IMG/VR virus record: IMGVR_UViG_3300042558_003926
Span: 225,652-289,651 of that record
DNA: 64,000 bases
Reading direction: 5' to 3' (one strand)
In this document: positions 1-64,000 of the stretch, piece by piece
How positions within the stretch are numbered: the first letter of the stretch is position 1
How the letters are laid out: each line of letters opens with the position of its first letter
Notes under the pieces: model-generated
The model's database searches: none
Seen by the model: only the letters and a program-made list of their open reading frames with translations
Told to the model about the DNA's origin: nothing
Position numbers and translations under genes: made by a program

Positions 1-235
1 CACCATATCCAGGAACCTTGTAAACCTTACCTGTTAAATCTGAGGTGATTAAATCCTTAATATCCTTAGTGTATCTAGTTAGGACATCAGTTTGAGGTTT
101 AAGCATTCCTCTAGACTTTGCTTCCACTGCTTTACGAACAGAAGTTCCCTTCATTAACTTATTAGTTTCCAGATAATTTACAGCAGATTGCTCGGCTTGT
201 TGAGTAAAAGCTTCAAAAAGATTAATATATTTCAT
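1..235 (-). CDS. CTS-leader protein, partial (runs off window start)
   Basis: Read manually: MKYINLFEAFTQQAEQSAVNYLETNKLMKG..., open to position 1; AATATATAG motif at 258-266 upstream. Confidence 0.75.
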   Translation of the reverse strand, partial: MKYINLFEAFTQQAEQSAVNYLETNKLMKGTSVRKAVEAKSRGMLKPQTDVLTRYTKDIKDLITSDLTGKVYKVPGYG

Positions 236-271
236 TTTGATTGGATTTATATTTACCCTATATATTCAACC

Positions 272-1366
272 CTAGATTTGTTTTAATGCGAATCCTAAAT
301 CCGAAAAATCCCTCATACCTGTTCTTTTCAATATACCATCCTTAATATCTGGATGATTTTTAAGGTACTGTAGGTCCAACGGATTTTTTTGGAAATGACT
401 ATCTGGCAAAGCCGTTGCAATAAATTCCTTAAATTTATCATCATCCTTACTAAATGCCATATAATGCGAAATTTGATAGTGATGGTCTATATATGAGCCA
501 GGACCCTTATCCATTATCATAGGAAGTACCTCTATATCGAAAGGAGAAGCGTAAAAGTAATCACACTGGAAAGCAACTATTTTTCTTTCCCTATCGAAAT
601 ATCCAGCTAGAGAATTTAATGCAGGTGATTCTGACATGGTTCTTCTTTCATGGTTTACCGATAAAATTCTAAGAGGTTCCGAAACCTCTATAGTAGGAAA
701 TGTCATTAGATCTTTGATTCCTCCCAGAGAGTATAGTAGCATTTCTCCGCCAACTTTTTCGGGGAGAAATTCCAATGACTCCAGATCATTCAACCGAATG
801 ATCACAAATTTACCCTTCACTGTACCAAAATTTATAGATGCTAGTATATCTGGATCAGATGTTTGAGGATCCTGTGAGAATGTTCCCGAAATATCCACTG
901 CTTGACTTACTCTATTCCATTTCCATTTAGATTTAGTCCCCTTGTTTATCTCGATAATCTGATTAGCCGTCAAAGGACCAGTATTTTCATTTGGCTCATT
1001 CCTTTTTATTTCTCCGGAAAATCTATCAAGTAGATTAAGAAGCATATCATACAGGGTGAAATCACTCTGGTATCTTTTAATAAATCCAGAGGTTGCCGCT
1101 TTATCTCTTATATAACCGGATTTCTGTAAAACGATTCCGTCTGGGTACATATAAGAAATTGATGGATTATTGGTTTTTAACATGATGGTAGAGTTCTTGG
1201 CTTGAAGTGGGGTTGTGACTTCTACAAATCCGATATCCTCTAAAGACTTCCATATTCCCATTTCTTTCCAGTTAGAAGGCCAATGTTCTTTTTCTATATC
1301 AGATAGATTTGAATTCTCGTAGATATAACCAGAATTAAACTCCTTGAACCCCTTTATATTTTTCAT
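272..1366 (-). CDS. CTS-leader protein with degenerate LRR-like segment
   Basis: Starts MKNIKGFKEF; LESLEFLPEKVGGEM resembles the LRR unit; N-terminal domain resembles the 50507 protein. Confidence 0.8.
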   Translation of the reverse strand: MKNIKGFKEFNSGYIYENSNLSDIEKEHWPSNWKEMGIWKSLEDIGFVEVTTPLQAKNSTIMLKTNNPSISYMYPDGIVLQKSGYIRDKAATSGFIKRYQSDFTLYDMLLNLLDRFSGEIKRNEPNENTGPLTANQIIEINKGTKSKWKWNRVSQAVDISGTFSQDPQTSDPDILASINFGTVKGKFVIIRLNDLESLEFLPEKVGGEMLLYSLGGIKDLMTFPTIEVSEPLRILSVNHERRTMSESPALNSLAGYFDRERKIVAFQCDYFYASPFDIEVLPMIMDKGPGSYIDHHYQISHYMAFSKDDDKFKEFIATALPDSHFQKNPLDLQYLKNHPDIKDGILKRTGMRDFSDLGFALKQI

Positions 1367-1467
1367 ATATAAAATTAATTTTTTGCAATTTATTAAATCA
1401 TTACGATGGATAAAAAATATTAATATATTTCATTCCAATTATATTTACCGTGTATCCATAAATTTTT

Positions 1468-1698
1468 CTATTCCTCAGCAGAAACCTCAAATTGGTAGGG
1501 TTCCCCGAGGATGGGCTCTGTCCCCTCGTAATATTCGATATACCAAAACACTGGATTATCCAAACTTGCTTCCTTGTAGTCGACGTAATATTTAGTTACG
1601 TCTTCAGCTGTTTTAGGAAGTCCGTAGTAATCAGCACACGATTTCCTTGCATCTATAGCCTCTTGTTCAGTTGTATATTTATATCCATCAATAAACAT
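1468..1698 (-). CDS. small phage protein downstream of fibre-like gene
   Basis: 76-aa ORF overlapping the stop of 1688..3385. Confidence 0.75.
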   Translation of the reverse strand: MFIDGYKYTTEQEAIDARKSCADYYGLPKTAEDVTKYYVDYKEASLDNPVFWYIEYYEGTEPILGEPYQFEVSAEE

Positions 1699-3385
1699 CC
1701 CAGTAAGTATTTATGTTTGATTCTATTCCTGTTCTATTTGCACTCTGATCAGAATCCCAATATATGTATTCAGCATATCTACCCGAAGTTGTGCCCGATC
1801 CGGTTCGGCCAAAGTAAATAAAATTAGCACCAGTTGCTGGAATTTGGGTGGCTGTCGTAGCCGAAGCGCTACCGTTAACATAAGCAGTTTTTAAATCACT
1901 TGAATTTTTTTCCGAAGTAATTATAAACGCACCTACATTAACATCGAACCCATGGCTTACCAGAGAACTCATGTCGCTCCTCAATCTTCCCGTTGTAGCT
2001 TGCCAATATAAAGGTTGCTGACCCTGTATGCCGCCAATAGTACTATTACCAATTGAACCGATATTAATAGTATTCGAAGTTCTATTGACAACACCTACCG
2101 ATAAATATCGTGTATTTGGACTTATCCCAGATGCTAATGAATAACTATCATTTACCCAAGTAGTGGTTATTTTACCTGTATTTGGGTCTGTTATAATTGA
2201 ACCACCTGAAACAATTTGAGCTTGATCTGCTGTTGCTGCTTGTGTTGAATTATTCGAGTTTGTACTTTGGTCATACCAGGTTGTTACAAAACCACCACCT
2301 GCTGAAGCTAACGTTTTTTGATATGCCCTAAGATCTGCTGTTTTACTTAATTGAAAGCCCCAAACATAAGCACCAGAAGTACCGTCCCCCGCATAGGCTA
2401 ACTCTCCATTCGCAGCTCTTAAATAAATTCTAAAACAATTTGAAGTAGAAGTTTGCCCAGCAGTAATTTTAACTGAAAATCTATACCACCCGTTAGATTC
2501 TGCTGATATTACGGGCGAATTCGTAAAATTGCTACCCGATATAGTTCCATCTATTAAATTTATGACGCAAGCTTGTGTAGTTCCGGGTAGGAGTGATTCA
2601 AATCTTACGCTTGTTCTTTCTCCTTGTTTTAGATATAGAGATAAATTATAATCCGCTCCAATTACAGCAGTAACTCCTCCAGTTTTGTTCAATATATGGG
2701 TTGCATCTGATGTACCTTCGATAAGTTTATCACCGGATAGGGTATTGTCTGGAGCTGTTATAACATTTAAATAGGGAGGAGTCCCAGTTACATTTAAAGA
2801 GGCATACGAGTAGGTGGACGTCTGACTTATATCTTCCGAATATGTTGTTATATTATAACCTATGAAATCGAGTAAACCTACCGTGTCCAGATCATTGGAA
2901 GAAAATCCTATATCTTGTTCAGCGTCATCCAACGATCTTCTTACCCTTATGGCACTTCCAGAGTAAGCTGTTCTGAGTTTACGCAACGAATAAGCTAATG
3001 CTGCATTTGGGTATAGATCAAGTAAAGGTGTAATTAGGGGGAAAGAAGTCCAATATCCATTATTATTTAAATATGTCTTTGCGGAAGATCCGTCCGAAAA
3101 AGATTGGCCAAATATACTGTTTGTTAGATCAACAAAAGATTGCTCCGTTAATGATCCGCTTCTCCAAAATCCAACTGATGCTCCCAATCCATCTGGTGTG
3201 GGTTGATTCCCCCCGGGAACTGATGCCGCTATAACATATCCTAGATCCTCATCCGGACCATTCCACCAGCTAACCCCAGTAGATCCAAACCCAGATGATG
3301 GGTATCCGACAGCCAGGTTACCAACCTGTTCGGTTCCTGCAATAGAAGCTCCTGTGTTATATGCGAATGGTCTTGCTGTTGGCAT
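1688..3385 (-). CDS. virion surface/fibre protein (LamG/ConA-like domain with inserted head-spike-fibre-like domain)
   Basis: Motifs AYSLRKLRTAYSGSAIRVRR and FVTTWYDQS flank a segment with NGWYRFSV and YAGDGTSGAYVWGFQL; Ser/Thr/Gly-rich; GAATATATAAAG directly before ATG. Confidence 0.7.
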   Translation of the reverse strand: MPTARPFAYNTGASIAGTEQVGNLAVGYPSSGFGSTGVSWWNGPDEDLGYVIAASVPGGNQPTPDGLGASVGFWRSGSLTEQSFVDLTNSIFGQSFSDGSSAKTYLNNNGYWTSFPLITPLLDLYPNAALAYSLRKLRTAYSGSAIRVRRSLDDAEQDIGFSSNDLDTVGLLDFIGYNITTYSEDISQTSTYSYASLNVTGTPPYLNVITAPDNTLSGDKLIEGTSDATHILNKTGGVTAVIGADYNLSLYLKQGERTSVRFESLLPGTTQACVINLIDGTISGSNFTNSPVISAESNGWYRFSVKITAGQTSTSNCFRIYLRAANGELAYAGDGTSGAYVWGFQLSKTADLRAYQKTLASAGGGFVTTWYDQSTNSNNSTQAATADQAQIVSGGSIITDPNTGKITTTWVNDSYSLASGISPNTRYLSVGVVNRTSNTINIGSIGNSTIGGIQGQQPLYWQATTGRLRSDMSSLVSHGFDVNVGAFIITSEKNSSDLKTAYVNGSASATTATQIPATGANFIYFGRTGSGTTSGRYAEYIYWDSDQSANRTGIESNINTYWDVY

Positions 3386-3435
3386 CTCTTTATATATTCT
3401 AAATAAATATATAGATCACAAATAGAATTAAAATA

Positions 3436-4005
3436 ATGGCATCGTCAATTAACCCTATATCGGTTACTCTCCATGAGTTGGGATCATATCTAGCAGATAA
3501 TGGAATAGAAGTAAATCTATGGGGCAGAGGAGCTGCTAAAACGGTAGATCATCTCTTACAGGAGATACGATCTGGGGAATGCGAATTAACAGAAACGGAA
3601 GATGGATTAATCCGAGTAATCCACGTGGTCTCTGCTAATATCTACTATGAGGACACATTCGGAATGTTTATTCTAAAAGAGGACAAACAGGTTTTCAAAG
3701 GAGGCAGAACAAAAACAAGATCTTTAAACACTTCTCTATCAGAAAAGATTGGACCGAATGAAATACCCCTGGAAGGGATCATCCGAGGAATAAAGGAAGA
3801 ATTAAACATAACGATATCACCAGACCAGATAAAAGAGGTTTCCAAATTTAATGAGTCTAGGGAATCGAATTCTTTTCCTGGTCTATCTACAATCTATATG
3901 GGAACTAGGTTTTCTTGCAGATTAAACAGGGATCAATATAAACCGAATGGCTATATAGAGGTTCAGAATGACAAGACCGTTTATTTTAAATGGGAGAAGG
4001 CTTAA
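3436..4005 (+). CDS. Nudix-fold hydrolase-like protein
   Basis: Degenerate Nudix box SEKIGPNEIPLEGIIRGIKEELNI; AATATATAG upstream. Confidence 0.6.
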   Translation: MASSINPISVTLHELGSYLADNGIEVNLWGRGAAKTVDHLLQEIRSGECELTETEDGLIRVIHVVSANIYYEDTFGMFILKEDKQVFKGGRTKTRSLNTSLSEKIGPNEIPLEGIIRGIKEELNITISPDQIKEVSKFNESRESNSFPGLSTIYMGTRFSCRLNRDQYKPNGYIEVQNDKTVYFKWEKA

Positions 4006-4007
4006 AT

Positions 4008-4210
4008 AAAAAAGGATCGGAGTAGCGAATTCCGATCCTTAGTAGTCGTAACTACTCCGGTCCTAAAATGGGGGATTAAACCCGCCGGATATCTTTATGA
4101 TAATTTATTCGAGGTATTAGCCCTACTGCCAATGGCACCCCGCTAAGAGTGCCATTGGAGGGAGATGATTCTGACACGAGGTCCGAATTTCTTAAATACC
4201 TTCTCTTTCG
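4008..4210 (-). ncRNA. candidate structured ncRNA ending in an intrinsic terminator
   Basis: No ORF; AATATATAG at 4212-4220; stems 4111-4118/4195-4203 and 4129-4138/4149-4158; terminator 4012-4040 plus U-tract. Confidence 0.45.
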
Positions 4211-4245
4211 TCTATATATTACAGTTGAGGATAAAAATATGTGAA

Positions 4246-5649
4246 TTATTTTAGTGAAATGCTAATATCCCCATAATCGATACTCGTATTCATTTTCTTC
4301 TTATGGTGAACCCAATATTTTTCGTGATTGGTGAATTGGGTTTGTTCCTTGAGCAAAGATAAATTTGTATGAAGAAATCCATTATAATATGGTGGAGTCA
4401 CTATCTTAGAGAGAATGTTAAATCGGAAATCAATAAATTCTTCTCTAATCGATGAAATATCTCCGGTATAAGACTTTATTGCTTGAGATTCATCAACACC
4501 TTTTAATATTTTTTCACGAATCTCCTCGCGATTACTATTATGATTAAATCCAGGTAGCGAAGCTATTAAGAATTTTTCATTATACTTGGTCCGTTTATCC
4601 AGATCCCCCAACATCTCTTGAGCTTTATCAAAGCTGTCAAAAAGATTTTTTCTGCGTAATTTTTCACAGTTTTTATTCCACAGAATTCTTGGAACCAGAG
4701 CAACTTCTTGGAGCAAATCATTAACATACAAATGGACTTTATATGTATTATCCGTTGTACCGTCCTCTTTTCTTAATTCTATCCTCAGATTATACCATTT
4801 CTTCAATTCAAACTTATAATCTGTGTAGACTGTTTGGGATCCGGAGGCTAATGGAAAGGCAACCCCTATCGAAAATGGACTTCTTTTCTCTTTATAGGAT
4901 TCTTTGTATCTATATTTATTGCCTTCCGTCTCGACAGGTATGATAGAGTAAGGGGCAACTGCTCCTATCGAGATAAAGTTATGAGGAGGATCAGTATAAA
5001 GCTTAGTACCCTTTTCATTTTCACCGTTTTCTCGTGAATACTGAAATCTCATTATCTCCGTACGTCTAGTTGTATTGGTTTTATAGATAGAATCTATCGA
5101 TCTGTAAAATGTTCTAGTTGGAAATCTATTTAATCTAAATGAACAGCTAATCGTATATTCGCTAGTCATCTTATTATCAGTAGAATCATATATCGGTTTC
5201 CAGTTATCCTCCGAAAGTTCATTTCTACCCAATATTTGTAAAGTTGGTTGATGACCAAATGCAAATAGATCATCAGGTAATCCCTTAAATTTTTTATTAG
5301 CACCATTAATGGTTGCCTGGTTTATTTCAGTAGAGGTAACAACAATCAGATCCGATGCGGATGTTTTTGGCTGATAAGTAAAAACTGTTCTCTTATCATC
5401 CTTAGTCCCTACAATCGATTGGACTTTAACTAGAGTTGGAGCATCCACAAACTTATAAGCATCCTTAGTGGTATTTTCAACCGACTTCATTAACTTATCC
5501 TTTAAGTCCGAGTATTTTTGAACCTCTTGTTCGCTCAATTCTTTCTCCCCCTTAGATTCTATCTTAGTTCTAAGTTTTTCATATTCAGGATAGAATCTTC
5601 TAATCTCGCTGGATAGCTCAAGAGCTTTCGATTTATTAACAGAACTCAT
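4246..5649 (-). CDS. hypothetical protein, possible LamG-like beta-sandwich segment
   Basis: 467-aa ORF; KFELKKWYNLRI...VHLYVND pattern. Confidence 0.75.
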   Translation of the reverse strand: MSSVNKSKALELSSEIRRFYPEYEKLRTKIESKGEKELSEQEVQKYSDLKDKLMKSVENTTKDAYKFVDAPTLVKVQSIVGTKDDKRTVFTYQPKTSASDLIVVTSTEINQATINGANKKFKGLPDDLFAFGHQPTLQILGRNELSEDNWKPIYDSTDNKMTSEYTISCSFRLNRFPTRTFYRSIDSIYKTNTTRRTEIMRFQYSRENGENEKGTKLYTDPPHNFISIGAVAPYSIIPVETEGNKYRYKESYKEKRSPFSIGVAFPLASGSQTVYTDYKFELKKWYNLRIELRKEDGTTDNTYKVHLYVNDLLQEVALVPRILWNKNCEKLRRKNLFDSFDKAQEMLGDLDKRTKYNEKFLIASLPGFNHNSNREEIREKILKGVDESQAIKSYTGDISSIREEFIDFRFNILSKIVTPPYYNGFLHTNLSLLKEQTQFTNHEKYWVHHKKKMNTSIDYGDISISLK

Positions 5650-5665
5650 TTATTAAAAATTTATT

Positions 5666-6118
5666 TTATGCTACTTTAGTAAGTGTTGCATCATAGTCTC
5701 CCTCGACTCCTTTAATCTCTCCGGTCCCACTAAAAGCTATACTTGATGCTTTTGTCTTAACCTTGGATGCAAGAGTGTTTAGAGTTGCATCGTCCAATTT
5801 AAATACCTTATCTGTGTTGTCCTTAACGTAGATGTCTCCGGTCTCCTTGCTTTTCCAAACCACTTCAACAGCTATAGGTCCTTCATACCAAGTTACAAGG
5901 AGTTTTTTAACTTTGACATTTACCTTATAATAAAGTTCTGTGTTGTTATAGATGAAAACTATTCTACCGGTCAAATCCTTTGGCTTACCAGTTTTGGGAT
6001 CCTTACCCCCGTGTGTTCTGGCAGAAACTATCTCTACCCCCTTCCACTCTACTGATTCTAAAATTGGTTGATTTAAAGATTCGTTTACGAAATCTTGATA
6101 TCCCTTAATGTTTTCCAT
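5666..6118 (-). CDS. CTS-leader protein
   Basis: MENIKGYQDFVNES; GGAATATATAC upstream. Confidence 0.8.
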   Translation of the reverse strand: MENIKGYQDFVNESLNQPILESVEWKGVEIVSARTHGGKDPKTGKPKDLTGRIVFIYNNTELYYKVNVKVKKLLVTWYEGPIAVEVVWKSKETGDIYVKDNTDKVFKLDDATLNTLASKVKTKASSIAFSGTGEIKGVEGDYDATLTKVA

Positions 6119-6182
6119 TGAACTCTATATCTCTTTCTGTATATATTCCAATGGAACGGATAAATTGGAAAGAGATCCGGAT

Positions 6183-6497
6183 CTAAACTAGATGCTTCAG
6201 AAGTTCATGCTTTCTAGATCTGTGTCTTCGCTGTGTCTCTGCCCACTCGACTCCGCCTTTATAGTAGATCTTACTTCCTCCTCTTTCGGCTCTTCTCTGT
6301 AGATCTATCTCCTTCTTCTTGGGATCTTGGATAAATGTAATTAGTCTTCTGGAAACCTTAAATAGTTTTGCGAGGTTTCTCTGACTCATGCCTCTCTCGG
6401 TCCAGTACAATACCATTTCTTTCTGGCATGGCAACAGCTTAACCCTTTTATCCAGAAAGGGTGAATCGAGCTTAAGTTTTTCAGTTTTGTATGGCAT
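6183..6497 (-). CDS. helix-turn-helix DNA-binding protein
   Basis: MSQRNLAKLFKVSRRLITFI HTH pattern; basic. Confidence 0.6.
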   Translation of the reverse strand: MPYKTEKLKLDSPFLDKRVKLLPCQKEMVLYWTERGMSQRNLAKLFKVSRRLITFIQDPKKKEIDLQRRAERGGSKIYYKGGVEWAETQRRHRSRKHELLKHLV

Positions 6498-6507
6498 CTT
6501 GCTTTAT

Positions 6508-6744
6508 TTAGACATCTTCTGAATTAGTTTTGCTTTCCTTGTCTTCCTGTTTTTGCTCTACGAATTCATACTCCATTGTTTCTGTTGGTCGATAGTACTC
6601 GCATCTTTCCTCCTCCCTCTTATAAGGGGCTTCGGAAAAATATGCTTCCATAAAAGAATCTTTTAAATACATGTGTCTGCTGCAGGTTTTCTTTAAAGGA
6701 CAATCCTTTCCCACGCAAAATGTAATATCAATGTCCATTCTCAA
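6508..6744 (-). CDS. small Cys-rich phage protein
   Basis: DITFCVGKDCPLKKTCSRH...CEYY. Confidence 0.7.
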   Translation of the reverse strand: MRMDIDITFCVGKDCPLKKTCSRHMYLKDSFMEAYFSEAPYKREEERCEYYRPTETMEYEFVEQKQEDKESKTNSEDV

Positions 6745-6867
6745 GTTCTTTTATTTGTTGTTATCTATCAATTTTCTCAATATTAATAATACATTCCGTG
6801 AATAAAAAATTGTGATTTATTTTTTCATCCCGTATATGGTGTCTATATTTGCTCAAAACTAAAAGAA

Positions 6868-7413
6868 ATGAAAAACCAAAAATCAGAATCAGAACAGGGT
6901 CTAAAAGCTTTCCCTGGACCACCGATGGGCATGGGTATGATCATACCAATTAAGATCAAACAGGCTTCAGAATTTCTAAGTAGAGGAAATGATAGGAGTC
7001 AGAAGCTAGGAAAAATCCTATCTGGAATATTCGAAGCAATGGTTAAAGGCGGCGAAACCTATTTCAATCTCTACGAGAATATTGGACGTTCCTATCCAAA
7101 AATGTCCAAATTCTGGAACGATGAGATTTTTCATAAGATGAACGGGAAGGAAGGACCTACTGAGATTGGTGACGTTAAGAAGAACACTGGCATCGACTTC
7201 GAGGTTCTTGTTTCTGGAATAGATCCAGAGGGATTCAATTATTTACAGGCAACTATCATGTTCGTGAAGAATGTACGGAATCATGCTCAGAAAGAATCGG
7301 AGGATGAGATCGAAAGATTTGAGATCTTCTATCCTATGATCTGGGGGGTGTACATCTCGGTATTTAATGACGAGTATCTGGACGAAATTCTAGATATAGT
7401 CGAGAGAGCATAG
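6868..7413 (+). CDS. hypothetical early protein
   Basis: Early-type promoter TTTTTTCATCCC...TATATTTG (6844). Confidence 0.75.
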   Translation: MKNQKSESEQGLKAFPGPPMGMGMIIPIKIKQASEFLSRGNDRSQKLGKILSGIFEAMVKGGETYFNLYENIGRSYPKMSKFWNDEIFHKMNGKEGPTEIGDVKKNTGIDFEVLVSGIDPEGFNYLQATIMFVKNVRNHAQKESEDEIERFEIFYPMIWGVYISVFNDEYLDEILDIVERA

Positions 7414-8094
7414 TTAGTTCCCGATCATCACGGGAATCGGTGTTCCCACTGGATAAGGAAATCCTTCCTTAGCTGCTGTTACTGAGGTCTGTCCGTTTTT
7501 GACAGGGATTGCAACACGAAGAGGAACTGCATCCTCATTCAAAGGCCCGTAAACTCTAGCCAGTACAATACCGGTTTCGGTTGTATCGAATATTACACCA
7601 GGCATGGCAAACATGTTGCTCTCGCTTGTTGCTGGATCTGACATATCAATTACAAATGCACGATTAACCGGTGACATCAACTCCCATTTCTTGCTATCAG
7701 GATTGAACTGTGGGATAACGGTTGTGGTGTCAAAGTACCAGAATAGAGACCAAACGGTGTTGTCAGTGCCATCTGGGGTTTGAAAATTGCTGGCAACATT
7801 AAAGTCTCCCCAGGTTCCACCACTACCGTACATGGCCAAGTTAGAGATAGAAGGTCCATTAAGTACAGGACAGATAGCGCACCCTTCACGATACTCAACG
7901 CCCTGAATTGTTATGGTCTTTCCAGTAGGAACTGCTGCAGAAGCTCCACAGAAAGCGAATTGACCTTCGTGAATTCTAAGAACCCCCGCTTCTTTCTCTT
8001 GTGCAACTTCGATTTGTGTCTCATGCTTCTTATCCGAGCATGATGTAAAAGCAAGAATTGCGGCTACCATTAATAGTATTTTTGTTCTTTTCAT
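7414..8094 (-). CDS. putative lipoprotein
   Basis: Signal peptide with lipobox-like LAFTSC; GGATATATAAG upstream. Confidence 0.7.
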   Translation of the reverse strand: MKRTKILLMVAAILAFTSCSDKKHETQIEVAQEKEAGVLRIHEGQFAFCGASAAVPTGKTITIQGVEYREGCAICPVLNGPSISNLAMYGSGGTWGDFNVASNFQTPDGTDNTVWSLFWYFDTTTVIPQFNPDSKKWELMSPVNRAFVIDMSDPATSESNMFAMPGVIFDTTETGIVLARVYGPLNEDAVPLRVAIPVKNGQTSVTAAKEGFPYPVGTPIPVMIGN

Positions 8095-8199
8095 TTTTGT
8101 TTATTTGTTATTTATAATTATTTCTCTGAACTTATATATCCACCGATTTCTGACAGCTATCAAAGAATATAGCCCGCTTCAACATCAAGTAACTTACCC

Positions 8200-8228
8200 C
8201 ACAAAAAAAGCAGACCGGAATCTGCTTT
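8200..8228 (-). terminator. intrinsic terminator
   Basis: AAAGCAGA-TTCCGG-TCTGCTTT followed by TTTTGTG on the minus strand, after 8249..8710. Confidence 0.7.
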
Positions 8229-8248
8229 CTAAATGCTTATGAGTTTAC

Positions 8249-8710
8249 TTATCCTATGTAAGTTTTGATGAATTCATCAACACCCATTAATTCTGTGTGA
8301 CCGTGATGGTCGATACAAAGCAATTTACCTTCAACTAGGTCAAATAAACGAGCTTCTTCGTAAACTTGGAAAGAATCACTACCGTTGTTCTCATTACCAA
8401 GTCTACCATCTTTAGCTATGTAGTAAGCATAATCCTCTGTGTTAGTGCTATTCGGCACCGCCTCAAATTCTCCATTCTCGTCATGAATTACATAACCCAT
8501 TCCTGTTACATCGACATCGAAGATTTTTAATTCGTCTTCAGTTCCAGGAAATTCGGCAGCAAGTCTGTCAATAGCACTTTGCAATTTCTCTTTCTGAACT
8601 TCGTCGATGATTCCTACTGCTGCATAAGCATCTCCCTGAAAGCAAGTAGCATATCTTCTACCGGATCTTTGTGTGGGACCGAAGTTCTCAAATAATCTAA
8701 GGTGTTTCAT
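8249..8710 (-). CDS. CTS-leader protein
   Basis: MKHLRLFENF; GAGATATATAAA upstream. Confidence 0.8.
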   Translation of the reverse strand: MKHLRLFENFGPTQRSGRRYATCFQGDAYAAVGIIDEVQKEKLQSAIDRLAAEFPGTEDELKIFDVDVTGMGYVIHDENGEFEAVPNSTNTEDYAYYIAKDGRLGNENNGSDSFQVYEEARLFDLVEGKLLCIDHHGHTELMGVDEFIKTYIG

Positions 8711-8772
8711 TTTAGTTTATTTTTTTTGGTTTATATATCTCCAAATATAAGGAAGAATTGCGGAAGAATCAT

Positions 8773-9447
8773 TTATATCATACCCTTAAATCCATGGTAA
8801 GCCCTTATCAATTCCAGTCTCTTTATTTCTTCCGGCCCCACCCACTCGAACTCTGGTTTGTAGAGTAGCATCTGATCCTCTAACGGGATCTCGCTCCAAA
8901 GTGACTCTACAGCCTCCTGATAGCTCATCTCATCTTCCATTTGGTAGAATATACTCCTGAGTGTATCCTCAGAAACCGGATTATTTACACATTTGAACAT
9001 CCCTCCGATTTTCTGAGGGGCACCTTCGAGAGAGGTGAGCTGGTTGTTGCTACAATTGAAATCGCTACCGATTTCCTGTGGTGCTCCCTCCAGTGAGGTA
9101 AGCTGGTTGTTGTTACAAAAGAAATCAAGGCCAACTCTCTTTGGTGATCCCACCAGCGAGGTGAGCTGATTGTCGTCACAATAGAAACCCTCAGCCTCCT
9201 GTGGTGCTCCCTCCAGTGAGGTGAGACGGTTGTCCTCGCATGAAAAATATGCTCTCACTACACCAAATCTAACTCCTTTAAAATCTGTCAGATCCTGTCC
9301 AGTGCAGCTAAAGCTCCCATCCACATCAACAAGTCCGGTATGAGGATTAATAGTCCATTTATCAGAGCACTCATCAAGCCACTCGATCTGCTCCGGGGTA
9401 AGCTCTACCGCACTCTCAAACATCTTATATGTCTTTAGATTCTTCAT
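8773..9447 (-). CDS. CTS-leader variable LRR protein (4 full repeats)
   Basis: MKNLKTYKMFES; xVGxxFxCxxNQLTSLxGAP units; conserved N- and C-caps ending GFKGMI. Confidence 0.9.
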   Translation of the reverse strand: MKNLKTYKMFESAVELTPEQIEWLDECSDKWTINPHTGLVDVDGSFSCTGQDLTDFKGVRFGVVRAYFSCEDNRLTSLEGAPQEAEGFYCDDNQLTSLVGSPKRVGLDFFCNNNQLTSLEGAPQEIGSDFNCSNNQLTSLEGAPQKIGGMFKCVNNPVSEDTLRSIFYQMEDEMSYQEAVESLWSEIPLEDQMLLYKPEFEWVGPEEIKRLELIRAYHGFKGMI

Positions 9448-9449
9448 TC

Positions 9450-10505
9450 CTATATCATACCCTTAAATCCTTGGTAAGCCTTTAACGCTTCCAGCTTCCT
9501 TCCCTCCTCTGGACTCACCCACTCGAACTCTGGTCTGTACAGCAGAGCCTGATCCTCTATAGGGATCTCATTCCAGAGTGATTCCATAGCCTGGATGTAA
9601 CTCTTCCCTTTCTCCATGGGGTATAATATTCTCCTGAGTGTCTCTTCAGAAACCGGATTGCTCTCGGAATAGAAAATCCCATTAATCTCCCGTGGTGCCC
9701 CATCCAGTGAGGTGAGCTGGTTGTTTTCGCAGAAGAAACCCCCTCTGACCCGCTGTGGTGCTCCCTCCAGTGAGGTGAGCTGGTTGTTCCTGCAAATGAA
9801 ATCCTCTCCAACCTCCTGTGGTGCTCCCTCTAGTGTGGTGAGCTGATTGTGGTCACAACTGAACCAAAATCCAACCTTCTGTGGTGCTCCCACCAGTGAG
9901 GTGAGCTGGTTGTTGCTACAATTGAAAGCCTGTCCAACACTCTGCGGTGCTCCCTCCAGAGAGGTGAGCTGGTTGTTGGTACACTTGAAACTCCCTCTGA
10001 CCCGCTGTGGTGCTCCCACCAGTGATGTGAGCCGGTTGTTCTCACAATAGAAATACCCAGCAATCTCCTGTGGTGCTCCCACCAGTGATGTGAGCCGGTT
10101 GTTCTGGCAATAGAAATACCCACCAACATCCTGTGGTGCTCCCTCCAGTGAGGTGAGCTGGTTGTTGCTACAATTGAAATCCTGCCCAACACTCTGTGGT
10201 GCTCCCACCAGTGAGGTGAGCTGGTTGTCGTGGCAATAGAAATCCCCTCCAACATCCTGTGGTGCTCCCTCCAGTGAGGTGAGCTGATTGTTCCGGCAAA
10301 TGAAATCCTCACTGACCACTCCAAACCTAACGTCTTTAAAATCTGTCAGATCCTGTTCAGAGCAATCGAAATCCCCATCCACATCAACCAGTCCGGTTTG
10401 TGGATTAATAGTCCATTCATCAGTGCACTTGTCCAACCACTCGATCTGCTCTGGTGTAAGCTCTACCGCACTCTCAAACATCTTATATGTCTTTAGATTC
10501 TTCAT
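9450..10505 (-). CDS. CTS-leader variable LRR protein (10 full repeats)
   Basis: 21-aa/63-nt periodicity; same caps. Confidence 0.9.
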   Translation of the reverse strand: MKNLKTYKMFESAVELTPEQIEWLDKCTDEWTINPQTGLVDVDGDFDCSEQDLTDFKDVRFGVVSEDFICRNNQLTSLEGAPQDVGGDFYCHDNQLTSLVGAPQSVGQDFNCSNNQLTSLEGAPQDVGGYFYCQNNRLTSLVGAPQEIAGYFYCENNRLTSLVGAPQRVRGSFKCTNNQLTSLEGAPQSVGQAFNCSNNQLTSLVGAPQKVGFWFSCDHNQLTTLEGAPQEVGEDFICRNNQLTSLEGAPQRVRGGFFCENNQLTSLDGAPREINGIFYSESNPVSEETLRRILYPMEKGKSYIQAMESLWNEIPIEDQALLYRPEFEWVSPEEGRKLEALKAYQGFKGMI

Positions 10506-10506
10506 T

Positions 10507-11193
10507 TTATATCATACCTTTAAATCCTTGGTAAGCTCTTAACGCTTCCAGCTTCCTTCTCTCCTCTGGACTCACCCACTCGAACTCTGGTCTGTACAAC
10601 AGAGTCTGATCTTCTAACGGAATCTTGCTCCAGAGTGATTCCACAGCCTGCATGTGACTCTCCCCTTTCTTCATGAGGGAGAATATTCTCTTGAGTGTTT
10701 CATTAGAAACTGGGTTGCCGTAGCAATAGAAAATCAATCTCACCCGCTGTGGTGCTCCCACTAGAGAAGTGAGCTGGTTGTTGTCACATCTAAAATCCCC
10801 TTCAACCTCCCGTGGTGCACCCTCCAGTGAGGTGAGCTGATTGTTGTTACAATAGAAATCCCATCCAACCTTCTGTGGTGCTCCCTCCAGTGTGGTGAGC
10901 TGGTTGTCACTACAACTGAAACCCCCACCAACCCGCTGTGGTGCTCCCTCCAGTGTGGTGAGCTGGTTGCCGTAGCAATAGAAATACCCACTGACCACTC
11001 CAAACCTAACGTCTTTAAAATCTGGCAGATCCATACGAGAGCAGCCAAAATCCCCATCCACATCAACCAGTCCGGTTTGTGGATTGAGTGTCCAGGTACC
11101 ATCAATGCACTCGTCAAGCCACTCGATCTGCTCTGGTGTAAGTTCTCCTACACTCTCAAACAGTTGGCGATATGTCTTTAGATTCTTCATCAT
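10507..11193 (-). CDS. CTS-leader variable LRR protein (4 full repeats)
   Basis: Paralog; start may be the second ATG at 11190. Confidence 0.9.
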   Translation of the reverse strand: MMKNLKTYRQLFESVGELTPEQIEWLDECIDGTWTLNPQTGLVDVDGDFGCSRMDLPDFKDVRFGVVSGYFYCYGNQLTTLEGAPQRVGGGFSCSDNQLTTLEGAPQKVGWDFYCNNNQLTSLEGAPREVEGDFRCDNNQLTSLVGAPQRVRLIFYCYGNPVSNETLKRIFSLMKKGESHMQAVESLWSKIPLEDQTLLYRPEFEWVSPEERRKLEALRAYQGFKGMI

Positions 11194-11197
11194 AATA

Positions 11198-12010
11198 CTA
11201 TATCATACCTTTAAATCCTTGGTAAGCTCTTAACGCTTCCAGTTTTCTTACCTCCTCTGGACTCACCCACTCGAACTCTGGTCTGTACAACAGAGCCTGA
11301 TCCTCTACTGGAATCTCGTTCCAGAGTGTCTCCACAGCCTGAATGTAACTCTCCCCTTTCTTCATGAGGGAGAATATGCTCTTAAGAGTCTCCACAGAAA
11401 CTGGGTTGTTCTCACAATAGAAATAATCCCGTCCGATCTCCAGTGTTGCTCCCTCCAATGAGGTGAGCTGGTTGTCCCCACAATAGAAATACCCATCCAC
11501 CTTCTGTGGTGCTCCCTCCAGTGTGGTGAGCTGATTGTTCTCACAATTGAACCTCCCTCCAACCCGCTGTGGTGCTCCCTTCAGTGAGGTGATCTGGTTG
11601 CCGTTACACTCGAAATACCCTCCAACCTTCTGTGGTGCTCCCTCCAGTGTGGTGAGCTGATTGTTGTTACAAAAGAAACCACTTCTGACCCGCTGTGGTG
11701 CTCCCACCAGTGAGGTGAGCTGGTTGTTGCTACAACTGAAATGCTCTCCAACCTCCTGTGGCGATCCCTCCAATGAGGTGAGCTGGTTGTTCCTACAATT
11801 GAAACTCCCACTCACCACTCCAAACTTAACGCCTTTAAAATCTGTCAGGTCCTGTCTAAAGCAATCGAAGTCTCCTTTCACATCAACCAGTCCTGTTCGT
11901 GGATTGATCTTCCAGGTACCATCAGTGAACTTGTCCAGCCACTCGATCTGCTCTGGTGTGAGCTCTTGTGTGTTCTCAAACATTTGGCGATATGTCTTTA
12001 GATTCTTCAT
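11198..12010 (-). CDS. CTS-leader variable LRR protein (6 full repeats)
   Basis: Paralog; TAA-ATG junction with upstream gene. Confidence 0.9.
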   Translation of the reverse strand: MKNLKTYRQMFENTQELTPEQIEWLDKFTDGTWKINPRTGLVDVKGDFDCFRQDLTDFKGVKFGVVSGSFNCRNNQLTSLEGSPQEVGEHFSCSNNQLTSLVGAPQRVRSGFFCNNNQLTTLEGAPQKVGGYFECNGNQITSLKGAPQRVGGRFNCENNQLTTLEGAPQKVDGYFYCGDNQLTSLEGATLEIGRDYFYCENNPVSVETLKSIFSLMKKGESYIQAVETLWNEIPVEDQALLYRPEFEWVSPEEVRKLEALRAYQGFKGMI

Positions 12011-12757
12011 TTATATCATACCTTTAAATCCTTGGTAAGCCTGGAGAGCTTCCAGCTTTCTTCTCTCCTCTGGACTCACCCACTCGAACTCTGGTCTGTA
12101 CAGCAGAGCCTGATCCCCTAATGGAATCTCACCCCAGAGAGACTCCACAGCCTGAAGATAGCTCTCACCCTTCGTCATGGTGGAGAAGATGCTCTTGAGT
12201 GTCCCTTTGGAAACTGGGTTGCCCTCACAATTGAAATGCCGTCCGATCTCCCGTGGTGCTCCCTCCAGTGAGGTGAGCTGGTTGTTACTACAATAGAAAT
12301 ACCTCCCAACCTTCTGTGGTGCTCCCTCCAGTGTGGTGAGCTGATTTCCCTCACAAATGAAATCACCCTCAACCTTCTGTGGTGCCCCCACCAGTGAGGT
12401 GAGCTGGTTGTTGTCACACCTGAAACGCTCTCCTACCTCCTGTGGTGCCCCCACCAGTGAGGTGAGCTGGTTGTTGTTACAATAGAAACCCTCACCAACC
12501 TTCTGTGGTGCTCCCTCCAGTGAGGTGAGCTGGTTGTAGTCACAACCGAAATCCTTACTCACCACTCCAAACCTAATCCCTTTGAAATCCGTCAGATCAT
12601 GTTCAGAGCAATCGAAGTCTCCTTTCACATCAACCAGTCCTGTTCGTGGATTGATCTTCCAGGTACCATCAATGCACTCGTCAAGCCACTCGATCTGCTC
12701 TGGTGTGAGCTCTCCCACACTCTCAAACAGTTGGCTATATGTCTTTAGATTCTTCAT
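12011..12757 (-). CDS. CTS-leader variable LRR protein (5 full repeats)
   Basis: Paralog; TAA-ATG junction. Confidence 0.9.
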   Translation of the reverse strand: MKNLKTYSQLFESVGELTPEQIEWLDECIDGTWKINPRTGLVDVKGDFDCSEHDLTDFKGIRFGVVSKDFGCDYNQLTSLEGAPQKVGEGFYCNNNQLTSLVGAPQEVGERFRCDNNQLTSLVGAPQKVEGDFICEGNQLTTLEGAPQKVGRYFYCSNNQLTSLEGAPREIGRHFNCEGNPVSKGTLKSIFSTMTKGESYLQAVESLWGEIPLGDQALLYRPEFEWVSPEERRKLEALQAYQGFKGMI

Positions 12758-13630
12758 TTATATCATGCCTTTAAATCCAGCGTAAGCCTTAATGACATCC
12801 AGCTTCTTACCAAACTCTGGACTCACCCACTCGAACTCTGGTCTGTATAACAGAGCCTGATCATCTAATGGAATCTCGTTCCAGAGTGTCTCCACAGCCT
12901 GCAGGTAGCTATTCCCTTCCTTCGTGAGGGAGAATATGCTCTTGAGTGTCTCTTCAGAAACGGGGTTTTTCTCACAATAGAAACCCCCTCCAACCTTTTG
13001 TGGTGCTCCCTCCAGAGAGGTAAGTTGGTTTCTATCGCAATTGAAACTTCCACCGACCTCCTGTGGTGCTCCCTCCAGTGAGGTGAGGTTGTTGCCCTCA
13101 CAAAGGAAACGCTCTCCTACCTCCTGTGGTGCCCCCTCCAGCGAGGTGAGCTGGTTGTTGTTACAACTGAAACCTCTTCCGACCCGCTGTGGTGCTCCCT
13201 CCAGTGAGGTGAGCTGGTTGTCGCTGCAATAGAAATCATGTCCAACCCGCTGAGGTGCTCCCTCTAGGGAGATGAGCTGGTTGTCCTCACAATTGAAATT
13301 CGCTCCGACTTCCTGAGGTGCTCCCACCAGCGAGGTGAGCTGGTTGTACCTACAATAGAAATCCTCTCCAACCTTCTGTGGTGCTCCCTCTAGGGAGATG
13401 AGCTGGTTGTTGCTGCAATAGAAATACCCACTGACCACTCCAAACCTAATCCCTTTGAAATCTGTCAGGTCCTGTTCAGAGCAATTGAAATCCCCATCCA
13501 CATCAACAAGTCCGGTTTGTGGATTGATCTTCCAGGTACCATCAGTGCACTTGTCCAACCACTCGATCTGCTCTGGTGTAAGCTCTCCCACACTCTCAAA
13601 CAGTTGGCGATACGTCTTCAGATTTTTCAT
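12758..13630 (-). CDS. CTS-leader variable LRR protein (7 full repeats), first gene of the array
   Basis: GATATATAG at 13635-13643 immediately upstream. Confidence 0.9.
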   Translation of the reverse strand: MKNLKTYRQLFESVGELTPEQIEWLDKCTDGTWKINPQTGLVDVDGDFNCSEQDLTDFKGIRFGVVSGYFYCSNNQLISLEGAPQKVGEDFYCRYNQLTSLVGAPQEVGANFNCEDNQLISLEGAPQRVGHDFYCSDNQLTSLEGAPQRVGRGFSCNNNQLTSLEGAPQEVGERFLCEGNNLTSLEGAPQEVGGSFNCDRNQLTSLEGAPQKVGGGFYCEKNPVSEETLKSIFSLTKEGNSYLQAVETLWNEIPLDDQALLYRPEFEWVSPEFGKKLDVIKAYAGFKGMI

Positions 13631-13660
13631 CCCACTATATATCTCTCAATATAAGGCATC

Positions 13661-13725
13661 ATCCCGGTCTAAAAAAAAATGTGTTGGGGGCTTTTGGGAC
13701 CAAATCCCCAGGAGGGGCCCGCCCA
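13661..13725. repeat. GC-rich element upstream of left LRR array, inverted-homologous to 47377-47456
   Basis: ATCCCGGTCTAAAA and CCAGGAGGGGCCCGCC approximate reverse complements of TTTTAGACCCGGGGGATG and GGCCGGCCCTCCTGG. Confidence 0.55.
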
Positions 13726-13838
13726 CCAAATAGATGTAGTATATGTTCCGTCTCCTATAGATAGAGGTAGTGATAGATAGAGTACAGTCACACACACTAA
13801 AGAGCATGAGCACACAATCGCATATAGACAAGGTAAAC

Positions 13839-14192
13839 ATGAAACCTAATCTACTACCTTATCCACACCATGTAGCAGCACCTAAGATAGAGACAGTAGA
13901 TCTATCAGCGTTCAATACACTACAGGCACACAAGGTGAGCAAGTCACTACAGAAGAGAGCAGAGGAGATAGCTAGTGCTGTGAAATCCCTACAAGAAGAC
14001 TATGCACTCAACCTACAGCTATACTCTGCAACCAGATCATTCGAGCCTGTACTAGGAGAGGTGTATCATCTATATGAGAAGGCAGATGGCACCCAGTTCC
14101 TAAGTCTCATATCTCCCAGAGAATGGAAGCAGAAGTACCTGTATTCTGGTGTGCTAAACTCCGATGGTACCTGGACCCGAGTAGATCTGTAG
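13839..14192 (+). CDS. DUF2452-like protein
   Basis: LLPYPHHVAAPKI...FEPVLGEVYHLY...FLSLISP.EW pattern recalled for this Bacteroidota-enriched family; start moved to MKPNLL. Confidence 0.65.
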   Translation: MKPNLLPYPHHVAAPKIETVDLSAFNTLQAHKVSKSLQKRAEEIASAVKSLQEDYALNLQLYSATRSFEPVLGEVYHLYEKADGTQFLSLISPREWKQKYLYSGVLNSDGTWTRVDL

Positions 14193-14199
14193 GAGATCC

Positions 14200-14745
14200 C
14201 AGAACTGATCCCAAACTAACCCCCAACAACATAGTATGTTAGTAAGATAGTATGCACAGCCATGTTCATCTGAGTGGGAAGCACGTGGAGGCACTCATAT
14301 AGGTACTCGTATGCGAAAACTTGGCCCTCCCGGCAGCCCCTCTCCAGGGCCGAGCAACCACCCAGGGTGCGAACAAGGGTGTTCTCGGATAGCCCCGTTA
14401 GCCCGGGTTAACCACCCCCGCTTAGCCCGGGTTAACCCAGCCTCCCACTAACCCGGGGTAATTCCTGGTAAGCAATGGTAAAAACTGGAATTTTAGCCCG
14501 GGTTAACTAGGTTAACTCGGCCCGCCCCGAATCCCTAGGATTTCTCGCCCCGATTCCAGCCTCAGACACCGCGGTTATCTCTTAGGTATCTCGCCTCGCC
14601 TCACTCTACCTCTCTCTATAGGATCAGGAGACGGAATCTACTCATGTCTACTCTATCTATAGGGAGAAGGATAAGGATAATACATAACTATTTGGGGCGG
14701 GTTTCCCACGGTGTTACCCCTCAGAAAACCCCCCGAAGAATTTGG
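14200..14745. repeat. GC-rich non-coding block with TTAGCCCGGGTTAAC repeats
   Basis: Copies at 14398, 14422 and 14493; inverted repeats to 13746-13766. Confidence 0.65.
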
Positions 14746-14759
14746 ATATATAGATCACT

Positions 14760-15554
14760 ATGAAACATGTTAAAATATTTGAAGAGTATATCCCAGGAGG
14801 CAGAGCCTCTGGCAAGAGCCTAAAGGATCTCGCCAAGATCCACGGTGTAGGAATCAAGAGCCTGGAGAAGCAGCTGAAGGTTGGCGTAGCCGTTGAGATG
14901 GAACACACCAACAGTGAGGCCAAGGCCGAGGAGATAGCTATGGATCACCTAGCAGAAAACCCACGGTATTACACTCGGCTTATCCGGAAGGGATTCGTGG
15001 ATGAACCAAAGGCTCTGAAGATCTATAAGGAACTCTATGAGGGAGACTGGTTTGATAATCTAAGTTACCACCCGGCAAACCAACCAGATGGACCTGATCC
15101 AACAAGGGAGATCGAATACACCCCGGCCCAACAGAAGTTTACCACTATGTCATTCCTAGGTGATAGCAGCATTGGCTTTACTCTGCTGCATGGCAAGGAC
15201 TCCGTGGGAGGTGGAGCTTGGGTGCTTAACATCGATGAGGTTCCGGATGACTATCAGCTGATCACTGTCTATGGAGATGATGAAGAGAATGAGACGGAGA
15301 TTGATGAGGACACTTGCATCAACTACGCTACTGATCTCTGGGATGCTAGAGATAGAGATGTTGAGAATGTAGGAGAAGGCATGGAAGGCTGGGAAGATGG
15401 TAAGTTGCTATGTAAGCTAGATGCTGAACTGGCAGAGGATTTGATTGGCACTATGGAGTTCGTGATGAGAAGAGGTAATTACGGTCCTGGTTCTAATATC
15501 AAGAAAAAAGTCTCTGGTGCTGTCTATGAGCTAAGCAAACTATTTGAGCTGTGA
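14760..15554 (+). CDS. CTS-leader protein with DUF5661-like domain
   Basis: MKHVKIFEEY; GVAVEMEHT...EIAMDHLAENPRYY; GATATATAG at 14745. Confidence 0.75.
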   Translation: MKHVKIFEEYIPGGRASGKSLKDLAKIHGVGIKSLEKQLKVGVAVEMEHTNSEAKAEEIAMDHLAENPRYYTRLIRKGFVDEPKALKIYKELYEGDWFDNLSYHPANQPDGPDPTREIEYTPAQQKFTTMSFLGDSSIGFTLLHGKDSVGGGAWVLNIDEVPDDYQLITVYGDDEENETEIDEDTCINYATDLWDARDRDVENVGEGMEGWEDGKLLCKLDAELAEDLIGTMEFVMRRGNYGPGSNIKKKVSGAVYELSKLFEL

Positions 15555-15644
15555 AAGATAGTATCTTCGTAACATACTCTGTGGTCGGGCGCAAAACCTG
15601 GCCATTATTTTTTTACCCCGAGTCTAAACGTTATATTTGAAAGT

Positions 15645-15740
15645 ATGAAGAATCCAAAAGATAAAAGCGATCTAGTGATAGCACTGATAATAGCTGGATG
15701 GTTCTTGGCAATAGGTGTTGTAGCTTATCTCTTTACTTAA
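15645..15740 (+). CDS. 31-aa membrane peptide
   Basis: MKNPKDKSDLVIALIIAGWFLAIGVVAYLFT directly behind an early promoter. Confidence 0.6.
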   Translation: MKNPKDKSDLVIALIIAGWFLAIGVVAYLFT

Positions 15741-15950
15741 GAGCCATCCCGGCTCTTGCCAATAGATCATGCTATCCCAAAGAATTATAAGACTGGGGCT
15801 AAAGGTTAGACCCCTTACCACACCTCACCCACGGTGTTACCCTCTTCAACCGCTAAACACAACACCGAACTTCATAAATAGAATTCCGATATATAAAGCA
15901 TGGGAATCAAAAGATTTAAGTGCTGCAAAGAGAGCAACAGATTTGCCTTT

Positions 15951-16115
15951 ATGAAACAAGGTAAATTTCTAGTCTTTAGTTTTTTAATCATATGGCTCGG
16001 TCTCTCACTACATTTAAACGAGATTAATCCTATTGAATGGCCGAACATCTATAAGCCATTCCTCTTTCTTTTTATCTGCCCGATGTTCGCGTATCTCTCT
16101 CAAGAAAAAGTTTAG
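15951..16115 (+). CDS. small membrane protein
   Basis: MKQGKFLVFSFLIIWLGL..., two hydrophobic stretches. Confidence 0.55.
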   Translation: MKQGKFLVFSFLIIWLGLSLHLNEINPIEWPNIYKPFLFLFICPMFAYLSQEKV

Positions 16116-16175
16116 TAATTATTTTTTTTCCTGGAACCGAATGGTTATCTTTGATTTAACCAAAAAAAGAACACC

Positions 16176-16571
16176 ATGAAAATTACCTTTGAAAAGAAAG
16201 AAGCAGAAGAGATCTTCTACAGCGCATTATGCAACGGCTTAGGCTACATTGGAGGCTACGGTCTAGTCCTCGACTTCGAAGACAAGGCATACGAAAAAGC
16301 AAAGAAAACACTTAAGAAGGCCACGCCTAACGAAACTATCTGTTATGAGGACGTGCTCATGCAGATCCTCAGAGAAGGAGGAGAGCTGGTTCTGATCGAC
16401 GAGGAATGCGACGGTGAATACACCAGCCGAATCAAAATGGAAGACGTCTATGAAAGACTTCCTCTTACACCCACACGATTCTTAATGGACATGATCAACG
16501 AACAGGACGACGCTGAGACAGCAGACTGTATTATCCAGACCGTGTTCTTTAAAGATATAGTGTTTGGTTAA
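16176..16571 (+). CDS. hypothetical early protein
   Basis: Early promoter; acidic 131 aa. Confidence 0.8.
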   Translation: MKITFEKKEAEEIFYSALCNGLGYIGGYGLVLDFEDKAYEKAKKTLKKATPNETICYEDVLMQILREGGELVLIDEECDGEYTSRIKMEDVYERLPLTPTRFLMDMINEQDDAETADCIIQTVFFKDIVFG

Positions 16572-16603
16572 TCCAATATATAATTTACACCAAATCAAAT
16601 TAT

Positions 16604-16765
16604 ATGAAGACCACTAAAGATAAAACAAAGGGTAAATGGACTCAGGAATCTTTTCAAGGTAAGAGTCAAAGAAACTACGAAACTTCCGCGACCATTATTC
16701 TTTGGTGCTCAATCCTTACAGCAGTAATTTCTATCTCCGCAATTTTTTTCAAAATTTTTTTCTAA
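16604..16765 (+). CDS. 53-aa membrane protein
   Basis: Read manually; basic N-terminus, C-terminal TM helix; AATATATAA upstream. Confidence 0.55.
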   Translation: MKTTKDKTKGKWTQESFQGKSQRNYETSATIILWCSILTAVISISAIFFKIFF

Positions 16766-16864
16766 AGGGGTTTACTTTTTCCATTTTTTTCCTTATAATT
16801 AGATAAAGAAAAAATTTTTTTCCTGGAACTGAATACTTAATTTAGAATTATCAAAACAAACAAA

Positions 16865-17512
16865 ATGAAAACAATTTGCATTTACGAATTTTCTGAATTG
16901 AATCCGGAGGCTAAAGAATTAGCAATCGAATCGGTTAGAGAAGAGATGGAATCGAACGAATGGCACGAGGCTTACAACTGGGCCGTTGATGACTGTGCTC
17001 TCTTCGAACCCAAGCATGAGGAAATGGTTAAGACCTGTGGGGACAACTACTATGAGGAGAACAGAACTTCCGACGGTAAGTATGGGCAGTTCGTTTTCAA
17101 GAACCGCAGGAAGATCAAGAGCTTCGATCCGGATCCGGGAGCAACCATTATCTTAGGAGAAGCCTTAGAGATAACCAACGATCGTATGTTCAAACTCTGG
17201 TTAGGAATCCCGGAGATATTCCACGAGAGTGTTGAATATCGCATAGGGGCTTCTATCCCTGAGGACTTCATCAGATGGTCTAAGTCCACCACCATAGAAT
17301 TTGAACACAATGAATTGAATGGGGAGATCATGGGAGACGTGTTGATAGGTATCTTGGAATTGGCCAAGGAAAAGTTCGACTCACACATTTCTGATATCCA
17401 TGACAGAATCCTTACCGGGATAGATGCTTACTTCGATGACGAGAACGTAGAATACAGAATAGAAGAAAGAGAATACGAGTTTCTAGAAGACGGATCTATC
17501 TGGAATAGCTAA
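16865..17512 (+). CDS. hypothetical early protein
   Basis: Early promoter; IYEFSELNPEAKELAIE start; acidic. Confidence 0.8.
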   Translation: MKTICIYEFSELNPEAKELAIESVREEMESNEWHEAYNWAVDDCALFEPKHEEMVKTCGDNYYEENRTSDGKYGQFVFKNRRKIKSFDPDPGATIILGEALEITNDRMFKLWLGIPEIFHESVEYRIGASIPEDFIRWSKSTTIEFEHNELNGEIMGDVLIGILELAKEKFDSHISDIHDRILTGIDAYFDDENVEYRIEEREYEFLEDGSIWNS

Positions 17513-17543
17513 TTAACAAGTAAACAATTAAAATCCAAATATC

Positions 17544-17708
17544 ATGAACAAAGCAAAGAAAAACACAAGCACTCGCTCTTTAGAGCAATTAGTAGCAGAC
17601 TTCCAAGCATCTGCAGGATCATTCCTAACATTTCACGGAACGCTAAACGGAAAAGAGCGAAGCTTATTTAAAGGTTGGTTAGCAGATATGCGTCAACCCG
17701 CGGTGTAA
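17544..17708 (+). CDS. 54-aa hypothetical protein
   Basis: Read manually (MNKAKKNTSTRSLEQLV...); A-rich leader. Confidence 0.55.
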   Translation: MNKAKKNTSTRSLEQLVADFQASAGSFLTFHGTLNGKERSLFKGWLADMRQPAV

Positions 17709-17753
17709 CCCAAGACCGTCCGATACGAAATCTTTTTCCACTAGAAATCTATA

Positions 17754-18002
17754 ATGATAGATACAGAAAAGAAAGATATGGCAGCTATTAGATTTGTATG
17801 CACCACAGATAACAAGGCCAAGCACTACGATATCAAGAATCGTGCTTATCTGGCCGGCGGTGCTATCCTCAGAGAGAAAATCAGAAAAGATACCAGTTCA
17901 GAATTCGAGGGTGAGATGGAGATCGTATCGGAAGGCGGAACACTATACCGAGAGGTTAAGGAATTAGGTCTAAGTAAGACTGAAATGATAATTACACAAT
18001 AG
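17754..18002 (+). CDS. hypothetical protein
   Basis: ORF in co-directional run. Confidence 0.7.
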   Translation: MIDTEKKDMAAIRFVCTTDNKAKHYDIKNRAYLAGGAILREKIRKDTSSEFEGEMEIVSEGGTLYREVKELGLSKTEMIITQ

Positions 18003-18014
18003 GAAAGGGAAATT

Positions 18015-18380
18015 ATGTTTGATGATGAAAGAAGCGATGATCACCCGTATTTCGGAGATGATATCCACAAGAAGATCAAGACAACCCAACAGAGAATGAG
18101 AGAAGCAGCGGTGAGAGAGTTTGTTGATGGTTGTTACGCGGCATACAGTGTGCTACACGTTAGAGGGGTAGAGGCCCTCGAGGATGGAGATCCAGACGCG
18201 ATCAAAATGGCTATCAATCGCATGATGGCTCTTTTCCTACACAGGGAAGAATATGAGAGATGCTCATTTGTTAAATGGTTTGTTGAGAAACATATTCCTG
18301 ACTTTGTGATAGAACCAGATTGGAAAGTGATTGAAGATATGGAAGAAGTAAAAAGTTTATCCAATGGCACTAAGAGTTAA
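18015..18380 (+). CDS. hypothetical protein with UVR-like motif
   Basis: FLHREEYERCSFVK resembles a UvrB/C-type helix pair. Confidence 0.65.
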   Translation: MFDDERSDDHPYFGDDIHKKIKTTQQRMREAAVREFVDGCYAAYSVLHVRGVEALEDGDPDAIKMAINRMMALFLHREEYERCSFVKWFVEKHIPDFVIEPDWKVIEDMEEVKSLSNGTKS

Positions 18381-18570
18381 TAAACCGACCGGAAGGGGTA
18401 ACACTCCAAGGTCTAGTCAAACCCTTCCTTGTAAACTTTGTGGAGAGAAGGTACGTAACGTAGATAGTAAAGCGGACGCGGTAACGTGCTTCCGCTGTGT
18501 TAGTAAGATGTGCGGTGGTGGTGGAATGATAGAACCTGAAAAACCAAAGATTAAAAAATCAGATAAATAG
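18364..18570 (+). CDS. zinc-ribbon protein
   Basis: CKLC...CFRC. Confidence 0.65.
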   Translation: MALRVNKPTGRGNTPRSSQTLPCKLCGEKVRNVDSKADAVTCFRCVSKMCGGGGMIEPEKPKIKKSDK

Positions 18571-18573
18571 TAT

Positions 18574-18762
18574 ATGGATCCTAGAACAGAAGAGCTACTT
18601 CAAGATTACCGAAAGATGGTGGAGAAGACCGCAAAAAGTCTATACCTCCAAACAATAGCAGTCCGAAGAGAGTTAGAGAACAGCAAAATTAATCCAGAGG
18701 ATAAACACGAAATATTGCTACATTGTGTGGGATTACTAATCTCCAAAGAAAATAAAAAATGA
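18574..18762 (+). CDS. hypothetical protein
   Basis: Coupled ORF. Confidence 0.65.
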   Translation: MDPRTEELLQDYRKMVEKTAKSLYLQTIAVRRELENSKINPEDKHEILLHCVGLLISKENKK

Positions 18763-18965
18763 GAATGAAACCATCAGACAGAGAACTTGAACAGGACGTC
18801 ATCTTTCAAGAAATCAAAAAAGACCACGAGAAACACGGAGACATTAACCTTCCAAGGGTTAAGGGAGAACTTGAAAAGAAATCCGTTCATTTGGTTAACT
18901 CAGTGTTAGAGTCAAGGAGAGATGCTTATCTAGCCTACGTTAAGAAGTCTAGTTCTAGAGTTTAG
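18759..18965 (+). CDS. hypothetical protein
   Basis: ATGA overlap with previous gene. Confidence 0.65.
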   Translation: MRMKPSDRELEQDVIFQEIKKDHEKHGDINLPRVKGELEKKSVHLVNSVLESRRDAYLAYVKKSSSRV

Positions 18966-19202
18966 AATTCTAGAAACTCCTTCAATACACCGTGAGAGAC
19001 TCTCCGAGGTGTAACACATTCTGCTCTGAATATTTTTCTTACGTTTCGAAAGAAATGAATTGCATCAACAATATATAGAGACATAGCCCAATTTCAAAAG
19101 ATAAAAGAGCGGACACGAATTTACGGTCCGCTTTTTTTATGGTTTATTTTTTTATCCCGTGTTAGTGGATTAATTTAGTTGAGTAAATCAAAAGGGTGTA
19201 TT

Positions 19203-19820
19203 ATGGAAAATCTAAGTTTAACAATGGATACTGGTATTTATAAGATACTAGGTCAGATCAAGAAAGCCTTGATCACCTCGCTAATGCTTGGCGGGATATT
19301 TATAGTTCTAATTGGCGTGTACGCTATATTCGTTTCACTACTCATGGCAGTAGGTGTTTCAGCAGAAGGAGCAGGTTACGTTGTGGGTATGATGCCATTC
19401 ATCAACGGTGCATTCCATGCAGATTTTGGTCATCTCTTCGGAAATCTCCTTATACTATTCATCTTTCTCCTGCCAGAGGTAAACCAGGGTTATGATCTGA
19501 AGAAGCTGTTCTGGACCTCAGCAATTCTATCCACTATTTACATACCAATATTCATTCTGGGTCTATCATGGCCGGTAATTGGATCCTCTGGAGTATTCTA
19601 CTTTTTAATGGGGAGATTCATATTTAGCAGAAAGTTAGTTGTGTCTAAGATATTTGCCTATGGATTCTTTTTCCTTATTATGATGGGTGATTTGGGTATG
19701 ATGGCCTCTGACGACGGTGTAGCTCATCTCTTCCATGTGATGTGTGCAGTAATTGGAATCGTAACAGTTACGAGACTAAGTAAAAGAATTCCAGAAGGGA
19801 TACATAAGTTAATAGCATAA
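19203..19820 (+). CDS. rhomboid-family intramembrane serine protease
   Basis: Multi-TM; HADFGHLFGN, GSSG and VAHLFH motifs; start moved to ATG. Confidence 0.7.
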   Translation: MENLSLTMDTGIYKILGQIKKALITSLMLGGIFIVLIGVYAIFVSLLMAVGVSAEGAGYVVGMMPFINGAFHADFGHLFGNLLILFIFLLPEVNQGYDLKKLFWTSAILSTIYIPIFILGLSWPVIGSSGVFYFLMGRFIFSRKLVVSKIFAYGFFFLIMMGDLGMMASDDGVAHLFHVMCAVIGIVTVTRLSKRIPEGIHKLIA

Positions 19821-19836
19821 AAATAATTTTTAGAAA

Positions 19837-20175
19837 ATGATATTCTACGGTATAGCGGATGCACATGGTATAGAGAGTTTCAAACCTCAGCAGTTTGATT
19901 CAGAGGTCGAGCAATTTAATGCTGATCCCAAAGAGCTGTCGATAATGGCATTGAGAGCAAATGCTAATAGACACAGACATGCTGTTGTTTATCAAGCAGA
20001 GGTTGAAAGTCATACGGCTAAAGAGATTCTGGATCTTCTTAAAGATGGAGATTATGTTGAAGCTTTGGTGAAACTAAAGGAGGAGGCAACATCTATAAGT
20101 CTTATGAGAAGTCCAGGAGCTGAGAAGAGCTGGAATCTAATTCCAAACTCAGATCTGGATCCGTACCGAGATTAA
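19837..20175 (+). CDS. hypothetical protein
   Basis: ORF track, co-directional. Confidence 0.75.
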   Translation: MIFYGIADAHGIESFKPQQFDSEVEQFNADPKELSIMALRANANRHRHAVVYQAEVESHTAKEILDLLKDGDYVEALVKLKEEATSISLMRSPGAEKSWNLIPNSDLDPYRD

Positions 20176-20193
20176 CGTTTTAAATAATAACAT

Positions 20194-20469
20194 ATGCCAG
20201 TCAAAGTAAAAGACGAGTACAGAACAAATCCACTAAGTGTGGAGCCAGGAGGACACGAGGTAACTGTAATCCACGAAGGAGGAAAGACCTTCATTTATGA
20301 TAAGGTTAAGAGACCGGGAGCTTATATCAAGGGTATCTCTAGTGTAACTCAAACCAAGAACGGACCAATCATCAAGATTAACATCGACGGTGAAGAGGTG
20401 TGGAACGTGAGACACGATGAAACAGAACCTTGGGATAGTCCAGCTATTAAGAATCTAGGAAAGAAGTAG
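20194..20469 (+). CDS. hypothetical protein
   Basis: ORF track. Confidence 0.75.
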   Translation: MPVKVKDEYRTNPLSVEPGGHEVTVIHEGGKTFIYDKVKRPGAYIKGISSVTQTKNGPIIKINIDGEEVWNVRHDETEPWDSPAIKNLGKK

Positions 20470-20473
20470 GACT

Positions 20474-20743
20474 ATGAAAAAGATTTTAAGAAAAATAGCA
20501 GAAGCGGGTAAGACGATATCATCTGGGAACTTCAAAGCCTCACAATTGTTAATAGCAGTACCGTTAGTTATTTTAGCAGCAGCTATCATACTATCGATTC
20601 CTCTATTACTAGTATGGGGATTACAGCTTTTAGGTTTCGATGAGGTTAGGGTTGGTTTTAGAAGTTGGTTTGGTGCAATCCTTATTATGCTATTTCTAGC
20701 TTATGCCTCAGTTATAAGAGTTAACGGAAATAAGAATCAGTAA
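20474..20743 (+). CDS. two-TM membrane protein
   Basis: Two hydrophobic helices. Confidence 0.7.
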   Translation: MKKILRKIAEAGKTISSGNFKASQLLIAVPLVILAAAIILSIPLLLVWGLQLLGFDEVRVGFRSWFGAILIMLFLAYASVIRVNGNKNQ

Positions 20744-20754
20744 ACTAAAGGAAG

Positions 20755-21027
20755 ATGAGAACTATAGAGTTATATAAAAACCAATCCCAGATGGTGGAAG
20801 GGTTAAAGCTTAGACAGAGTTTAAGCAACATCGTGGAGGATGCCGAGGTGATTGATCTGAAAGCTCTTGGGTATCTCATGCTTCAAAAGGAATGGACAGA
20901 GGAAGAAATTGAATCTGATCTTGGATCAGTAGCTATCGAAGCTCTCCTTGATGAGATTGAAAATGCTGACCACTCTAAGATAGTTACCGTTGTTAAGACT
21001 TTAAGAGATCAAGGGGCAATTATCTAA
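20755..21027 (+). CDS. hypothetical protein
   Basis: ORF track. Confidence 0.7.
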   Translation: MRTIELYKNQSQMVEGLKLRQSLSNIVEDAEVIDLKALGYLMLQKEWTEEEIESDLGSVAIEALLDEIENADHSKIVTVVKTLRDQGAII

Positions 21028-21198
21028 AAAATTGATTCACTTTCGAATATATAAGTTTCCACTCGGAATCTCAGATTCCGTCCATATACACCCAAAAAAG
21101 AAATCCTCCGGACGCCAAGCGACTGGAGGGTTTTTTATCAGAGATTATTTTTTTTCCCAGAACTGGTTAATTAAATTTACTTAACAAACAAACAAATT

Positions 21199-21729
21199 AT
21201 GGGATTAGATATCGTAGCTTACAGCAAATTAGAGCCACAAAGAGATGAAAGGGTAGAAGAGGTTATGCAATCTCTCTTCACTCCTCTTGGTGAAGAAGTT
21301 ATGGAGATTGGGGAAGCATCCGAAAGACTCCGATGTATGGACATGAAGGTTGGCAAATGGCATCGAACAGAGGAGACTAAGGAAACGCATTTCCGAGCGG
21401 GTTCATACTCTACTTACAATTATTTTCGAAATCTCTTATCGAGATGCTTCCATGGGGTTGATCCTAGTGTTATCTGGGAAGATGAGATGAGCTGGGAAGG
21501 TGCTCGTTTCGTCGAAATGATAAATGCTAGTGACTGCGACGGTGTTTATGGTCCGACTGATTCTGAAAAACTTTACAAAGACTTCGAAGAGGGAGAAGAG
21601 TTATTTCAGGAATTCCTCGCTGATAGATTCGAGGATGATGACGAGGGAGAATATTATCTCGACGTTTATCGTAACTTCAAAGAGGCATATGGATTAGCTG
21701 CTGAAGAGGGAGTACTAATCTTCTGTTAA
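21199..21729 (+). CDS. acidic hypothetical early protein
   Basis: MGLDIVAY start; early promoter. Confidence 0.8.
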   Translation: MGLDIVAYSKLEPQRDERVEEVMQSLFTPLGEEVMEIGEASERLRCMDMKVGKWHRTEETKETHFRAGSYSTYNYFRNLLSRCFHGVDPSVIWEDEMSWEGARFVEMINASDCDGVYGPTDSEKLYKDFEEGEELFQEFLADRFEDDDEGEYYLDVYRNFKEAYGLAAEEGVLIFC

Positions 21730-21766
21730 TTTTTTTGTCTCGGAGATTTAATCTAATTTTATACCA

Positions 21767-21979
21767 ATGAAGAATCAAAGTCATATCAACGATCTACTTA
21801 GAACTCAAAAGGTTCTAGCTTCTTGCAACAGTAAGGAGCACGTGGATGCTGCTATCCGATACTTCCGCTTATTTATTAAAAAATGGAAACACTTATTTAG
21901 TGTTGAGGTGGTGACGGATTTGGAGATGAATTTCACTATCGATGTTGCAAAGAAACTAAAACAAATACAATTGAAATGA
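21767..21979 (+). CDS. hypothetical protein
   Basis: ORF behind promoter-like T-tract. Confidence 0.7.
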   Translation: MKNQSHINDLLRTQKVLASCNSKEHVDAAIRYFRLFIKKWKHLFSVEVVTDLEMNFTIDVAKKLKQIQLK

Positions 21980-22278
21980 AAAACATAGTTTACATATTAG
22001 CTTTGTCTTCTATTCTTCTTGGATTGGCTTCATGTCAGATAAAGGAGGAAAAGATCATTAAAGAAGGTGATAAGGAATTTGTTGTTTTAGGTGGAGATAC
22101 TCTTGGAGTAGTTTACGAAAAACACACGGTGATATCATGTGAGAGAACAACCCCTAATAATATCCACGAGGAAATGAATCCATCATTCGACATAAAACTA
22201 GAGAATGGAAGTTCTTTTGAATCAAGAAAAACTTACGAGGTTGGTGATAGCATAATTTATACAATCTACACTAAATGA
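21976..22278 (+). CDS. putative lipoprotein
   Basis: Signal peptide with LASC lipobox. Confidence 0.65.
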   Translation: MKNIVYILALSSILLGLASCQIKEEKIIKEGDKEFVVLGGDTLGVVYEKHTVISCERTTPNNIHEEMNPSFDIKLENGSSFESRKTYEVGDSIIYTIYTK

Positions 22279-22550
22279 AGTTAATCACCATAATAAAAGA
22301 AACCGTAATCGGAGATAACCAAAACCAAGATAAGTTATTCTTTGAGTATTGTGACGAGTATTCAATAGAACACAAAATAATAAACGAAAACTTAGAAACC
22401 TCATCATATCCTGATATAGAGTTTAAATCAGGTCCAGTTGCTTTAAGTAATATGCTAAAGGAAAGATTTGGCTACACACAAGAAGAAATCAACGAGGAGT
22501 TTCCTCAAATAAAAGAAGCCTTAGAAGAAGATACAGCCAATCAAAACTAA
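22275..22550 (+). CDS. hypothetical protein
   Basis: ATGA-coupled; terminator at about 22608-22635. Confidence 0.7.
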   Translation: MKLITIIKETVIGDNQNQDKLFFEYCDEYSIEHKIINENLETSSYPDIEFKSGPVALSNMLKERFGYTQEEINEEFPQIKEALEEDTANQN

Positions 22551-22683
22551 GAAACCGGGTGCCTCTTCCCGCCATAAGAGGATTGTTTGTTTGTTTTGAT
22601 TATGGGAAAGGTCCAGTTTATCTGGACCTTTTTCTATTTGCGTGGATTTATTATTGCTAAGAGCTGCGGGGAAACACCGCGGG

Positions 22684-23517
22684 TTATTTCAACTGAGTAA
22701 GAACCCCTTGAATCTCCGACGGTGAAAGATCTAGTTCCTTATTGTGTAGTACTTTAGATAAACCACCAAAGATAGATTGTGCTAATGTTTTTCCTTTAAT
22801 TGCTGAATCAAATTGAGAACCAACAACAGAACTAGAAGGCATTGATGTTGAATCAGGAAGAGGAGTTGTAGGTATTGGACCTAAAGAACCACTTACTGCT
22901 TTAGCACCTTTAATTAGATCGTTTTCAAATTCTTTAGTTCTAGTAGTTCTGAAGTAATCAATAAATCCATATAGAGTTTTCGAATCCAATTTTCTAACAT
23001 TAACACCAACTCTATCTCCTTCTCCTGATTGCTGGTCGTTAGTGTTACCTTCTATTGTAGTAAATGTTCTTTTCTGCGGATCAACACCTAGGACTATACC
23101 AGTATGACCCAAACCTTTACCAGGTCTACTCATAATAAATATCTGTCCAGGTCTTACTAGGTTAGGATCCTTCCTTGCTTGGTCTATAGTAATCTTTGCA
23201 TCTGCTGGTGCTTTAGTCCAGTGATTCATAACTCCCGCGGTTTTTGGGAGAGGATTCGTTTGACCTAATTGTTTACTTAATTCGTTAAACACGTAGTAGA
23301 CAAAAGCCATACACCAAGGATAGCCTGCTCCTAATCCAGTAGATGCAAGATAAGCTGAAACCATTTGACCTCTGTTAGAACCTTTTGGTTCTTCTTTAAC
23401 ATTTCTGTTTATTGAAAGAATCTTTGCAAACTTGTCTCCATCACCACCTGGGTTTTTTAAAGAGAACTGAGCCTCGTTTACAAAATCGCAAAAGTTCTTT
23501 ATTCTTTTCTCTACCAT
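22684..23517 (-). CDS. CTS-leader CHAP-domain peptidoglycan hydrolase
   Basis: RIKNFCDFVNEA leader; YPWCMAFV, GHTGIV, TIEGNT catalytic motifs; GATATATAG upstream. Confidence 0.85.
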   Translation of the reverse strand: MVEKRIKNFCDFVNEAQFSLKNPGGDGDKFAKILSINRNVKEEPKGSNRGQMVSAYLASTGLGAGYPWCMAFVYYVFNELSKQLGQTNPLPKTAGVMNHWTKAPADAKITIDQARKDPNLVRPGQIFIMSRPGKGLGHTGIVLGVDPQKRTFTTIEGNTNDQQSGEGDRVGVNVRKLDSKTLYGFIDYFRTTRTKEFENDLIKGAKAVSGSLGPIPTTPLPDSTSMPSSSVVGSQFDSAIKGKTLAQSIFGGLSKVLHNKELDLSPSEIQGVLTQLK

Positions 23518-23599
23518 CTCTAGATTATTTAATTATTCTATATATCTAAAAAAACATTGCTTTTATTTTTTTAACACGATAAACATAGATATATTTGTA

Positions 23600-23727
23600 T
23601 CATAACAATCAGCCATTAAGGTATTAGAGTATAAAAGCTCTAAGAGAAACTGTGATTCTCTGCTTTGTTCTGCAATCACGGTGTTTTAATTGGTTAGAGA
23701 CTGGATCCGCAAGGGTCCAGTTTCGTT
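23600..23727 (+). ncRNA. candidate early sRNA
   Basis: TATATTTG at 23590, no ATG; stem 23649-23657/23674-23682 and GCAA-loop terminator 23700-23721, with G-U pairs favouring the + strand. Confidence 0.45.
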
Positions 23728-24576
23728 TTATGCAAGATTGTTAGTCCAAGACCCTACATTAAGAGAAGCCCAATCGCCACCTAATGTTTTTTTGAATTCT
23801 TTAATGTTATCAGCTAGAAGAGCAATACCAGCTTCTGCATTAACATAAGGATCTTTCCAGTTTGCTCCCATAGGTTTAACTACTCCACCGTAATTACTTT
23901 CGGGCCTCATAGCAAATAGACCTTTATATGTTCCTCCTCCTGCTAAAGGGTTTAAACCAGATTCAATCATAGCTACAGTTACTGCGAAATCGAATGGTAC
24001 ATTATACTTAGCACCGAATTTGGTAATAGCATCTTTAACTGCAGCGTTCTTAGGTTGATTGATTGCTTTAAGAGCCTGATTCTGTTTATCGAACCATTTC
24101 TCTTTCCACATGTTAAGGAAAAGTCCAGCAGCAGTCTTCTGATCACCGTTGTCTAATGCCTTAATTAGATCTGTTTTAACTTGAGGTCTATCGGAAGGTA
24201 TGTTACCTACTAGATTAGCATATTTAACACCGCTCTTAGTCTTAATCGTTTCTGGGTGCATCTCACCAGTTCCATTAAGAGCTTTGATTATACCCGTTGC
24301 CCCTGCAAGACCTTGTTGATGCTGCATGTATAAAGCAAAGTCATCGTTTCCGGATACCGGATTAAATACCGTTGGTTTATAATTTGGATCATTAGATCCT
24401 CCGGACACCGATTGATTAATTTGAGTATTAGCTGCATCAGCTGCCTGTGCCTCTGCCTTTTCCCTGTCTATAACTGCCTGAGCCTCTTTTTCAGCGGAAG
24501 CTAAAGCTGCTGCTATTAAACCAGCTCCTGCTGTTTCGTTGACGAATTCATCGTAAGATTTTACTCTATGGGTCAT
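23728..24576 (-). CDS. CTS-leader protein with C-terminal SLT lytic transglycosylase domain
   Basis: RVKSYDEFVNET; VAMIESGLNP...YKGLFAM...DPYVNAEAGIALL. Confidence 0.8.
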   Translation of the reverse strand: MTHRVKSYDEFVNETAGAGLIAAALASAEKEAQAVIDREKAEAQAADAANTQINQSVSGGSNDPNYKPTVFNPVSGNDDFALYMQHQQGLAGATGIIKALNGTGEMHPETIKTKSGVKYANLVGNIPSDRPQVKTDLIKALDNGDQKTAAGLFLNMWKEKWFDKQNQALKAINQPKNAAVKDAITKFGAKYNVPFDFAVTVAMIESGLNPLAGGGTYKGLFAMRPESNYGGVVKPMGANWKDPYVNAEAGIALLADNIKEFKKTLGGDWASLNVGSWTNNLA

Positions 24577-24584
24577 ATCCTATT

Positions 24585-25274
24585 TTATTTTATGAAGGTT
24601 ACAAATTTTTCTGTCAGGTTGCCTGATTTATGAAGTGCCTCTTCATATCCTCTTTTTGTCTTGTATTTAACAAGATCTGAGAAGTCTCCACCGTGGCCAA
24701 GACCACCACGACGGTGTATCTCGTAATGCACATTAGGAGTTTTTTCAAGCGGAACATAAACGCTAAGCTTATTACCTTTTAATTCCATCTTAATAGCACT
24801 TAACAAAGGTTTTGCGTATATCGTTTCAAGATAGGCATTTAGTTCAAGAGTTAGTACATTAAGAAGCTGATGTATCGTATCACCTTTACCTCCGAATTTA
24901 TGTTTAAGCAAAAATCCTGAGCCTGGCCCCTCGTATGTTATATTAAAGTAGTTTGGCTTTTTATCTATGAGAATCTTAGGTACAGTCTTGTTATTAATCT
25001 TATTTACTCCATTCCAGAATTTCTCTTTACCGAACCAAGTCCAGCAATCGTGGTCTTTACATGACATCTCATCATTACGTGACGTTGAAAATTCCGATGT
25101 TGTTGCTGCGGAAGAGGTTGACACCGTTGGTGAAGGCTCAGCTGTAGTTGGTGATGCTGTCTGTGCAGCTAATTCAGCCTTTCTAGCTTCTTCTTCAGCT
25201 TGTTTCATAGCAGCTTGTATAATGCTATTCTCGTTAAGAAATTGTGTAAAAGATTTAATAATGCTGCTGTTCAT
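24585..25274 (-). CDS. CTS-leader protein
   Basis: IIKSFTQFLNEN; Ala/Ser/Thr linker; GGATATATAC upstream. Confidence 0.8.
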   Translation of the reverse strand: MNSSIIKSFTQFLNENSIIQAAMKQAEEEARKAELAAQTASPTTAEPSPTVSTSSAATTSEFSTSRNDEMSCKDHDCWTWFGKEKFWNGVNKINNKTVPKILIDKKPNYFNITYEGPGSGFLLKHKFGGKGDTIHQLLNVLTLELNAYLETIYAKPLLSAIKMELKGNKLSVYVPLEKTPNVHYEIHRRGGLGHGGDFSDLVKYKTKRGYEEALHKSGNLTEKFVTFIK

Positions 25275-25378
25275 CGATACAATAATTTATACCGTATATA
25301 TCCTAAAATTATCCCGAATTATTTTTTTATCCGGGGCTAAGTTGTTATTTTAGCTAAGTAAACCAAAACAAACACCAT

Positions 25379-26389
25379 ATGGCACACAAAGAAGCACAGG
25401 GGCTACGCAAGCCCATGAGCGATGAGGCTAAGGCTAAAATCGCAGAAGCAGTAAGACTTGCTGCTCAAAAGAAAAGAGAGGAAATGGGACTACCACCAGT
25501 TGGTTCCCCGTCAGCTCCGGCTCCGGACTATATAGAGAAGCCGCTCGAGCTCGTACGAATGAGCAACCAGGAATTTCCGGATGATCTCTTCATTCCGATG
25601 AAAACCGGTAAAGCGGTTGACTTCCTATTCACCAACGAAGGTGGTATACCTAAAGCATGTAACTTCATGCTGATTGGAGATCCTGGAGTTGGTAAGTCCA
25701 CAGTTAGCTTGGACATTCTATCCGACCTTGCCCTTGCAGGATACAAGGTCTTGTTTATCTCCGCTGAGATGACCCGCATTGATCTATATGGATACGTTAA
25801 ACGTTTCCCTAAGTTCGGTGAGGTTGATATTCTCTTCATCGGCGAATATTGTGACTCAAATCCAAAAACTGTAATCGAGAAAAGTTTGGAGCCGGGTTAT
25901 GACGTTGTCCTAATCGACTCCTTTGCTGAGGTCCAAGAGGATATCAAAGAGTCGCTAAGGCTTACAACTTCAGGAGCAGAGAAATGGTTAATCGACGCTA
26001 TGGTCTCACACAACCTAGGCAACAACCTTTCCCGTAAGAACACAACATTCATCGCTATCCAACAGGTTACCAAAGGCGGTGTGTTTGTTGGCAGCAACAA
26101 GCTTAAGCACAATACCACAGGTATGATGGAGCTCCGCCTATGTGCCGACAGCAATTCCCCTTACATGGTCTTTGCTAAGAACCGTAGAGGTTCGGTTGGC
26201 AAGCGCATGTTCTACTCTCTATCAACAACTGGTGATGTTCACTATGACGTTAAGAGATTTAGCAATGACGAAAATGCTCGTGAAACTCTAGCTTCGGAAA
26301 GAGCTCAATTGGAGAACGAAGAAGGCTCTTTCGACGCATTATTCGGAATGGGCTTAGGAGAAGATAATGAGATCGGTGGGGATATTTAA
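25379..26389 (+). CDS. RadA/Sms-like RecA-superfamily ATPase
   Basis: Walker A GDPGVGKST, FISAEM, Walker B VLIDSF, KNRRG; early promoter. Confidence 0.8.
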   Translation: MAHKEAQGLRKPMSDEAKAKIAEAVRLAAQKKREEMGLPPVGSPSAPAPDYIEKPLELVRMSNQEFPDDLFIPMKTGKAVDFLFTNEGGIPKACNFMLIGDPGVGKSTVSLDILSDLALAGYKVLFISAEMTRIDLYGYVKRFPKFGEVDILFIGEYCDSNPKTVIEKSLEPGYDVVLIDSFAEVQEDIKESLRLTTSGAEKWLIDAMVSHNLGNNLSRKNTTFIAIQQVTKGGVFVGSNKLKHNTTGMMELRLCADSNSPYMVFAKNRRGSVGKRMFYSLSTTGDVHYDVKRFSNDENARETLASERAQLENEEGSFDALFGMGLGEDNEIGGDI

Positions 26390-26454
26390 TCCCCACTTTA
26401 TTTTTTTTCCTCGGGACTAGTTGTTATTTTAGCTGGTAATCAAAACAAACGCAA

Positions 26455-27549
26455 ATGAAAAAATTAGAAACAATCTCGCAGTCATTATTTGACGCGAAAG
26501 CAGCGGAAGCTGTAGCAAAGAACCCAATCAGAAAGGAGGTTCCTTTAAAAAACATCGAAATACTAAAAGACGACCAGATGCTGGTCGATGGTGTTAAGAT
26601 CAAAATGAACAGGGACGCTTTTAAGTCCATATGTAAAATAGTCGGTCTTCCGGTTGGCTTTGACAAAACCTTCTCCTCCGCATTTGGGGATAAAGCTCGT
26701 CAGGCTTTAGTTAATCGTCTGAAGACAGCGAAGCAGGCTAATGGTTCAACACACGTATCACTCGTGGTAAACCCGGATACACGTCAAATCATTTCAGTTC
26801 AGAAAGATCCACGTGACCTTATCAGCAACTCTTCTTTTCTTAAGACAACCACGGAGATTATAGACCGTTACAATTTGGACGTAAAGGATTTCTCAATCGG
26901 AGAAAATGGATCAGTCGTTATTAATACGGTGTCTCCTAAGAACGTCTGGGGCTTTGAAGGTCTAAAGGACGAGGATCATTTTGGAGGTGCAACCTTTATC
27001 AATAGTCCAGACGGCGGATTTAGAGTATCAAGCTTCCTTCACCGACTGGTATGCGCCAACGGTATGATAGGTACTGGCTTCGACGAAACACTCGCTTTAA
27101 ATCCTTCAGATCCACTCAGCTTCGAAAAGTTCTACAGCAGTCTTAATGAGTTGGCAATGGTTGGATTTAGACCTAAGGGATATGAAAACCGCATCCGTCT
27201 GGCAATGCACACCAGAGCATCACTCAACGAGTTAGAGACAGCGCACTCAGCAATTCGTTCTTTATCCGACGGTATCCACAGAGAGTTGGAAGCTTGGGTT
27301 CCTTACCATAGCACAATGGAAGCTTTTTATAAAGCTGGTATCGATGCGGTATTCCTTAACACCAACCAAAAGAAGTCATCCCGTACAGGAACGACGGTGT
27401 GGGATTTGGTTAACGGAATTACTCACTTTGCAACTCACGATAATGGATTTACGATATCGGACTATGATCGTCGTAGACTTCAGGTAGAAGCATCACGTAT
27501 CTTAACCAAAGATTTCGACATGATGAACATCGTGAAGAGTCCTTTCTAA
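26455..27549 (+). CDS. DUF932-like protein
   Basis: RLVCANG signature; TVWDLVNGIT. Confidence 0.65.
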   Translation: MKKLETISQSLFDAKAAEAVAKNPIRKEVPLKNIEILKDDQMLVDGVKIKMNRDAFKSICKIVGLPVGFDKTFSSAFGDKARQALVNRLKTAKQANGSTHVSLVVNPDTRQIISVQKDPRDLISNSSFLKTTTEIIDRYNLDVKDFSIGENGSVVINTVSPKNVWGFEGLKDEDHFGGATFINSPDGGFRVSSFLHRLVCANGMIGTGFDETLALNPSDPLSFEKFYSSLNELAMVGFRPKGYENRIRLAMHTRASLNELETAHSAIRSLSDGIHRELEAWVPYHSTMEAFYKAGIDAVFLNTNQKKSSRTGTTVWDLVNGITHFATHDNGFTISDYDRRRLQVEASRILTKDFDMMNIVKSPF

Positions 27550-27836
27550 TGCCTATAGAAAGACAAGATAATAAAGAGCTAAGAGAAACCCTCTTAGCTC
27601 TTTTTCGTAAGGTATACCCAAAGGGTAAACCAGAGAAGCAAAAACAAATGTGTGAGGATTTACCCGAGGAGAGAATAAAGTATTACGTAAAGCTTCTAGA
27701 AGATTCTAAGAAGGCCCAAAGATAGTATGATCGTAACATACTCTTGGACGCGGGCCTCGCACGTATAAATTCTCGATTTAATTTTTTTTCCTGAAACCAA
27801 ATCCTTATATTTAAGATAACCAATTAAAAAAAGAAC

Positions 27837-28265
27837 ATGGCAACAAGAAGCAGAATCGCAATTGAAACTCCGGCAGGAAAGGTAAGATCTATTTACTGCC
27901 ACTGGGATGGATATCCAGAACGCAACGGTAAAATCCTCTTTGAGCATTACTCAGATCCAGAAAAGCTAACTAAGCTAATTGAGCTTGGAGCTATCAGTAG
28001 CTTAGCTCCCGAGGTGAGCACGGATAAGCCACACACATTCGATTCACCTGCAAAAGGTGTGGTTGTAGCTTATAGAAGAGACCGGGGTGAAAAGGATGTT
28101 GACTTCGACTACCATCTAAACGCAGACCATTTCTTTGGAGGAGATATTCAAGAGTGGGGATACCTACTTACAAAAGAAGGAGTTTGGAAAGTTAAGTATT
28201 GCGAAGAGGAAATTCGGGATTTGGAAGATGTTCTTAAAGAAATAGAAGAGATGGAATTGGAATAG
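27837..28265 (+). CDS. conserved phage hypothetical protein
   Basis: MATRSRI...SIYCHWDGYP motif; early promoter. Confidence 0.8.
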   Translation: MATRSRIAIETPAGKVRSIYCHWDGYPERNGKILFEHYSDPEKLTKLIELGAISSLAPEVSTDKPHTFDSPAKGVVVAYRRDRGEKDVDFDYHLNADHFFGGDIQEWGYLLTKEGVWKVKYCEEEIRDLEDVLKEIEEMELE

Positions 28266-28451
28266 GTTAGGTTGGATTGGTTATAACGGAGTCCGGGCAT
28301 TTGCTCGGACTTTTTTGTTGTTAACAGGCGGATGCTAATGTCTCCACCCAAACACCGTGGAAGAGTTGGCCGGAGAAAAATATTTGGGATTATTTTTTTA
28401 TCCCAAACTAGATTCTTACTTTTATCTCATAACCAATTAAAACAAAAAGAT

Positions 28452-28886
28452 ATGGGCTTCTTCAGCTGGAACACATGCGATACCGGAGAGAGTATCGCAA
28501 ACGCTTACTCAACTCGACCAACATTCCCGGTCCACATGATTACTCCCGATGGAAGAGTATTTACCGAGGAGAATTATGAAGGGTACGGAGAGTTTGGAGG
28601 TAAGGATTTTCACGAACTTCTTGCAGAGTTAAATGGATTGGAATCTGATCGTGATGCGGGGATAGATCTAACATTTAAGAATAATCCAAGCGGGGACAAT
28701 ACTCCAGGTGTGATTTATCCAAAGCTCGTTGAATGTTTGGAGGATGATGTTGTTACACAATACAACAACTTACCTAATCCAGAATCATGCGAAGCTCAAG
28801 GATACTTCTACGGTGATGATGAAGAAGAGGAGGAAGATGAGTGGGAAGAAGAGGAGTGGGAAGAGGAAGAAGATGATGAAGAATAA
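28452..28886 (+). CDS. hypothetical protein with acidic tail
   Basis: MGFFSW start behind early promoter; poly-E/D C-terminus. Confidence 0.8.
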   Translation: MGFFSWNTCDTGESIANAYSTRPTFPVHMITPDGRVFTEENYEGYGEFGGKDFHELLAELNGLESDRDAGIDLTFKNNPSGDNTPGVIYPKLVECLEDDVVTQYNNLPNPESCEAQGYFYGDDEEEEEDEWEEEEWEEEEDDEE

Positions 28887-28971
28887 ACATTAACATGACT
28901 AGATAACAAGGGATGGACTTAGGTCTGTCCCTTTTTTGTTGTGCTCGGTTTCCGATCAATCTCCCTTGAAA

Positions 28972-28988
28972 CACCGTCGCCGACGGTG
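28972..28988. repeat. CACC-N9-GGTG palindrome
   Basis: CACCGTCG-C-CGACGGTG, perfect, after terminator. Confidence 0.8.
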
Positions 28989-29085
28989 GACGAATCCAGA
29001 TCGAATCCAGGAAAAAGTTTTCGATTTTATTTTTTTTCCTAACCCTATTTCTTATTTTTATATCTAACCAATTAAAATAATAAAT

Positions 29086-29277
29086 ATGACAAATCTAGAG
29101 TTAGAAAAAGAGCTAAGAGAAGAATGGAAAAAATGGCAGGCAAATGCCCATCCAGATGATCGCATGTCATTCATGGACTATGTTGATGAAGTGGGGATAT
29201 TCAAGAATCACCGAATAATTGTTAACAGAGATCGATATGGTGATGTTGAAGCGATCACATTTTATTCTTTAGGTTAA
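29086..29277 (+). CDS. hypothetical early protein
   Basis: Own early promoter. Confidence 0.75.
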   Translation: MTNLELEKELREEWKKWQANAHPDDRMSFMDYVDEVGIFKNHRIIVNRDRYGDVEAITFYSLG

Positions 29278-29281
29278 TTAA

Positions 29282-29317
29282 AAAAAGCCCGGGTTAATTT
29301 TTTATCCCGGGCTTTTT
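29282..29317. promoter_or_regulatory. promoter-embedded inverted repeat
   Basis: AAAAAGCCCGGG-TTAATTTTTTAT-CCCGGGCTTTTT, 12-bp arms, 12-nt spacer. Confidence 0.75.
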
Positions 29318-29355
29318 GTGTTATTTTTACTTCATAACCAATTAAAACAGAACAA

Positions 29356-29679
29356 ATGGAAAATGAAAAAAAATTATTCGTTGCCCAGGGATACGTACTA
29401 GGCAACTTATGGGGAGGAGGCCTAGGTGCCTACCCTACCATCACCATCTCAGGAGAATCAGAAGAGATTGTACTTGAGCAAGCAGAGAAAGAACTAAAGA
29501 CAGGAGGATTAGACCGAGGTATGGGATTCGAAAGCCTTACAGGAGCTTTGCTCAATATTGAAAGAATCATTCATATAGAGATCGACGGTATGCCTTTCAC
29601 CAACCGAACAACAACTCAGAAAACCATTGGGAACTTGGATGAAATGGATATTGAATTTCTAAAAGATCTGATCCCATGA
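29356..29679 (+). CDS. hypothetical early protein
   Basis: Early promoter. Confidence 0.75.
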   Translation: MENEKKLFVAQGYVLGNLWGGGLGAYPTITISGESEEIVLEQAEKELKTGGLDRGMGFESLTGALLNIERIIHIEIDGMPFTNRTTTQKTIGNLDEMDIEFLKDLIP

Positions 29680-29987
29680 GAGTTTATCACGCAACAGCAG
29701 TATCCAATGTTGAGTCTATCAGAGAGAAAGGACTCCTGAAAGTTTGGGAAGGTGTTTACCTAACAGATTCCGAGGAGTCTGCACAGAGATGGATAGGATT
29801 CAGATTGAAAGCAATGGGACATGATAAGATGGCAATCATCGAGGCCGAGGTGAATCCACGCAGCCTGATCGAGGGCACAGATCACTCTCCTATCATGGAA
29901 CTCATCTTCGGTGTGGGCAAGAGCTTGCTCAGTCCTAAAGCGATTCCAGTATCCAAGATTAAAAACATAAAGATTGTTTCTATTTAA
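29676..29987 (+). CDS. ADP-ribosyltransferase/Tpt1-fold small protein
   Basis: VYHAT...SIREKGL...GVYLT. Confidence 0.55.
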   Translation: MRVYHATAVSNVESIREKGLLKVWEGVYLTDSEESAQRWIGFRLKAMGHDKMAIIEAEVNPRSLIEGTDHSPIMELIFGVGKSLLSPKAIPVSKIKNIKIVSI

Positions 29988-29997
29988 ATTCAAGGTC

Positions 29998-30258
29998 ATG
30001 ACTAATAAAAAAGTTCTAGAAAGATATCCCACTGCAATAGCTGTAGAATACAAAACCAAATTTGATGTTGGGTTTGTTGGGAAAGGTGTGAAATTCTACA
30101 TCATCCAGGAGAGCAAGGATTCTGAGTATGCTTTGGGATTTGCCCACTCAGAGAGAGGTGCATGGCAAATGGCAGAATCGTGGTTAGGGAATGATATGTC
30201 GATGTTCAAAGATTACAAAGGGTATCCGATTGAAGATGCCAAATTAGAAATGGAATAG
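29998..30258 (+). CDS. hypothetical protein
   Basis: Start moved to MTNKK. Confidence 0.65.
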   Translation: MTNKKVLERYPTAIAVEYKTKFDVGFVGKGVKFYIIQESKDSEYALGFAHSERGAWQMAESWLGNDMSMFKDYKGYPIEDAKLEME

Positions 30259-30327
30259 CCTCTGGTTTATTTTTTTATCCCAGTCTGGATTATTACTTTT
30301 ATCTCATAACCAATTAAAACAAAGAGT

Positions 30328-30672
30328 ATGCCTTTGAATTTTGATCTAAGAAAAATCAGTCATCACAAAAGACTGTACAGAAAGAATCCGAACGGAACTT
30401 TCAAACTCAACCAAATTGCTGAAACGATTATCCTATCCACAATGAGCGTGGGTATGCGTTCGATTACAGAAAAGAACTGGGAGAAGTTCTACAACCGTTT
30501 ACATCTACTGGAGACGATCCACGGTAGCTTCTTCTATTCCCGAAAGAGAGGCAAGATGGTTCAGAGATACATTACCAAGGATGAGGTGAAGAGAATGATT
30601 GGGCTGGAAGTGAATGCCTCTGAGCTAACATCAAAACAATTCTTAAAAAGATTTGAAAAACATCAGTTCTGA
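30328..30672 (+). CDS. hypothetical early protein
   Basis: Early promoter; terminator at about 30688-30725. Confidence 0.8.
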   Translation: MPLNFDLRKISHHKRLYRKNPNGTFKLNQIAETIILSTMSVGMRSITEKNWEKFYNRLHLLETIHGSFFYSRKRGKMVQRYITKDEVKRMIGLEVNASELTSKQFLKRFEKHQF

Positions 30673-30858
30673 TCCTGCTTTAGGAACTGATGAAAAGGTC
30701 TCGGTTAATCCGGGACCTTTTTTGTGTGTGCTGAATTCGCAGCAGCTGGTAACACCGTCGGCAGTGCTGAGGAAACTTTAACGAAATTACAGCGTAAATA
30801 TTTTTTTATACCTGTGCTAAATGCTTATATTTGATCAAACATAAAAATAAAAAGAAGC

Positions 30859-31260
30859 ATGAATCAAGTTAAAGTATTCGAGTTCTTTCAAGAAGGGGAA
30901 GGAGGAACACCAGTATCCAATTTGTCTAGTACATCCTATTGGGCAGAGTTTGATGAGAACGACGGAAAAACAGCAGATGACTGGGCCAACGATCCAGGAT
31001 TTCAAAATCTAGAGAAGAATCTGGGTATTAGTCCAGATTATCTTTTAGCTCTCAATAGCGAGGGTGATGATGTTGAAAAATTCAAAGGTGTGATTGCCAA
31101 TTCATTACCAGAGAAAACTGTTAAGAGCACTCAGGAATATGTGACCAGTTGGGAGTACTACACAGATTTAGGTATTGCAGTTGCCTGTGGTAATGGAGGT
31201 GCACCAGATTGGTTTTTCGTATTGAAGACTCCAGAAGTAGAATTAGTAGAGGCTATCTAA
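30859..31260 (+). CDS. hypothetical early protein
   Basis: TATATTTG at 30826; terminator after. Confidence 0.8.
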   Translation: MNQVKVFEFFQEGEGGTPVSNLSSTSYWAEFDENDGKTADDWANDPGFQNLEKNLGISPDYLLALNSEGDDVEKFKGVIANSLPEKTVKSTQEYVTSWEYYTDLGIAVACGNGGAPDWFFVLKTPEVELVEAI

Positions 31261-31470
31261 AACTATTTCACAAAAAATCCTCAGACTATCTGGGGATTTT
31301 TTGTGGCCAAATGGTTCGTCATCTTCTTTCTCTTTGAGTAACACCGTCGACGGTATACACACATTCACGTTTAACTTATTTGCTAAAAGATTAAACAAAA
31401 ATAATCCGGGTTTATTTTTTATCCTGGGTTAGAATGGTTAAATTAGCTATAACCAATTAATAACAAAACA

Positions 31471-31914
31471 ATGCTAACCTTAAAAGTAGGAGACAATCTC
31501 CACATCTCAGGAAACCAAGTTATCAGCTATGATACTGTAGTTGCAGAGATATCAGGCAACAGTCTTATAGAGTTAGGTAAATACTCTAGAACAACAACCA
31601 AGCACATCCATAAGATCACAGATCTATTTGGACTCAACCTCATCAGATCCAACAAGAGGAGAGATGACTTCCACTGGTATGAATATGGTGTCAAAACAAA
31701 ATTTGACTCAGCCCTCGGTGTCAAGGCAACCGAACAGATAGCTGAAATAGTTAGGGAGGGGGCCTCGATAGAGAATGCAATCTACCTTGTTGATCTCACT
31801 AAGCTTCGTAAGAAGGACAGAGAGGAGTTAGAGTATTTGTTATCCAAGAAAGGAATCTCAGATGAGAAGATAGCAGCTCTAAAGTCATGGTACTCCATTC
31901 GAAATATGCTGTAG
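31471..31914 (+). CDS. hypothetical early protein
   Basis: ISYDTVVA...YSRTTTKHI motif typical of small phage proteins. Confidence 0.75.
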   Translation: MLTLKVGDNLHISGNQVISYDTVVAEISGNSLIELGKYSRTTTKHIHKITDLFGLNLIRSNKRRDDFHWYEYGVKTKFDSALGVKATEQIAEIVREGASIENAIYLVDLTKLRKKDREELEYLLSKKGISDEKIAALKSWYSIRNML

Positions 31915-31974
31915 GTAATTTTTTTATCCCGGGCTAAATTCTTATATTTAAGTTAACCAATTAAAACGAATCTT

Positions 31975-32187
31975 ATGGAAGATGTAATCATCGACAAGCT
32001 AACTAAGATGAAGAGAGACAAGAAGTACGCTGCTCTATCACTTCATCCACCATTCGGGTCTAAAGTTATCCAAAGAGAAAATAACAGGCTATTTATCAAC
32101 GAGGGAAGGGACGGTAAGTTCGAAGGGGTTTCCGAGGAGTTATACGATGAGTTGGTTGGCAAATTTGATTCACGATATAGAAGATAG
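31975..32187 (+). CDS. hypothetical early protein
   Basis: Early promoter. Confidence 0.75.
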   Translation: MEDVIIDKLTKMKRDKKYAALSLHPPFGSKVIQRENNRLFINEGRDGKFEGVSEELYDELVGKFDSRYRR

Positions 32188-32191
32188 AAAC

Positions 32192-32440
32192 ATGGAAAAA
32201 GATTTAGTTTTTAGAGCAATCGTTACTGGGCCTAAGGAATACCTTCCTGAGGGTACACTTATAGAGAACTTTGTAATCTCACCTTATGATGTTGATGAGG
32301 TGAGAGAGGACGGAGAGACCGAGGATGATGCTATTGCATATCTGAAGGAAGAGTACATAGCCGAGTGGGAACAACGGTGGTGCAAGGTGCAGCTGTTTAC
32401 CGAAGAAGAGTATCAACAAATCAAAAACCAAATACCATGA
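32192..32440 (+). CDS. acidic hypothetical protein
   Basis: Start moved to MEKDL. Confidence 0.7.
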   Translation: MEKDLVFRAIVTGPKEYLPEGTLIENFVISPYDVDEVREDGETEDDAIAYLKEEYIAEWEQRWCKVQLFTEEEYQQIKNQIP

Positions 32441-32664
32441 CAAGAAAAATTGACATTAGAATCTGTGGGAGAAAGATTGAGGGTTATCCAACGGTGAGCC
32501 GAACGATCACGTTTGACACGATAGAAGAACTTATCAGGAAGGCAGACAATGCTATAGAAGAAACATGCTTCGGTAAGGTGGATTGCTATGTAGATAACTT
32601 CAGGGATATTTTGAATTCGGAAGAAGTTAAAATTTTAGAAGCTGATTATTTTATTGTGGATTAA
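32437..32664 (+). CDS. hypothetical protein
   Basis: ATGA-coupled MTRKID. Confidence 0.7.
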   Translation: MTRKIDIRICGRKIEGYPTVSRTITFDTIEELIRKADNAIEETCFGKVDCYVDNFRDILNSEEVKILEADYFIVD

Positions 32665-32721
32665 TTTTTTTTCCTGGATAGTGATTCTTATATTTAAGAT
32701 AACCAATTAAAACAAAGAACA

Positions 32722-32886
32722 TGAATTCAGACGATGAAAAAGAAAGAGAGGAGTTCTTCAAAGCTCTGTCAGAGCATATCTCCCGAGTAGAAAGAGAGGT
32801 TGCAAAAATGCTATTCCTCGCACACAACCCACACGTTCAGGTTTTAGAGAGCAAAAATTATGAATTGATTGTTTGTCTAAACTAAG
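32722..32886 (+). CDS. 54-aa hypothetical protein
   Basis: Read manually behind an early promoter. Confidence 0.6.
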
Positions 32887-32891
32887 AAGCC

Positions 32892-33161
32892 ATGGAAGAA
32901 AAGATTCAAACCATCTTAGAAAGATTTGACTTCCAGAAGGTGAGAGATTATATGATCCTCACCAACTGGACTTGGGTCAATCAACACGGACAATCAGTTC
33001 CCTCGGTGGATGAGATAAGATCAACTGCGTCTAGATTATTAAGAGCTGTTGCTTCTGATGAGAAGGAATACTCAAGCACTGGAACTGGTGGATTAGTTGC
33101 TCACAAATTCCCTTGGGGATTAGATCTTCATTTCGCTTTGGAAAGAAGATCATCCTACTGA
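32892..33161 (+). CDS. hypothetical protein
   Basis: FDFQKVRDYMILTNWTW motif. Confidence 0.75.
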   Translation: MEEKIQTILERFDFQKVRDYMILTNWTWVNQHGQSVPSVDEIRSTASRLLRAVASDEKEYSSTGTGGLVAHKFPWGLDLHFALERRSSY

Positions 33162-33218
33162 TCCCATACATAGTATGGTGGTAAGATACTCTCGCTCGCG
33201 CACATAAAAACCAAAAAA

Positions 33219-33545
33219 ATGAAAACAGTTTCAAGAGAAGAAGCAGCAAAGACGAGTCCTGACTATGCAGAGATCATGAGAAAGGAATCGCACCATGACC
33301 ACGAAATCATCGAGGATGAGCAAGGTACATGGAGATGGAAGTCTCAGCCAACGGTGAAGACGATTCTAGATCGAATCAACTTCAATGATGTATGGATGTT
33401 ATTTCATCACATGGGCTTAGGTAAGAATGATGAGAGTGTCAGAAAGCTTTATCGTGATATGGGTTATTCATTGAGCGGGTACTGGGAGATATTCTACTGG
33501 GAGATGAACAACGAGGATGCGGATCAATACCGTCCCGAGGTGTAA
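33219..33545 (+). CDS. hypothetical protein
   Basis: ORF followed by terminator. Confidence 0.75.
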   Translation: MKTVSREEAAKTSPDYAEIMRKESHHDHEIIEDEQGTWRWKSQPTVKTILDRINFNDVWMLFHHMGLGKNDESVRKLYRDMGYSLSGYWEIFYWEMNNEDADQYRPEV

Positions 33546-33624
33546 CCTCCATAGAGCAACAACAAAAAAGTCTCAGAATTTCTGAGACTTTTTTTGTGAG
33601 TTATGGATTCGTGCATGGAGGAAA

Positions 33625-33641
33625 TACCGTTGGCGACGGTG
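33625..33641. repeat. CACC-N9-GGTG palindrome variant
   Basis: TACCGTTG-G-CGACGGTG between convergent units. Confidence 0.7.
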
Positions 33642-33661
33642 TAATCTACTAGACGATCGGA

Positions 33662-34063
33662 TTAATCATATGTCATTATTCGAGGAACACAGATGTCAGT
33701 GGATGTTATTTCAACTCCAGGAATAGCTTTACCAAATAAATTAGACTTAGCAGATGATGATGCTTTGTATTTACCTGAGAAATATAATTTGTTATTGTAA
33801 CCCATTTTGAATTTAGGAAATAGGCTAGCTTCCCATCTTCCGTCAGGATAGAAATCTACGGTAAAAGTTTTGTAGGCGGAGAAAGATGTGCTCATAGTAT
33901 TCTTTATTTCGACCTCCCAGTGATTTGCAATCGGATTCTTATTCCAAGGACCACCGTGAGGTGTTGCAGTTTTAGCACCGATCTTTTTAAGGAATTCTGG
34001 CATTTTGGGTAATGCTGCTGCTTCATTAATTTCTTCTCCGTAAGATTTGATGTTGTTTAGCAT
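33662..34063 (-). CDS. CTS-leader protein, antisense island in early region
   Basis: NIKSYGEEINEA; GATATATAC upstream. Confidence 0.8.
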   Translation of the reverse strand: MLNNIKSYGEEINEAAALPKMPEFLKKIGAKTATPHGGPWNKNPIANHWEVEIKNTMSTSFSAYKTFTVDFYPDGRWEASLFPKFKMGYNNKLYFSGKYKASSSAKSNLFGKAIPGVEITSTDICVPRIMTYD

Positions 34064-34210
34064 GATTTATTCTTTATTTGATGTATATATCTGCTTTCAG
34101 TCGTCAAGCTGTAGACAGTTGATTACACCTCGGAAACTTTTTTATCCCGGTTAATCTTTTTTATCCTGTAGTAGTTATGTATATTAGCTACATTAACCAA
34201 TTTAGATGTT

Positions 34211-34525
34211 ATGGGATTTGTAAAGATAACTTGTATAACGGAAAATCCGGTATATTATACTAACAAGAGGAGATCGAACGTAGCACTCGTTTCAGTATTT
34301 GATAAGAACAATCCGCTGGGAACTCTAAAGAAAATCGGTGGAAATCACCCTTTCATGTTTATTGATCTCAAGGAGTATTTGGAAGATTTACATGAAATTT
34401 CAGAGGAGTTCAATATTGAGGATTGGGAGTTTCAACTTGATTATTCTAATACCGAAAGCGATAGCTATTTAGTTGCAAAGGAAGAAGAGATTAGTGAGGA
34501 GGAATACACAAATCTCATCAGGTAG
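34211..34525 (+). CDS. hypothetical early protein
   Basis: Early-promoter variant. Confidence 0.7.
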   Translation: MGFVKITCITENPVYYTNKRRSNVALVSVFDKNNPLGTLKKIGGNHPFMFIDLKEYLEDLHEISEEFNIEDWEFQLDYSNTESDSYLVAKEEEISEEEYTNLIR

Positions 34526-34610
34526 AAAGTGAGATAATTTTATCCCGGTTAATTTTTTTATCCTAGGTCTAATTGTTATATTTGTATCATAACCAATTAA
34601 AGCAATCCTC

Positions 34611-34766
34611 ATGTACTCATTGAACTGTGATTATTATACCCGAGAGTTTTCTACTGTTGATGAACTCATCTCTGATATCATGTCCTCTGGCATGGATCCC
34701 AACTATGAAATAACTTTCAACGGTGTTTCCACTGGAGAACTCGCCGCTGACTTACTCCAATACTAA
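34611..34766 (+). CDS. 51-aa acidic protein
   Basis: Read manually behind an early promoter. Confidence 0.65.
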   Translation: MYSLNCDYYTREFSTVDELISDIMSSGMDPNYEITFNGVSTGELAADLLQY

Positions 34767-34768
34767 CC

Positions 34769-34882
34769 ATGGAAAAGATTGAGGTTACCATACAGGAAAT
34801 CCAGATGGTCACAAGGCCTAATGTGTACAAGAATCGGAAGAAATACACCCGTAAAAAAAAGCATAAAAAAGACCCGGAATAA
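34769..34882 (+). CDS. 37-aa basic peptide with ArfA-like motif
   Basis: MEKIEVTIQEIQMVTRPNVYKNRKKYTRKKKHKKDPE. Confidence 0.55.
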   Translation: MEKIEVTIQEIQMVTRPNVYKNRKKYTRKKKHKKDPE

Positions 34883-34940
34883 TTTTTTTATCCCGGGTTA
34901 GAACCTTACTTTTACTTTATAACCAATTAAAAAATATCCT

Positions 34941-35192
34941 ATGTCAGCTTCATTAGTTACAATCACACACGAGGTTCTTAAGGAAAGACTTCGCAGAGGA
35001 ACAGTTCGTTTCTACTTCAGAAAAACAGACGGATCCCTTCGCATCGCAATGGGAACATTGGACCTCACAAGAGTTCCTACATCAGGTCAGCCTAAGGGTG
35101 GCAACGCACCACAAGGGGTAACCACTTTCTTCGACCTGGAGAAGAACGCTTGGAGATCGGTTTCCCACACTCAGCAAATTTGGATTGATTAA
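34941..35192 (+). CDS. WYL_2/DUF2693-like SH3 beta-barrel protein
   Basis: VRFYFRKTDGSLRIAMGTL...FFDLEKNAWRS. Confidence 0.75.
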   Translation: MSASLVTITHEVLKERLRRGTVRFYFRKTDGSLRIAMGTLDLTRVPTSGQPKGGNAPQGVTTFFDLEKNAWRSVSHTQQIWID

Positions 35193-35216
35193 GTCTAACC
35201 ACAAAAACACAAAGTC

Positions 35217-35453
35217 ATGTACATAGTAATCACGACACACCCCGACGGGGATTCATACATGGTAACGGCAGACCAAGGGAAAGCAAAGGCTCATTTCGAT
35301 TCCGAGGTGGAACGATCCAGCGATTCAGTATTCTCAGATTCACAATGTCCGATATACCTGGCCGAGGTGAAAGACGGAGAGCGATTCGGATTTGGCGGTT
35401 GGGGAGAAATACATGGGTGCGAGATCCTCGAAGAGCATTATCCAGAGGATTAA
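35217..35453 (+). CDS. hypothetical protein
   Basis: ORF track. Confidence 0.7.
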   Translation: MYIVITTHPDGDSYMVTADQGKAKAHFDSEVERSSDSVFSDSQCPIYLAEVKDGERFGFGGWGEIHGCEILEEHYPED

Positions 35454-35510
35454 TTTTTTATCCCGAACTAAGTTCTTATATTTGATTCACAAACCAATTA
35501 AATTCACGAT

Positions 35511-35798
35511 ATGAACAAAAATCGAGATCCAAAGACTGGACGTTTTATTTCCTCAAAAGGAACAGGTCCACAAGCATCTTCAATGACAGTAGGTCAGAAG
35601 ATTCACAAAGTCCTTACAGCAGGCATCAAGGTGTTTGGCAAAAAGGACATCTCAGGAACACCAACCACAATGGCTCAAGGATCCTCGGTGATTCTAGAGA
35701 AGACATCCGAGATTGGTCCAACAGGAACAGCCGTTGTTCGAGTTAAGAAAGAAAACTCAACCCGCACGTTCTACACAGTAGAAGAGAACATTTCATAA
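35511..35798 (+). CDS. hypothetical early protein
   Basis: RDPKTGRFIS motif; early promoter and terminator. Confidence 0.75.
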   Translation: MNKNRDPKTGRFISSKGTGPQASSMTVGQKIHKVLTAGIKVFGKKDISGTPTTMAQGSSVILEKTSEIGPTGTAVVRVKKENSTRTFYTVEENIS

Positions 35799-35883
35799 AT
35801 CTCCTCAACTCCATATATAGAAAAGAGAGACCTTCGGGTCTCTTTTTTTGTGCAGCTGGATTTGCAGCTGTTGCAGCTGGAAA

Positions 35884-35900
35884 CACCGTCGCCAACGGTG
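35884..35900. repeat. CACC-N9-GGTG palindrome
   Basis: CACCGTCG-C-CAACGGTG. Confidence 0.8.
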
Positions 35901-35999
35901 GACGAATCCAGATCGATTCCGGCCAAAAAGTTTTAGATTTTATTTTTTTCCCCAGCCTTAAATTCTTATATTTGTATCATAACCAATCAAAAAACAACC

Positions 36000-36362
36000 A
36001 TGAAATTAAAAAGATTTAGCTTAGACATTGCATTTGACGGACCTTGCAATGACACTGGAAAATTCCTAACCTATCTTCAAGAGGTATGCGAGGTATTCAA
36101 TCTGCAAATTGTTGGTCTTATTCCAGTTGGTCCGGGAGGAGCTTGGCCAGAGGTTACCTTCCGAGGTACTGAAGAGGATCTCACCAAATTTTCAATTGCA
36201 TTTCATGATGATCCAGAATTGGGTCGGGAAATGATTGATGATTATCTTGAAGAAGATGATGAGCAGGCATTTTCAGTTTTTGTCGATGAGAGATATACGA
36301 CCAAGGGTAATCGTCAATTCATCAATGAGGATGGGACATTATCATTCAAGGAATGGGAATAG
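36000..36362 (+). CDS. acidic hypothetical early protein
   Basis: Early promoter and terminator. Confidence 0.8.
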   Translation: MKLKRFSLDIAFDGPCNDTGKFLTYLQEVCEVFNLQIVGLIPVGPGGAWPEVTFRGTEEDLTKFSIAFHDDPELGREMIDDYLEEDDEQAFSVFVDERYTTKGNRQFINEDGTLSFKEWE

Positions 36363-36439
36363 ATCAAATCACAAATTATTAAAAGGATCTTCGGATCCTT
36401 TTTTTGTGGGCATAAGTTTGCAGCTTATCTACCTTGAAA

Positions 36440-36456
36440 CACCGTCGCCAACGGTG
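36440..36456. repeat. CACC-N9-GGTG palindrome
   Basis: CACCGTCGCCAACGGTG. Confidence 0.8.
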
Positions 36457-36555
36457 GACGGATACAGACCGATCGGATTTAATCCTTATGGTTTTATTTT
36501 TTTATCCTATTCCAAATTCTTATATTTATACTATAACCAATTAAAAGAATACCAA

Positions 36556-37092
36556 ATGAAAAATTTATCGTTAGAAGGACTAACACCAGAGCAAATAAAA
36601 TTGCTAGAATCTGTAGCTGATGGATTTAGAGTAGCAAAAAAAGAAGAACCGGTAGTGGTAGAATCACCGAAGGACGAACCACCTAAATTCTATAGGATAA
36701 TTAGTATGAAATCCTGGCTGGAAGAGGAAGATGATTATGGTTACACTACAGAGATAGATTTTATAGCTAAGGTAAGATCCAACGACCCGGATAGTTTAGA
36801 ACGTGTCTTATATGATGATTACTTTCCACTCTTAAAAAAACATGTTGACAAAAATAAAGAAAAAGAAGGATTTGATTTGATTAGGCTAATAAGCGAATAT
36901 GATTTTTTTGAAGATGCTAATTATTCTAAAGATGGATTTAGTAGGGGAATAGGTTTTACAATATACGTCGACGAAATTACAGAGGAAGAATATAATGATT
37001 CCGATAAATGGAAAGATGCTGATGTGGAGTGTATACCAGCGAAATTCAATATCGTATCTAGCGGGTTTACTAAAATACTCAAAGAATACTAG
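36556..37092 (+). CDS. acidic hypothetical early protein
   Basis: Start moved to MKNLSLEG behind the early promoter. Confidence 0.8.
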   Translation: MKNLSLEGLTPEQIKLLESVADGFRVAKKEEPVVVESPKDEPPKFYRIISMKSWLEEEDDYGYTTEIDFIAKVRSNDPDSLERVLYDDYFPLLKKHVDKNKEKEGFDLIRLISEYDFFEDANYSKDGFSRGIGFTIYVDEITEEEYNDSDKWKDADVECIPAKFNIVSSGFTKILKEY

Positions 37093-37193
37093 AAGACGAG
37101 GATTAAAAAATAAACAATTACACTAAAGGGGCTTATGCTCCTTTTTTTGTGTCCATAGGTTTAGTATAGGTTTGCATCCTTTGCAGCTGGAAA

Positions 37194-37210
37194 CACCGTC
37201 GCCAACGGTG
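37194..37210. repeat. CACC-N9-GGTG palindrome
   Basis: CACCGTCGCCAACGGTG. Confidence 0.8.
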
Positions 37211-37306
37211 GATGGATACAGACCGATTGGATTTAATCCTTATGATTTTATTTTTTATCCTATTTGGAATACTTATATTTATGCTATAACCAATTAAAAT
37301 TTAACT

Positions 37307-37612
37307 ATGGAAAGAAAAAAAATAATCACTAGCAAAGATATCAAATTTGAGGCTGGGTCCAATGAGAACTCTTATCATTTGAGACACCGGGCAAAACCGA
37401 ATATTAAGATTAAAATACAAGGTATAAAAAGCGGGTCTACTAAGATACTATTGAAGCCACATTGGCATTTTGCTAATCTTTCGGAGGCTGAACGTATTCA
37501 GTGTGATATATTTGATCTTATTCGTAAAGAATTTCTGGAATTAGATTCCACCAAAGAAAAGATAGCTGAGATCATTAATAAAAGATGTTCTAAATATGAC
37601 GACATAAAGTAA
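37307..37612 (+). CDS. hypothetical early protein
   Basis: Early promoter. Confidence 0.75.
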   Translation: MERKKIITSKDIKFEAGSNENSYHLRHRAKPNIKIKIQGIKSGSTKILLKPHWHFANLSEAERIQCDIFDLIRKEFLELDSTKEKIAEIINKRCSKYDDIK

Positions 37613-37629
37613 CCAATAAAGACTCGAAG

Positions 37630-37917
37630 ATGAAGGCATTTAAAATAGTACTAAATCACCTGCAGGTAGATTATTGGGATCAACTAGAAGTAGTGGTCGT
37701 CATACTTATCGTTGGGGCTAAAAACAAAACCTCTGCGAAAGAGATTGTCTCGAAAAAATATAAGATAGTTAACAATCTAGCTAAGAGCGAAACGGGTTCT
37801 TTTCAAATTATGAGCTCTAATATTATAAACGAATGTACTGCTAAATCTGAATTTATAGAGGAAGTGTATTCAAGCGGAGATCCAGTCCTAAATAAATTAC
37901 CTAATAGATCTTATTAA
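37630..37917 (+). CDS. hypothetical protein
   Basis: ORF track. Confidence 0.65.
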   Translation: MKAFKIVLNHLQVDYWDQLEVVVVILIVGAKNKTSAKEIVSKKYKIVNNLAKSETGSFQIMSSNIINECTAKSEFIEEVYSSGDPVLNKLPNRSY

Positions 37918-38053
37918 TTTCAAAAATCATTTTTTCTTTAAATAGAATCTTGTGCATTTGCATTTAAAAAAAATTCCAAATCTGTCCCGGGTTAATTTTT
38001 TATCCTGGGCCTAATTGTGTACTTTTATACTATAACCAATTAAAAACAAACCA

Positions 38054-38353
38054 ATGAAAAAACTATTGATTGTCTATCGACTATTTGACCCAACTTACGG
38101 TCCACAGGGAAATGCTAAAACATTAGCTGTTCGATTGAATGAGGACAACACTCTATCCTATTCATACTACGGTGGTTGGCAACCTAGCGGAATGGGATTT
38201 GCAATTTCAAACATGCAACTCAAACGTTCATTACCTTTGGGAGCCAGAAATTTCAAAACGGTCGAAGACCTACATCAGGAAATCGTTTCAATCCTGGCAA
38301 CCGGGGTAGGTTCAAGGAAAATCAGCACGTTTGAAATCCTGAACGACCTATAA
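38054..38353 (+). CDS. hypothetical early protein
   Basis: Early promoter with inverted repeat. Confidence 0.75.
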   Translation: MKKLLIVYRLFDPTYGPQGNAKTLAVRLNEDNTLSYSYYGGWQPSGMGFAISNMQLKRSLPLGARNFKTVEDLHQEIVSILATGVGSRKISTFEILNDL

Positions 38354-38437
38354 AAAACATTTGGAATTTGGCCCAGGTTAATTTTTTATCCTGGGCCTAA
38401 TTGTGTACTTTTATATTAACCAATTAAAAGAAACCAA

Positions 38438-38623
38438 ATGAGAAATTGTCAAAGATGCGGAAAGGAAGCTAACCCTACCATTATGTCCATGTTTAATACC
38501 CAAATGATATGTATGGGTTGCAAGGATGAAGAGAAGAAGAATCCGAGGTATGACGAAGCGGTAAGGAGAGAAGCTGAAGAGGTAAAAAAAGGAAATTATA
38601 ATTTTGAAGGAATAGGGTTATAA
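38438..38623 (+). CDS. small zinc-finger protein
   Basis: CQRC...SMFNTQMICMGC. Confidence 0.7.
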   Translation: MRNCQRCGKEANPTIMSMFNTQMICMGCKDEEKKNPRYDEAVRREAEEVKKGNYNFEGIGL

Positions 38624-38681
38624 TATTTTTTTATCCCAACTCTAATCGTTACTTTTATCTTACAACCAATTAAAAAACAAA

Positions 38682-38840
38682 ATGAAAACAAGAACAACAA
38701 TACATTGGACATTATACATTATACTAGTCATTACAATACTAAGCTTTATGGTTACACCTAAAGCTTGGATGGTTGTTCTGGCAATAGGCATTGTACTTTA
38801 TGTAAGACATGCACTAAATACAAAAACTGAGGGGGATTAG
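38682..38840 (+). CDS. 52-aa membrane protein
   Basis: Read manually behind an early promoter. Confidence 0.6.
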   Translation: MKTRTTIHWTLYIILVITILSFMVTPKAWMVVLAIGIVLYVRHALNTKTEGD

Positions 38841-38926
38841 ATTTTAGGTTGGTTGGTTATAAATGAAAAGGGCCTCGTACACACGAGGTCTTTTTTGTTG
38901 GGCAAACGCTAAGCTCTCCTCCGACA

Positions 38927-38943
38927 CACCGTCGCCAACGGTG
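38927..38943. repeat. CACC-N9-GGTG palindrome
   Basis: CACCGTCGCCAACGGTG. Confidence 0.8.
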
Positions 38944-39022
38944 TTGTGGATGTGAAGTAAAAATTAGATGTGAAGTAGATATATAAGTTCAATACACGAC
39001 AAAACAAAAAAAAACAAAAATT

Positions 39023-39607
39023 ATGAGTAGAAACATTATTGATTTTGATAATTTCTCTTCAAGCGATTATGAAGCGGGATATTCAGAAGAAGGTCTTAGC
39101 ATCGAAGAAGCATTGGACTTCGTAAATGGTGCGGAACTGGAAGAACTATTAGCTATCAATCTTGACGAGGCAGAGGGAGCAGCACCAGGGGAAGGTATAG
39201 CTTCTGTTATAGCTGGAGGATCACAAGGCATGGCGAAGATTGTACAACAAGGTCTAGAAAAAGCAGGAGTTATCGGTAAAGATAAAAAACCTATGAAATT
39301 GAATCCAAAGGAAGCTTTCGGTAAAGTTACCAGCGGTATTTTGAATCAGGTAGCAGATCCAACTAAGGCAGCTTTATTACTTAGAAACTATTATTCACGC
39401 TTTCTAAACATGAATAAGGTTCCTTGTAATATGATTAACATCGACAGCAAGAAAGAAATGAAGTTTGCTGACTATCAGAAAATGATGCAGGATAAAGCAA
39501 TTAAATCTAAAGGTGGTGTAAAACCAGGAGCACCGGGAGCTAAACCAGGAGCACCGGGAGCTAAACCAGGAGCACCAGCTGCAGGAGCAAAACCTGAAGG
39601 TAAGTAA
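39023..39607 (+). CDS. CTS-like-leader protein with GAKPGAP-repeat tail
   Basis: NIIDFDNF...INLDEAEG; GATATATAAG upstream. Confidence 0.8.
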   Translation: MSRNIIDFDNFSSSDYEAGYSEEGLSIEEALDFVNGAELEELLAINLDEAEGAAPGEGIASVIAGGSQGMAKIVQQGLEKAGVIGKDKKPMKLNPKEAFGKVTSGILNQVADPTKAALLLRNYYSRFLNMNKVPCNMINIDSKKEMKFADYQKMMQDKAIKSKGGVKPGAPGAKPGAPGAKPGAPAAGAKPEGK

Positions 39608-39816
39608 TAAACAACCAAACCTAAATATGAAAAGACTCTTCGGAGTCTTTTTTTGTGGGATCTGGATTGCCTCCTATAAACACCCCGGAACATAGTATGG
39701 TGGTAACATACTCCGCACGCACGTCCGTAATTAACATTAGACTGCTAATAATTTTTTTATTCGTGCTAAAGGACTTATATTTGCTATGTTTAACACTTTA
39801 ACTAAAGATAAACAAA

Positions 39817-40101
39817 ATGAATAGAGAAACTAGATTTGAATCCGGATTAATCGTTTACAAGGGAGACTGGGCTGGTTCACAATGGACTATCACAGGCAAC
39901 ATGAAGCGATCATTCACCATTAAGGAGTTTGAATCAGCTCATGACTTCGAGGACTTCATTAAAGAAAGGATCGATTGCCGAGGTATAGAGTTTGATAGTG
40001 AGTTCTGTCAATTCTTTGCCTACACCAAGACTCCTGAAAGAGCAATCAGGTTTGCCCGGGATATAGAGGCTTACTTCGCTAAGGTCCGAAGACTTCTATA
40101 A
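39817..40101 (+). CDS. hypothetical early protein
   Basis: TATATTTG at 39776. Confidence 0.75.
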   Translation: MNRETRFESGLIVYKGDWAGSQWTITGNMKRSFTIKEFESAHDFEDFIKERIDCRGIEFDSEFCQFFAYTKTPERAIRFARDIEAYFAKVRRLL

Positions 40102-40224
40102 ACAACGGTGAATCCAACTGGCAATCTAGCCCGACAAAATCGGGCTGGAATTTTTTGTGGTTTATTTTTTTTCCTGGACCCTAATGATTACTTTAGCTTT
40201 ATAACCAATTAAAACCAAATAATT

Positions 40225-40563
40225 ATGTTCAATCAACTTTGTGTATGGCCAGGAGTTATCGTAGGATCTACTCCACAAGAACAAGAAGAGTTAGTAAAGT
40301 TCATGAAGAACGAAATGGGAGTTAGAGTTAAGTATCATACCGAGGTGCAAACTCTGCCTGATCTGAACCCATCGGGAAATCCTATTCCAGAGACCGGAGG
40401 TCGTAATGATCTTTTCTTCTTCGTCCACGATGAGGATGTTTCAAAGTTTGCAGTTCCAAGACTTCACTTAGGCATCCGATGGTGGGAGGATGTGATTGTG
40501 TACAACGACAACTCACACCTATACACTCAAGAGTTCATTCAAGCCAATCCTCCCAAATGGTAG
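40225..40563 (+). CDS. hypothetical early protein
   Basis: Early promoter and terminator. Confidence 0.8.
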   Translation: MFNQLCVWPGVIVGSTPQEQEELVKFMKNEMGVRVKYHTEVQTLPDLNPSGNPIPETGGRNDLFFFVHDEDVSKFAVPRLHLGIRWWEDVIVYNDNSHLYTQEFIQANPPKW

Positions 40564-40644
40564 GATCTGGTCTCTGAATAATCTAAATCCTCAGTTTCCC
40601 CGCTGAGGATTTTTTGTGTGCGCTGAATTCGCAGCAGCTGGTAA

Positions 40645-40661
40645 CACCGTTGCCAACGGTG
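40645..40661. repeat. CACC-N9-GGTG palindrome
   Basis: CACCGTTG-C-CAACGGTG, perfect. Confidence 0.8.
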
Positions 40662-40761
40662 GATGGGCGGAGAGCTGGAGGGAACTTATTTTCCCCTGAA
40701 TCGGATTTTCCCCGTAATAGGATGTTACTTTTGAATTATACTTATACATAAAAAGAATTAA

Positions 40762-41178
40762 ATGACAACGGTATTCTTCTTACTCACAATCCTCTTCCTT
40801 CTATACGAGGTGTATGGGATAATCAACACTCGAAGCTTATACGAGTTTAAAAAGTCAGTTGCTGATAAGTCAAAGTTTAATTCCGAGGAGGATAGATCTG
40901 CAGGTTGTCTTTATCTATTCATTATACTACCATACTTCTTCTGGGGTGTCCTCGGTGTTGCCCTTAGCGATCAATGGATTTCTTTCGTTATACTCTTTGC
41001 AATCGGAATCGTTACTTCAATAATTTCTAATGGGCTTAAAAGAATAGGTCACCCCGACGGTGTGGTCAAGATGCTCTGGCTAAAGATAGATGCTTTAGCT
41101 TCTGCAATCATGTTGGTTGATATCTTCATGGTTCACTTCAGAGGCGATGTGTACACTTCAATTCTGGTTTTGTTTTAG
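40762..41178 (+). CDS. four-TM membrane protein
   Basis: Four hydrophobic helices. Confidence 0.75.
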   Translation: MTTVFFLLTILFLLYEVYGIINTRSLYEFKKSVADKSKFNSEEDRSAGCLYLFIILPYFFWGVLGVALSDQWISFVILFAIGIVTSIISNGLKRIGHPDGVVKMLWLKIDALASAIMLVDIFMVHFRGDVYTSILVLF

Positions 41179-41358
41179 GTTTGGTTTTTTAAATTGGTAA
41201 ATCTGGGTCAGCATACGTCCCAGATTTTTTTGTGGGAAAAGCTTGGATGTCCATGCAGAACACCGTTGGTAAACTTTTTTCAATTTTATCCCGGGTTAAT
41301 TTTTTTTCCCGGTTAAGATCCCTTACTTTTATATCATAACCAATTAAAACAAAACAAA

Positions 41359-41502
41359 ATGAAAACAGCAGGAAAAATCGCAACAGTTACTTTGCAAGTT
41401 TGGTCAGCAGCATTAGCTTTAACTTTAGTAGTAGCAATCGTATTTGCAATCGTTCAGGTTGTGACAGGCAACTACCACGGTACTGCATCTAGAGAATTCT
41501 AA
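41359..41502 (+). CDS. 47-aa membrane peptide
   Basis: Read manually behind an early promoter. Confidence 0.65.
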   Translation: MKTAGKIATVTLQVWSAALALTLVVAIVFAIVQVVTGNYHGTASREF

Positions 41503-41576
41503 AGCAAAAACATTTTCTTGAATCAATCTGAGAGCCTGGTCCACACCAGGCTTTTTTGTGTCCATAGGTTTCCCAT

Positions 41577-41620
41577 AGGTTTTCAGAGGTTTTCAGAGGT
41601 TTTCAGAGGTTTTCAGATGT
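41577..41620. repeat. 10-nt tandem repeat (GGTTTTCAGA)x4
   Basis: Seen between a terminator and a palindrome. Confidence 0.8.
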
Positions 41621-41632
41621 TACAGCTGGATT

Positions 41633-41649
41633 CACCGTCGGCAACGGTG
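41633..41649. repeat. CACC-N9-GGTG palindrome
   Basis: CACCGTCG-G-CAACGGTG. Confidence 0.8.
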
Positions 41650-41656
41650 TTACCAG

Positions 41657-41920
41657 TTATAGCATAGGATTCGATGTTGCAGAATCAGGAACTCTGATGA
41701 TGATTGAATCTCCAAATCGGTCAACACCAAATCCAGTTGGAGATAGATTTCTGTAATAATCTAGGTAATAATCTGTACGATCAAAGCCCTCGGTGTTCTC
41801 ACTCTCTCTTACGCAATTAGGAACTATACGTCCATTCTTTTTCTTAGTACCAATCTGCTTGTATCCTTTCCAACAAGGATTGGCTTTTTCTTTTAGAAAA
41901 TCTGAATAAGTTAGAATCAT
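41657..41920 (-). CDS. CTS-leader protein, antisense island
   Basis: MILTYSDFLKE; NPCWKGYKQIGTKKKNGRIVPNCV motif; AATATATAG upstream. Confidence 0.8.
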   Translation of the reverse strand: MILTYSDFLKEKANPCWKGYKQIGTKKKNGRIVPNCVRESENTEGFDRTDYYLDYYRNLSPTGFGVDRFGDSIIIRVPDSATSNPML

Positions 41921-42020
41921 GCTCTATATATTTACCCCGGCCGAAAATAATCACGGGTTAATTTTTTTTCCCGGGCTAGATGGATTATATTTACTTCATA
42001 ACCAATTAAAACAAAAAACC

Positions 42021-42197
42021 ATGAAAACATTAGCTTTCAGAATCAATCTAGTTATTGCAACACTTTGCATGTTAGTATCAGCAGCAGGTTTCTTTGGAGC
42101 AATCCTAACCGGTCATCTGTTTCAAGGAGTCTTTTTTGGATTTCTCACGGTGATTGCCATAGGCATACTTAAACTCACTATAGAAGAATCCGCATAA
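42021..42197 (+). CDS. two-TM membrane protein
   Basis: Start moved to MKTLAF behind the early promoter. Confidence 0.7.
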   Translation: MKTLAFRINLVIATLCMLVSAAGFFGAILTGHLFQGVFFGFLTVIAIGILKLTIEESA

Positions 42198-42319
42198 AAA
42201 ATTAGGTTAGGTTGGTTAAGTGAGTAAGAAGTCCCGGAGCAATCTGGGACTTTTTTGTGGTGTGTGGATATGCAGCATCCGATCAGATCTGCACATTCAC
42301 CTCGGTCAACGGTGAAAGG

Positions 42320-42532
42320 ATGTTGAATCTTGTAGAGTTATATACAATAAAAAGAGAAGCTATGAGAAAGAAAGGATTAAAACTCAGAAACTCATGGGGC
42401 AGAGGTTTGCAATGGGACAAACTTCACATTTACCTCAGAGTTGGCCCGTTGGTACTATTCCAACTAGACACTGACTGGTCAAACCGCCGGTTTACATTAG
42501 CTGTACTGAACTTTAAGATCACTAATAAGTAG
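42320..42532 (+). CDS. basic hypothetical protein
   Basis: ORF followed by terminator; start uncertain. Confidence 0.5.
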   Translation: MLNLVELYTIKREAMRKKGLKLRNSWGRGLQWDKLHIYLRVGPLVLFQLDTDWSNRRFTLAVLNFKITNK

Positions 42533-42628
42533 AGATATGGTTTAGTAAGAGAAAGCTCCTTATGGAGCTTTTTTTGTCCGAGGTGTTTCCCATTTAAAAT
42601 GATATATATAAAAAAATAAAAAACTCAC

Positions 42629-42910
42629 ATGAACGCGAACATTCTTGAATTTGATGATTTCTCTAATGAATCGATTATGCCTAGACCTGATGGAAGAAAA
42701 GTACCTGCACCACACTTTCCGCTAACACCCGAGGAGAAAGTGGTGATAGATGATTTTAAGGCAGAAGTTGAAAGAGCTCTTGTACAGGAGATTGTTAGGC
42801 CAAACTTTGGAGCCAACAAATACAGTTCTAGACCTAAGACACTAAAAGAGCTGATTGAAGATTTACAATCAGTAATAACAGATTTTGCTCCGAAAGCTAA
42901 ATCAAGATAA
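42629..42910 (+). CDS. CTS-like-leader protein
   Basis: NILEFDDFSNES; GATATATA upstream. Confidence 0.75.
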   Translation: MNANILEFDDFSNESIMPRPDGRKVPAPHFPLTPEEKVVIDDFKAEVERALVQEIVRPNFGANKYSSRPKTLKELIEDLQSVITDFAPKAKSR

Positions 42911-43020
42911 TCACATTGCAGCACATGCATTACACCGAGGGCTAGAAAAAATCTAGTCCTTTATTTTTTTTCCTGGACATGAATACTTATATTTACTTAT
43001 AACCAATTAAACAAATCATT

Positions 43021-43119
43021 ATGTCAAAGCAAACAAAAAAGGGAAAGAAATCAATTAAATCTGCAAACATTCAGGCTCAGGAATGGGATAACGATTCTTG
43101 GGCAACTCAGAGAGGATAA
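43021..43119 (+). CDS. 32-aa peptide
   Basis: Read manually behind the last early promoter; terminator follows. Confidence 0.5.
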   Translation: MSKQTKKGKKSIKSANIQAQEWDNDSWATQRG

Positions 43120-43379
43120 GTTTGGAGTCAGATCCCAAGCAGGCGAAGAACCGGGGTAGTGCCCGGTTTTTTTTGTGGACCAGGTTTTCCTATGGGAAGA
43201 ATAGATTCAACACCGCTGGCCGAGGTGAATTGAGGGAGGCATCCAAGGGTCCCAAAAGGACCCCAGATGGGATCCAGATAGGACCAGGAGAGCTCATGAG
43301 ATTCACCCCGGCCAATTCATCCACGGTGAAAAAGAAGATAGCTATGGGAATCCAGGAAATCTTCTTCTTTCACATCCCG

Positions 43380-43720
43380 GGGTGTTACTCATAAGCAAGC
43401 ATAAAAACTTTAAGCTTGCTTCTTGTCTTCTTAGATGTACCCGCGGTGAAACTCTTATAGTTCTGCGAAAAGCTATGCTTTCTGCTTTCTCTAAAAAAAG
43501 GCCCCCTTGCCCATATGGTGGAGGGGGGTAAAATTAGGGTCCTCTCTATAGGGTACTAGGCCCCCTCGTATACAGGGCCTTTTTAGGGGGTGGGGAAGGC
43601 TAAGGGGAAGGGTCCCTTATTTAGGGGTCCCCAGAAAGAGTCTAATTAGGGGTCCCTCAGCAGGGTCCATTTGAGGGGGCCTCGTATACAGGGAGAAGCA
43701 GCCCGTGCAAAACGCTGAGG
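43380..43720. repeat. GC/G-rich non-coding block
   Basis: TTAGGG(G) units, CCTCGTATACAGGG direct repeat (43564, 43680), G-quadruplex-type run 43586-43612. Confidence 0.6.
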
Positions 43721-43784
43721 ACCGAGTTCTATTAAATGAGCTTCCATGACAACAAGCTCCATCCAGTCAACCGATATATAGCAC

Positions 43785-44414
43785 ATGAAACACATAAAAG
43801 GATTTGGATTGTTTGAAGCAGTTATCATGCCATCCAAGATAGAAGATGATGCTCCTGTGAATTCTTTTGAATCAGCGGTAGAGTTCGGTCGGAGAAATGG
43901 ATTTGAAGTTGTTGACTATGACGAGTTCTATAACTCTCTAGGAGAAGCAGATAAGAGAACTGCACCACCAAGAAGAGGCACGCCTTTCTTTGCTCTCTTC
44001 CATCCCATCAGAAAAATCCCTATGTTTGTTCTTGCTGATCCGAATGCTACAAGGATCATTCCCAACTTCAAAGAGATCATGCTAGATATCATCGGTCATG
44101 AGATGGTACACTCGGAGCAATTAAGAAGAAGAGGAGGTATAGAATTTGCTCTTCCAGATCCTTTAGATAAAAAAGCTTACTTCTCCAACAAGGAGGAGAT
44201 CATGGCATTCTCGTTCACTATCGCCAATGATCTAGCTAAAACACAAAGCAATCCAGAGGAGGCCATGAAAGAATTGGATAGGGTAACTCCATTCTCGCCA
44301 AGAGGTCCACAGTATAAGATGGTCTGGGATTCTATTAGAAGAAACTGTGACGAAAAGACAATCAGAAAATACCGTAAGTACATCTACATGTATTTGACCA
44401 AAATGCTGAACTAG
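43785..44414 (+). CDS. CTS-leader protein with zincin-like HExxH motif
   Basis: MKHIKGFGLFEA; IGHEMVHSEQ...KEEIMAFS. Confidence 0.7.
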   Translation: MKHIKGFGLFEAVIMPSKIEDDAPVNSFESAVEFGRRNGFEVVDYDEFYNSLGEADKRTAPPRRGTPFFALFHPIRKIPMFVLADPNATRIIPNFKEIMLDIIGHEMVHSEQLRRRGGIEFALPDPLDKKAYFSNKEEIMAFSFTIANDLAKTQSNPEEAMKELDRVTPFSPRGPQYKMVWDSIRRNCDEKTIRKYRKYIYMYLTKMLN

Positions 44415-44438
44415 AGAAGAAAGAAAATATATACATTC

Positions 44439-45992
44439 ATGGAAAGGATAAAACTATTTGAAGCATTCGAGGGAAGATCTCCAGAGATTAGATCTTATCT
44501 GAATATGTTCGGTTCTCTAAGCGAGAACATAGCAGCTGCAAAGTCATTCATGCAGAGGGAGTACGCAAAGAAAAAGAAAATAGATCCCAAGGATCTAACT
44601 CCGGAAGAAAGAGAGCAGGCTTTAGATAATAGAGGCTACAAGGAGATACTGAAGCTCATTGGGGACAAGCACGGATACGCATCTGCATTTGTCAAGTTTC
44701 ACTTTGAGCAGGGTGTGCCTATTAATCTTCCGGGTAGAGCAGATGGGGATGGAGAGATTAGAGATCTCGCCTCTCTATTCAATCTGATGATCACCAAGAA
44801 ACACGTGGTGTCCAGAATACCTATGAATATCGATCAGTATGCTGCATCCGATGAGATAAACGGGGTTAGTGGATTTGAGGCTCTAACTGATGCTATCAGA
44901 ACCATAGAGAGAGCCGATGGTGCTAAATGGTTTACGGATAGACTACCTAAGAAATCAAGAGATGGCTTCAGAAGCATGTCCCCCGAGGACAAGAACAGGG
45001 TGATCAATGCAGCTTATGCTCTAGAGGATCTCGGAAAGGAGGTCACCGAGAGATTGCTTTCCAAGATTAAAGCCATGGATTCTTGGACTATAGATCAGGT
45101 GATGGATTACACCAACAACTACCTCTCTGGATACAGTAATCTTGAGATGAAGAAGAAAATGGACGAGATAGCAGAGCTAGAACCAGGTGCTGGTGTACTC
45201 TACTTTGATGACAAGTATCTAGCTATTACGGTTAGAACAGATAAGGCTCAAAGAGCTCTTTGCTCCATAGCTAACTGGTGCATTAACCGTGGATCCTTTA
45301 ACAACTATGCAGGAGAAGGAAGCCGAGGAAAGGGAATCCAGGTCAACATCTTCGATTACACCAAAGATCCCACAGATCCATATTTCCTAACAGGCACAAC
45401 AATCAGCAATGACGGTAGAGTTACTGACTCTCACGACATCAACGACAGAAGCATCAAAAAAGGTACAGAACCAGGAGTTCATTTTAAAGGTCTAGGTTAT
45501 CCTCAGGACATGGTGGATGATCTAGTAAAAGGTATTCCCATAGAGATAGCAACCAAGAAGATTCTAGATTCTTTAGGTACAGCCAATGCACTGGAGATGA
45601 TTAAGAACCTTATCCAATTAAGAAAGGGATTGATCGCTGGAAGAGTGTCTGATGACATCTGGGGAAAAGCACTTCAGATCTCTTCGGATATAATCAAGGA
45701 AGATTCAGATATAAAGGTAAGCACTATAATACAGCGTTTCAAAGAAAGCGGTATTGTAACCGAGAATGGTCTCGTGGTCTTTAAAGCTCTGGCTGGTGAC
45801 GCCTACACAAGAGAGGATGCTAAAGCCATTATCGAGATGAGCGAGAGAAACTTTAACAATATGGTGTACCTTTTAGAGCTTTATGATGAAGGACTCATAT
45901 CTAATAAAAGTAGTGACATCAATCAAGATGCCATTAGAGAAACCATTAAAAACAAAGACGAAGTGCTAGCTAAGCTGAAAGAGGAGCTATAG
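44439..45992 (+). CDS. large CTS-leader protein
   Basis: MERIKLFEAF; internal ALCSIANWCI motif seen in large-phage proteins. Confidence 0.8.
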   Translation: MERIKLFEAFEGRSPEIRSYLNMFGSLSENIAAAKSFMQREYAKKKKIDPKDLTPEEREQALDNRGYKEILKLIGDKHGYASAFVKFHFEQGVPINLPGRADGDGEIRDLASLFNLMITKKHVVSRIPMNIDQYAASDEINGVSGFEALTDAIRTIERADGAKWFTDRLPKKSRDGFRSMSPEDKNRVINAAYALEDLGKEVTERLLSKIKAMDSWTIDQVMDYTNNYLSGYSNLEMKKKMDEIAELEPGAGVLYFDDKYLAITVRTDKAQRALCSIANWCINRGSFNNYAGEGSRGKGIQVNIFDYTKDPTDPYFLTGTTISNDGRVTDSHDINDRSIKKGTEPGVHFKGLGYPQDMVDDLVKGIPIEIATKKILDSLGTANALEMIKNLIQLRKGLIAGRVSDDIWGKALQISSDIIKEDSDIKVSTIIQRFKESGIVTENGLVVFKALAGDAYTREDAKAIIEMSERNFNNMVYLLELYDEGLISNKSSDINQDAIRETIKNKDEVLAKLKEEL

Positions 45993-46042
45993 AATCTCAG
46001 AAACTTTTCGTCGTTTGAGTGTATAAAGGTTAAACCCTGTTC

Positions 46043-46249
46043 ATGACAAAGTCCCGTATTAGATTTCATAGATTCTTCACCTTCATGTTGATGTTAATCA
46101 TGCTCATCATCCTGGTAGACACACTGCCTCAGATGATCATGTATGGCATCGCAGGTTGGCAACTAGGGGCCTGGGGCAATCTTCTGTATGCTCGGCTAAT
46201 GGAGATAACAGTGGATCCCTATGATGAGTCTAAGGGAGTGGATGAGTAG
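46043..46249 (+). CDS. small membrane protein
   Basis: Hydrophobic N-terminal half. Confidence 0.65.
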   Translation: MTKSRIRFHRFFTFMLMLIMLIILVDTLPQMIMYGIAGWQLGAWGNLLYARLMEITVDPYDESKGVDE

Positions 46250-46300
46250 GATCGGATTATGTTCCGTCTCTCGTGATACATAAGATAAAATAGATAAGCT

Positions 46301-46504
46301 ATGACAGATTCAAATTCAAATCCAGGTAATCCTTTCTCTTTCATGGTGACTTTGCTTTTTGCTTTGATCGCTTATGTCAGCATCATGTTAATGTCTTCTT
46401 GTAAGTCTTCCAAGACACACTGTGATGCCTATGGAGATCTTAAGAGACAGCATGATGCGTATCACGGTAAAGAAGTGACTGTGGTTAAAGAAGTAACCAA
46501 ATAG
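46301..46504 (+). CDS. small lipoprotein-like protein
   Basis: TM helix then SSCKSSKTHCDAY. Confidence 0.65.
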   Translation: MTDSNSNPGNPFSFMVTLLFALIAYVSIMLMSSCKSSKTHCDAYGDLKRQHDAYHGKEVTVVKEVTK

Positions 46505-46506
46505 GC

Positions 46507-46731
46507 ATGGGAGATCACAGACACACCACTACCCAATGCACCTCAGTGCCTGTGAGCACCCCGCATGGAGACGGAGAGCTACAGGCTCTTTACATATCTG
46601 AGCTTGGCTTCCTGATGGCCAAGGTCTACTTCAAAGAGACTGGGGTCTGGACCACATGGAATCTCGGACCTCATGACATTCGTAAATCACCACTCTCTAA
46701 GGCTATCCACGATCAGGAGTGGGTTTTATAA
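46507..46731 (+). CDS. hypothetical protein
   Basis: ORF track. Confidence 0.65.
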   Translation: MGDHRHTTTQCTSVPVSTPHGDGELQALYISELGFLMAKVYFKETGVWTTWNLGPHDIRKSPLSKAIHDQEWVL

Positions 46732-46740
46732 TACACCTCT

Positions 46741-46872
46741 ATGCTACGTAAACTCTGGAGAACTATAGACAGAAAAGTGATGGATACATCTGACTACACC
46801 TTAGCTATGCTTTTGATAGGTTTGGTTATAGGTACATTTGCTGCTCTCTGTCTACTAACTCTTCTACCATAA
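46741..46872 (+). CDS. 43-aa membrane peptide
   Basis: Read manually; C-terminal TM helix. Confidence 0.45.
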   Translation: MLRKLWRTIDRKVMDTSDYTLAMLLIGLVIGTFAALCLLTLLP

Positions 46873-46885
46873 CAATATATAGTTT

Positions 46886-47278
46886 ATGAAACATCTTAGA
46901 AGATTTAATGAGAGCGCAAACACAAACCTAGAGGAGATTACTCCAGGTAGATTTGTGTATCACTTGTCTGCACCAGTATACAGAGACCAGATAGAAAGAA
47001 TCGGGTTACTTCCTAAAAGAGGGGAACAGTGGTTAACCAATACTCCAATTGAGGGAGAAGCTATATTTGCAACTGATAGTGATAACGAGGAAGATTGGTA
47101 CGATTCCTCTTATGATGACGATGTTTATGAGATAGACACGGATAAAATTAGTAATAAGTGGTACGTGGATCCTAATTTCCAAGTTCAAGACTACTCCAAA
47201 CACATAGTTACCTTTGATAAAATACCTTCATCTGCAATCTCTCTAATACATAGAGGAACTGGGGATTCTAAATACTAG
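46886..47278 (+). CDS. CTS-leader ADP-ribosyltransferase-fold protein
   Basis: MKHLRRFNES; FVYHLS...IERIGLLP...AIFAT. Confidence 0.6.
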   Translation: MKHLRRFNESANTNLEEITPGRFVYHLSAPVYRDQIERIGLLPKRGEQWLTNTPIEGEAIFATDSDNEEDWYDSSYDDDVYEIDTDKISNKWYVDPNFQVQDYSKHIVTFDKIPSSAISLIHRGTGDSKY

Positions 47279-47287
47279 ACTATACCC

Positions 47288-47350
47288 ACTTTGCATATTT
47301 AGACGGTTTCACTTTGCATATTTAGACCGTTTTGCTACTCACTTTTAGAC
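47288..47350. repeat. 22-nt direct repeats, iteron-like
   Basis: CACTTTGCATATTTAGAC(G/C)GTTT x2 plus a partial third copy. Confidence 0.65.
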
Positions 47351-47554
47351 TCATATAACATAGACATATCCCTGGAGGCCGGCCCTCCTGGAGCACCCAC
47401 CCCAAATTTTGGCCCCCGGCCAAATCTGGAACCCCCAGTTTTAGACCCGGGGGATGCAGGTCCTTTCTATGGGGGACCCAAACCGCGTTTTCACGCACGC
47501 GAAAGGACGGAGAGTACGGGGATGATGGCGGGATATATAGACGAGGATATGCCT

Positions 47555-48298
47555 ATGAAGAATCTAAAGACCTATAAGATGTTTGAGAGTGTGGGTGAGC
47601 TTACACCGGAGCAGATCGAGTGGCTTGATGAGTGCACTGATGGTACCTGGACACTCAATCCACAAACAGGACTGGTTGATGTGAAGAGGGATTTCTATTG
47701 TACTGGAGAGAACCTGACAGATTTCAAAGGAGTTAGGTTTGGGGTGGTCGAAGGAGATTTCAATTGCCATAACAATCAGCTCACCACACTGGAGGGAGCA
47801 CCTCATGAGGTTGGTGGAAATTTCGATTGCGACAACAATCAGCTCACCACACTGGAGGGAGCACCGCGGAAGGTTGGAGATATTTTCGGTTGTAGAGGAA
47901 ACCAGCTCACCTCACTGGTGGGAGCACCTCATGAGGTTGGTAGTGATTTCTATTGCCATAACAATCAGCTCACCACACTGGAGGGAGCACCACAACGGGT
48001 TGGAAGGAATTTCAGATGTGACAACAACCAGCTCACTTCTCTAGTGGGAGCACCACAGGATGTTGAAGGGGATTTCTATTGTGGGGACAACCCAGTTTCT
48101 GAAGAGACACTCGATAACATATTCTACCGCATGACGGAAGGAGAGAGTTATATCAAGGCTGTAGAGTCTCTCTGGAGCAAGATTCCGTTAGAAGATCAGG
48201 TGCTGCTATACAGACCTGAGTTTGAGTGGGTAAGTCCAGAGGAGAGAAGAAAGCTGGAAGCGTTAAAGGCTTACCATGGATTTAAAGGTATGATATAA
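47555..48298 (+). CDS. CTS-leader variable LRR protein (5 full repeats)
   Basis: Start moved to MKNLKTY; GATATATAG at 47532; caps nearly identical to the left array. Confidence 0.9.
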   Translation: MKNLKTYKMFESVGELTPEQIEWLDECTDGTWTLNPQTGLVDVKRDFYCTGENLTDFKGVRFGVVEGDFNCHNNQLTTLEGAPHEVGGNFDCDNNQLTTLEGAPRKVGDIFGCRGNQLTSLVGAPHEVGSDFYCHNNQLTTLEGAPQRVGRNFRCDNNQLTSLVGAPQDVEGDFYCGDNPVSEETLDNIFYRMTEGESYIKAVESLWSKIPLEDQVLLYRPEFEWVSPEERRKLEALKAYHGFKGMI

Positions 48299-49045
48299 AT
48301 GAAGAATCTAAAGACCTATAAGATGTTTGAGAGTGTGGGTGAGCTTACACCGGAACAGATGAACTTTATGAACATGTGTGCACCGGAGGGAAATTGGCAA
48401 TTTAATCCAGAGACTGGAGAGGTTGACGTGGATGGAAATTTTGGCTGCTCTCGTATGGATCTGCCAGATTTTAAAGGGATACGATTCGGTGAGGTCACAG
48501 GAGATTTCCTATGCAGAACGAATAGACTCACTTCGTTAGAAGGAGCACCCCGTGAAGTTGGTGGTGAATTTGATTGCAGGGATAATCAGATCACTTCACT
48601 AGAGGGAGCACCACAGAAAGTGGGCACCGATTTTGACTGCGGAAGAAATCAGCTCACTTCACTGGTAGGAGCACCACAGGAGATAGCTGGAACTTTCGGC
48701 TGCGAGGAGAACAATCTAGAAAACCTAATTGGAGCACCTAGAAGAGTTGGTGAAGACTTCTGGTGCAGACGAAATCAACTCACCTCACTGGAGGGTGTTC
48801 CAGAGAGAATTGGAGACACACTCTATTCTGGTAAGAATCCAGTTTCTGAGGACGCATTCTTAAGCATCTATGATATGATGAACAAAGGCGAATCTTACAT
48901 AGGAGCTGTTGAAGCTGTTTGGCCGGAACTTGGTGGCGAAGACAAGATGCTCCTATATCGTCCCGAATTCTCTTGGGTTAGTGGAGATGAGCTTAAAGGA
49001 ATCAAGGCAATGCTTGCCTACAAGGGGATTAAATTTATGCTGTGA
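48299..49045 (+). CDS. CTS-leader variable LRR protein (5 repeats, more diverged)
   Basis: TAA-ATG junction; ends YKGIKFML. Confidence 0.9.
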   Translation: MKNLKTYKMFESVGELTPEQMNFMNMCAPEGNWQFNPETGEVDVDGNFGCSRMDLPDFKGIRFGEVTGDFLCRTNRLTSLEGAPREVGGEFDCRDNQITSLEGAPQKVGTDFDCGRNQLTSLVGAPQEIAGTFGCEENNLENLIGAPRRVGEDFWCRRNQLTSLEGVPERIGDTLYSGKNPVSEDAFLSIYDMMNKGESYIGAVEAVWPELGGEDKMLLYRPEFSWVSGDELKGIKAMLAYKGIKFML

Positions 49046-49073
49046 TCCCAGTCAAAACAAATAATTTCAGAGA

Positions 49074-49787
49074 ATGAAAAAAATATCCGAGTTAATTACC
49101 ATAGTTATTCCGTGCAAAAACGAGGAGAAGTACATAGGCAAAACTCTAAGCAGCATCTCGGGCCAATTAGGGGTTGATGGGATTAGAGTAATTGTAGCAG
49201 ATGCCAATTCAACGGACCGAACTAGAGAGATCATAGGGGAATGTCAGAAGAAGCTAAACAAGCTTAACATAGAAATCATAGAGGGAGGTCCGGTTTCTGT
49301 TGGTAGAAATAGAGGAGCATCTCTGGTAGAAACCCCGTATGTACTATTCATAGATGCTGATACCGAATTGATAGAGCACGACATTATTAGCCAAGCTGCT
49401 TTCTTTACAGCCAGCTACCATCTCATAACATGCAAAACAGTAAGCTCCTCAACATCCATAAAATCTAAGGTGATTTTTCGAGCATTCAATTTTATGAGAG
49501 CCTGTCTAATGGTTAAGCCTTTCTGCACAGGCGTGTTCTTTTTGACCAGCATGGACAGATTTGTTCACCTGGGAGGATTTGATGAAACAGTAACAAATAG
49601 CGAGGATTACTTGCTAAGCAAAAAATATAGGGGATTTGAATTCCTAATCATGAACAGAAGAGTCACTCAGGATGACCGCAGATTTAAAAATATGGGATAT
49701 TTCAAATTTCTAAAAATGCTCTGTCTCAACTATCTGAATAGAAACGATCTGAACCATTTTCGTAAAAACATAAACTATTGGCAATGA
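49074..49787 (+). CDS. glycosyltransferase family 2
   Basis: IVIPCKNEEKYI, VADANSTDRT, RNRGA, LFIDAD, EDY. Confidence 0.9.
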   Translation: MKKISELITIVIPCKNEEKYIGKTLSSISGQLGVDGIRVIVADANSTDRTREIIGECQKKLNKLNIEIIEGGPVSVGRNRGASLVETPYVLFIDADTELIEHDIISQAAFFTASYHLITCKTVSSSTSIKSKVIFRAFNFMRACLMVKPFCTGVFFLTSMDRFVHLGGFDETVTNSEDYLLSKKYRGFEFLIMNRRVTQDDRRFKNMGYFKFLKMLCLNYLNRNDLNHFRKNINYWQ

Positions 49788-50476
49788 AAAAAGTAGAAGC
49801 TTTATTTATATCGGATGTTCACCTTGGATCAAAGGGCAGCAATTCCGAAAAGTTATTATCCATATTAAAAGAACACGATCCGGAATATCTCTTTATTGTT
49901 GGTGATTTTATCGATGGCTGGTTGCTGAAGAAGAGACATTACTGGACACAAGACTTCACCAACGTTATTCGTAAAATATTGTCATATAGTAAAAATGGAA
50001 CCAAAGTGGTTTATGTGACAGGAAATCATGACGAATTTCTACGAAGTTATACCCCGCTAACATTCTCTGAGAACATTCAGATAGTCGACGAATACACCTG
50101 GAACAACTACTACATAGTTCACGGAGATCAATTTGACGGAATTGTGAAGATGAAATGGCTGGGCATGCTAGGATCTTGGGGTTATGAGTTTGCAATTTGG
50201 ATAGATCGGATTCTGAAAAAATTCGGTAACAAAAAATCTCTAAGCAAATTTCTTAAGAAGAACGTTAAGGATGCCATCAAATTCATTACCAATTTCGAAA
50301 AACAAGCAGCTTATCAGGCAAGGATAAGAGGATGCGAGGGTGTAATATGTGGACACATCCACACACCATGCGATTCTAAAATAGGTGATATTCGATATTT
50401 GAACTGTGGAGATTGGATAGAGAACAACAGCTATATTGTGTTCAAGAATGGTAAATTCGCCATTAAATTCTATTGA
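49784..50476 (+). CDS. PlcP/LpxH-like metallophosphoesterase
   Basis: FISDVHLG, VGDFIDGW, GNHDEFLR, HGD, CGHIH, NCGDWIE; start moved to ATG. Confidence 0.8.
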   Translation: MKKVEALFISDVHLGSKGSNSEKLLSILKEHDPEYLFIVGDFIDGWLLKKRHYWTQDFTNVIRKILSYSKNGTKVVYVTGNHDEFLRSYTPLTFSENIQIVDEYTWNNYYIVHGDQFDGIVKMKWLGMLGSWGYEFAIWIDRILKKFGNKKSLSKFLKKNVKDAIKFITNFEKQAAYQARIRGCEGVICGHIHTPCDSKIGDIRYLNCGDWIENNSYIVFKNGKFAIKFY

Positions 50477-50506
50477 TGTCAGCAATATATAGAATATCGA
50501 ATAAAT

Positions 50507-51142
50507 ATGAAGAATCTAAAAACATATCAGCAACTTTTCGAATCCGCCAAGGATGATCTAGGATACGGACTCGATGACGTAAGAAAACTTACACTATACA
50601 AGGCTTTACTTGCTTTGGGGTGGGAAGACATCTCTACCGATAGAGGCGAGAATGATCTGACTATTAAGCTTAAACACCCAAAACATGGGGATTATAAGTA
50701 TCTGACGGTTCAGGCTAACGGCCAAGTCAGAACATACTACAGGGGAAACTACTACCCGTGGATCACTTATAAAATGAGACCAAAGGTCAAGAGAGAGTAT
50801 GGAGATCGTTATAAAAATGCTGCAGACTGGAACGATTCCCTTCTTTACCTTTTAAACTGGACTTACAAGACAATGGGAATGGGCCTTAATCTTAAAGGAG
50901 TAGGGAAAAAGATTGGCGGTTGGAAAAGTGGTTCCGAGTATTCTATTCCCGACGATATTCTGATCGATCTTCTGGAGCATATGTTCAGAGAGGGAGACCC
51001 TGAGATATTTCTTTCTGTTTACTCCAACTCTGACGATGACGTAAGAGAGAAATTAGTCAAAAGACTGAATATTGACGACGACAGGATAAATAAGATCATG
51101 AATGCCAAGATCAATGTCGGGTCAGCTATGAAATTTACATAA
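50507..51142 (+). CDS. CTS-leader protein
   Basis: MKNLKTYQQLFES; AATATATAG upstream. Confidence 0.8.
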   Translation: MKNLKTYQQLFESAKDDLGYGLDDVRKLTLYKALLALGWEDISTDRGENDLTIKLKHPKHGDYKYLTVQANGQVRTYYRGNYYPWITYKMRPKVKREYGDRYKNAADWNDSLLYLLNWTYKTMGMGLNLKGVGKKIGGWKSGSEYSIPDDILIDLLEHMFREGDPEIFLSVYSNSDDDVREKLVKRLNIDDDRINKIMNAKINVGSAMKFT

Positions 51143-51144
51143 AT

Positions 51145-51765
51145 ATGAAACACCTTAATAACTGGAAACTATTCGAATCTGAAGAGGAACAAGGGCAAGG
51201 ACAAGAACCGGAAATCGGATCTAAAAATAGGTACCAAGGATTCTGTCTAACCGCTTCCTGGTCATATGATCGTAGTGACGCAGCCACTCTAATGGTTGCA
51301 GCTAGCTGTCTAACTCTTCAGGAATTCTTTAATCATGTTTGGACAGAATTTAGCGGAGACGAGGACGAGTACGAGGACTTATCCGATATTCAGGATATTA
51401 GCGATTTAATAGATCATATTGCTGATTCCATGGAGATTTATCCGGATTGGGAATTATGGTGTGGTTTGGAGCCTAAACGACAGGAAAGCGATATGGATTC
51501 TTCATCTTTAGCCAATCCAATAATATCAGCCAACATACTAAATTCAATGTTCAGTAATGTTCAGGAAATCATGGGCAGCAATAGCAAGAGCACCAAAGAC
51601 GACGAGAATATGGCTATAGCTAGATCCATAGAGAACTCACCAGAGCTTATATCAATGTACATTAACTACCCTAAATTTGATGAGATTAAAAAATTCATCA
51701 ATTTGGATAATAAAAAAATAGATCTGCTCATCAACTACTATCAGAATATAAAGGGAATGATCTAA
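51145..51765 (+). CDS. acidic CTS-leader protein ending KGMI
   Basis: MKHLNNWKLFES; C-terminus YYQNIKGMI resembles the LRR proteins. Confidence 0.8.
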   Translation: MKHLNNWKLFESEEEQGQGQEPEIGSKNRYQGFCLTASWSYDRSDAATLMVAASCLTLQEFFNHVWTEFSGDEDEYEDLSDIQDISDLIDHIADSMEIYPDWELWCGLEPKRQESDMDSSSLANPIISANILNSMFSNVQEIMGSNSKSTKDDENMAIARSIENSPELISMYINYPKFDEIKKFINLDNKKIDLLINYYQNIKGMI

Positions 51766-52277
51766 TGAAGCATCTAAAGCCATACGACGTATTTTCTGAT
51801 TTATCCCACATAGACGAGGCTATATCATGGTCTGATGTTAAATCAGCATATAAAAGAGCTAAACATGTGGCTATGAATGTTATTAGAGCTTTTAAACACG
51901 AGGGCAAAGAAACTGCTGATATGATGAGGGTTTTTAATTATCAGCTAAGAAAGAAATTAAATCTAGAAACTAGAAGAGATGCTCCGAGTCCAGAAGAAAT
52001 TACTAGCGCTCTCGAACAGCTAAAGGATATTCCAAAACTTGCTCCTTATGCGGTTATTCTACTTACATCCCCAATTCCATTTTCATCTACCATGTACACT
52101 GGAGCTGCTATCTACCTCAAGAAAGTGACCAGGGGATATCTTAACTTACTACCTGATTCGTTCTCTGATGTGTTTAAAGGAATAGAAGACAGCGAGGTTG
52201 AGATAGAAAGGGATAGAAAGGAAATTGAATTCAAAGAGGATCCGCAAGATCCAGCAAAGTGGATAGATGTTAAATAG
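51765..52277 (+). CDS. CTS-leader protein
   Basis: MKHLKPYDVF...IDEA. Confidence 0.75.
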   Translation: MKHLKPYDVFSDLSHIDEAISWSDVKSAYKRAKHVAMNVIRAFKHEGKETADMMRVFNYQLRKKLNLETRRDAPSPEEITSALEQLKDIPKLAPYAVILLTSPIPFSSTMYTGAAIYLKKVTRGYLNLLPDSFSDVFKGIEDSEVEIERDRKEIEFKEDPQDPAKWIDVK

Positions 52278-52279
52278 TT

Positions 52280-52591
52280 CTATCTGAACTTACCTGGATA
52301 AATCATTCTCCATTCGTGCCCAGCAGGTACATCACTTACTTTAACGCCAAAGATCTTTTTTTCCGGACATGGAGATTTTCCATCTATTAGAAATCCGTTA
52401 TTACAAGCCCATGTTTCAATATTTCTTGTATAGTGCTGACCGGGGGAATATGGAAAATTTACACCAGAGTTATTTTCTATGGAAGTTATTCTCCCTCCCA
52501 GAACGATAAGATTGATCTTTCTTCCAGATCTTGATGTCAGCTCAATCTCCCTTTCCTGGGAGAAGTTCTCGTATAATTCTATGTTTTCCAT
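52280..52591 (-). CDS. CTS-leader protein
   Basis: MENIELYENF; GATATATAG at 52598-52606. Confidence 0.75.
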   Translation of the reverse strand: MENIELYENFSQEREIELTSRSGRKINLIVLGGRITSIENNSGVNFPYSPGQHYTRNIETWACNNGFLIDGKSPCPEKKIFGVKVSDVPAGHEWRMIYPGKFR

Positions 52592-52631
52592 GATACTCTA
52601 TATATCCAAAATTTTAGATATATAAGGGAGA

Positions 52632-53528
52632 ATGAAAAACCTGGTCACATATAGGGTATTTGAAAACGAAGCAGAGCCGATCCGGAAGGTGTTTAATAGG
52701 GAACAGCTTTCTTGGTTAGATAAGTGTACGGAGGGATCTTGGAAGTATAATCCGGCAACGGGAAAAATAGACGTTAATGGATCTTTCGATTGTTCTAATC
52801 AAGGATTAACTGATTTTAAAGGTATCGAATTTGGAGACGTTAAGGAACAATTCAGATGCAATGGAAATAAACTGACCTCCTTAGATGGTTCTCCGGAAAG
52901 AGTAAAAGACTTCGTTTGCAGTAAAAACTTATTAAAGAATCTTATAGGTGGACCAAAAGAGGTTAATACCTATCACGCGGGTGGAAATGAATTAGTTAGT
53001 ATGGAAGGATCTCCCGCTAGAGTAAACGGTCCTATGTCGGTAAGAGACAACCTGCTGGAATCTTTAGTCGGTTCACCCGAATATATCGGAGGAGATTTTA
53101 GTTGTCCTGATAACAGACTAGAGACAATGGTGGGTGCACCTAGAAAAATAGAAGGGGATTTTAACTGTGCTGATAACTATCTAAAAGATTTAACTGGAAT
53201 CCCAAATGAAATTGGAGGGAGCATTAGCCTATACGGTAACAATATATCATCTCTCAAGGGAATAGATGATCTGGTATCACTTGGATACTTAAGGTACCAT
53301 TCATCGTGGTTTTCAGAAAATCCGTTGTCCAAAGATACCGCTGTTCTCATAGTGGATGAGATGAGCGAGAAAGATCTTGAATATGGTGAAGTTTTAAGAA
53401 AAGTATGGGAAGATATACCCGATGAGGACAAGGTTCTTCTTTATAAAGATCTACCCGGATTAACCGACGAAGAAGCTAAAGCTTATAGAGCTCTAGCAGG
53501 ATTTCTTGGTATGAGACACCTACTATGA
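52632..53528 (+). CDS. divergent CTS-leader LRR protein (about 7 repeats)
   Basis: MKNLVTYRVFEN; same N-cap and 20-21-aa units; GATATATAA at 52617. Confidence 0.85.
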   Translation: MKNLVTYRVFENEAEPIRKVFNREQLSWLDKCTEGSWKYNPATGKIDVNGSFDCSNQGLTDFKGIEFGDVKEQFRCNGNKLTSLDGSPERVKDFVCSKNLLKNLIGGPKEVNTYHAGGNELVSMEGSPARVNGPMSVRDNLLESLVGSPEYIGGDFSCPDNRLETMVGAPRKIEGDFNCADNYLKDLTGIPNEIGGSISLYGNNISSLKGIDDLVSLGYLRYHSSWFSENPLSKDTAVLIVDEMSEKDLEYGEVLRKVWEDIPDEDKVLLYKDLPGLTDEEAKAYRALAGFLGMRHLL

Positions 53529-53652
53529 TTCGCAATTAATCCTATGAGCAAGAATCCATCTTGCTATCTTGAAATCTTTAGCCCTATTTATAATAAGACC
53601 GTGTTGATAACATATCTCTTTAAGCAGAGGCATCATTATCGAAATTTTCTGT

Positions 53653-54111
53653 TTACCTAATTCCATTTTTCTTTCTAATTTTCTCTAATGTGCTATCCAG
53701 AGAATGGTTGATCCTAGACAGGACCTCATTCTTGAAAGCGTTTCTTCTAATTGCCATCTCCCTAATGAACTTCTCCGACATATAATGTTCTAGAGCCATG
53801 CTAATGTGAACATCATACCCAAAAACGGAATTGATGATCTTAACATTTCTGCTCTCTAGAAAGATGAATATCTTTTTATCAGGCGATGATATGTAGCACT
53901 CCTGAGTAGTAATATCATAATATAATTTACTCTCTCTATCGTGAAGTATCTCTAAAAATATCTGCAGTGCGGTATCCTCTGATTTAGATAGCTTCTGTGG
54001 TCTTTTTAACTTCCTATTATTTGAGCCAGATCTTACTATTCTTCCCCATCTTGTAAAGATAATTCTTCTGAGTCTTCTTAATCCAGATCTGAATTTCTCG
54101 CTCCAAGCCAT
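53653..54111 (-). CDS. basic hypothetical protein
   Basis: ORF downstream of sigma gene. Confidence 0.7.
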   Translation of the reverse strand: MAWSEKFRSGLRRLRRIIFTRWGRIVRSGSNNRKLKRPQKLSKSEDTALQIFLEILHDRESKLYYDITTQECYISSPDKKIFIFLESRNVKIINSVFGYDVHISMALEHYMSEKFIREMAIRRNAFKNEVLSRINHSLDSTLEKIRKKNGIR

Positions 54112-54136
54112 TGTTTATGTTTTAAAAGTTAACAAA

Positions 54137-55039
54137 TTACATCACATCGTAAATACGAATTCCAACCCTTCTAGCATAAGCCCACATTTTTCTAAGAGAC
54201 TTATTGTATTTCTGTCTAATGCTCTCCGGAGTTCTTTCTAATCGGATAGCGATTTCTCCGAAGCTTTCCTCAAAACAGTAGATATTGTCATCTGAGATGC
54301 CGTGTTTTTTAAATACTATATCTCTTTCTGTCTCGGTTAGAGCTTTAGATAGGATTTTGATGATCTTCTTAAAATCCCCTCCTTTTAATCCTTCATCACT
54401 GTGGTCTACCCCCGAATCAAGAATATCTATTAAGGATCCAGAGTCTGAGTCTGACGTGAGAGGATTTGTCAGGGATGCTAATTTATGATCGGCCTGAGTT
54501 GATAGTAATAGGGATTCTTTCTTGGTACTTGCGTATTTTTCATTCTTGGAAACTAGTTCTTCGAAAGACTCGTCAAAAGTAGCTTCCCTACCCTCTCTCA
54601 TAGAAATCTCATTGCCGGTTTTCATCATATCCCGGAGTATAGCACCTTGGTTAATAGGAACTCTGATAGTTCTAGAATTATCGTTTAGATAATTAATCAT
54701 TTCTTTTCTAATGTACCATACGGCAAACGATATAAATTTGAATCCTCTCGTTGGATCAAATTTTTCCGCGGCCTCTATTAGTCCCATGTTTCCAGCTGCA
54801 ACAACGTCAGCGAAATCTTCAGGGTTGCTAGCGTACATCTTAGCAACAGAGACCACGAATCTAAGATTGGCCGTAACTAGCTCGTTTCTGGCGTCTTCAT
54901 CGCCACTAGCTGCTAGTCTAGCCAACTCAACTTCTCTTTCAGGAGAGATGAGCTTTGTTTTCTCCAGATCCCCCAAATAAGACCCAGCTGCCTTAGTCAT
55001 TCTGGGAGTTAACTTGTCGGAGATTTTAAACTGTCTCAT
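54137..55039 (-). CDS. sigma-70 family RNA polymerase sigma factor lacking region 1.1
   Basis: YLGDLEKTKLISPEREVELA, NLRFVVSVAKMY, GLIEAAEKFDPTRGFKFISFAVWYIR, region 4 ESIRQ; TAACTTTG upstream. Confidence 0.9.
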   Translation of the reverse strand: MRQFKISDKLTPRMTKAAGSYLGDLEKTKLISPEREVELARLAASGDEDARNELVTANLRFVVSVAKMYASNPEDFADVVAAGNMGLIEAAEKFDPTRGFKFISFAVWYIRKEMINYLNDNSRTIRVPINQGAILRDMMKTGNEISMREGREATFDESFEELVSKNEKYASTKKESLLLSTQADHKLASLTNPLTSDSDSGSLIDILDSGVDHSDEGLKGGDFKKIIKILSKALTETERDIVFKKHGISDDNIYCFEESFGEIAIRLERTPESIRQKYNKSLRKMWAYARRVGIRIYDVM

Positions 55040-55258
55040 GGTCTTTTATTTTTTTTACTCGATGTTAATAACTTCACAAAGTTATGCCATCTAAACGGAA
55101 CAAAAAAATTTTATATAAAAAAATTGTATTGAACCTCATATTATATATTTATTTTTTAATAATTTATGCGGATGTGTGTATCGATATATAGAAGGAAGCA
55201 TTAGAGTGACGAAAAGGAATCATTTTAAGCTCGTATAGGAACTTAAGATCATTAAACA

Positions 55259-55843
55259 ATGAAACACATCAGAACATTCGAATCGCTCTCCTACGGCAAA
55301 GAAAAAGGCCAAATAAGTGAGGGCTTGGGATATCATCTAGATAGGAATTTACCGCTAATGGAAAGTGTCTATCGTATAGAGTCAGAAGCTTGGCTGGATC
55401 TAGTAAACGAAGCTAGGATTCTATGGGAAAGAGGAGACATAGAACTGGAGGAGGATGATTTATTTCTGATAGGAACAGATGCAGGAAGAACCGGCATCTA
55501 TGAGGGAGAGGAAGTATTATTAGATGTTCCTTTTTATCTATGGGATGATATCGACGAAGCAGAGTACAGAGGTAGAAAGGTTGATCTAAATAAACCATTT
55601 AGAACTCCAGGAGGTCCTAGAAAATTTGCAGTTTACACCAAGAATGAATCAGGAAACATTGTAAAGGTTGGGTTTGGCCAGCCAGGAATGAGAGTAAATA
55701 ATGACGATCCAGCTAAAGCAAGATCATTCAGAAAGAGAATGAGATGTGATAATCCCGGACCTAGATGGAAAGCTAAATGGTGGTCTTGTAATGTTGCGAG
55801 ATATAGAAAACTATTAGGTATTAAATCTAGCAGACCGTGGTAA
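55259..55843 (+). CDS. CTS-leader protein with DUF6321-like C-terminal domain
   Basis: MKHIRTFES; KKFAVY...KVGFG...RSFRKRMRC...WWSC. Confidence 0.75.
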   Translation: MKHIRTFESLSYGKEKGQISEGLGYHLDRNLPLMESVYRIESEAWLDLVNEARILWERGDIELEEDDLFLIGTDAGRTGIYEGEEVLLDVPFYLWDDIDEAEYRGRKVDLNKPFRTPGGPRKFAVYTKNESGNIVKVGFGQPGMRVNNDDPAKARSFRKRMRCDNPGPRWKAKWWSCNVARYRKLLGIKSSRPW

Positions 55844-56121
55844 AGAATGCAGCATACAATGAAACGGTAATTTCTACCGGTCAGATTGAAAAGGTTATAA
55901 GAAAATTTTCACAGGACACTGATTCGGAAGAATTTAAGTGGCATTGGGACGAGGAAGATAGAATAATACACAGGGTCCATGAAACGGACTGGCTAATACA
56001 GTTGGATAACAAGTTACCTCAGAAAATAGAGAACAGGATCAAAATATCTAAGGGTGAATGGCACAGATTAATAAAAGGATCTGGTGATCTAGAGCTAGTA
56101 GTAGAAAAGATATATAAATAA
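55837..56121 (+). CDS. cupin-like small phage protein
   Basis: KWHWDEEDRII...WLIQLDNKLP...EWHRLIKG. Confidence 0.6.
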   Translation: MVKNAAYNETVISTGQIEKVIRKFSQDTDSEEFKWHWDEEDRIIHRVHETDWLIQLDNKLPQKIENRIKISKGEWHRLIKGSGDLELVVEKIYK

Positions 56122-56133
56122 AAAAATCAAAAA

Positions 56134-56343
56134 ATGGAAAACCTTAAAGAGTATAACGATTTTCTTTTTGAAAAAAGAGGGGTAAGCCCAGTTATTTACA
56201 ATGATTTAGAATTCTTCTTTAGCAGCGTGAAATATCCTGCTTACGAGGAGGCTAAAAAATTCATAGCTAAATCTCATGATGGTTGGGATCTTTCTAAAGA
56301 GGATTATGAAGAGGCTAAGAAAATGTTCAGAAAAGGAAATTAA
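56134..56343 (+). CDS. CTS-leader small protein
   Basis: MENLKEYNDFLFE; GATATATAAA upstream. Confidence 0.75.
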   Translation: MENLKEYNDFLFEKRGVSPVIYNDLEFFFSSVKYPAYEEAKKFIAKSHDGWDLSKEDYEEAKKMFRKGN

Positions 56344-56927
56344 TGAAACACGTTAGACTGTACGAGAATTTCGACCTGGATGCTTTTATGAAAGATCCTG
56401 AGTCTTATTTTCATGATGACAGCTCACCCGAGATAGTAGAGGGGGACTACGTTAACTCATATAGAGGGGTTGGTCAGGTTTTATCTATAGATAATGATTT
56501 TATTAGGGTACAGCTTATAGATGGACCAAAATCAATAGTTAAAGTTCCAAGAGAATTGGTAACCAAGATAGCAAAAGCCGATGCTATGCAAATAGCACAA
56601 TTACTAACAAACACAAGAAAAGATCTGGAGGAGATATCTTCGGATCTACAGGATTATCTAGATACAATGATTTCTACGGATGATGATGAAACCAAAGAGA
56701 TTATATCAGGGGATATAGAATCATCAGTAAACTACTTAGAAAGCATTTTAATAGATGTGATAGGATTACAGAAGAAAGACTCATATGCAACTTCATATCC
56801 TCAATATTCTCATCTGGTATCTATAATTGCTACTTTTGCTCATCTTATTCTGGAAACCACCGAAGATGACGAAATTCAAAAAAGGGTGGATACCATACTA
56901 GATAAGTTTTACGAAATTTCAAATTGA
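56343..56927 (+). CDS. acidic CTS-leader protein
   Basis: MKHVRLYENF. Confidence 0.75.
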   Translation: MKHVRLYENFDLDAFMKDPESYFHDDSSPEIVEGDYVNSYRGVGQVLSIDNDFIRVQLIDGPKSIVKVPRELVTKIAKADAMQIAQLLTNTRKDLEEISSDLQDYLDTMISTDDDETKEIISGDIESSVNYLESILIDVIGLQKKDSYATSYPQYSHLVSIIATFAHLILETTEDDEIQKRVDTILDKFYEISN

Positions 56928-56970
56928 TTGGAATAAATCACCAAAGTCATACTAAAACAAATAAAAAGTT

Positions 56971-57600
56971 ATGGCTAATGGTGTTTATAAAATAACGGAA
57001 GATTTCGAAAAGGCTCTTTGCGATTATACAGGAGCACCTTATGCAGTTACTGTAGACAATCAATCCAACGCTTTATTCTTAGCTATGATGTTTGAAGGGG
57101 TCAAAGGAAAGTCGATAACAATTCCATCCAGAACTTATCCATCAGTTCCCTGCGAGATCATACACGCTGGGGGTAAGGTAAAATTCAAAGAGGTAAGAGG
57201 TAAAACAATAAAGGGAGCATATCAGCTAGAGCCAACCAATATCTGGGACTCTGCTCTAAGATTTACCGCTGATATGTATATTCCACGTACTCACATGTGT
57301 CTATCTTTCACTGGGCCATATAAGCACTTTAAGTTAAGTAAGGGTGGAGCAATTCTAACCGATAATTTAGAGGCTTATCATTGGTTTAAGAGAGCTCGAT
57401 ATAGCGGAAGAAGAGAATGCTCTTATCACGACGACCACTTTGATATGTTAGGATGGAACTTCTATATGATGCCGGAATTATCAGCTAGAGGTCTCCTGAT
57501 GATGAATCAGTTTTATAACATGGATGGGACTAAGAAGAACATGGAAGATTTAGAGCTTCCTTATCCGGATTTAAGTAAATATGAAATTTATAAATCATAA
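56971..57600 (+). CDS. short DegT/DnrJ/EryC1/StrS aminotransferase
   Basis: PSRTYPSVP, WDSA, LSFTGPYKHFKLSKGGAILTD, GWNFYM. Confidence 0.8.
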   Translation: MANGVYKITEDFEKALCDYTGAPYAVTVDNQSNALFLAMMFEGVKGKSITIPSRTYPSVPCEIIHAGGKVKFKEVRGKTIKGAYQLEPTNIWDSALRFTADMYIPRTHMCLSFTGPYKHFKLSKGGAILTDNLEAYHWFKRARYSGRRECSYHDDHFDMLGWNFYMMPELSARGLLMMNQFYNMDGTKKNMEDLELPYPDLSKYEIYKS

Positions 57601-57603
57601 AAT

Positions 57604-58941
57604 ATGGATCCATTTCTTTGGATAGACAATCAGAGATCGGCTCAGAGCAAATTTATCGAAGAGCCATTTAATGGGGTTATTAGAAAATTCGATCTCATCA
57701 TAGAGATAGGAACATTTACTGGGGTTTTCACTAAATGGTTATCCCAAAATGTAAAAGACGGGTCTTTAATATTTTCCTATGATAATAATCCTTCCTATAG
57801 AATAGTGGAGGATCTAAGCAATGTTAGATTCAGAGTATGTGATTTCTTTAATCTAGAAACATTAAGCGAGATAAAGAGTCTAATACAGACTTCGGGAAGG
57901 ACCTTAATTCTATGCGATGGTGGAGACAAAGAAACCGAATTCAAGATACTCTCTAGGTTTATGAAAGATGGTGACGTTATCATGCTACACGATTACGAGC
58001 ACGATCCCCTAGAATATCACGCAATTTCGGAATCAATAGGGTGGCTTACCAACTCTGAGTCTTTTTTTAGAAATCTCGAAAGATATCTACCAGAACTAAA
58101 TTTAATCCCTTATAAGTATGAAGAATTTAAGGACGTTCTATGGGGAAGCTTTACAAAGAAATCAAATGAAATAATAGCTCTCTCGATAACGACTTCAAGG
58201 AGATTACCACTTTTTAAAACAACCATAGAAACTCTATCTAGGAATTGTAAGGATAAACATCTGATAAAATATTTTTTGCACTTTGATGACTCTTCTTCTA
58301 ATGAGGATCGAGATGAAATGGAATCGATTATAAGAAAAAAATTCCCGTTAGCTAGAATCTATAATTTTAGATTTGGAGCAGATACAATATCGGACAAGAA
58401 GAGACACAGAGAGATTATGGGCAAATGGAAATCCGAAGTAGAAGATATGTGCGATTTTGTTTTTCATACGGAGGACGATTGGAGATTCGATAAAGAATTC
58501 TATTTGTCCGAAATCATATCTTTTATTAAAAGGAAAGAAGATGTGGCTTATGTTGGGGTTTCCCAGGAGATCAGAGATTTTCCGGAAGACATGAAACCTA
58601 AAACCGATGGCATTTTTTGGGAATGGTATTTTGATAAGGAGAAAGAAATTCTGAGTAATCTTTTCTTGGACTCTAAAATTATGGCAAAATCGGGAGACCC
58701 CGGTTTTTGGTGTTACTATATAAATTGGCCTTATTTCGGGTTCAGACCCGGAGTATGGGACACGAAGAGATTATCTGAATTTGATTGGTCGAGGATATAC
58801 ACTGATAACGATTCTCATTTCGAATTGGATTTCGCCAAGGGGCTATCAGAAAAGTATGTTTCGTATAGCATGATGGATAGTGTTTGTGAACACATAGGAA
58901 CCGAGGAATCTGCTTATGATATAAATAACTCGTCAAGATGA
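57604..58941 (+). CDS. SAM methyltransferase-glycosyltransferase fusion
   Basis: N-terminal IIEIGTFTG...LCDGG...HDY; C-terminal LSITTSRR...VFHTEDDW. Confidence 0.65.
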   Translation: MDPFLWIDNQRSAQSKFIEEPFNGVIRKFDLIIEIGTFTGVFTKWLSQNVKDGSLIFSYDNNPSYRIVEDLSNVRFRVCDFFNLETLSEIKSLIQTSGRTLILCDGGDKETEFKILSRFMKDGDVIMLHDYEHDPLEYHAISESIGWLTNSESFFRNLERYLPELNLIPYKYEEFKDVLWGSFTKKSNEIIALSITTSRRLPLFKTTIETLSRNCKDKHLIKYFLHFDDSSSNEDRDEMESIIRKKFPLARIYNFRFGADTISDKKRHREIMGKWKSEVEDMCDFVFHTEDDWRFDKEFYLSEIISFIKRKEDVAYVGVSQEIRDFPEDMKPKTDGIFWEWYFDKEKEILSNLFLDSKIMAKSGDPGFWCYYINWPYFGFRPGVWDTKRLSEFDWSRIYTDNDSHFELDFAKGLSEKYVSYSMMDSVCEHIGTEESAYDINNSSR

Positions 58942-59522
58942 TTAATATAGCTTTAATAGGTAACGGTGGACATGCCAGAGAGGTTGAGTTCCAAATGGGT
59001 ATTAAAATAACCAAATTCGTAGACGATAGTTTCTATGTCCCCGGGGATAGCTATTTAATGCCTCTTTCTAAATTCAACCCTCTCCACTGGGAGATTATGG
59101 TGGCAGTAGGCGATTCGAAAGATAGGGAGAGCATAATAAAAAAACTACCAAAAGAAACACAATACTTTTCATTTGTCCATCCCACTGTTATAGCATCGGA
59201 TGATTTTCAAGTTGGACAAGGATCTTTCATTGGCGCTTATAGCATCATTACAACTAATGTGAAAATAGGAGATCATTGTATTTTAAACCGAGGATGCCAC
59301 ATAGGACACGATTCAATCATAGGAGATTATTTCTCTGCCATGCCCGGATCAATAGTTTCGGGAGATGTTAAAATAGGAGATCGTGTATACTTGGGAACAA
59401 ATTCGTCAATAAGGGAAAAGGTATCCATATGTGACGATGTTACCATAGGATTAAATAGTGGCGTATACAAATCAATCTCTGCTCCTGGTAAATACACCTC
59501 GATAAATCAATTAGATCTATAA
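58938..59522 (+). CDS. NeuD/PglD-like sugar acetyltransferase
   Basis: IGNGGHAREV, VAVGD, hexapeptide repeats, HIGHD. Confidence 0.85.
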   Translation: MINIALIGNGGHAREVEFQMGIKITKFVDDSFYVPGDSYLMPLSKFNPLHWEIMVAVGDSKDRESIIKKLPKETQYFSFVHPTVIASDDFQVGQGSFIGAYSIITTNVKIGDHCILNRGCHIGHDSIIGDYFSAMPGSIVSGDVKIGDRVYLGTNSSIREKVSICDDVTIGLNSGVYKSISAPGKYTSINQLDL

Positions 59523-61220
59523 ATGGAAATAAGTATAATAGTCACAGCATATAAATTCGAAAAATATATTAGTCAGTGTATCGAATCTATAATTTCACAG
59601 AATATAGAAGTAGATCACGAAATAATAATCAGGGACGACCATTCGGAGGATAATACTAATTCTATTCTTAGGGAAAAATTCTCACATATAGAGAACCTTA
59701 AAATAGTGGAGAGCGAATCCAATATTGGCGCTTTTGAAAATCTGAAATTGCTAATATCGATGGCTAAGGGAAAATATATTGCTCATATAGATGGAGACGA
59801 TTATTTTACCAATCCTGGACATATCATGATGAAGTATAATTTCCTTGCGGGAAATCGGGACTTCTCTATGATCTCATCCGGATATAAAACCATGGACGAG
59901 AACGGGAACTTTTCCGTTCACCATCACCCATTAAAAGATGTCGTTACTCAGGAGGATATGATCGAAAACAATTGGGTAACTTTCGGGAGAATGTGGAGAC
60001 GTGAATCTTCAGAGACATCAGAATGGCTTTCTAAAATACCCTATCTTGATTGGGCTTTCAATTATTCTATAGCTAAACATGGTAACATAAAATGTGAATA
60101 TGATGAAGGTGGCGTATATAGGATATCCAACGACGGTATGTTTTCTAAAAAATCAAGATCTGATAAAAGGATAAACTATCTGTCGATATCTAAGGCTCTT
60201 TCCAATATGTACCGTCTAGAAAACAAGGTGCTAACCATCACTGATTGTTTTGTTAGAAACCAGCAGATAGAAGAAAAATTAAAGGATTCCATAATAAGGG
60301 CTAAGACTTTAAATAACGATATCCTTCTAGCTTCAAACACTACGGTCTCTAAGGATGTTATGGATCTTTGTAACTTCTTTATCTATGACAAAAGAAACCA
60401 GCTATTTGAGAAAGAATATCCAAATATAGATTACGTTGATTTCTATATCAGCACCGGAGATTTTGTTATTCATAACGTGACCAAGGGAATGCAAAGACAC
60501 GGACTTTCCGTTCTGATTAATCTTTATAATTCTGTAGCGTATGCTAAAACACTAGGGTATAAATATTTTCAGAGAATAGAGTGCGATGATATATTCGGTC
60601 CTCTTTCGCTTAAAAAGATAAAAGACATTCAGGAAGAATGTATAGCTCTAAATAAAAAAGGGGTTTTCTACGTAAATGATTCTGAGGCCAATATCTCCTT
60701 TCATTATTTTTTATGTGAAATTGATTACTTTTTAAATTCAGTAAAACAGATATCAAAAGAAGAGGACTACGAGAAATACGTGAATGTAAGAATGCCTTAC
60801 CCAAAATTCATGATAGCGGAAGAATTTATTTACGAGAACATTATAGATAATTCGGCCGAGCTTCAATTAAAGGACGGCGGAAGAATGAATGAGGATTTTC
60901 CGGATACTGAATGGAATACAGAAACCTCGGACAGTAATATGGATTCCGAGTTCAGAGGATGTATAACCGGAATCTACGCATCATCCAGAGGAGATATAGT
61001 TTGTACTTATAATTACTCCACTGCTAATATAAATAGAAGGATCGAGGTTCTTAAAGAAAACGGGGAGATAGATATTATATACCATAAATTAGAAGGTCGT
61101 GGCGGATGGATGTACAACCAGTTCGATTCTGTTCATAAAATATCTGTCTATAGCGAAGAAACAGGTAACCTTCTATATTCTCAGAAAAAAGAGGATTCTA
61201 AAAGCTATATAGATTTTTAA
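59523..61220 (+). CDS. glycosyltransferase family 2 with C-terminal extra domain
   Basis: IIVTAYKFEKYI, IIRDDHS, IAHIDGDDY; second region with QRHG...IECDD. Confidence 0.8.
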   Translation: MEISIIVTAYKFEKYISQCIESIISQNIEVDHEIIIRDDHSEDNTNSILREKFSHIENLKIVESESNIGAFENLKLLISMAKGKYIAHIDGDDYFTNPGHIMMKYNFLAGNRDFSMISSGYKTMDENGNFSVHHHPLKDVVTQEDMIENNWVTFGRMWRRESSETSEWLSKIPYLDWAFNYSIAKHGNIKCEYDEGGVYRISNDGMFSKKSRSDKRINYLSISKALSNMYRLENKVLTITDCFVRNQQIEEKLKDSIIRAKTLNNDILLASNTTVSKDVMDLCNFFIYDKRNQLFEKEYPNIDYVDFYISTGDFVIHNVTKGMQRHGLSVLINLYNSVAYAKTLGYKYFQRIECDDIFGPLSLKKIKDIQEECIALNKKGVFYVNDSEANISFHYFLCEIDYFLNSVKQISKEEDYEKYVNVRMPYPKFMIAEEFIYENIIDNSAELQLKDGGRMNEDFPDTEWNTETSDSNMDSEFRGCITGIYASSRGDIVCTYNYSTANINRRIEVLKENGEIDIIYHKLEGRGGWMYNQFDSVHKISVYSEETGNLLYSQKKEDSKSYIDF

Positions 61221-61225
61221 TAAGG

Positions 61226-61462
61226 ATGAATAAATTTTTCACAGCACTCTACGAAAAGGAGGGAAAAATAATAGTCGATATATCAGTTAAATCCGATTTC
61301 CAAAAAATATCAGAGATTGAATCTTTTATAGAAAAAAGAGAGATTATCAAATATGAGAGAAATCAGATGGGAGATATTATAACAATCCTAGTGTATTTCG
61401 ATAAATCGGGCCAAAAAGAATCGCAATCCTTTCTAAATAATCTGTACCAATTTATAGACTAA
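61226..61462 (+). CDS. hypothetical protein
   Basis: ORF track. Confidence 0.65.
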   Translation: MNKFFTALYEKEGKIIVDISVKSDFQKISEIESFIEKREIIKYERNQMGDIITILVYFDKSGQKESQSFLNNLYQFID

Positions 61463-61481
61463 TTTTTGTGATATATAAAGC

Positions 61482-62315
61482 ATGTTACAGATTAAATACG
61501 GACCAGAGATAGAGGATACTAGAAGATTCTTGGAGATATTATCCGAGCACAAAAAGGTAACCTTTATAACAACTTCTAGCAGAAGCCCATATGTTGAAAA
61601 ATTTGGGGAAAGTCCTAAATCTTCCCAGCTAGCCAGAAATCTAGCAGAGAATCTAGAGAGAAGAGGGGTTAAGGTAAACATCATAGATGCGACCAAATTA
61701 GAGATTAAAAACTGTCTAGGTTGTGTTAGCGAGGTCCATGGTAATAACTGTGGAGCAAAAGAATCAAATCTTAAAGACAAGGAAAAGAATCCTAATGGTA
61801 AGCTTAGATGCTGGGCAAGCCACGATTTCAAGGACGATGAACTTTGGAAGATATCTAAATCTATCTATGAAAGTCAGGCTGTTATTTTCTTTGGTTCCCA
61901 AAGATGGGGGAGCGTGAATGCAATGTATCAGAAGGTCATAGAAAGATTGGATTGGATCGAAAACATGCACACTTCCCTAGGAGAAGAGAACAGCGTAAAA
62001 GATATACAGGCGGGTCTGGTAATCATAGGACAAAACTGGAAAGTAGAAGAAAGCCTAGTTACTCAGAAAAAAGTACTTGAATTCTATGGGTTTAAAACTC
62101 CGGATTCCTTATTTATAGGATGGCAATATACCAGAGACTCAAATGACGAGACTCAGGAATCCTACAGAAATGCGGTAGATACATTCGAGCAAGCGTGGAA
62201 TATTAAATTGTTTAATTGGGAAAAACCAAAAGGAACAGAGCTCAGCATAGAAAAGTCTAATGAATCCCATTTCGTAACATTTAAGGACTTTCTCCATGAA
62301 ATAAAAAATCTATAA
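61482..62315 (+). CDS. flavodoxin-like FMN reductase / iron-sulfur flavoprotein-like protein
   Basis: ITTSSR...SKSSQLA, CLGC...C...C, IFFGSQRWGSV; GATATATAAG upstream. Confidence 0.7.
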   Translation: MLQIKYGPEIEDTRRFLEILSEHKKVTFITTSSRSPYVEKFGESPKSSQLARNLAENLERRGVKVNIIDATKLEIKNCLGCVSEVHGNNCGAKESNLKDKEKNPNGKLRCWASHDFKDDELWKISKSIYESQAVIFFGSQRWGSVNAMYQKVIERLDWIENMHTSLGEENSVKDIQAGLVIIGQNWKVEESLVTQKKVLEFYGFKTPDSLFIGWQYTRDSNDETQESYRNAVDTFEQAWNIKLFNWEKPKGTELSIEKSNESHFVTFKDFLHEIKNL

Positions 62316-62327
62316 ACATAAAAAAAA

Positions 62328-62355
62328 CCGAATCCCTAAAGATTCGGTTTTTAGT
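62328..62355. terminator. bidirectional terminator
   Basis: AAAAAACCGAATC-CCTAAA-GATTCGGTTTTT between convergent genes. Confidence 0.75.
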
Positions 62356-62371
62356 TTTATCTAATTCTTGA

Positions 62372-63775
62372 TTAAGCCATCTCGTATCCGAATTCGTCAG
62401 AATTGAAATCGAAATCCATGCTCCAATCTAAATCTTCAAATATGATATCTTCACCGAAGAAATCAGCGTATTCTTCAGACTCCCAGAAAGACTTACCTAC
62501 GTTGTACAAGTAATTAAATCCATCGCTAACTGCTTTAGAAGCCGAATTGTAAGCAGATGATACCGCATCTCCTGCACTCTTTAATAAAGATGCACCTGCT
62601 GCTAGTGCAGTTTTTGTTGCACTTACTGTAGCGTCCCATCCAGCTTTGATTGTTCTAGCAAAAGCCTGAGCACCATTCTTAACGTTTTTACCGATCCAGT
62701 CTAGTCCTCTTTTAACAAAAGCAGCTCCGTCTTTTGCAGCTTCTACTATACCTTTTACTGCGGAAGAAAAAACGGATTTAATACCTCTCCATGCTGCAAC
62801 AACTGCTCCAGTTAAAACATAAGCAGTAGTTTTTGCAGCAGCTTTAATACCGTCCAAAAATGCTGTGCATGCCTGAACTGAAGCCTTCATAACTTTTCCT
62901 GCTGATTCGGAAAACTTTGTCCATGCAGCATTAGACCATGCAGCAACTTTTTTATAAGCTGCTTTAGCCCCTTTAGCTGCCCAGTCCGTTACTGTAGCTA
63001 ATCCCTGAGCTACTGCCCCTACTGCAGTCATTGCTCCTTTAGCTACCCAAGCACCTGCCGATACAACACCAGATATAATTGCGTTAGCTGTCTCTGCTGC
63101 TAATACGAATACTCCAGTAACAGTGTAGATAAGAGCCTTTCCTACTGCGCTAGCTGCATTTTTCATCCATTCCCAGTTTGCTTTAAGAAGTCCCTTACCA
63201 TCAAGTGTTTTAACAGTTTGAGCTGCATCTTTTTTAGGATAGCAAATAACGTAAGTTTTATCGCCGTTTTTAGTAACTACTACTCTATCAAATACCAATA
63301 GCAATTTAGGATCTATTCCAGCTGCCTTAGCTTGTGCTGTCGTTTTTACGATAAACTTTTGTACGATGATCTGATCTTGTTTCTTAACGTCGGTTACATT
63401 ACCTTTTAGTGCCATCATCTTTCTTAAAGTCTGTACCCCGACTTTACCGTCGATCGTTAATTTATTTGCTTTTTGAAATTCTTTAACCTTAGCTTCAGTT
63501 GCAGGTCCAAAGATACCATCAGCCGGGTTAATACCTAAATACTTCTGTATCTCTACTACTCTTGCTCCTTTTTCACCCTTTAATATCGGCTTATAAGTAT
63601 TTATTTCACCTGCCTCGTTTGTTGCTCCAGCAGTTGCGAAAATCTCTGCAATCTCTTTCTTATTAGCTGTAGGGTTAGCAGGATTAAAAATTGAATTATC
63701 TTCGGCTTCATTTATAAAACCATAAGATTCATAAAGAGAATTGAATTCCCCGAATGACATTAATCTATTTTCCAT
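62372..63775 (-). CDS. CTS-leader peptidoglycan-binding protein with long Ala-rich amphipathic region
   Basis: RLMSFGEF...FINEAE; LKGEKGARVVEIQ...DGIFGPATEAKVKEFQ...DGKVG; tape-measure-like C-terminal half. Confidence 0.8.
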   Translation of the reverse strand: MENRLMSFGEFNSLYESYGFINEAEDNSIFNPANPTANKKEIAEIFATAGATNEAGEINTYKPILKGEKGARVVEIQKYLGINPADGIFGPATEAKVKEFQKANKLTIDGKVGVQTLRKMMALKGNVTDVKKQDQIIVQKFIVKTTAQAKAAGIDPKLLLVFDRVVVTKNGDKTYVICYPKKDAAQTVKTLDGKGLLKANWEWMKNAASAVGKALIYTVTGVFVLAAETANAIISGVVSAGAWVAKGAMTAVGAVAQGLATVTDWAAKGAKAAYKKVAAWSNAAWTKFSESAGKVMKASVQACTAFLDGIKAAAKTTAYVLTGAVVAAWRGIKSVFSSAVKGIVEAAKDGAAFVKRGLDWIGKNVKNGAQAFARTIKAGWDATVSATKTALAAGASLLKSAGDAVSSAYNSASKAVSDGFNYLYNVGKSFWESEEYADFFGEDIIFEDLDWSMDFDFNSDEFGYEMA

Positions 63776-63819
63776 TCTTTTACTTTTTTTTAGTTTTTAT
63801 TATATATCTACTCAAAAAT

Positions 63820-64000
63820 CTAATTTTTTGAATATCTGTAATTTCCAGGATTTACCTGAAAGAAATTTTTAACACCATACAGGGAGCTTACCGTTTTCAA
63901 AGATGGAACTCCCGAAAGCTTAGGATTATCCCAGGTCCAGATTCTAAGAGTATCCTTGCTTGGCTTAAGGTGGAATAAATTTTTACCTTTTATCTCAATC
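63820..64000 (-). CDS. 3' end of a gene entering from beyond the window
   Basis: Open frame IEIKGKNLFHLKPSK...RYSKN*. Confidence 0.5.
   Translation of the reverse strand, partial: IEIKGKNLFHLKPSKDTLRIWTWDNPKLSGVPSLKTVSSLYGVKNFFQVNPGNYRYSKN

What the first reader, a model, noticed from the sequence alone, without database searches (positions are those of the whole stretch)
1..63775. About 32 unrelated proteins share a T4-like capsid-targeting leader: a large injected proteome
Seen: otherwise unrelated ORFs start with M-K/E-x-I/L/V-K/R-x-Y/F-x-x-F-(x-x)-E, e.g. MKHLRLFENF, MENIKGYQDFVNES, MKNLKTYKMFES, RVKSYDEFVNET, IIKSFTQFLNEN, MENLKEYNDFLFE. Early-promoter genes lack it. Known: T4 IPII/IPIII begin MKTYQEFIAE, a capsid-targeting sequence removed by gp21 protease after Glu. 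Inference: the leader is a portable packaging tag for cargo (LRRs, CHAP, SLT, ART-fold, HExxH, PG-binding), on a scale far above the three T4 internal proteins.
Basis: partly seen in the sequence, partly recalled or inferred. Interest (0 to 1): 0.85.

Follow-up and report, generated by a model that had tools for sequence, protein, structure and literature searches.

The report
T4-type capsid-targeting leader on dozens of proteins
A 338-kb phage of Bacteroidota puts the same short N-terminal "address tag" that phage T4 uses to load proteins into its head onto at least 33 late proteins in this window, which points to an unusually large set of proteins packed in the capsid and probably delivered into the host with the DNA.

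Summary
33 ORFs in the window start with M-[KE]-[NH]-[ILV]-[KR]-x-[FYW]-x-x-F-x-x-E. After the leader is removed they fall into 24 families with no detectable similarity, plus one 10-member LRR family. The motif sits at N-termini 27 times against 1.2 expected. It is conserved at the amino-acid level, not the nucleotide level.

Tagged genes lie behind a late-type box (RATATATA). None of the 16 genes behind the early-promoter cassette carries the tag.

A scoring matrix built only from these leaders ranks T4 ipII, ipIII and ipI as the top three of 157 T4 ORFs. Its conserved positions match the T4 CTS residues shown experimentally to drive targeting (4, 7) and cleavage (8, 10).

The contig that holds the window also encodes, about 185 kb away, a Gp23-family capsid protein. 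Next to it is a gp21-type (S77/S80) prohead protease fused to a scaffold of 14 repeats carrying Y-[LIV]-[AS]-E.

Verdict: this is a T4-type capsid-targeting propeptide used on a much larger scale than in T4. The principle is known; the scale and the lineage are new. Packaging, cleavage and injection are inferred, not shown.

The parts
1..235 (-). Tagged ORF MKYINLFEAF; its 3' end runs off the window start (218 aa in full in L130). Late box at 259-266.
272..1366 (-). Tagged ORF MKNIKGFKEF, 364 aa, a distant member of the LRR family.
5666..6118 (-). Tagged ORF MENIKGYQDFVNE|S, 150 aa, cargo unknown. Late box at 6140-6147.
8249..8710 (-). Tagged ORF MKHLRLFE|NF, 153 aa. Late box at 8732-8739.
8773..9447 (-). 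Tagged LRR paralogue MKNLKTYKMFE|S, last gene of the six-gene array.
9450..10505 (-). Tagged LRR paralogue, 351 aa, Pfam LRR_4.
10507..11190 (-). Tagged LRR paralogue (start taken at the second Met).
11198..12010 (-). Tagged LRR paralogue.
12011..12757 (-). Tagged LRR paralogue.
12758..13630 (-). Tagged LRR paralogue, first gene of the array. Late box at 13636-13643.
14760..15554 (+). Tagged ORF MKHVKIFEEY followed directly by a DUF5661 domain. Late box at 14745-14752.
22684..23517 (-). Tagged CHAP peptidoglycan hydrolase MVEKRIKNFCDFVNE|A. Late box at 23539-23546. The leader is unstructured in the model.
23728..24576 (-). Tagged SLT lytic transglycosylase MTHRVKSYDEFVNE|T, second gene of a three-gene late unit.
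24585..25274 (-). Tagged ORF MNSSIIKSFTQFLNE|N, 229 aa. Late box at 25295-25302.
30859..31260 (+). Weak candidate MNQVKVFEFF. It has a host-type TTATATTTG promoter instead of a late box and may be a false positive.
33662..34063 (-). Tagged ORF MLNNIKSYGEEINE|A, 133 aa. Late box at 34084-34091. Sits inside the early region on the opposite strand.
39023..39607 (+). Weak candidate MSRNIIDFDNF, 194 aa. Late box at 38978-38985.
41657..41920 (-). Short-leader candidate MILTYSDFLKE, 87 aa, basic. Late box at 41925-41932.
42629..42910 (+). Tagged ORF MNANILEFDDFSNE|S, 93 aa. Late box at 42601-42608.
43785..44414 (+). Tagged ORF MKHIKGFGLFE|A, 209 aa, with an HExxH motif (no Pfam hit). Late box at 43773-43780.
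44439..45992 (+). Tagged ORF MERIKLFE|AFEG, 517 aa, no known domain. Late box at 44426-44433.
46886..47278 (+). Tagged ORF MKHLRRFNE|S, 130 aa. Late box at 46874-46881.
47555..48298 (+). Tagged LRR paralogue (start corrected to the Met of MKNLKTY). Late box at 47532-47539.
48299..49045 (+). Tagged LRR paralogue.
50507..51142 (+). Tagged ORF MKNLKTYQQLFE|S, 211 aa, not an LRR protein. Late box at 50484-50491.
51145..51765 (+). Tagged ORF MKHLNNWKLFE|S, 206 aa, acidic.
51765..52277 (+). Tagged ORF MKHLKPYDVF, 170 aa.
52280..52591 (-). Tagged ORF MENIELYE|NF, 103 aa. Late box at 52599-52606.
52632..53528 (+). Tagged LRR-family member MKNLVTYRVFE|N. Late box at 52617-52624.
55259..55843 (+). Weaker candidate MKHIRTFESL, 194 aa. 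Late box at 55183-55190 (69 nt upstream).
56134..56343 (+). Tagged ORF MENLKEYNDFLFE, 69 aa. Late box at 56109-56116.
56343..56927 (+). Tagged ORF MKHVRLYE|NF, 194 aa.
62372..63775 (-). Tagged ORF MENRLMSFGEFNSLYE|S, 467 aa, with a PG_binding_1 domain. Late box at 63801-63808.
1688..3385 (-). Contrast: an untagged late gene (late box at 3391-3398) for a tail-like virion protein. It shows the tag is not a general feature of late genes.
27819..43011 (+). Contrast: the early region. It holds 19 copies of the cassette ...TTAtaTTTa...ATAACCAATTAAAAC, 17-21 nt before the ATG of small ORFs. None of those ORFs is tagged.

Best explanation
The leader is a T4-type capsid-targeting sequence (CTS). It is a 10-20-residue N-terminal propeptide fused onto otherwise unrelated late proteins.

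Proposed mechanism, all steps inferred. The leader docks its protein onto the scaffolding core while the Gp23-type prohead assembles. The phage's gp21-type serine protease, which is fused to the scaffold, then cuts after the Glu that ends the leader ([LIVFM]-x-E|[SAGTN]). The mature protein stays inside the head with the DNA. By analogy with T4 IPI-III and Alt, it leaves with the DNA at infection.

Cargo. It includes cell-wall enzymes (CHAP, SLT, a PG-binding protein; Hydrolase_2 and GDPD just outside the window). These probably act during penetration. It also includes a diversifying family of LRR proteins and many proteins of unknown function, which are candidates for host takeover or counter-defence.

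Shown here: the motif, its enrichment and its selection at the protein level; its match to the T4 CTS; its link to a late-type promoter box; its modular attachment to cargo; and the presence of the protease, scaffold and Gp23 genes in the same genome.
For: Motif and statistics.

Match to T4. The T4 CTS scores 16.4 bits on the window-derived matrix. Nothing among 81 untagged N-termini, 14,580 internal 9-mers or 1,296 control N-termini reaches that. T4 ipII, ipIII and ipI are the top three of 157 T4 ORFs, with the next at 8.8 bits. Leader positions 0, +3, +4 and +6 correspond to T4 CTS residues 4, 7, 8 and 10, which are the experimentally defined targeting and processing determinants (PMC9026906; CTS sequence from PMC8442874).

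Cleavage-type site at the end of the leader: 22 of 32 tagged against 5 of 81 untagged.

Late box against early cassette: 19/6 against 0/16, p = 7e-7. An untagged tail-like gene uses the same late box in the window, and an untagged GH19 endolysin does so in the left flank.

The tag is an add-on. 11 CHAP orthologues at 49-63% identity in related 290-373-kb phages all keep I-[KY]-x-F-x-x-F-[ILV]-x-E. The 148-164-aa CHAP homologues elsewhere lack both leader and linker. In the AlphaFold model, leader residues 1-14 have pLDDT below 50 and lie outside the CHAP fold. DUF5661 carries this leader here, a different recurrent leader in the T4-like Flavobacterium phage immuto, and MKDFKSFLNA in the T4-like phage Cr30.

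Same genome. IMG/VR contig 3300042558_003926 is 100% identical to window 2,761-58,295. At 33-55 kb it carries a portal-sized 905-aa protein. It also carries a 676-aa protein with a Peptidase_S77 domain (32 bits, cut-off 27) and an S80 domain (31 bits, cut-off 23.4). That protein has 14 repeats, each 14 residues long, containing [YH]-[LIV]-[AS]-E. Next comes a Gp23 capsid protein (143 bits). After that come minor proteins starting MKNIPSFKEF, MTLLKFKDWDNLNE|A and MLSFYDFMNE. In the 79%-identical sister-phage protease (L254), the same His, Ser and Asp columns are conserved as in T4 gp21.
Against: There is no virion proteome or N-terminal sequencing for this phage or any relative, so packaging, cleavage and ejection are unproven.

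The tagged proteins are not uniformly basic as T4 IPs are: 17 of 33 have a pI below 6.

Only 11 of 26 representatives have Glu exactly at +6. In the others the nearest [LIVFM]-x-E site is shifted, and 3-4 have none in the first 30 residues.

The scaffold repeats resemble the leader only modestly: 4 of 14 repeats score 5-7.4 bits.

A head holding 45 or more protein species is inferred only by analogy with SPN3US (more than 50 head proteins, PMC10052503 abstract).

The phage also encodes a ClpC-like unfoldase and ClpP, so another protease system is present.
Confidence: 0.8

Rival explanations
1. The tag does send proteins into the prohead, but many of them, for example the LRR array, act as extra core, scaffold or inner-body material. 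They would be degraded or stay in the head rather than act as injected effectors.
For: [quoted passage not shown] The head module itself holds leader-like minor proteins. Many tagged proteins are acidic, unlike DNA-binding IPs.
Against: The cargo includes enzymes with clear targets in the host envelope (CHAP, SLT, PG-binding, GDPD, Hydrolase_2). These make little sense as scaffold. Most tagged proteins have a single predicted site at the end of the leader, not many sites along the chain as in the scaffold.
Confidence: 0.1
2. The leader is a docking peptide for some other late assembly, such as the tail, baseplate, fibres or capsid surface, and not for the head interior.
For: LRR proteins and cell-wall hydrolases are often tail-associated in other phages (general knowledge). 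The tag goes with late expression.
Against: The one clear tail-like protein in the window lacks the tag. The motif matches the T4 signal for the head interior at the residues that matter functionally. It ends in the cleavage-type motif of a prohead protease that acts inside the head.
Confidence: 0.05
3. The leader is a recognition tag (degron or unfolding signal) for the phage's own ClpC-like unfoldase and ClpP. It would time the removal or activation of late proteins in the cytoplasm.
For: The flanks encode a ClpC-like AAA+ protein and a ClpP.
Against: There is no known Clp degron of this form (general knowledge). This reading does not explain the specific match to the T4 IP leaders. It does not explain why related phages attach the tag to orthologues next to the head genes, or why a [LIV]-x-E site ends the leader.
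Confidence: 0.03
4. The shared start is an RNA or translation feature of short-leader late mRNAs, or a remnant of common descent with no function of its own.
For: The late box lies only 4-25 nt before most start codons, so the first codons could affect initiation. MK starts are common in bacteria (general knowledge).
Against: Synonymous codons are mixed at every conserved position. Six late genes lack the tag. The hydrophobic pattern is kept in orthologues whose leader residues otherwise differ. The cargo domains have leaderless homologues. 24 families show no similarity beyond the leader.
Confidence: 0.02

Closest known systems
T4 internal proteins IPI, IPII, IPIII and their capsid-targeting sequence MKTYQEFIAE (Mullaney & Black 1996, as cited in PMC8442874, PMC9026906 and PMC3012670)
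   Same: It sits at the extreme N-terminus and has the same core, K-x-[YF]-x-[ED]-F-[ILV]-x-E. The aromatic residues fall at the positions needed for targeting, and the hydrophobic-x-Glu falls at the positions needed for cleavage. It is attached to unrelated proteins. It is encoded together with a Gp23 capsid and a gp21-family protease. The window-derived matrix recovers exactly these three T4 proteins.
   Different: The leader here usually has three more residues at the front (M-[KE]-[NH]-[ILV]). It is found on 33 ORFs (24 families) in 64 kb and about 50 in the part of the genome examined, against three IPs in T4. The cargo is mostly not basic. The host is Bacteroidota, not Enterobacteria. 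The protease is fused to its scaffold.
T4 Alt, gp24, gp67 and gp68, and the variable IP loci of T-even phages (Repoila et al. 1994, as cited in PMC9026906)
   Same: The idea that a short propeptide lets T4-like phages load varying proteins, including an enzyme that modifies the host (Alt), is already stated in the T4 literature.
   Different: Those cases involve a handful of proteins per phage. Here there are arrays, paralogue expansion (10 LRR genes) and several cell-wall enzymes.
Ejection and inner-body proteins of the giant phages phiKZ and SPN3US with the S80 protease (PMC5694885, PMC10052503)
   Same: Large heads hold tens of protein species. The protease cuts after Glu in a short motif. 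N-terminal propeptides are thought to target proteins into the prohead. The protease here also passes the S80 threshold.
   Different: Their propeptides are mostly over 100 residues and share no common leader. Here the leader is 10-20 residues and stereotyped. The capsid protein here is a clear Gp23 family member.
The N-terminal packaging signal of phage P1 DarB (PMC9024508)
   Same: An N-terminal 30 residues are enough to send a reporter into the capsid.
Recurrent leaders in Flavobacterium phage immuto (T4-like head genes; NC_055915)
   Same: Several unrelated proteins share an N-terminal helix-like leader ending in Glu (MKKSQL..IIKE five times, MENxFDLKKFLVENKLT four times). One of them is a small protein between the portal and protease genes. 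The DUF5661 cargo is shared with the window.
   Different: The leader sequences differ, and the window matrix does not detect them. To my knowledge they are not described in the literature.

Membership tests
T4-type capsid-targeting sequence (CTS) propeptide | Short leader (10-20 residues) at the extreme N-terminus | tested here: met
   The motif starts at residues 1-7 in all 33 ORFs: 27 N-terminal hits against 1.18 expected.
T4-type capsid-targeting sequence (CTS) propeptide | Aromatic residues at CTS positions 4 and 7 (targeting), and a hydrophobic residue at 8 with Glu at 10 (processing) | tested here: met
   Anchor F, Y or W in 26 of 26 (by construction). F at +3 in 20 of 26. Glu at +6 in 11 of 26. 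A [LIVFM]-x-E|[SAGTN] site at residues 7-19 in 22 of 32. The T4 CTS scores 16.4 bits on the matrix, and the T4 IPs rank 1-3 of 157. The determinants are taken from PMC9026906.
T4-type capsid-targeting sequence (CTS) propeptide | One leader on otherwise unrelated proteins of the same phage | tested here: met
   24 families after trimming the leader. Pfam finds LRR_4, DUF5661, CHAP, SLT and PG_binding_1.
T4-type capsid-targeting sequence (CTS) propeptide | A gp21-family prohead protease that cuts after Glu, encoded in the same genome | tested here: met
   The gene is present on the contig that is 100% identical to the window. Peptidase_S77 scores 32-33 bits against a cut-off of 27, and the protein is 29% identical to T4 gp21. 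The His/Ser/Asp columns were checked in the 79%-identical sister-phage protease. Its cleavage specificity was not tested.
T4-type capsid-targeting sequence (CTS) propeptide | A Gp23-type shell assembled around a scaffolding core | tested here: met
   A Gp23 capsid gene (143 bits) lies next to the protease. The protease carries a repeat domain of 14 units of 14 residues that looks like a scaffold. Assembly itself was not tested.
T4-type capsid-targeting sequence (CTS) propeptide | Expressed late, together with the head genes | tested here: inconclusive
   The same RATATATA box precedes the tagged units, the tail-like gene, the portal-sized gene and the protease gene. This is a promoter motif only; there are no transcript data.
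T4-type capsid-targeting sequence (CTS) propeptide | Protein found inside the head, leader removed, protein delivered into the host | not testable with these tools
   This needs virion proteomics with N-terminal mapping and infection assays.
phiKZ/SPN3US-type ejection proteins | Long propeptides (mostly over 100 residues) without a shared leader, and an S80 protease | tested here: not met
   The leaders here are 10-20 residues and stereotyped. The protease does pass the S80 threshold as well as S77. The propeptide lengths come from PMC5694885.
Sec or lipoprotein signal peptide | A hydrophobic core of about 10 or more residues after a short basic start | tested here: not met
   Read directly from the sequences: the leader alternates charged and aromatic residues and has no hydrophobic run. 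True lipoprotein signals are seen on other, untagged ORFs such as 7414-8094. No signal-peptide predictor was run.

The most novel reading that the evidence does not exclude
The T4 CTS is an ancient address code shared across the Gp23/S77 phage superfamily, from coliphage T4 to 300-430-kb phages of Bacteroidota. These huge phages would use it to load an arsenal of 50 or more different proteins into the head and fire them into the cell with the DNA: wall-cutting enzymes, a rapidly diversifying LRR family and many unknowns. That would be an effector repertoire comparable in size to those of bacterial secretion systems. The leader may work by mimicking one unit of the scaffold's own 14-residue repeat.
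Probability: 0.45. Interest if true: 0.85.

Novelty: new variant of a known kind. Interest (0 to 1): 0.7.

Why it matters
What is known. The T4 literature already proposes that the CTS lets T4-like phages load varying proteins into the head. That view rests on a few proteins in coliphages.

What this adds. The same code appears here in a distant lineage of huge phages whose capsid protein is nearest to the Lak megaphages. It sits on 24 unrelated protein families within 64 kb.

What follows if it works as in T4:
1. The leader becomes a sequence-only way to read off the packaged, and probably injected, proteome of uncultured huge phages. About 50 proteins of unknown function would then have a place and time of action.
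2. It gives a testable explanation for part of the extra coding capacity of huge phages.
3. It suggests that the tandem LRR genes are an evolving set of delivered proteins.
4. It offers a natural tag for loading foreign proteins into phages of Bacteroidota, as the T4 CTS does for E. coli.

The co-linear protease-scaffold fusion, with 14 repeats carrying the same aromatic-[LIV]-x-Glu core, also gives a concrete hypothesis for how a CTS binds the core.

Tried and rejected
No relatives among deposited phages. Megablast of 20 kb against the phage records found nothing. tblastn of the 517-aa tagged protein also found nothing.

A search pattern that was too loose. Late box plus MK[NH] start, searched in IMG/VR, gave mostly chance hits in AT-rich contigs. 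I later used those hits as a control set.

Walking the contig. I used all 12 exact-protein look-ups and covered about 150.6-328 kb of the 337.7-kb contig. No head genes turned up. What did turn up was metabolic genes, glycosyltransferases, ClpC/ClpP, an untagged GH19 endolysin, a T9SS-tailed protein and a 303-aa Gp23-like paralogue.

ClpP as the prohead protease. It hits 'head maturation protease' PHROGs at 1e-32. I set it aside because it lies among non-structural genes, a ClpC-like partner is encoded, and the true S77 gene was found later.

Finding the phage's own capsid or protease gene through homologue lists. This failed because hundreds of closer relatives fill the capped lists. A two-motif DNA pattern for the protease finally hit the phage's own contig.

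Synteny with sister phages gave no guide to where the head module lay.

The huge phage LR756500 has the same protease-capsid gene pair but few such leaders in the 41 kb read.

ART-fold for 46886-47278: no Pfam or PDB match, only weak Atlas leads.

Scaffold repeats scored with the leader matrix give only a modest signal.

Full report
WHAT THE WINDOW IS

The window is part of a huge phage genome.
- Exact copies of its proteins lie on metagenomic contigs of 238-338 kb. On JGI contig Ga0453753_0000001 (337,724 bp) the window spans about 226.5-290.5 kb.
- No tRNA genes are present in the window, and there is no near match among deposited phages.
- A Bacteroidota host is likely. The early promoters look like the Bacteroidota -7 element TAnnTTTG. 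Lipoprotein-type signals occur on several ORFs. A flanking gene carries a T9SS Por_Secre_tail domain.

THE OBSERVATION

- 33 ORFs begin with a leader of the form M-[KE]-[NH]-[ILV]-[KR]-x-[FYW]-x-x-F-x-[NS]-E.
- A strict pattern hits the first 8 residues of 27 of 113 called genes. The rate of the same pattern inside proteins predicts 1.18.
- With the leader trimmed, BLASTP leaves 24 families. 23 are singletons, and one has 10 members built from 22-residue leucine-rich repeats.
- Pfam finds LRR_4, DUF5661, CHAP, SLT and PG_binding_1 behind the leader. One tagged protein has a bare HExxH motif. The 'ART-fold' is not confirmed.
- At the conserved positions the codons are mixed: TTT and TTC are equal at +3, and nine codons are used for I/L/V at -3. 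Selection therefore acts on the peptide, not the RNA.

REGULATION

- A box RATATATA occurs 31 times against 8.5 expected. 21 copies lie just upstream of tagged transcription units, mostly 4-25 nt before the ATG.
- Most tagged genes without their own box follow a tagged gene in the same direction with almost no gap. Exceptions are 272-1366 and 30859.
- The same box precedes an untagged tail-like protein at 1688-3385. In the left flank it precedes an untagged GH19 endolysin. On the same contig it precedes the portal-sized gene and the protease gene. I read it as the late promoter. This is an inference from motif and company; there are no transcript data.
- A different, very regular cassette marks 19 small plus-strand ORFs between 27.8 and 43.0 kb. 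It has a T-run, then cTTAtaTTTa, then ATAACCAATTAAAAC 17-21 nt before the ATG. ACCAATTAAA occurs 20 times against 0.35 expected.
- None of the 16 called genes behind this cassette is tagged, against 19 of 25 behind the late box (p = 7e-7).
- Sugar-modifying enzymes, a RecA-like ATPase and the sigma factor are also untagged.

IS IT THE T4 SIGNAL?

- T4 IPII and IPIII begin MKTYQEFIAE and IPI begins MKTFKEF. I read these from the T4 record and from PMC8442874.
- I built a position matrix from 26 leaders of this window, covering positions -2 to +6. On it the T4 peptide KTYQEFIAE scores 16.4 bits.
  - The window's own leaders score a median of 8.1 bits in leave-one-out.
  - The best of 81 untagged N-termini scores 7.5.
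  - None of 14,580 internal 9-mers or 1,296 N-termini from unrelated viral loci reaches 16.4.
- Run over 157 ORFs of T4 (50-150 kb), the matrix ranks ipII, ipIII and ipI first, second and third. The next ORF scores 8.8 bits.
- Amber-suppression work on IPIII placed targeting mainly at residues 4 and 7 and processing at residues 8 and 10 (PMC9026906). Those are exactly the leader's aromatic anchor, its Phe at +3, its I/L/V at +4 and its Glu at +6.
- A site of the form [LIVFM]-x-E followed by S/A/G/T/N closes the leader in 22 of 32 tagged proteins and in 5 of 81 untagged ones.

THE TAG IS AN ADD-ON

- The CHAP protein has 11 orthologues at 49-63% identity in related phage contigs of 290-373 kb. 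All keep I-[KY]-x-F-x-x-F-[ILV]-x-E although the other leader residues differ. More distant CHAP homologues of 148-164 aa start right at the catalytic domain.
- In an AlphaFold model, residues 1-14 have pLDDT below 50 and lie outside the well-folded CHAP domain.
- The DUF5661 domain follows this leader here. In the T4-like Flavobacterium phage immuto it follows a different recurrent leader (MKKSQLRQIIKEAL). In the T4-like Caulobacter phage Cr30 it follows MKDFKSFLNA. A neighbouring gene in a T4-like cyanophage starts MKSFNQFLSES.

THE MACHINERY

- Walking outward with all 12 exact-protein look-ups covered about 150.6-328 kb of the contig and found no head genes.
- Relatives found through the LRR and CHAP proteins did carry T4-like portal, protease and capsid genes. 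In one relative the head genes lie directly upstream of the CHAP orthologue.
- A DNA pattern joining two conserved protease motifs then hit IMG/VR contig 3300042558_003926. That contig is 100.000% identical to the window over positions 2,761-58,295.
- At 33-55 kb of that contig lie, in order:
  - a 905-aa portal-sized protein;
  - a 676-aa protein whose first ~175 residues pass the Pfam thresholds for Peptidase_S77 (the T4 gp21 family) and S80. It is 29% identical to T4 gp21 and 35% to the immuto protease;
  - a 579-aa capsid protein of the Gp23 family (143 bits);
  - minor proteins starting MKNIPSFKEF (from an internal Met), MTLLKFKDWDNLNE|A and MLSFYDFMNE.
- The His, Ser and Asp columns shared with T4 gp21 are conserved in the 79%-identical sister-phage protease.
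- The remainder of the protease protein holds 14 repeats with a period of exactly 14 residues, each carrying [YH]-[LIV]-[AS]-E followed by N/K/S. This looks like a built-in scaffold studded with cleavage-type sites.
- The repeat (Y-S-E-Y-L-A-E-N) has the same register as the T4 CTS core (Y-Q-E-F-I-A-E-A). With the leader matrix, however, only 4 of the 14 repeats reach 5-7.4 bits. The idea that the leader mimics a scaffold unit is a hypothesis, not a result.
- The capsid protein's own N-terminus contains S-L-N-E|S-A-G in the sister phages, in line with removal of a propeptide as in T4 gp23.

SCALE

- Outside the window, a matrix/regex scan of the other 182 genes I could read flagged 10 candidates, and reading N-termini by eye added more, for a rough total of about 15 tagged genes. 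They include a GDPD enzyme (MRIILEFNEFILE|S). They also include a Hydrolase_2 cell-wall hydrolase and a 60-aa lysine-rich protein that starts MILKFQEFITE|S, which closely resembles a T4 IP. The head module adds 3-4 more.
- The window is therefore a hot spot. The total for the roughly 60% of the genome I read is about 50.
- The pattern's rate is 1.8% of genes in unrelated viral loci and about 9% in loci of related phages.

HOW IT MOST LIKELY WORKS

Inferred from T4 (PMC5694885, PMC9026906, PMC3012670):
1. Late in infection the tagged proteins bind the scaffolding core through the leader.
2. The shell closes around them.
3. The scaffold-borne protease removes the leader at the terminal Glu.
4. 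The mature proteins remain in the head and leave with the DNA.

The contrast between the untagged GH19 endolysin and the tagged CHAP, SLT, Hydrolase_2, GDPD and PG-binding proteins fits a split between lysis from within and wall penetration from without. This too is inference.

WHAT IS KNOWN AND WHAT IS NEW

- Known: the CTS and its portability have been known since 1996. T4 reviews already suggest it lets T4-like phages package varying proteins. Giant phiKZ-like phages package tens of proteins, but through long, dissimilar propeptides.
- Searches of the paper library for a CTS in cyanophages, jumbo phages or Bacteroidota phages returned only the T4, P1 and SPN3US literature.
- New here: the same code is conserved in a distant clade of huge phages whose capsid protein is nearest to LR756500 and the Lak megaphages. 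The number and variety of tagged proteins are far larger than in T4. The tagged LRR family has expanded. The protease is fused to its scaffold.
- I file this as a new variant of a known kind.

LIMITS

- Nothing here shows that any tagged protein is in a virion, is cleaved or is injected.
- Three or four of the 33 are weak calls. 30859 sits behind a host-type promoter.
- My gene calls are simple longest-ORF calls.
- The leader pattern and matrix were derived from the same window in which they were counted. The T4 test and the counts in related and unrelated loci are the independent checks.

Noticed in passing
window 27819-43011 (+), plus one copy at 23685-23694 (-): A cassette of about 60 nt repeated 20 times. 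It has a T-run with a GC-rich stem remnant, then a box like cTTAtaTTTa (resembling the Bacteroidota -7 element), then the invariant ATAACCAATTAAAAC 17-21 nt before the ATG of a small ORF. It probably combines a terminator, an early promoter and a conserved 5' UTR. The role of the invariant UTR is unknown.
   Followed up: partly
window, 31 sites listed (e.g. 14745-14752, 43773-43780, 52599-52606 and 52617-52624 back to back): The late-type box RATATATA lies only 4-25 nt before most start codons. Late mRNAs would then have almost no 5' leader. It recalls the T4 late promoter TATAAATA but is a different word.
   Followed up: partly
window 8000-16000: G+C is 0.46-0.48 over the LRR array, against 0.36-0.40 elsewhere. 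Paralogues within the array are about 80% identical at the DNA level, and two public assemblies end in or near the window.
   Followed up: partly
window 49074-50476 and 56971-62315; L129, L131 and L468 to the right of the window: Large sets of sugar-modifying genes: GT2, a DegT aminotransferase, an FtsJ-like methyltransferase, a hexapeptide acyltransferase and epimerases. They include more than 15 glycosyltransferases, some of families common in eukaryotes (GT7, GT10, GT11, GT17, Galactosyl_T). The target (DNA, virion or host surface) is unknown.
   Followed up: no
window 54137-55039 (-): A sigma-70-family factor (regions 1.2 and 2; PHROG 'RNA polymerase sigma factor', 4e-48), with a RATATATA box 103 nt upstream. 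It may be the factor that reads one of the two promoter classes.
   Followed up: no
L129:14100-16329 and L130:1381-2052 (flanks of the window): The phage encodes a ClpC-like double-AAA+ unfoldase with a UVR motif, ribosomal protein S21 right after it, and a ClpP about 17 kb left of the window.
   Followed up: partly
L137:15007-17816 (left flank): An untagged GH19 + PG_binding_1 endolysin behind a late box. It is followed by a 641-aa protein with a signal peptide and a T9SS Por_Secre_tail sorting domain, so a phage protein appears to be sent through the host's type IX secretion system.
   Followed up: no
L160:2588-3499 (left flank): A 303-aa protein that matches only the C-terminal half of Gp23 capsid proteins (weak Pfam Gp23 hit; aligns to immuto gp23 residues 311-484). 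It sits among metabolic genes, far from the real capsid gene. Orthologues exist in a few relatives.
   Followed up: partly
L581:10001-12028 (same contig as the window, about 43-45 kb): The prohead protease is fused to a domain of 14 repeats of 14 residues each (consensus x-I-x-Y-S-[EK]-Y-[LV]-A-E-N-[LV]-D-[KN]) and a conserved C-terminal region. The fusion is conserved in more than 200 IMG/VR contigs.
   Followed up: partly
L133 (Flavobacterium phage immuto, NC_055915, 93-133 kb): This T4-like phage has two other recurrent N-terminal leaders on unrelated proteins: MKKSQL..IIKE five times and MENxFDLKKFLVENKLT four times. Leader families may be lineage-specific versions of the same device.
   Followed up: partly
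window 36000-37092 and 32147-32664: Pairs of overlapping ORFs in different frames (36000-36362 with 36235-37092; 32147-32440 with 32365-32664). They could be frameshifted or mis-called genes. I did not examine them.
   Followed up: no

What the first reader, a model, noticed from the sequence alone, without database searches (positions are those of the whole stretch)
8773..13630. Tandem array of six hypervariable LRR genes with capsid-targeting-like leaders: a VLR-like phage binder repertoire
Seen: six paralogs share N- and C-caps and carry 4, 10, 4, 6, 5 and 7 copies of a 21-aa unit (Q/R-x-VG-x-x-F-x-C-x-x-NQLTSLxGAP). About 34 of 63 nt per unit are nearly invariant even at synonymous sites (CAACCAGCTCACCTCACTGGAGGGAGCACCACAG), while the x positions vary widely. 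Some modules recur (EDFICRNN twice, SVGQxFNCSNN twice, EVGERF in two genes). Known: in LRR solenoids these x positions form the concave binding face, as in lamprey VLRs and internalins. Inference: recombination in the constant scaffold reshuffles binding modules. The T4-like leader suggests the proteins are packaged and injected, possibly as diversifying inhibitors of host defence proteins, analogous to the polymorphic T4 ip1 locus.
Basis: partly seen in the sequence, partly recalled or inferred. Interest (0 to 1): 0.92.

Follow-up and report, generated by a model that had tools for sequence, protein, structure and literature searches.

The report
Hypervariable LRR gene array, huge phage
A huge bacteriophage carries a tandem cluster of six small leucine-rich-repeat proteins whose predicted binding face and repeat number change quickly between related phages, which makes them look like a fast-evolving set of binders for host molecules; whether they travel inside the virus particle is still untested.

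Summary
There are six intact minus-strand genes at 8773-13630, with 4, 10, 4, 6, 5 and 7 units of 21 aa. In the unit, 34 of 63 nt are at least 90% conserved, and the variable residues sit at fixed positions.

The proteins are Cys-ladder LRR solenoids. The AF2 model has pLDDT 90.8, and the closest solved structures are InlJ and the SspH/IpaH LRR domains. The window comes from an uncultured huge phage (contig up to 338 kb) and holds at least three more paralogs.

The family is very large and found almost only in phages, and it often forms tandem arrays.

- **Locus variation:** in syntenic relatives whose flanks are 86-99% identical, the same interval holds 0-6 LRR genes, only 46-72% identical to the window's.
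- **Repeat-number change:** one allele pair differs by a clean two-unit (126 nt) indel.
- **Selection:** variable codons give dN/dS of about 2, against 0.18 for scaffold codons.
- **Within one strain:** the array is identical across at least eight assemblies, so diversification is germline, not programmed (not VLR- or DGR-like).
- **Leader:** it is real, conserved as a peptide, and resembles the T4 capsid-targeting sequence. It also heads about 17% of ORFs in this phage clade.

Packaging, injection and anti-defence roles remain inference.

The parts
12758..13630 (-). LRR gene 6 (290 aa, 7 units). First gene of the array and operon. It has a leader (residues 1-13), an N-cap, an LRR solenoid and a helical C-cap.
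   Evidence: AF2 model with pLDDT 90.8 and a disordered leader
12011..12757 (-). LRR gene 5 (248 aa, 5 units). Its start abuts the stop of gene 6.
11198..12010 (-). LRR gene 4 (270 aa, 6 units)
10507..11193 (-). LRR gene 3 (228 aa, 4 units). The likely start is the second Met, at 11190.
9450..10505 (-). LRR gene 2 (351 aa, 10 units). It shows a higher-order 189-nt (3-unit) periodicity.
8773..9447 (-). LRR gene 1 (224 aa, 4 units). It is the most diverged of the six.
13635..13642 (-). ATATATAG promoter-like motif 4 nt upstream of the first array gene. It is the only copy in the array, which fits a single operon.
8249..8710 (-). 153-aa gene with the leader but no LRR, in the same variable interval. 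It is present in L041 and absent in L033/L037.
13806..14192 (+). Conserved flank: DUF2452 gene, 75-100% identical in syntenic relatives.
7414..8094 (-). Conserved flank: lipoprotein gene with a Bacteroidota-type lipobox, 73-88% identical in relatives.
47555..48298 (+). LRR paralog 7 (about 247 aa, 5 units), preceded by ATATATAG at 47533.
48299..49045 (+). LRR paralog 8 (248 aa, 5 units), 58% identical to gene 6.
52632..53528 (+). Divergent LRR paralog 9 (298 aa) with the same leader and N-cap.

Best explanation
The region is an operon of six germline paralogs from a very large, almost phage-only family of small acidic LRR proteins, carried by an uncultured huge phage whose host is probably in the Bacteroidota.

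Each protein has four parts:
- a flexible N-terminal leader of about 12 residues;
- an N-cap;
- 4-10 Cys-ladder LRR units of 21 aa;
- a helical C-cap of about 65 aa.

Shown: the scaffold residues are under purifying selection. The residues on the predicted concave beta-face are under diversifying selection and are rich in Tyr, Asp, Ser, Asn, Trp and His.

Shown: the array sits in a cassette hotspot between two conserved genes. It evolves by gene gain and loss, by exchange between paralogs, and by in-register unequal recombination between units. The roughly 30-nt conserved block in every unit provides the homology for that recombination.

Inferred: each paralog binds a different, rapidly changing partner, most likely a host protein such as a defence or surface component. 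The array would then be an inherited repertoire of binders that lets the phage keep up with host variation.

Less certain: the leader may direct these proteins, and many unrelated accessory proteins, into the prohead in the way the T4 targeting peptide does, with removal at a hydrophobic-x-Glu site. I put that step at about 0.3.
For: **Fold**
- Profile search hits InlJ at E 3.9e-20 with the Cys aligned to the InlJ Cys ladder, and SspH2, IpaH and SspH1 at 1e-16 to 1e-10.
- AF2 gives pLDDT 90.8 and pTM 0.83. Foldseek matches SspH1, IpaH and YopM LRR domains at TM 0.5-0.6.

**Selection**
- Variable codons: omega 1.96 (CI 1.28-3.09). Scaffold codons: 0.18. Caps: 0.2-0.5.
- The same entropy profile appears in 691 units from 120 homologs.

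**Hotspot**
- In L033/L037 the flanks are 86-99% identical, but the array has 4 genes that are only 46-72% identical to any window gene.
- The same interval holds 0-6 LRR genes in 10 syntenic contigs.

**Recombination**
- The L036 and L037 alleles differ by a 126-nt two-unit indel bounded by a 49-nt exact repeat. Only 3 of the other 813 nt differ.
- L037_a has a gene-4-like N-cap and a gene-6-like C-cap, on starred (>=95% bootstrap, >=80% SH-aLRT) branches.

**Family spread**
- More than 7,600 clusters at 90% identity and 2,146 clusters at 50% identity with E<=1e-30.
- Tandem arrays of 4-11 genes occur in other viral contigs of 25-350 kb, most of them over 120 kb, and in the published megaphage LR756501.
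- Only one hit among 185,579 species genomes, on a phage-like contig.

**Leader**
- It heads 164 of 961 ORFs in related loci, against 21 of 4,741 internal Met positions.
- Its codons vary synonymously, so the conservation is at the peptide level.
- It is disordered in the model.
- It shares M-K, a hydrophobic residue 4, an aromatic residue 7 and hydrophobic-x-E with T4 IPII/IPIII. The review PMC9026906 places the targeting determinants at residues 4 and 7 and the processing determinants at 8 and 10.
- The same ATATATA[AG] upstream motif precedes the tail gene and the CHAP and PG-binding genes.
Against: - No binding partner, expression data or virion data exist.
- The array is 100% identical over 17.6 kb in independent assemblies from several samples, so nothing varies within the sampled strain.
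- The omega estimate treats repeat units as independent and is near saturation.
- AU tests of the cap incongruence are not significant (p 0.15 and 0.14).
- The two-unit indel, and the chimeric P0013 on a 1.1-kb contig, come from short-read assemblies and could in principle be assembly artefacts.

Against packaging specifically:
- The proteins are acidic (pI 4.4-4.9), whereas T4 internal proteins are described as basic (PMC9026906).
- The leader is on about 17% of ORFs, which is a lot of cargo.
- No prohead protease was found in the window or in the 10 kb fetched beyond it.
- No PADLOC hit.
Confidence: 0.72

Rival explanations
1. Virion-surface host-recognition modules. The conserved caps would dock the proteins onto tail or baseplate structures, and the variable LRR face would bind host surface glycans or proteins. 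The array would then be a set of alternative receptor-binding adaptors that sets host range.
For: - The array lies about 5 kb from a tail or virion structural gene, 1688-3385 (phrog_5939 and phrog_10356).
- It shares that gene's upstream ATATATA[AG] motif.
- The closest sequence match is an internalin, a surface-binding LRR protein.
- LRR domains on fibre-like virion proteins are proposed as host-recognition elements in phage Goslar (bioRxiv 10.64898/2026.04.21.720040).
- Receptor binders are classic hypervariable phage genes.
Against: - There is no trimerisation, fibre or known virion-attachment domain. The proteins are small LRR-only monomers in the model.
- At least nine copies occur in 64 kb, including sites far from the tail gene.
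- The same leader heads many unrelated ORFan proteins.
- Relatives with zero LRR genes at this locus exist.
Confidence: 0.15
2. Intracellular host-takeover or counter-defence binders that are made after infection and never packaged. On this reading the leader is a clade-wide N-terminal element with another role, such as translation initiation on near-leaderless mRNAs, stability, or docking to a common phage partner.
For: - The leader is on about 17% of ORFs of many unrelated families, more than a capsid-cargo signal would be expected to mark.
- The ATATATA[AG] motif lies only 3-25 nt from the ATG, which implies very short 5' UTRs.
- The proteins are acidic.
- No protease was seen.
Against: - Leader codons vary synonymously while the residues are kept, and the hydrophobic-4, aromatic-7 and hydrophobic-x-Glu pattern is conserved across 40-50% identical relatives. 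That argues for a peptide-level signal rather than an mRNA feature.
- The pattern parallels the experimentally mapped T4 determinants.
Confidence: 0.4
3. Programmed diversification. Either VLR-like cassette assembly or retroelement-driven (DGR-like) mutagenesis would keep rewriting the variable codons within a phage population.
For: - At the variable codons the first and second bases change while the third is kept: NNT at positions 4 and 6, NNC at position 9. Adenine-targeted mutagenesis of AAY codons would give this pattern.
- Conserved nucleotide blocks flank every variable patch.
Against: - The array is identical over its whole length in assemblies from at least eight samples, with 0-1 nt differences.
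- There is no template/variable repeat pair, and all 45 units are unique with at least 5 mismatches.
- All genes are complete ORFs.
- No reverse transcriptase appeared among the large ORFs scanned.
- The same codon pattern is expected from ordinary positive selection.
Confidence: 0.03

Closest known systems
Listeria internalin J (PDB 3bz5), a Cys-ladder 21-residue LRR
   Same: Both have a 21-aa unit in which a conserved Cys replaces one core hydrophobic residue of LxxLxLxxNxL, followed by N-x-L-T-x-L. This was the best profile match (E 3.9e-20), with the Cys columns aligned.
   Different: The phage proteins have no signal peptide, no inter-repeat Ig-like domain and no cell-wall anchor. They are phage-encoded, cytoplasmic or virion proteins with their own N-cap, C-cap and leader.
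LRR substrate-binding domains of IpaH/SspH/SlrP E3-ligase effectors, and YopM
   Same: Same short bacterial-type LRR of 20-21 aa. These are the best structural matches (TM 0.5-0.6, 26-29% identity to the SspH1 LRR domain). In those proteins the concave face selects host protein targets.
   Different: There is no NEL ligase domain or any other enzymatic domain. The delivery route is different or unknown, and the organism is a phage.
T4 internal proteins (IPI/IPII/IPIII) and the polymorphic IP loci of T-even phages
   Same: Both show a short conserved N-terminal peptide on otherwise unrelated proteins (M-K, hydrophobic residue 4, aromatic residue 7, hydrophobic-x-Glu). Both sit in a locus whose content differs between close relatives. 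The T4 proteins are anti-restriction cargo (PMC3012670 and PMC9026906).
   Different: Cleavage and packaging are untested here. The proteins are acidic LRR solenoids of 25-39 kDa rather than small basic proteins. The leader marks about 17% of ORFs. No gp21-type protease has been located.
Lamprey variable lymphocyte receptors
   Same: Both are LRR-only binders with capped solenoids, a variable number of modules, and diversity concentrated on the concave beta-face.
   Different: VLRs are assembled somatically from incomplete germline genes and donor cassettes. Here every gene is complete and inherited, and the array does not vary within the sampled strain.
Expanded repeat-protein gene families of giant eukaryotic viruses and poxviruses (LRR/FNIP, ankyrin)
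   Same: Both are multi-copy, fast-evolving repeat-protein families in very large viral genomes. The BFVD fold matches are mostly such LRR proteins.
   Different: The host domain is bacterial, the repeat type differs, the leader is shared, and the genes are packed as a tight operon-like tandem array.

Membership tests
Leucine-rich repeat superfamily (short bacterial type) | A periodic LxxLxLxxNxL-type conserved segment in units of 20-29 residues | tested here: met
   The 21-aa period carries F5-x-C7-x-x-N10-x-L12-x-x-L15, invariant or nearly so in 36 window units and in 691 family units.
Leucine-rich repeat superfamily (short bacterial type) | A curved solenoid fold with a parallel beta-sheet on the concave side | tested here: met
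   AF2 gives pLDDT 90.8, with one short strand per unit at x-F-x. Foldseek matches SspH1, IpaH and YopM LRR domains at TM 0.5-0.6.
Leucine-rich repeat superfamily (short bacterial type) | Score above the Pfam LRR gathering threshold | tested here: inconclusive
   For LRR_4, two of six genes pass (42.6 and 35 bits against a threshold of 27) and four fall below it (19-26 bits).
InlJ-type Cys-ladder LRR | A conserved Cys at the sixth position of the conserved segment in 21-residue units | tested here: met
   Cys7 is invariant and aligns with the InlJ Cys column at E 3.9e-20.
Internalins | Signal peptide, inter-repeat Ig-like region and a cell-surface anchor | tested here: not met
   The N-terminus is a polar leader rather than a signal peptide. 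The protein ends in a 65-aa helical cap, and there are no further Pfam domains.
IpaH/SspH NEL effectors | A C-terminal NEL E3-ligase domain | tested here: not met
   No domain follows the C-cap. Matches to these proteins cover only their LRR domains.
T4-type capsid-targeted internal proteins | A 10-20 residue N-terminal targeting peptide shared by otherwise unrelated proteins | tested here: inconclusive
   A shared peptide-level leader exists. It matches T4 IPII/IPIII in pattern but not in sequence. Its function was not tested.
T4-type capsid-targeted internal proteins | Removal of the leader by a gp21-type prohead protease after hydrophobic-x-Glu | not testable with these tools
   A [L/M/I/V]-F-E-[S/A] site is conserved at residues 8-12. 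No protease gene was found in the window or in the 10 kb beyond it. The remaining ~225 kb of the contig could not be fetched.
T4-type capsid-targeted internal proteins | Presence in the mature virion and ejection into the host | not testable with these tools
   The phage is uncultured and no proteome is available.
T4-type capsid-targeted internal proteins | Residence in a locus that is polymorphic among close relatives | tested here: met
   The interval holds 0-6 LRR genes and other leader-bearing cassettes between flanks that are 75-99% identical.
VLR-like somatic assembly | An incomplete germline gene plus donor cassettes, with variation within a population | tested here: not met
   All genes are complete ORFs. 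The array is identical in independent assemblies. No unit is a copy of another.
Diversity-generating retroelement target | A reverse transcriptase plus a template/variable repeat pair that differ at adenines | tested here: not met
   No RT appeared among the scanned ORFs of the window, there is no template repeat, and there is no population heterogeneity. The rest of the genome was not examined.

The most novel reading that the evidence does not exclude
Huge phages of this clade may run a general capsid-cargo system. A T4-like N-terminal leader would load dozens of accessory proteins into the prohead. The LRR arrays would be its recognition arm: an inherited, rapidly reshuffled repertoire of Cys-ladder LRR binders that is co-injected with the DNA and neutralises variable host defence proteins before any phage gene is expressed. 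In effect this would be a phage-side counterpart of pattern-recognition immunity.
Probability: 0.2. Interest if true: 0.9.

Novelty: new variant of a known kind. Interest (0 to 1): 0.68.

Why it matters
LRR binder families are central to host-pathogen conflict in animals, plants and bacterial pathogens, but they have hardly been described in phages. In this case a phage-restricted LRR family with thousands of members forms tandem arrays in hotspots, shows diversifying selection on the predicted binding face, and shows direct traces of unit-level recombination.

If the targets are host defence or surface proteins, these arrays would be a major unexplored class of phage counter-defence or host-range determinants.

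They would also be a natural library of small, Cys-ladder-stabilised binding scaffolds.

The clade-wide leader is a second, independent lead. If it is a packaging signal, it would define the cargo set of uncultured huge phages directly from sequence.

Tried and rejected
- **DGR-like mutagenesis.** The NNT/NNC pattern at variable codons suggested it. I rejected it because the array is invariant across assemblies, there is no template repeat, and no RT was found.
- **VLR-like assembly.** Rejected because all genes are complete.
- **Nucleotide-level explanation of the leader (conserved junction or ribosome-binding cassette).** Rejected because leader and C-tail codons vary synonymously among families.
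- **Codon bias as the cause of synonymous conservation in the scaffold block.** Unlikely. The block is about 50% GC in 35-41% GC genomes, and the same codons recur in several diverged contigs. However, the dS of the block (about 0.3) is only modestly below that of the caps (0.2-1.0), so the evidence for extra nucleotide-level constraint or concerted evolution is moderate.
- **DUF5661 flank gene as a probe in IMG/VR.** It returned only the same phage.
- **Walking beyond the window's left edge to find head genes.** This found only metabolic or unknown genes.
- **Library scans with no hits.** Rfam gave no family. PADLOC gave no hit. Pfam and PHROGs gave nothing informative for the other leader-bearing proteins.
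- **AU tests of cap-tree incongruence.** Not significant.
- **Chimeric homolog P0013** (gene-6 ends with gene-2 repeats). It sits on a 1.1-kb contig and may be an assembly chimera, so I did not use it as evidence.
- **Listeria 'phage' hits.** At 24-28% identity these are generic LRR similarity, and I did not pursue them.

Full report
**1. The observation.** The interval 8773-13630 holds six intact ORFs on the minus strand: 224, 351, 228, 270, 248 and 290 aa in window order. Successive stops and starts are 0-4 nt apart. Anchoring on the N-Q-L-T-S-L motif gives 4, 10, 4, 6, 5 and 7 units at a 21-aa spacing. Tandem Repeats Finder sees 63-nt arrays plus 126- and 189-nt higher-order periods, with scores up to 728.

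The unit is V-G-x-x-F-x-C-x-x-N-Q-L-T-S-L-[E/V]-G-A-P-Q-x. F5, C7, N10, L15 and G17 never vary, while positions 3, 4, 6, 8, 9 and 21 carry 2.0-2.9 bits of entropy. Synonymous choices are nearly fixed: CTC for Leu12, ACC for Thr13, GGA for Gly17, GCA for Ala18 and CCA for Pro19. The array is not the whole family in this window, because 47555-48298, 48299-49045 and a divergent 52632-53528 are further paralogs.

**2. Where it comes from.** The window has about 38% GC, no tRNAs, many ORFan genes, a tail or virion structural gene, a RecA-like ATPase, glycosyl- and methyltransferases, a sigma factor and peptidoglycan-binding proteins. The exact gene-6 protein occurs on contigs up to 337,724 bp. The window maps to the last 64 kb of a 289,651-bp IMG/VR contig. 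The RecA-like gene's best match in the phage collection is the 484-kb uncultured phage LR756508. So this is an uncultured huge phage. A lipoprotein with a Bacteroidota-style lipobox, and the only hit in cellular genomes being a phage-like contig binned with a Saprospirales MAG, hint at a Bacteroidota host.

**3. What the proteins are.** Pfam gives only weak LRR_4 matches. A profile of 20 family members matches Listeria InlJ at E 3.9e-20, with the family's Cys aligned to InlJ's Cys ladder, and matches the LRR domains of SspH2, IpaH7.8 and SspH1 at 1e-16 to 1e-10.

AlphaFold2 with that alignment gives pLDDT 90.8 and pTM 0.83. Residues 1-13 are disordered. Then come a helix-plus-hairpin N-cap, one short strand per unit at x4-F5-x6, and four C-terminal helices. 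Foldseek returns SspH1, IpaH, YopM and other LRR domains and, among viral models, LRR proteins of giant viruses and uncultured tailed phages. By established LRR geometry, the residues around the strand (x3, x4, x6, x8, x9) line the concave face. I could not obtain coordinates to measure this directly. The proteins are 25-39 kDa and acidic (pI 4.4-4.9).

**4. How it evolves.** Between the six paralogs the caps have dS 0.2-1.0 and omega 0.2-0.5. Across the 36 units, scaffold codons have omega 0.18 and the six variable codons 1.96, with a bootstrap CI of 1.28-3.09. At positions 4, 6 and 9 the first two codon bases vary while the third is kept. In 691 units from 120 homologs the same positions are the variable ones, and they are rich in Tyr, Asp, Ser, Asn, Trp and His. 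These estimates ignore the non-independence of units and are close to saturation, so they are supportive rather than definitive.

The scaffold block keeps the same codons in several diverged contigs, even though the surrounding DNA is 35-41% GC and the units are about 50% GC. Its dS (about 0.3) is at the low end of the cap values. That is compatible with concerted evolution or recombination, but it does not prove either.

**5. Comparison with relatives.** Within the strain, the 17.6 kb around the array is 100% identical in assemblies from several samples, and shorter contigs differ by 0-1 nt. No ongoing diversification is visible.

Between strains the locus is hypervariable. In L033/L037 the flanking genes are 86-99% identical, but the array has four genes (270, 203, 279 and 248 aa) whose best matches to any window gene are 46-72%. 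Using the DUF2452 flank as a probe retrieved 51 loci. In the ten with both flanks, the interval holds from zero to six LRR genes, mixed with other leader-bearing non-LRR cassettes.

Two alleles of the first gene, L036 and L037, differ by a clean 126-nt (two-unit) indel bounded by a 49-nt exact repeat. Only 3 of the other 813 nt differ. That is the signature of in-register unequal recombination, with a short-read assembly artefact as the caveat. The first gene of L037 has a gene-4-type N-cap and a gene-6-type C-cap on well-supported branches, but AU tests do not reach significance.

**6. The family at large.** More than 7,600 clusters at 90% identity match at E<=0.001 among the 8,000 candidates that were scored. 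There are 2,146 clusters at 50% identity with E<=1e-30, and the same unit also occurs inside proteins of 1,000-3,400 aa. Tandem arrays of 4-11 genes with the same architecture occur in other viral contigs of 25-350 kb, most of them over 120 kb, and in the published 735-kb megaphage LR756501. A cultured 195-kb Vibrio phage has a single, leaderless, much more homogeneous copy. I found no paper in the held library describing this family.

**7. The leader.** The N-terminus M-K-[N/H]-[L/I/V]-[K/R]-x-[F/Y]...[L/M]-F-E-[S/A] is not specific to the LRR genes. Seventeen ORFs in the window carry it. So do 164 of 961 ORFs in related loci, 101 of them non-LRR, against 21 of 4,741 internal Met positions. 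Its codons differ synonymously among families, so the constraint is on the peptide.

I fetched the T4 IPII and IPIII N-termini from AF158101. They share M-K, a hydrophobic residue at position 4, an aromatic residue at position 7 and a hydrophobic-x-Glu end. The review PMC9026906 reports that residues 4 and 7 carry the targeting function and residues 8 and 10 the processing function.

The LRR operon, the other leader-bearing genes, the tail gene, and the CHAP and peptidoglycan-binding genes are all preceded by ATATATA[AG]. The exact ATATATAG 8-mer occurs 16 times against 3.5 expected. The motif is absent upstream of the RecA-like, sigma-factor and transferase genes. This weakly suggests a shared, possibly late, expression class.

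Against a packaging role:
- the proteins are acidic;
- the number of leader-bearing genes is large;
- no prohead protease could be located in the sequence I could reach.

I rate packaging at about 0.3.

**8. Verdict.** The finding is real, and it is an undescribed variant of a known kind: a germline, phage-restricted multigene family of Cys-ladder LRR binders in a cassette hotspot. It evolves by gene turnover, unit-level recombination and diversifying selection on the predicted binding face. The VLR analogy holds for architecture only. The link to the T4 internal proteins is a reasonable, testable hypothesis, not a result.

Noticed in passing
window-wide; e.g. 258, 3407, 13635, 14746, 23538, 43774, 46875, 47533, 50485, 52598, 55184: The motif ATATATAG occurs 16 times against 3.5 expected. 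ATATATA[AG] lies 3-25 nt upstream of many ATGs, including the tail gene, the CHAP and PG-binding genes and most leader-bearing genes, but not the RecA-like, sigma-factor or transferase genes. It is a candidate phage promoter that would give near-leaderless mRNAs.
   Followed up: partly
window: 272-1366, 8249-8710, 14760-15554, 30859-31260, 43785-44414, 44439-45992, 46886-47278, 50507-51142, 51145-51765, 51765-52277, 55259-55843, 56343-56927: Unrelated ORFan proteins share the N-terminal leader M-K-[H/N]-[L/I/V]-[K/R]-x-[F/Y]..E. None has an informative Pfam or PHROG match. Looser variants (M-x-x-N-[I/L]-x-[D/E]-F-x-x-F) head still more genes.
   Followed up: partly
window 51145-51765 (+); also L043 8669-9208 and L045 7116-7655: Non-LRR proteins end in the same C-terminal helix and tail (Y-x-x-I-K-G-M-I) as the LRR family. 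The C-cap therefore looks like a separate module that is combined with different central domains.
   Followed up: no
window 14193-14759: This is a 560-nt GC-rich non-coding stretch between the DUF2452 and DUF5661 genes. It holds three to four copies of AGCCCGGGTTAAC-like palindromic sites. Tandem Repeats Finder reports a period of 24 at 14393-14437, and there is no Rfam match. It may be an operator cluster or an origin.
   Followed up: no
window 54137-55039 (-): Phage-encoded RpoD-like sigma factor (phrog_351, E 4e-48).
   Followed up: no
window 8001-14000: The array raises local GC to 0.44-0.49, against about 0.38 elsewhere. Its units are about 50% GC in every related contig, although those genomes are 35-41% GC.
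   Followed up: partly
L087 409-1911 (CALAZP010000171.1, Saprospirales MAG): A 500-aa family member with about 18 units sits next to a second LRR gene on a phage-like contig binned with a Bacteroidota MAG. This is a weak host hint, and the only hit among 185,579 species genomes.
   Followed up: partly
P0121-P0126, P0166, P0180, P0256: The same 21-aa unit occurs in multiple blocks inside proteins of 1,000-3,400 aa that have almost no Pfam domains. One 744-aa protein combines it with a PcfJ-like domain.
   Followed up: partly
L001 7097-9051 (Vibrio phage VB_VaC_TDDLMA): Small genes next to this cultured phage's single LRR gene start with M-K-F-K-[Q/E]-[F/Y]-L and similar peptides. Comparable N-terminal leaders may therefore exist in cultured large phages that could be tested by virion proteomics.
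   Followed up: no

What the first reader, a model, noticed from the sequence alone, without database searches (positions are those of the whole stretch)
12758..48298. Two LRR clusters in inverted orientation with homologous GC-rich upstream elements flank a 34-kb segment
Seen: the left array reads leftward from 13630 and a right pair reads rightward from 47555, with long near-identical cap and scaffold DNA. Their upstream regions share GGC(C/G)GGCCC(C)TCCTGG and TTTTAGACC(C)GGG(GG)ATG (13661-13723 versus 47377-47456). Inference: crossover between inverted LRR copies would invert the whole early region and create chimeric LRRs, or one cluster donates modules to the other by gene conversion.
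Basis: partly seen in the sequence, partly recalled or inferred. Interest (0 to 1): 0.68.

Follow-up and report, generated by a model that had tools for sequence, protein, structure and literature searches.

The report
Inverted LRR gene clusters, fixed orientation
Two groups of related leucine-rich-repeat genes really do face away from each other across a 34-kb block in a 290-kb freshwater T4-like phage, but every long public assembly shows one fixed orientation, so this is an ordinary expanding gene family that swaps short patches between copies, not a flipping switch.

Summary
The geometry is real. Six tandem LRR genes lie on the minus strand (8773-13630). Two lie on the plus strand (47555-49045) and an older member at 52632-53528. 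The first gene of each cluster follows a homologous non-coding leader found nowhere else in the 289,651-bp genome. "Near-identical" is overstated: the arms are 74-85% identical and the longest exact inverted match is 45 nt.

Inversion is not supported. The genome has no serine or tyrosine recombinase and no reverse transcriptase. About 40 public contigs, two of which (60 and 98 kb) span both clusters, show the reference order, as do two relatives. Three contigs of 2.1 kb or less join a right-cluster 5' part to a left-cluster 3' part inside the 45-nt or 39-nt identical tracts. One of them hops twice, a fourth contig joins direct repeats, and the reciprocal junction was never found. These are probably assembly mis-joins.

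Historical patch exchange between clusters is supported: one gene of each cluster shares a unique 39-nt tract (p<=0.0005).

Both leaders end in an ATATATA gene-start motif shared with tail-sheath and head-protease genes. The proteins start with a disordered leader resembling the T4 capsid-targeting sequence, so they may be head-packaged, injected binding proteins. That is inferred, not shown.

The parts
8773..13630 (-). Left array of six tandem LRR genes, spaced 0-4 nt apart: A6 8773-9447, A5 9450-10505, A4 10507-11193, A3 11198-12010, A2 12011-12757, A1 12758-13630. They carry 4-10 units of 63 nt.
13631..13760 (-). Non-coding leader of the left array. It has a GC-rich core (GGCCCCTCCTGG), TTTTAGACCGGG, and GATATATAG 4 nt before the A1 start codon.
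   Evidence: An orthologous copy exists in the relative G001.
13770..47278 (+). Intervening block, mostly small plus-strand genes. Each has its own hairpin/T-run, TTAnnTTT(G) and TAACCAATTAAA cassette. The block also holds CHAP, SLT and a RecA-like ATPase.
   Evidence: (D3, D5, D7-D9)
47287..47554 (+). Non-coding leader of the right pair. It has two direct repeats of CACTTTGCATATTTAGAC, the GC-rich core, TTTTAGACCCGGG, a 55-nt insert relative to the A1 leader, and GGGATATATAG.
   Evidence: It is 93% identical in relative L058, against 75-82% for the flanking genes.
47555..49045 (+). Right pair of LRR genes: B1 47555-48298 and B2 48299-49045, five units each. They abut exactly as the A genes do.
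   Evidence: (38-nt identical gene-gene junction)
52632..53528 (+). B3, an older diverged LRR paralogue. Its orthologue sits inside the main array of the relative G001.
10747..10791 (-). The 45-nt tract in A4 that is exactly identical to 48014-48058 in B1. It is the switch point of hybrid contig L013.
48014..48058 (+). The 45-nt tract in B1, partner of 10747-10791.
11013..11051 (-). The 39-nt tract in A4 that is identical to 48438-48476 in B2 and encodes FGCSRMDLPDFK, unique to these two genes. It marks a historical exchange and is the switch point of hybrid contigs L056 and L057.
48438..48476 (+). The 39-nt tract in B2, partner of 11013-11051.

Best explanation
The two clusters belong to one phage-specific family of short-repeat (21-residue) LRR proteins in a 290-kb T4-like jumbo phage from lake water. 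The left array grew by tandem duplication. The right pair is an old, fixed, inverted copy of the head of such an array, taken together with its non-coding leader and the abutting gene-gene junction.

Both leaders end in the phage's ATATATA gene-start motif, which also precedes virion morphogenesis genes. The two clusters are therefore probably late transcription units that read outward from the intervening block (inferred).

The family diversifies in two ways: by gain and loss of 63-nt units, and by short patchy exchange between paralogues, including between the two clusters (shown by sequence patterns). The 34-kb block does not flip as a switch. One orientation is fixed in the population and in relatives (shown within the limits of assemblies).

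Each protein is a protein-binding solenoid behind a disordered 12-14-residue leader, MKNLKTYxxxFE. The leader resembles the T4 capsid-targeting sequence that is cut after Glu by the head protease. The proteins may therefore be packed into the head and delivered with the DNA (inferred, about one chance in three).
For: Family and anatomy. The window is the last 64 kb of a 289,651-bp virus record with a gp23-type capsid protein and a gp21-type protease.

Single orientation. Contig Ga0453726_0000149 (60 kb) spans from left of the window to about 51.7 kb, and ENA contig k141_2025564 (98 kb) spans from 12429 past the window's end. Both are collinear at 99.8-100%. The exact B1 protein is in 23 contigs and the exact A4 protein in 11. 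Relative G001 is collinear across left flank, array, block and right flank. Relative L058 keeps the right pair in the same place and direction, with different unit numbers: 313, 250 and 258 aa.

No Resolvase, Phage_integrase or RVT_1 match in the genome.

Mosaic tracts. A runs test on polymorphic sites gave p<=0.0005 for A4-B2, A2-A3, B1-B2 and A2-A5, and the A4/B2 tract has unique shared states. N-cap and C-cap trees are incongruent.

Leaders. They are unique in the genome, and the B1 leader is 93% conserved against 75-82% for its coding flanks.

ATATATA motif. 53 of 88 ATATATA[GAC] sites lie 0-40 nt upstream of a same-strand start, against 6.6% for shuffled 8-mers and 2 of 37 for the reverse complement. 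The genes so marked include tail sheath, head maturation protease, A1, B3 and many genes with the MKxIKxFE-type start; B1 carries the motif 16 nt before its start.

The leader peptide. Residues 1-14 have pLDDT below 50 in a model with mean pLDDT 91.6. F11 and E12 are invariant in 25 homologues. The T4 capsid-targeting sequence is MKTYQEFIAE and is cut once (PMC8442874); the T4 protease cuts after Glu (PMC5694885).
Against: Assemblies report the majority form and break at repeats, so a minority inverted form cannot be excluded. The one reads call gave only Logan contigs shattered into 100-260-nt pieces across the arrays. Three short contigs do carry the predicted right-5'/left-3' junctions. Many of the JGI samples look like one lake series, so they are not fully independent. 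Late timing and head packaging rest on motif resemblance alone; there are no expression or virion data. The ATATATA motif could be a translation-start feature rather than a promoter. The runs test does not model local differences in constraint.
Confidence: 0.75

Rival explanations
1. Rare homologous recombination between the inverted paralogues, at the 45-nt A4/B1 or 39-nt A4/B2 identical tracts, really occurs in the lake population. It would invert about 37 kb and create chimeric LRR genes at low frequency, without any dedicated enzyme.
For: Three contigs from three samples and two assembly sources join a right-cluster 5' part to the A4 3' part with 100% identity on both sides: L013 (JGI 3300013004), L056 (ENA ERZ27271753) and L057 (JGI 3300035190). 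The switch lies exactly in the two longest identical tracts. The phage carries a RecA-like ATPase. Historical exchange between the same genes is evident.
Against: All hybrids are in contigs of 1.1-2.1 kb. L057 hops a second time, from A5 to A1 at a 47-nt shared stretch, and L041 joins A5 to A2 at a 30-nt shared stretch, as graph mis-joins do. The reciprocal junction gave 0 hits in 241 million metagenome records and in IMG/VR, while the positive control was found. No reciprocal hybrid protein appears in the 90% clusters. The hybrid protein is in 1 contig against 23 for intact B1.
Confidence: 0.2
2. The hybrid contigs are assembly chimeras. De Bruijn graph paths were joined wrongly through exact repeats of 30-47 nt shared by the paralogues.
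For: Every switch point lies in one of the longest exact shared stretches. There are multi-hop and direct-repeat hybrids in equally short contigs. There is no reciprocal product. Logan unitigs shatter throughout the arrays.
Against: Two hybrids of the same kind arose in independent assemblies. Some come from assemblers whose final k exceeds the tract length, which would normally need spanning reads.
Confidence: 0.65
3. A programmed invertible segment, as in Mu G or P1 C, or a shufflon or DGR-type diversifier, that switches LRR variants.
For: Only the geometry: inverted related genes at the borders of a segment.
Against: The genome has no serine invertase, tyrosine recombinase or reverse transcriptase. 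There are no short conserved crossover sites. Every gene is complete with its own start and stop. Only one orientation is seen.
Confidence: 0.02
4. An expression site with silent donor cassettes, as in vlsE or pilE/pilS, or lamprey VLR-like assembly. One cluster would be expressed and the other would only donate modules.
For: Patchy inter-cluster tracts exist.
Against: All nine genes are full-length open frames with conserved N- and C-caps. Both clusters carry the same leader and gene-start motif. The population is nearly clonal, at 99.6-100% identity across samples, with no variable expression site.
Confidence: 0.03

Closest known systems
Phage T4 internal proteins (IPI, IPII, IPIII, Alt) with the capsid-targeting sequence
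   Same: The phage has a T4-type head module, with a gp23-like capsid protein and a gp21-like protease. A family of otherwise diverse proteins shares a short N-terminal leader ending in Glu, MKNLKTYxxxFE against MKTYQEFIAE in T4. The leader is disordered in the model. In T4 such proteins are a diverse, fast-evolving set of injected anti-defence proteins that share only the targeting sequence (PMC3012670).
   Different: The cargo here is an LRR solenoid with helical caps, not the small basic T4 internal proteins. There are about 30 genes with this leader. Packaging and cleavage are untested. The similarity covers about 10 residues only.
LRR domains of IpaH/SspH-type (LPX class) bacterial proteins
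   Same: Short repeats of 20-21 residues. These are the best PDB fold matches, to the SspH1 and IpaH LRR domains. The asparagine ladder and LxxL core are kept.
   Different: The matches are weak (E about 0.01, TM 0.33-0.41, 20-26% identity). The repeat has a conserved Cys and a GAPxxV motif. There is no E3 ligase domain. The caps are different. The family is viral in all Atlas clusters. Pfam LRR_4 scores below its cut-off, 25.8 against 27 bits.
Invertible segments of phages Mu (G/Gin) and P1 (C/Cin)
   Same: Related sequences in inverted orientation border a DNA segment in a phage genome.
   Different: There is no invertase, no short crossover sites and no split gene whose 3' end is exchanged. 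Only one orientation is seen, and the segment is 34 kb holding dozens of genes.
Expanded repeat-protein gene families of large viruses, such as ankyrin, FNIP or LRR families in giant viruses (from general knowledge)
   Same: Tandem and dispersed paralogues, lineage-specific expansion, variable repeat number and recombination among copies.
   Different: The host here is bacterial, the repeat class is different, and the copies share an N-terminal leader and a conserved non-coding leader.

Membership tests
Site-specific invertible segment (Hin/Gin/Cin type) | A serine invertase gene in or beside the segment | tested here: not met
   PF00239 found no match in the whole 289,651-bp genome, while the control genomes matched.
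Site-specific invertible segment (Hin/Gin/Cin type) | Short, near-identical inverted crossover sites at the borders | tested here: not met
   The arms are whole diverged genes, 74-83% complementary. The longest exact match is 45 nt and lies inside coding repeats.
Site-specific invertible segment (Hin/Gin/Cin type) | Both orientations present in a population | tested here: not met
   All long contigs are in the reference order. The only hybrids are in contigs of 2.1 kb or less and lack the reciprocal product. Raw reads were not available.
Shufflon | An Rci-type tyrosine recombinase | tested here: not met
   PF00589 found no match in the genome.
Diversity-generating retroelement | A reverse transcriptase with a template/variable repeat pair | tested here: not met
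   PF00078 found no match in the genome.
Expression-site/silent-cassette gene conversion system | One promoter-linked expression copy plus truncated, promoterless donors | tested here: not met
   All nine copies are complete ORFs. Both clusters carry the same leader and the ATATATA motif.
Leucine-rich repeat superfamily | Tandem LxxLxLxxN-type units that form a beta-strand solenoid | tested here: met
   There are 4-10 units of 21 residues. The AF2 model has mean pLDDT 91.6 with one short strand per unit. The top PDB folds are LRR domains. Pfam LRR_4 is just under its cut-off.
LPX (IpaH/SspH/YopM) LRR subclass | The 20-residue LPX consensus and close fold similarity | tested here: inconclusive
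   These are the best matches but are weak (E about 0.01, TM 0.33-0.41). The unit is 21 residues with a different consensus.
T4-type capsid-targeted internal proteins | A gp21-family prohead protease in the genome | tested here: met
   Peptidase_S77 scored 34.2 bits, over its cut-off. PHROG head maturation protease matched at E 9.5e-39.
T4-type capsid-targeted internal proteins | An N-terminal leader of about 10 residues, resembling MKTYQEFIAE and ending in Glu | tested here: inconclusive
   MKNLKTYxxxFE is present in all LRR genes and about 20 other ORFs. F11 and E12 are invariant. The leader is disordered. The resemblance is short and was not scored statistically.
T4-type capsid-targeted internal proteins | Presence in the virion and cleavage of the leader | not testable with these tools
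   This needs virion mass spectrometry.

The most novel reading that the evidence does not exclude
The LRR arrays encode a diversifying repertoire of head-packaged, injected binding proteins. They would be tagged by a T4-like capsid-targeting leader and expressed late from a conserved dedicated leader. New variants would arise by recombination among paralogues, including rare crossovers between the inverted clusters that also flip about 37 kb of the genome. This phage-only family has thousands of unnamed relatives in aquatic metagenomes, so the reading would define a large class of injected phage effectors.
Probability: 0.15. Interest if true: 0.7.

Novelty: new member of a known kind. Interest (0 to 1): 0.38.

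Why it matters
As an inversion switch the finding does not hold, so the headline claim loses most of its interest. Three things remain useful.

First, this is a clear case of a repeat-protein gene family in a jumbo phage evolving by unit gain and loss and by patch exchange between dispersed copies.

Second, it is a caution: short metagenomic contigs can carry hybrid LRR genes exactly at shared 30-47-nt tracts and so mimic recombination.

Third, it gives a testable lead. A very large, wholly unannotated, phage-only LRR family (more than 6,400 relatives; viral in all Atlas clusters) carries a T4-like capsid-targeting leader and sits behind a late-type gene-start motif. That would make its members candidates for proteins delivered into the host with the DNA.

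Tried and rejected
- Megablast of 12000-16000 against the GenBank phage collection found no match.
- The one reads call returned only Logan contigs. The arrays are broken into 100-260-nt pieces and long contigs start at 13557, so it could not judge orientation. Its 'joints' and loose ends trace to paralogous junctions lying outside the laid stretch.
- The reciprocal junction pattern (A4 5' flank, 45 nt, B1 3' flank) gave 0 hits in metagenome contigs and in viral contigs. The control pattern found only the known hybrid contig.
- RNA folding of the leaders gave z-scores between -0.14 and +0.93, so there is no sign of a stable structure. Rfam and tRNA scans of the window found nothing. The sigma-70 and terminator consensus scans at both leaders found nothing useful.
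- The equal-length ORF pairs 1688-3385/59523-61220 (565 aa) and 4246-5649/62372-63775 (467 aa) looked like a larger inverted symmetry. They are unrelated.
- A leader-core pattern search in IMG/VR found only the known relative, plus a chance hit inside a coding region of a GC-rich phage.
- The 45-nt A4/B1 identity is not claimed as a conversion tract. It overlaps the most conserved 33 nt of the repeat unit, so a run of that length is not clearly beyond expectation.
- Only the bacterial genetic code was used.
Full report
**What the window is.** The window is the last 64 kb (225652-289651) of a 289,651-bp virus record, classed as linear and estimated complete. The genome has a gp23-type major capsid protein and a gp21-type (Peptidase_S77) head protease, so its head module is T4-like. 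Near-identical sequence is held by at least 24 lake-water metagenome runs. One ENA contig runs about 46 kb past the window's end, so the record's end is not a physical end.

**The observation.** I label the genes A1-A6 and B1-B3.
- Six LRR genes lie head to tail on the minus strand, with 0-4 nt between them: A1 12758-13630, A2 12011-12757, A3 11198-12010, A4 10507-11193, A5 9450-10505, A6 8773-9447.
- Two lie on the plus strand and abut: B1 47555-48298 and B2 48299-49045.
- A more diverged member, B3, is at 52632-53528 on the plus strand.
- Each protein has four parts. These are a leader MKNLKTYxxxFE, an N-cap of about 60 residues, 4-10 units of 21 residues (NQLTSLEGAPQxVGxxFxCxx), and a 69-residue helical C-cap.

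The two leaders also share GATATATAG just before the start codon, and the B1 leader has a 55-nt insert.

"Near-identical" is too strong. The arms are 74-83% complementary. B1 is 76-85% identical to the A genes in the caps, and B2 only 53-72%. The longest exact inverted matches are 45, 39 and 38 nt. The best pair of 63-nt units shares 58 of 63 positions.

**Does the block invert?**
- No enzyme. No serine recombinase, tyrosine recombinase or reverse transcriptase is encoded anywhere in the genome.
- Public assemblies.
  - About 40 contigs were read that carry the genes just inside each cluster.
  - Every contig longer than about 2.3 kb is collinear with the window at 99.6-100%.
  - JGI contig Ga0453726_0000149 (60 kb) and ENA contig k141_2025564 (98 kb) each cross LRR genes of the left array, the whole block and the right pair in the reference order.
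  - The exact B1 protein is on 23 contigs and the exact A4 protein on 11.
- Distant relative. In the 348-kb relative G001, left flank, LRR array, block and right flank are collinear with this genome. G001 has no LRR pair at the right border, and the B3 orthologue sits in its main array.
- Nearer relative. L058 (75-88% nt identity) has the right pair in the same place and direction.

So the orientation is stable over long divergence, and the right-hand pair is absent from the distant relative but already present in the nearer one.

**The exceptions.**
- L013 (2,059 bp) equals 46602-48058 and then 10791 down to 10145, both at 100%. The switch is inside the 45-nt tract.
- L056 (1,159 bp) equals 48234-48476 and then 11051 down to 10097. 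The switch is inside the 39-nt tract.
- L057 (1,104 bp) switches the same way, then hops again from A5 to A1 at a 47-nt shared stretch.
- L041 joins A5 to A2, which are direct repeats, at a 30-nt shared stretch.
- Other short contigs encode a B1 start on a B2 body, an A1 body with an A3/A4 tail, and an A2 lacking one unit.
- The reciprocal junction (A4 5' part with a right-cluster 3' part) was not found in 241 million metagenome records or in IMG/VR, although the control pattern retrieved L013. It was also absent from the 90% protein clusters.

The contigs are short, every switch lies in one of the longest shared words, there are multiple hops and direct-repeat hops, and the reciprocal is missing. 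This points to assembly mis-joins. Rare true recombinants cannot be excluded without raw reads, and the one reads call returned only shattered Logan contigs.

**Exchange between copies in the past.**
- A4 and B2 share 39 identical bases encoding FGCSRMDLPDFK, with states found in none of the other six paralogues, although B2 is otherwise the most diverged of the eight A and B1-B2 genes compared.
- A runs test on polymorphic sites gave p<=0.0005 for A4-B2, and also for A2-A3, B1-B2 and A2-A5. That is 0 of 2000 permutations, across 56 pair tests.
- N-cap and C-cap types are combined differently in different genes.
- B2 orthologues in related strains start with an A2-like leader, whereas here the first 62 nt of B2 are 98% identical to B1.
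- Units do not cluster by locus.
- Unit numbers differ between strains: B1 is 258 aa here and 313 aa in L058, and B3 is 298 aa against 258 aa.

**The leaders.**
- The A1 leader has an orthologue in G001, in front of a truncated LRR remnant.
- The B1 leader (47287-47554) is 93% identical in L058, while the neighbouring genes are 75-82% identical. The gene to its left (46886-47278) is absent there. The leader is therefore a constrained non-coding element that travels with the cluster.
- It shows no unusual RNA stability and no Rfam match.
- Its last part, ATATATAG, belongs to a genome-wide motif.
  - 53 of 88 ATATATA[GAC] sites lie 0-40 nt upstream of a same-strand gene start, against 6.6% for shuffled words and 2 of 37 for the reverse complement.
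  - The genes so marked include tail sheath, head maturation protease and a tail lysin. They also include A1, B3 and most genes with the MKxIKxFE-type start. B1 carries the motif 16 nt before its start.
  - I take the motif as a late-promoter candidate, by analogy with the T4 late promoter TATAAATA (my own knowledge).
- By contrast, about 20 small genes inside the block carry a different cassette: a hairpin, a T-run, TTAnnTTT(G) and TAACCAATTAAA. This cassette is almost confined to window positions 25-45 kb. From my own knowledge it resembles Bacteroidota housekeeping promoters, so host-polymerase (early) transcription is plausible.

**What the proteins may do.**
- The AF2 model of A2 is confident (mean pLDDT 91.6) except for residues 1-14.
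- The best solved folds are the LRR domains of SspH1 and IpaH proteins, but only weakly.
- The family has more than 6,400 relatives, all unnamed, and is viral in every Atlas cluster returned.
- About 30 ORFs, nearly all between 210 and 283 kb of the genome, begin M[KRE]x[ILV]Kx[FY]..FE.
- The T4 capsid-targeting sequence is MKTYQEFIAE and is removed by a single cut (PMC8442874). The T4 protease cuts after Glu (PMC5694885). T4 internal proteins are a diverse set of injected anti-defence proteins that share only that sequence (PMC3012670).
- Three features together make head packaging a reasonable, untested hypothesis: a T4-type protease, a late-type motif, and a conserved but disordered leader with invariant Phe-Glu.

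**Verdict.** The inversion reading is not supported. The gene-conversion reading is supported as history. The feature is an ordinary expanding paralogue family, with an interesting lead about its leader peptide and its conserved non-coding leader.

Noticed in passing
window 16118-43026 (for example 28387-28449, 30264-30326, 41944-42027): About 20 copies of a 60-84-nt cassette stand in front of small plus-strand genes. The cassette is a hairpin, a T-run, TTAnnTTT(G), TAACCAATTAAA and then the ATG. 21 of the 27 genome-wide TAACCAATTAAA sites fall in genome positions 250-270 kb on the plus strand. It looks like a Bacteroidota-type host promoter with a leader, which would mark an early gene block.
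   Followed up: partly
whole genome; in the window for example 13642, 14746, 43774, 46875, 47533, 50485, 52605: An ATATATA[GAC] motif lies 0-40 nt upstream of 56 gene starts and is strand-specific. The genes include tail sheath and head maturation protease. It is a candidate late promoter.
   Followed up: partly
window 272-1366, 5666-6118, 8249-8710, 14760-15554, 43785-45992, 46886-47278, 50507-52591, 55259-56927 and genome 210-226 kb: About 30 otherwise unrelated ORFs begin with M[KRE]x[ILV]Kx[FY]..FE, resembling the T4 capsid-targeting sequence MKTYQEFIAE. The relatives L001 and L002 show the same starts.
   Followed up: partly
window 47287-47345: Two direct repeats of CACTTTGCATATTTAGAC(G/C)GTTT plus a third partial copy sit at the left edge of the B1 leader. 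They are unique in the genome and conserved in relative L058, and may be protein-binding sites.
   Followed up: partly
window 28944-29034, 35856-35946, 36412-36502, 37166-37256: Four copies of a 91-nt repeat contain the palindrome CACCGTCGCC(A/G)ACGGTG. They lie at the ends of small genes just before promoter cassettes. Their function is unknown.
   Followed up: no
window 46886-47278 and 49074-50476: The 130-aa gene left of the B1 leader, and the glycosyltransferase and metallophosphatase genes right of B2, are absent from the nearer relative L058. The borders of the right cluster are therefore indel hot spots.
   Followed up: partly
L022 19420-19630 (G001 99420-99630): In the 348-kb relative, the position equivalent to A1 holds only a truncated LRR N-cap remnant behind the conserved leader.
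   Followed up: partly
window 64000 (end of the record): ENA contig k141_2025564 continues about 46 kb beyond the window's end, and some family proteins sit on a 337,724-bp contig. The 289,651-bp record end is an assembly break, not a genome end.
   Followed up: no
window 9830-10324, 10761-11117, 47739-48044: Long off-frame ORFs with SSPHWREH repeats inside the LRR genes are by-products of the 63-nt periodicity, not genes.
   Followed up: partly
window 25379-26389 and 54137-55039: A RecA/KaiC-like ATPase that scores below the Pfam RecA cut-off lies inside the block. A sigma-70-family factor is encoded to the right of the right cluster.
   Followed up: partly
window 8000-14000: The LRR array is 47-49% G+C in a genome of about 36-41% G+C. 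This is probably driven by the Gly/Ala/Pro-rich repeat.
   Followed up: no
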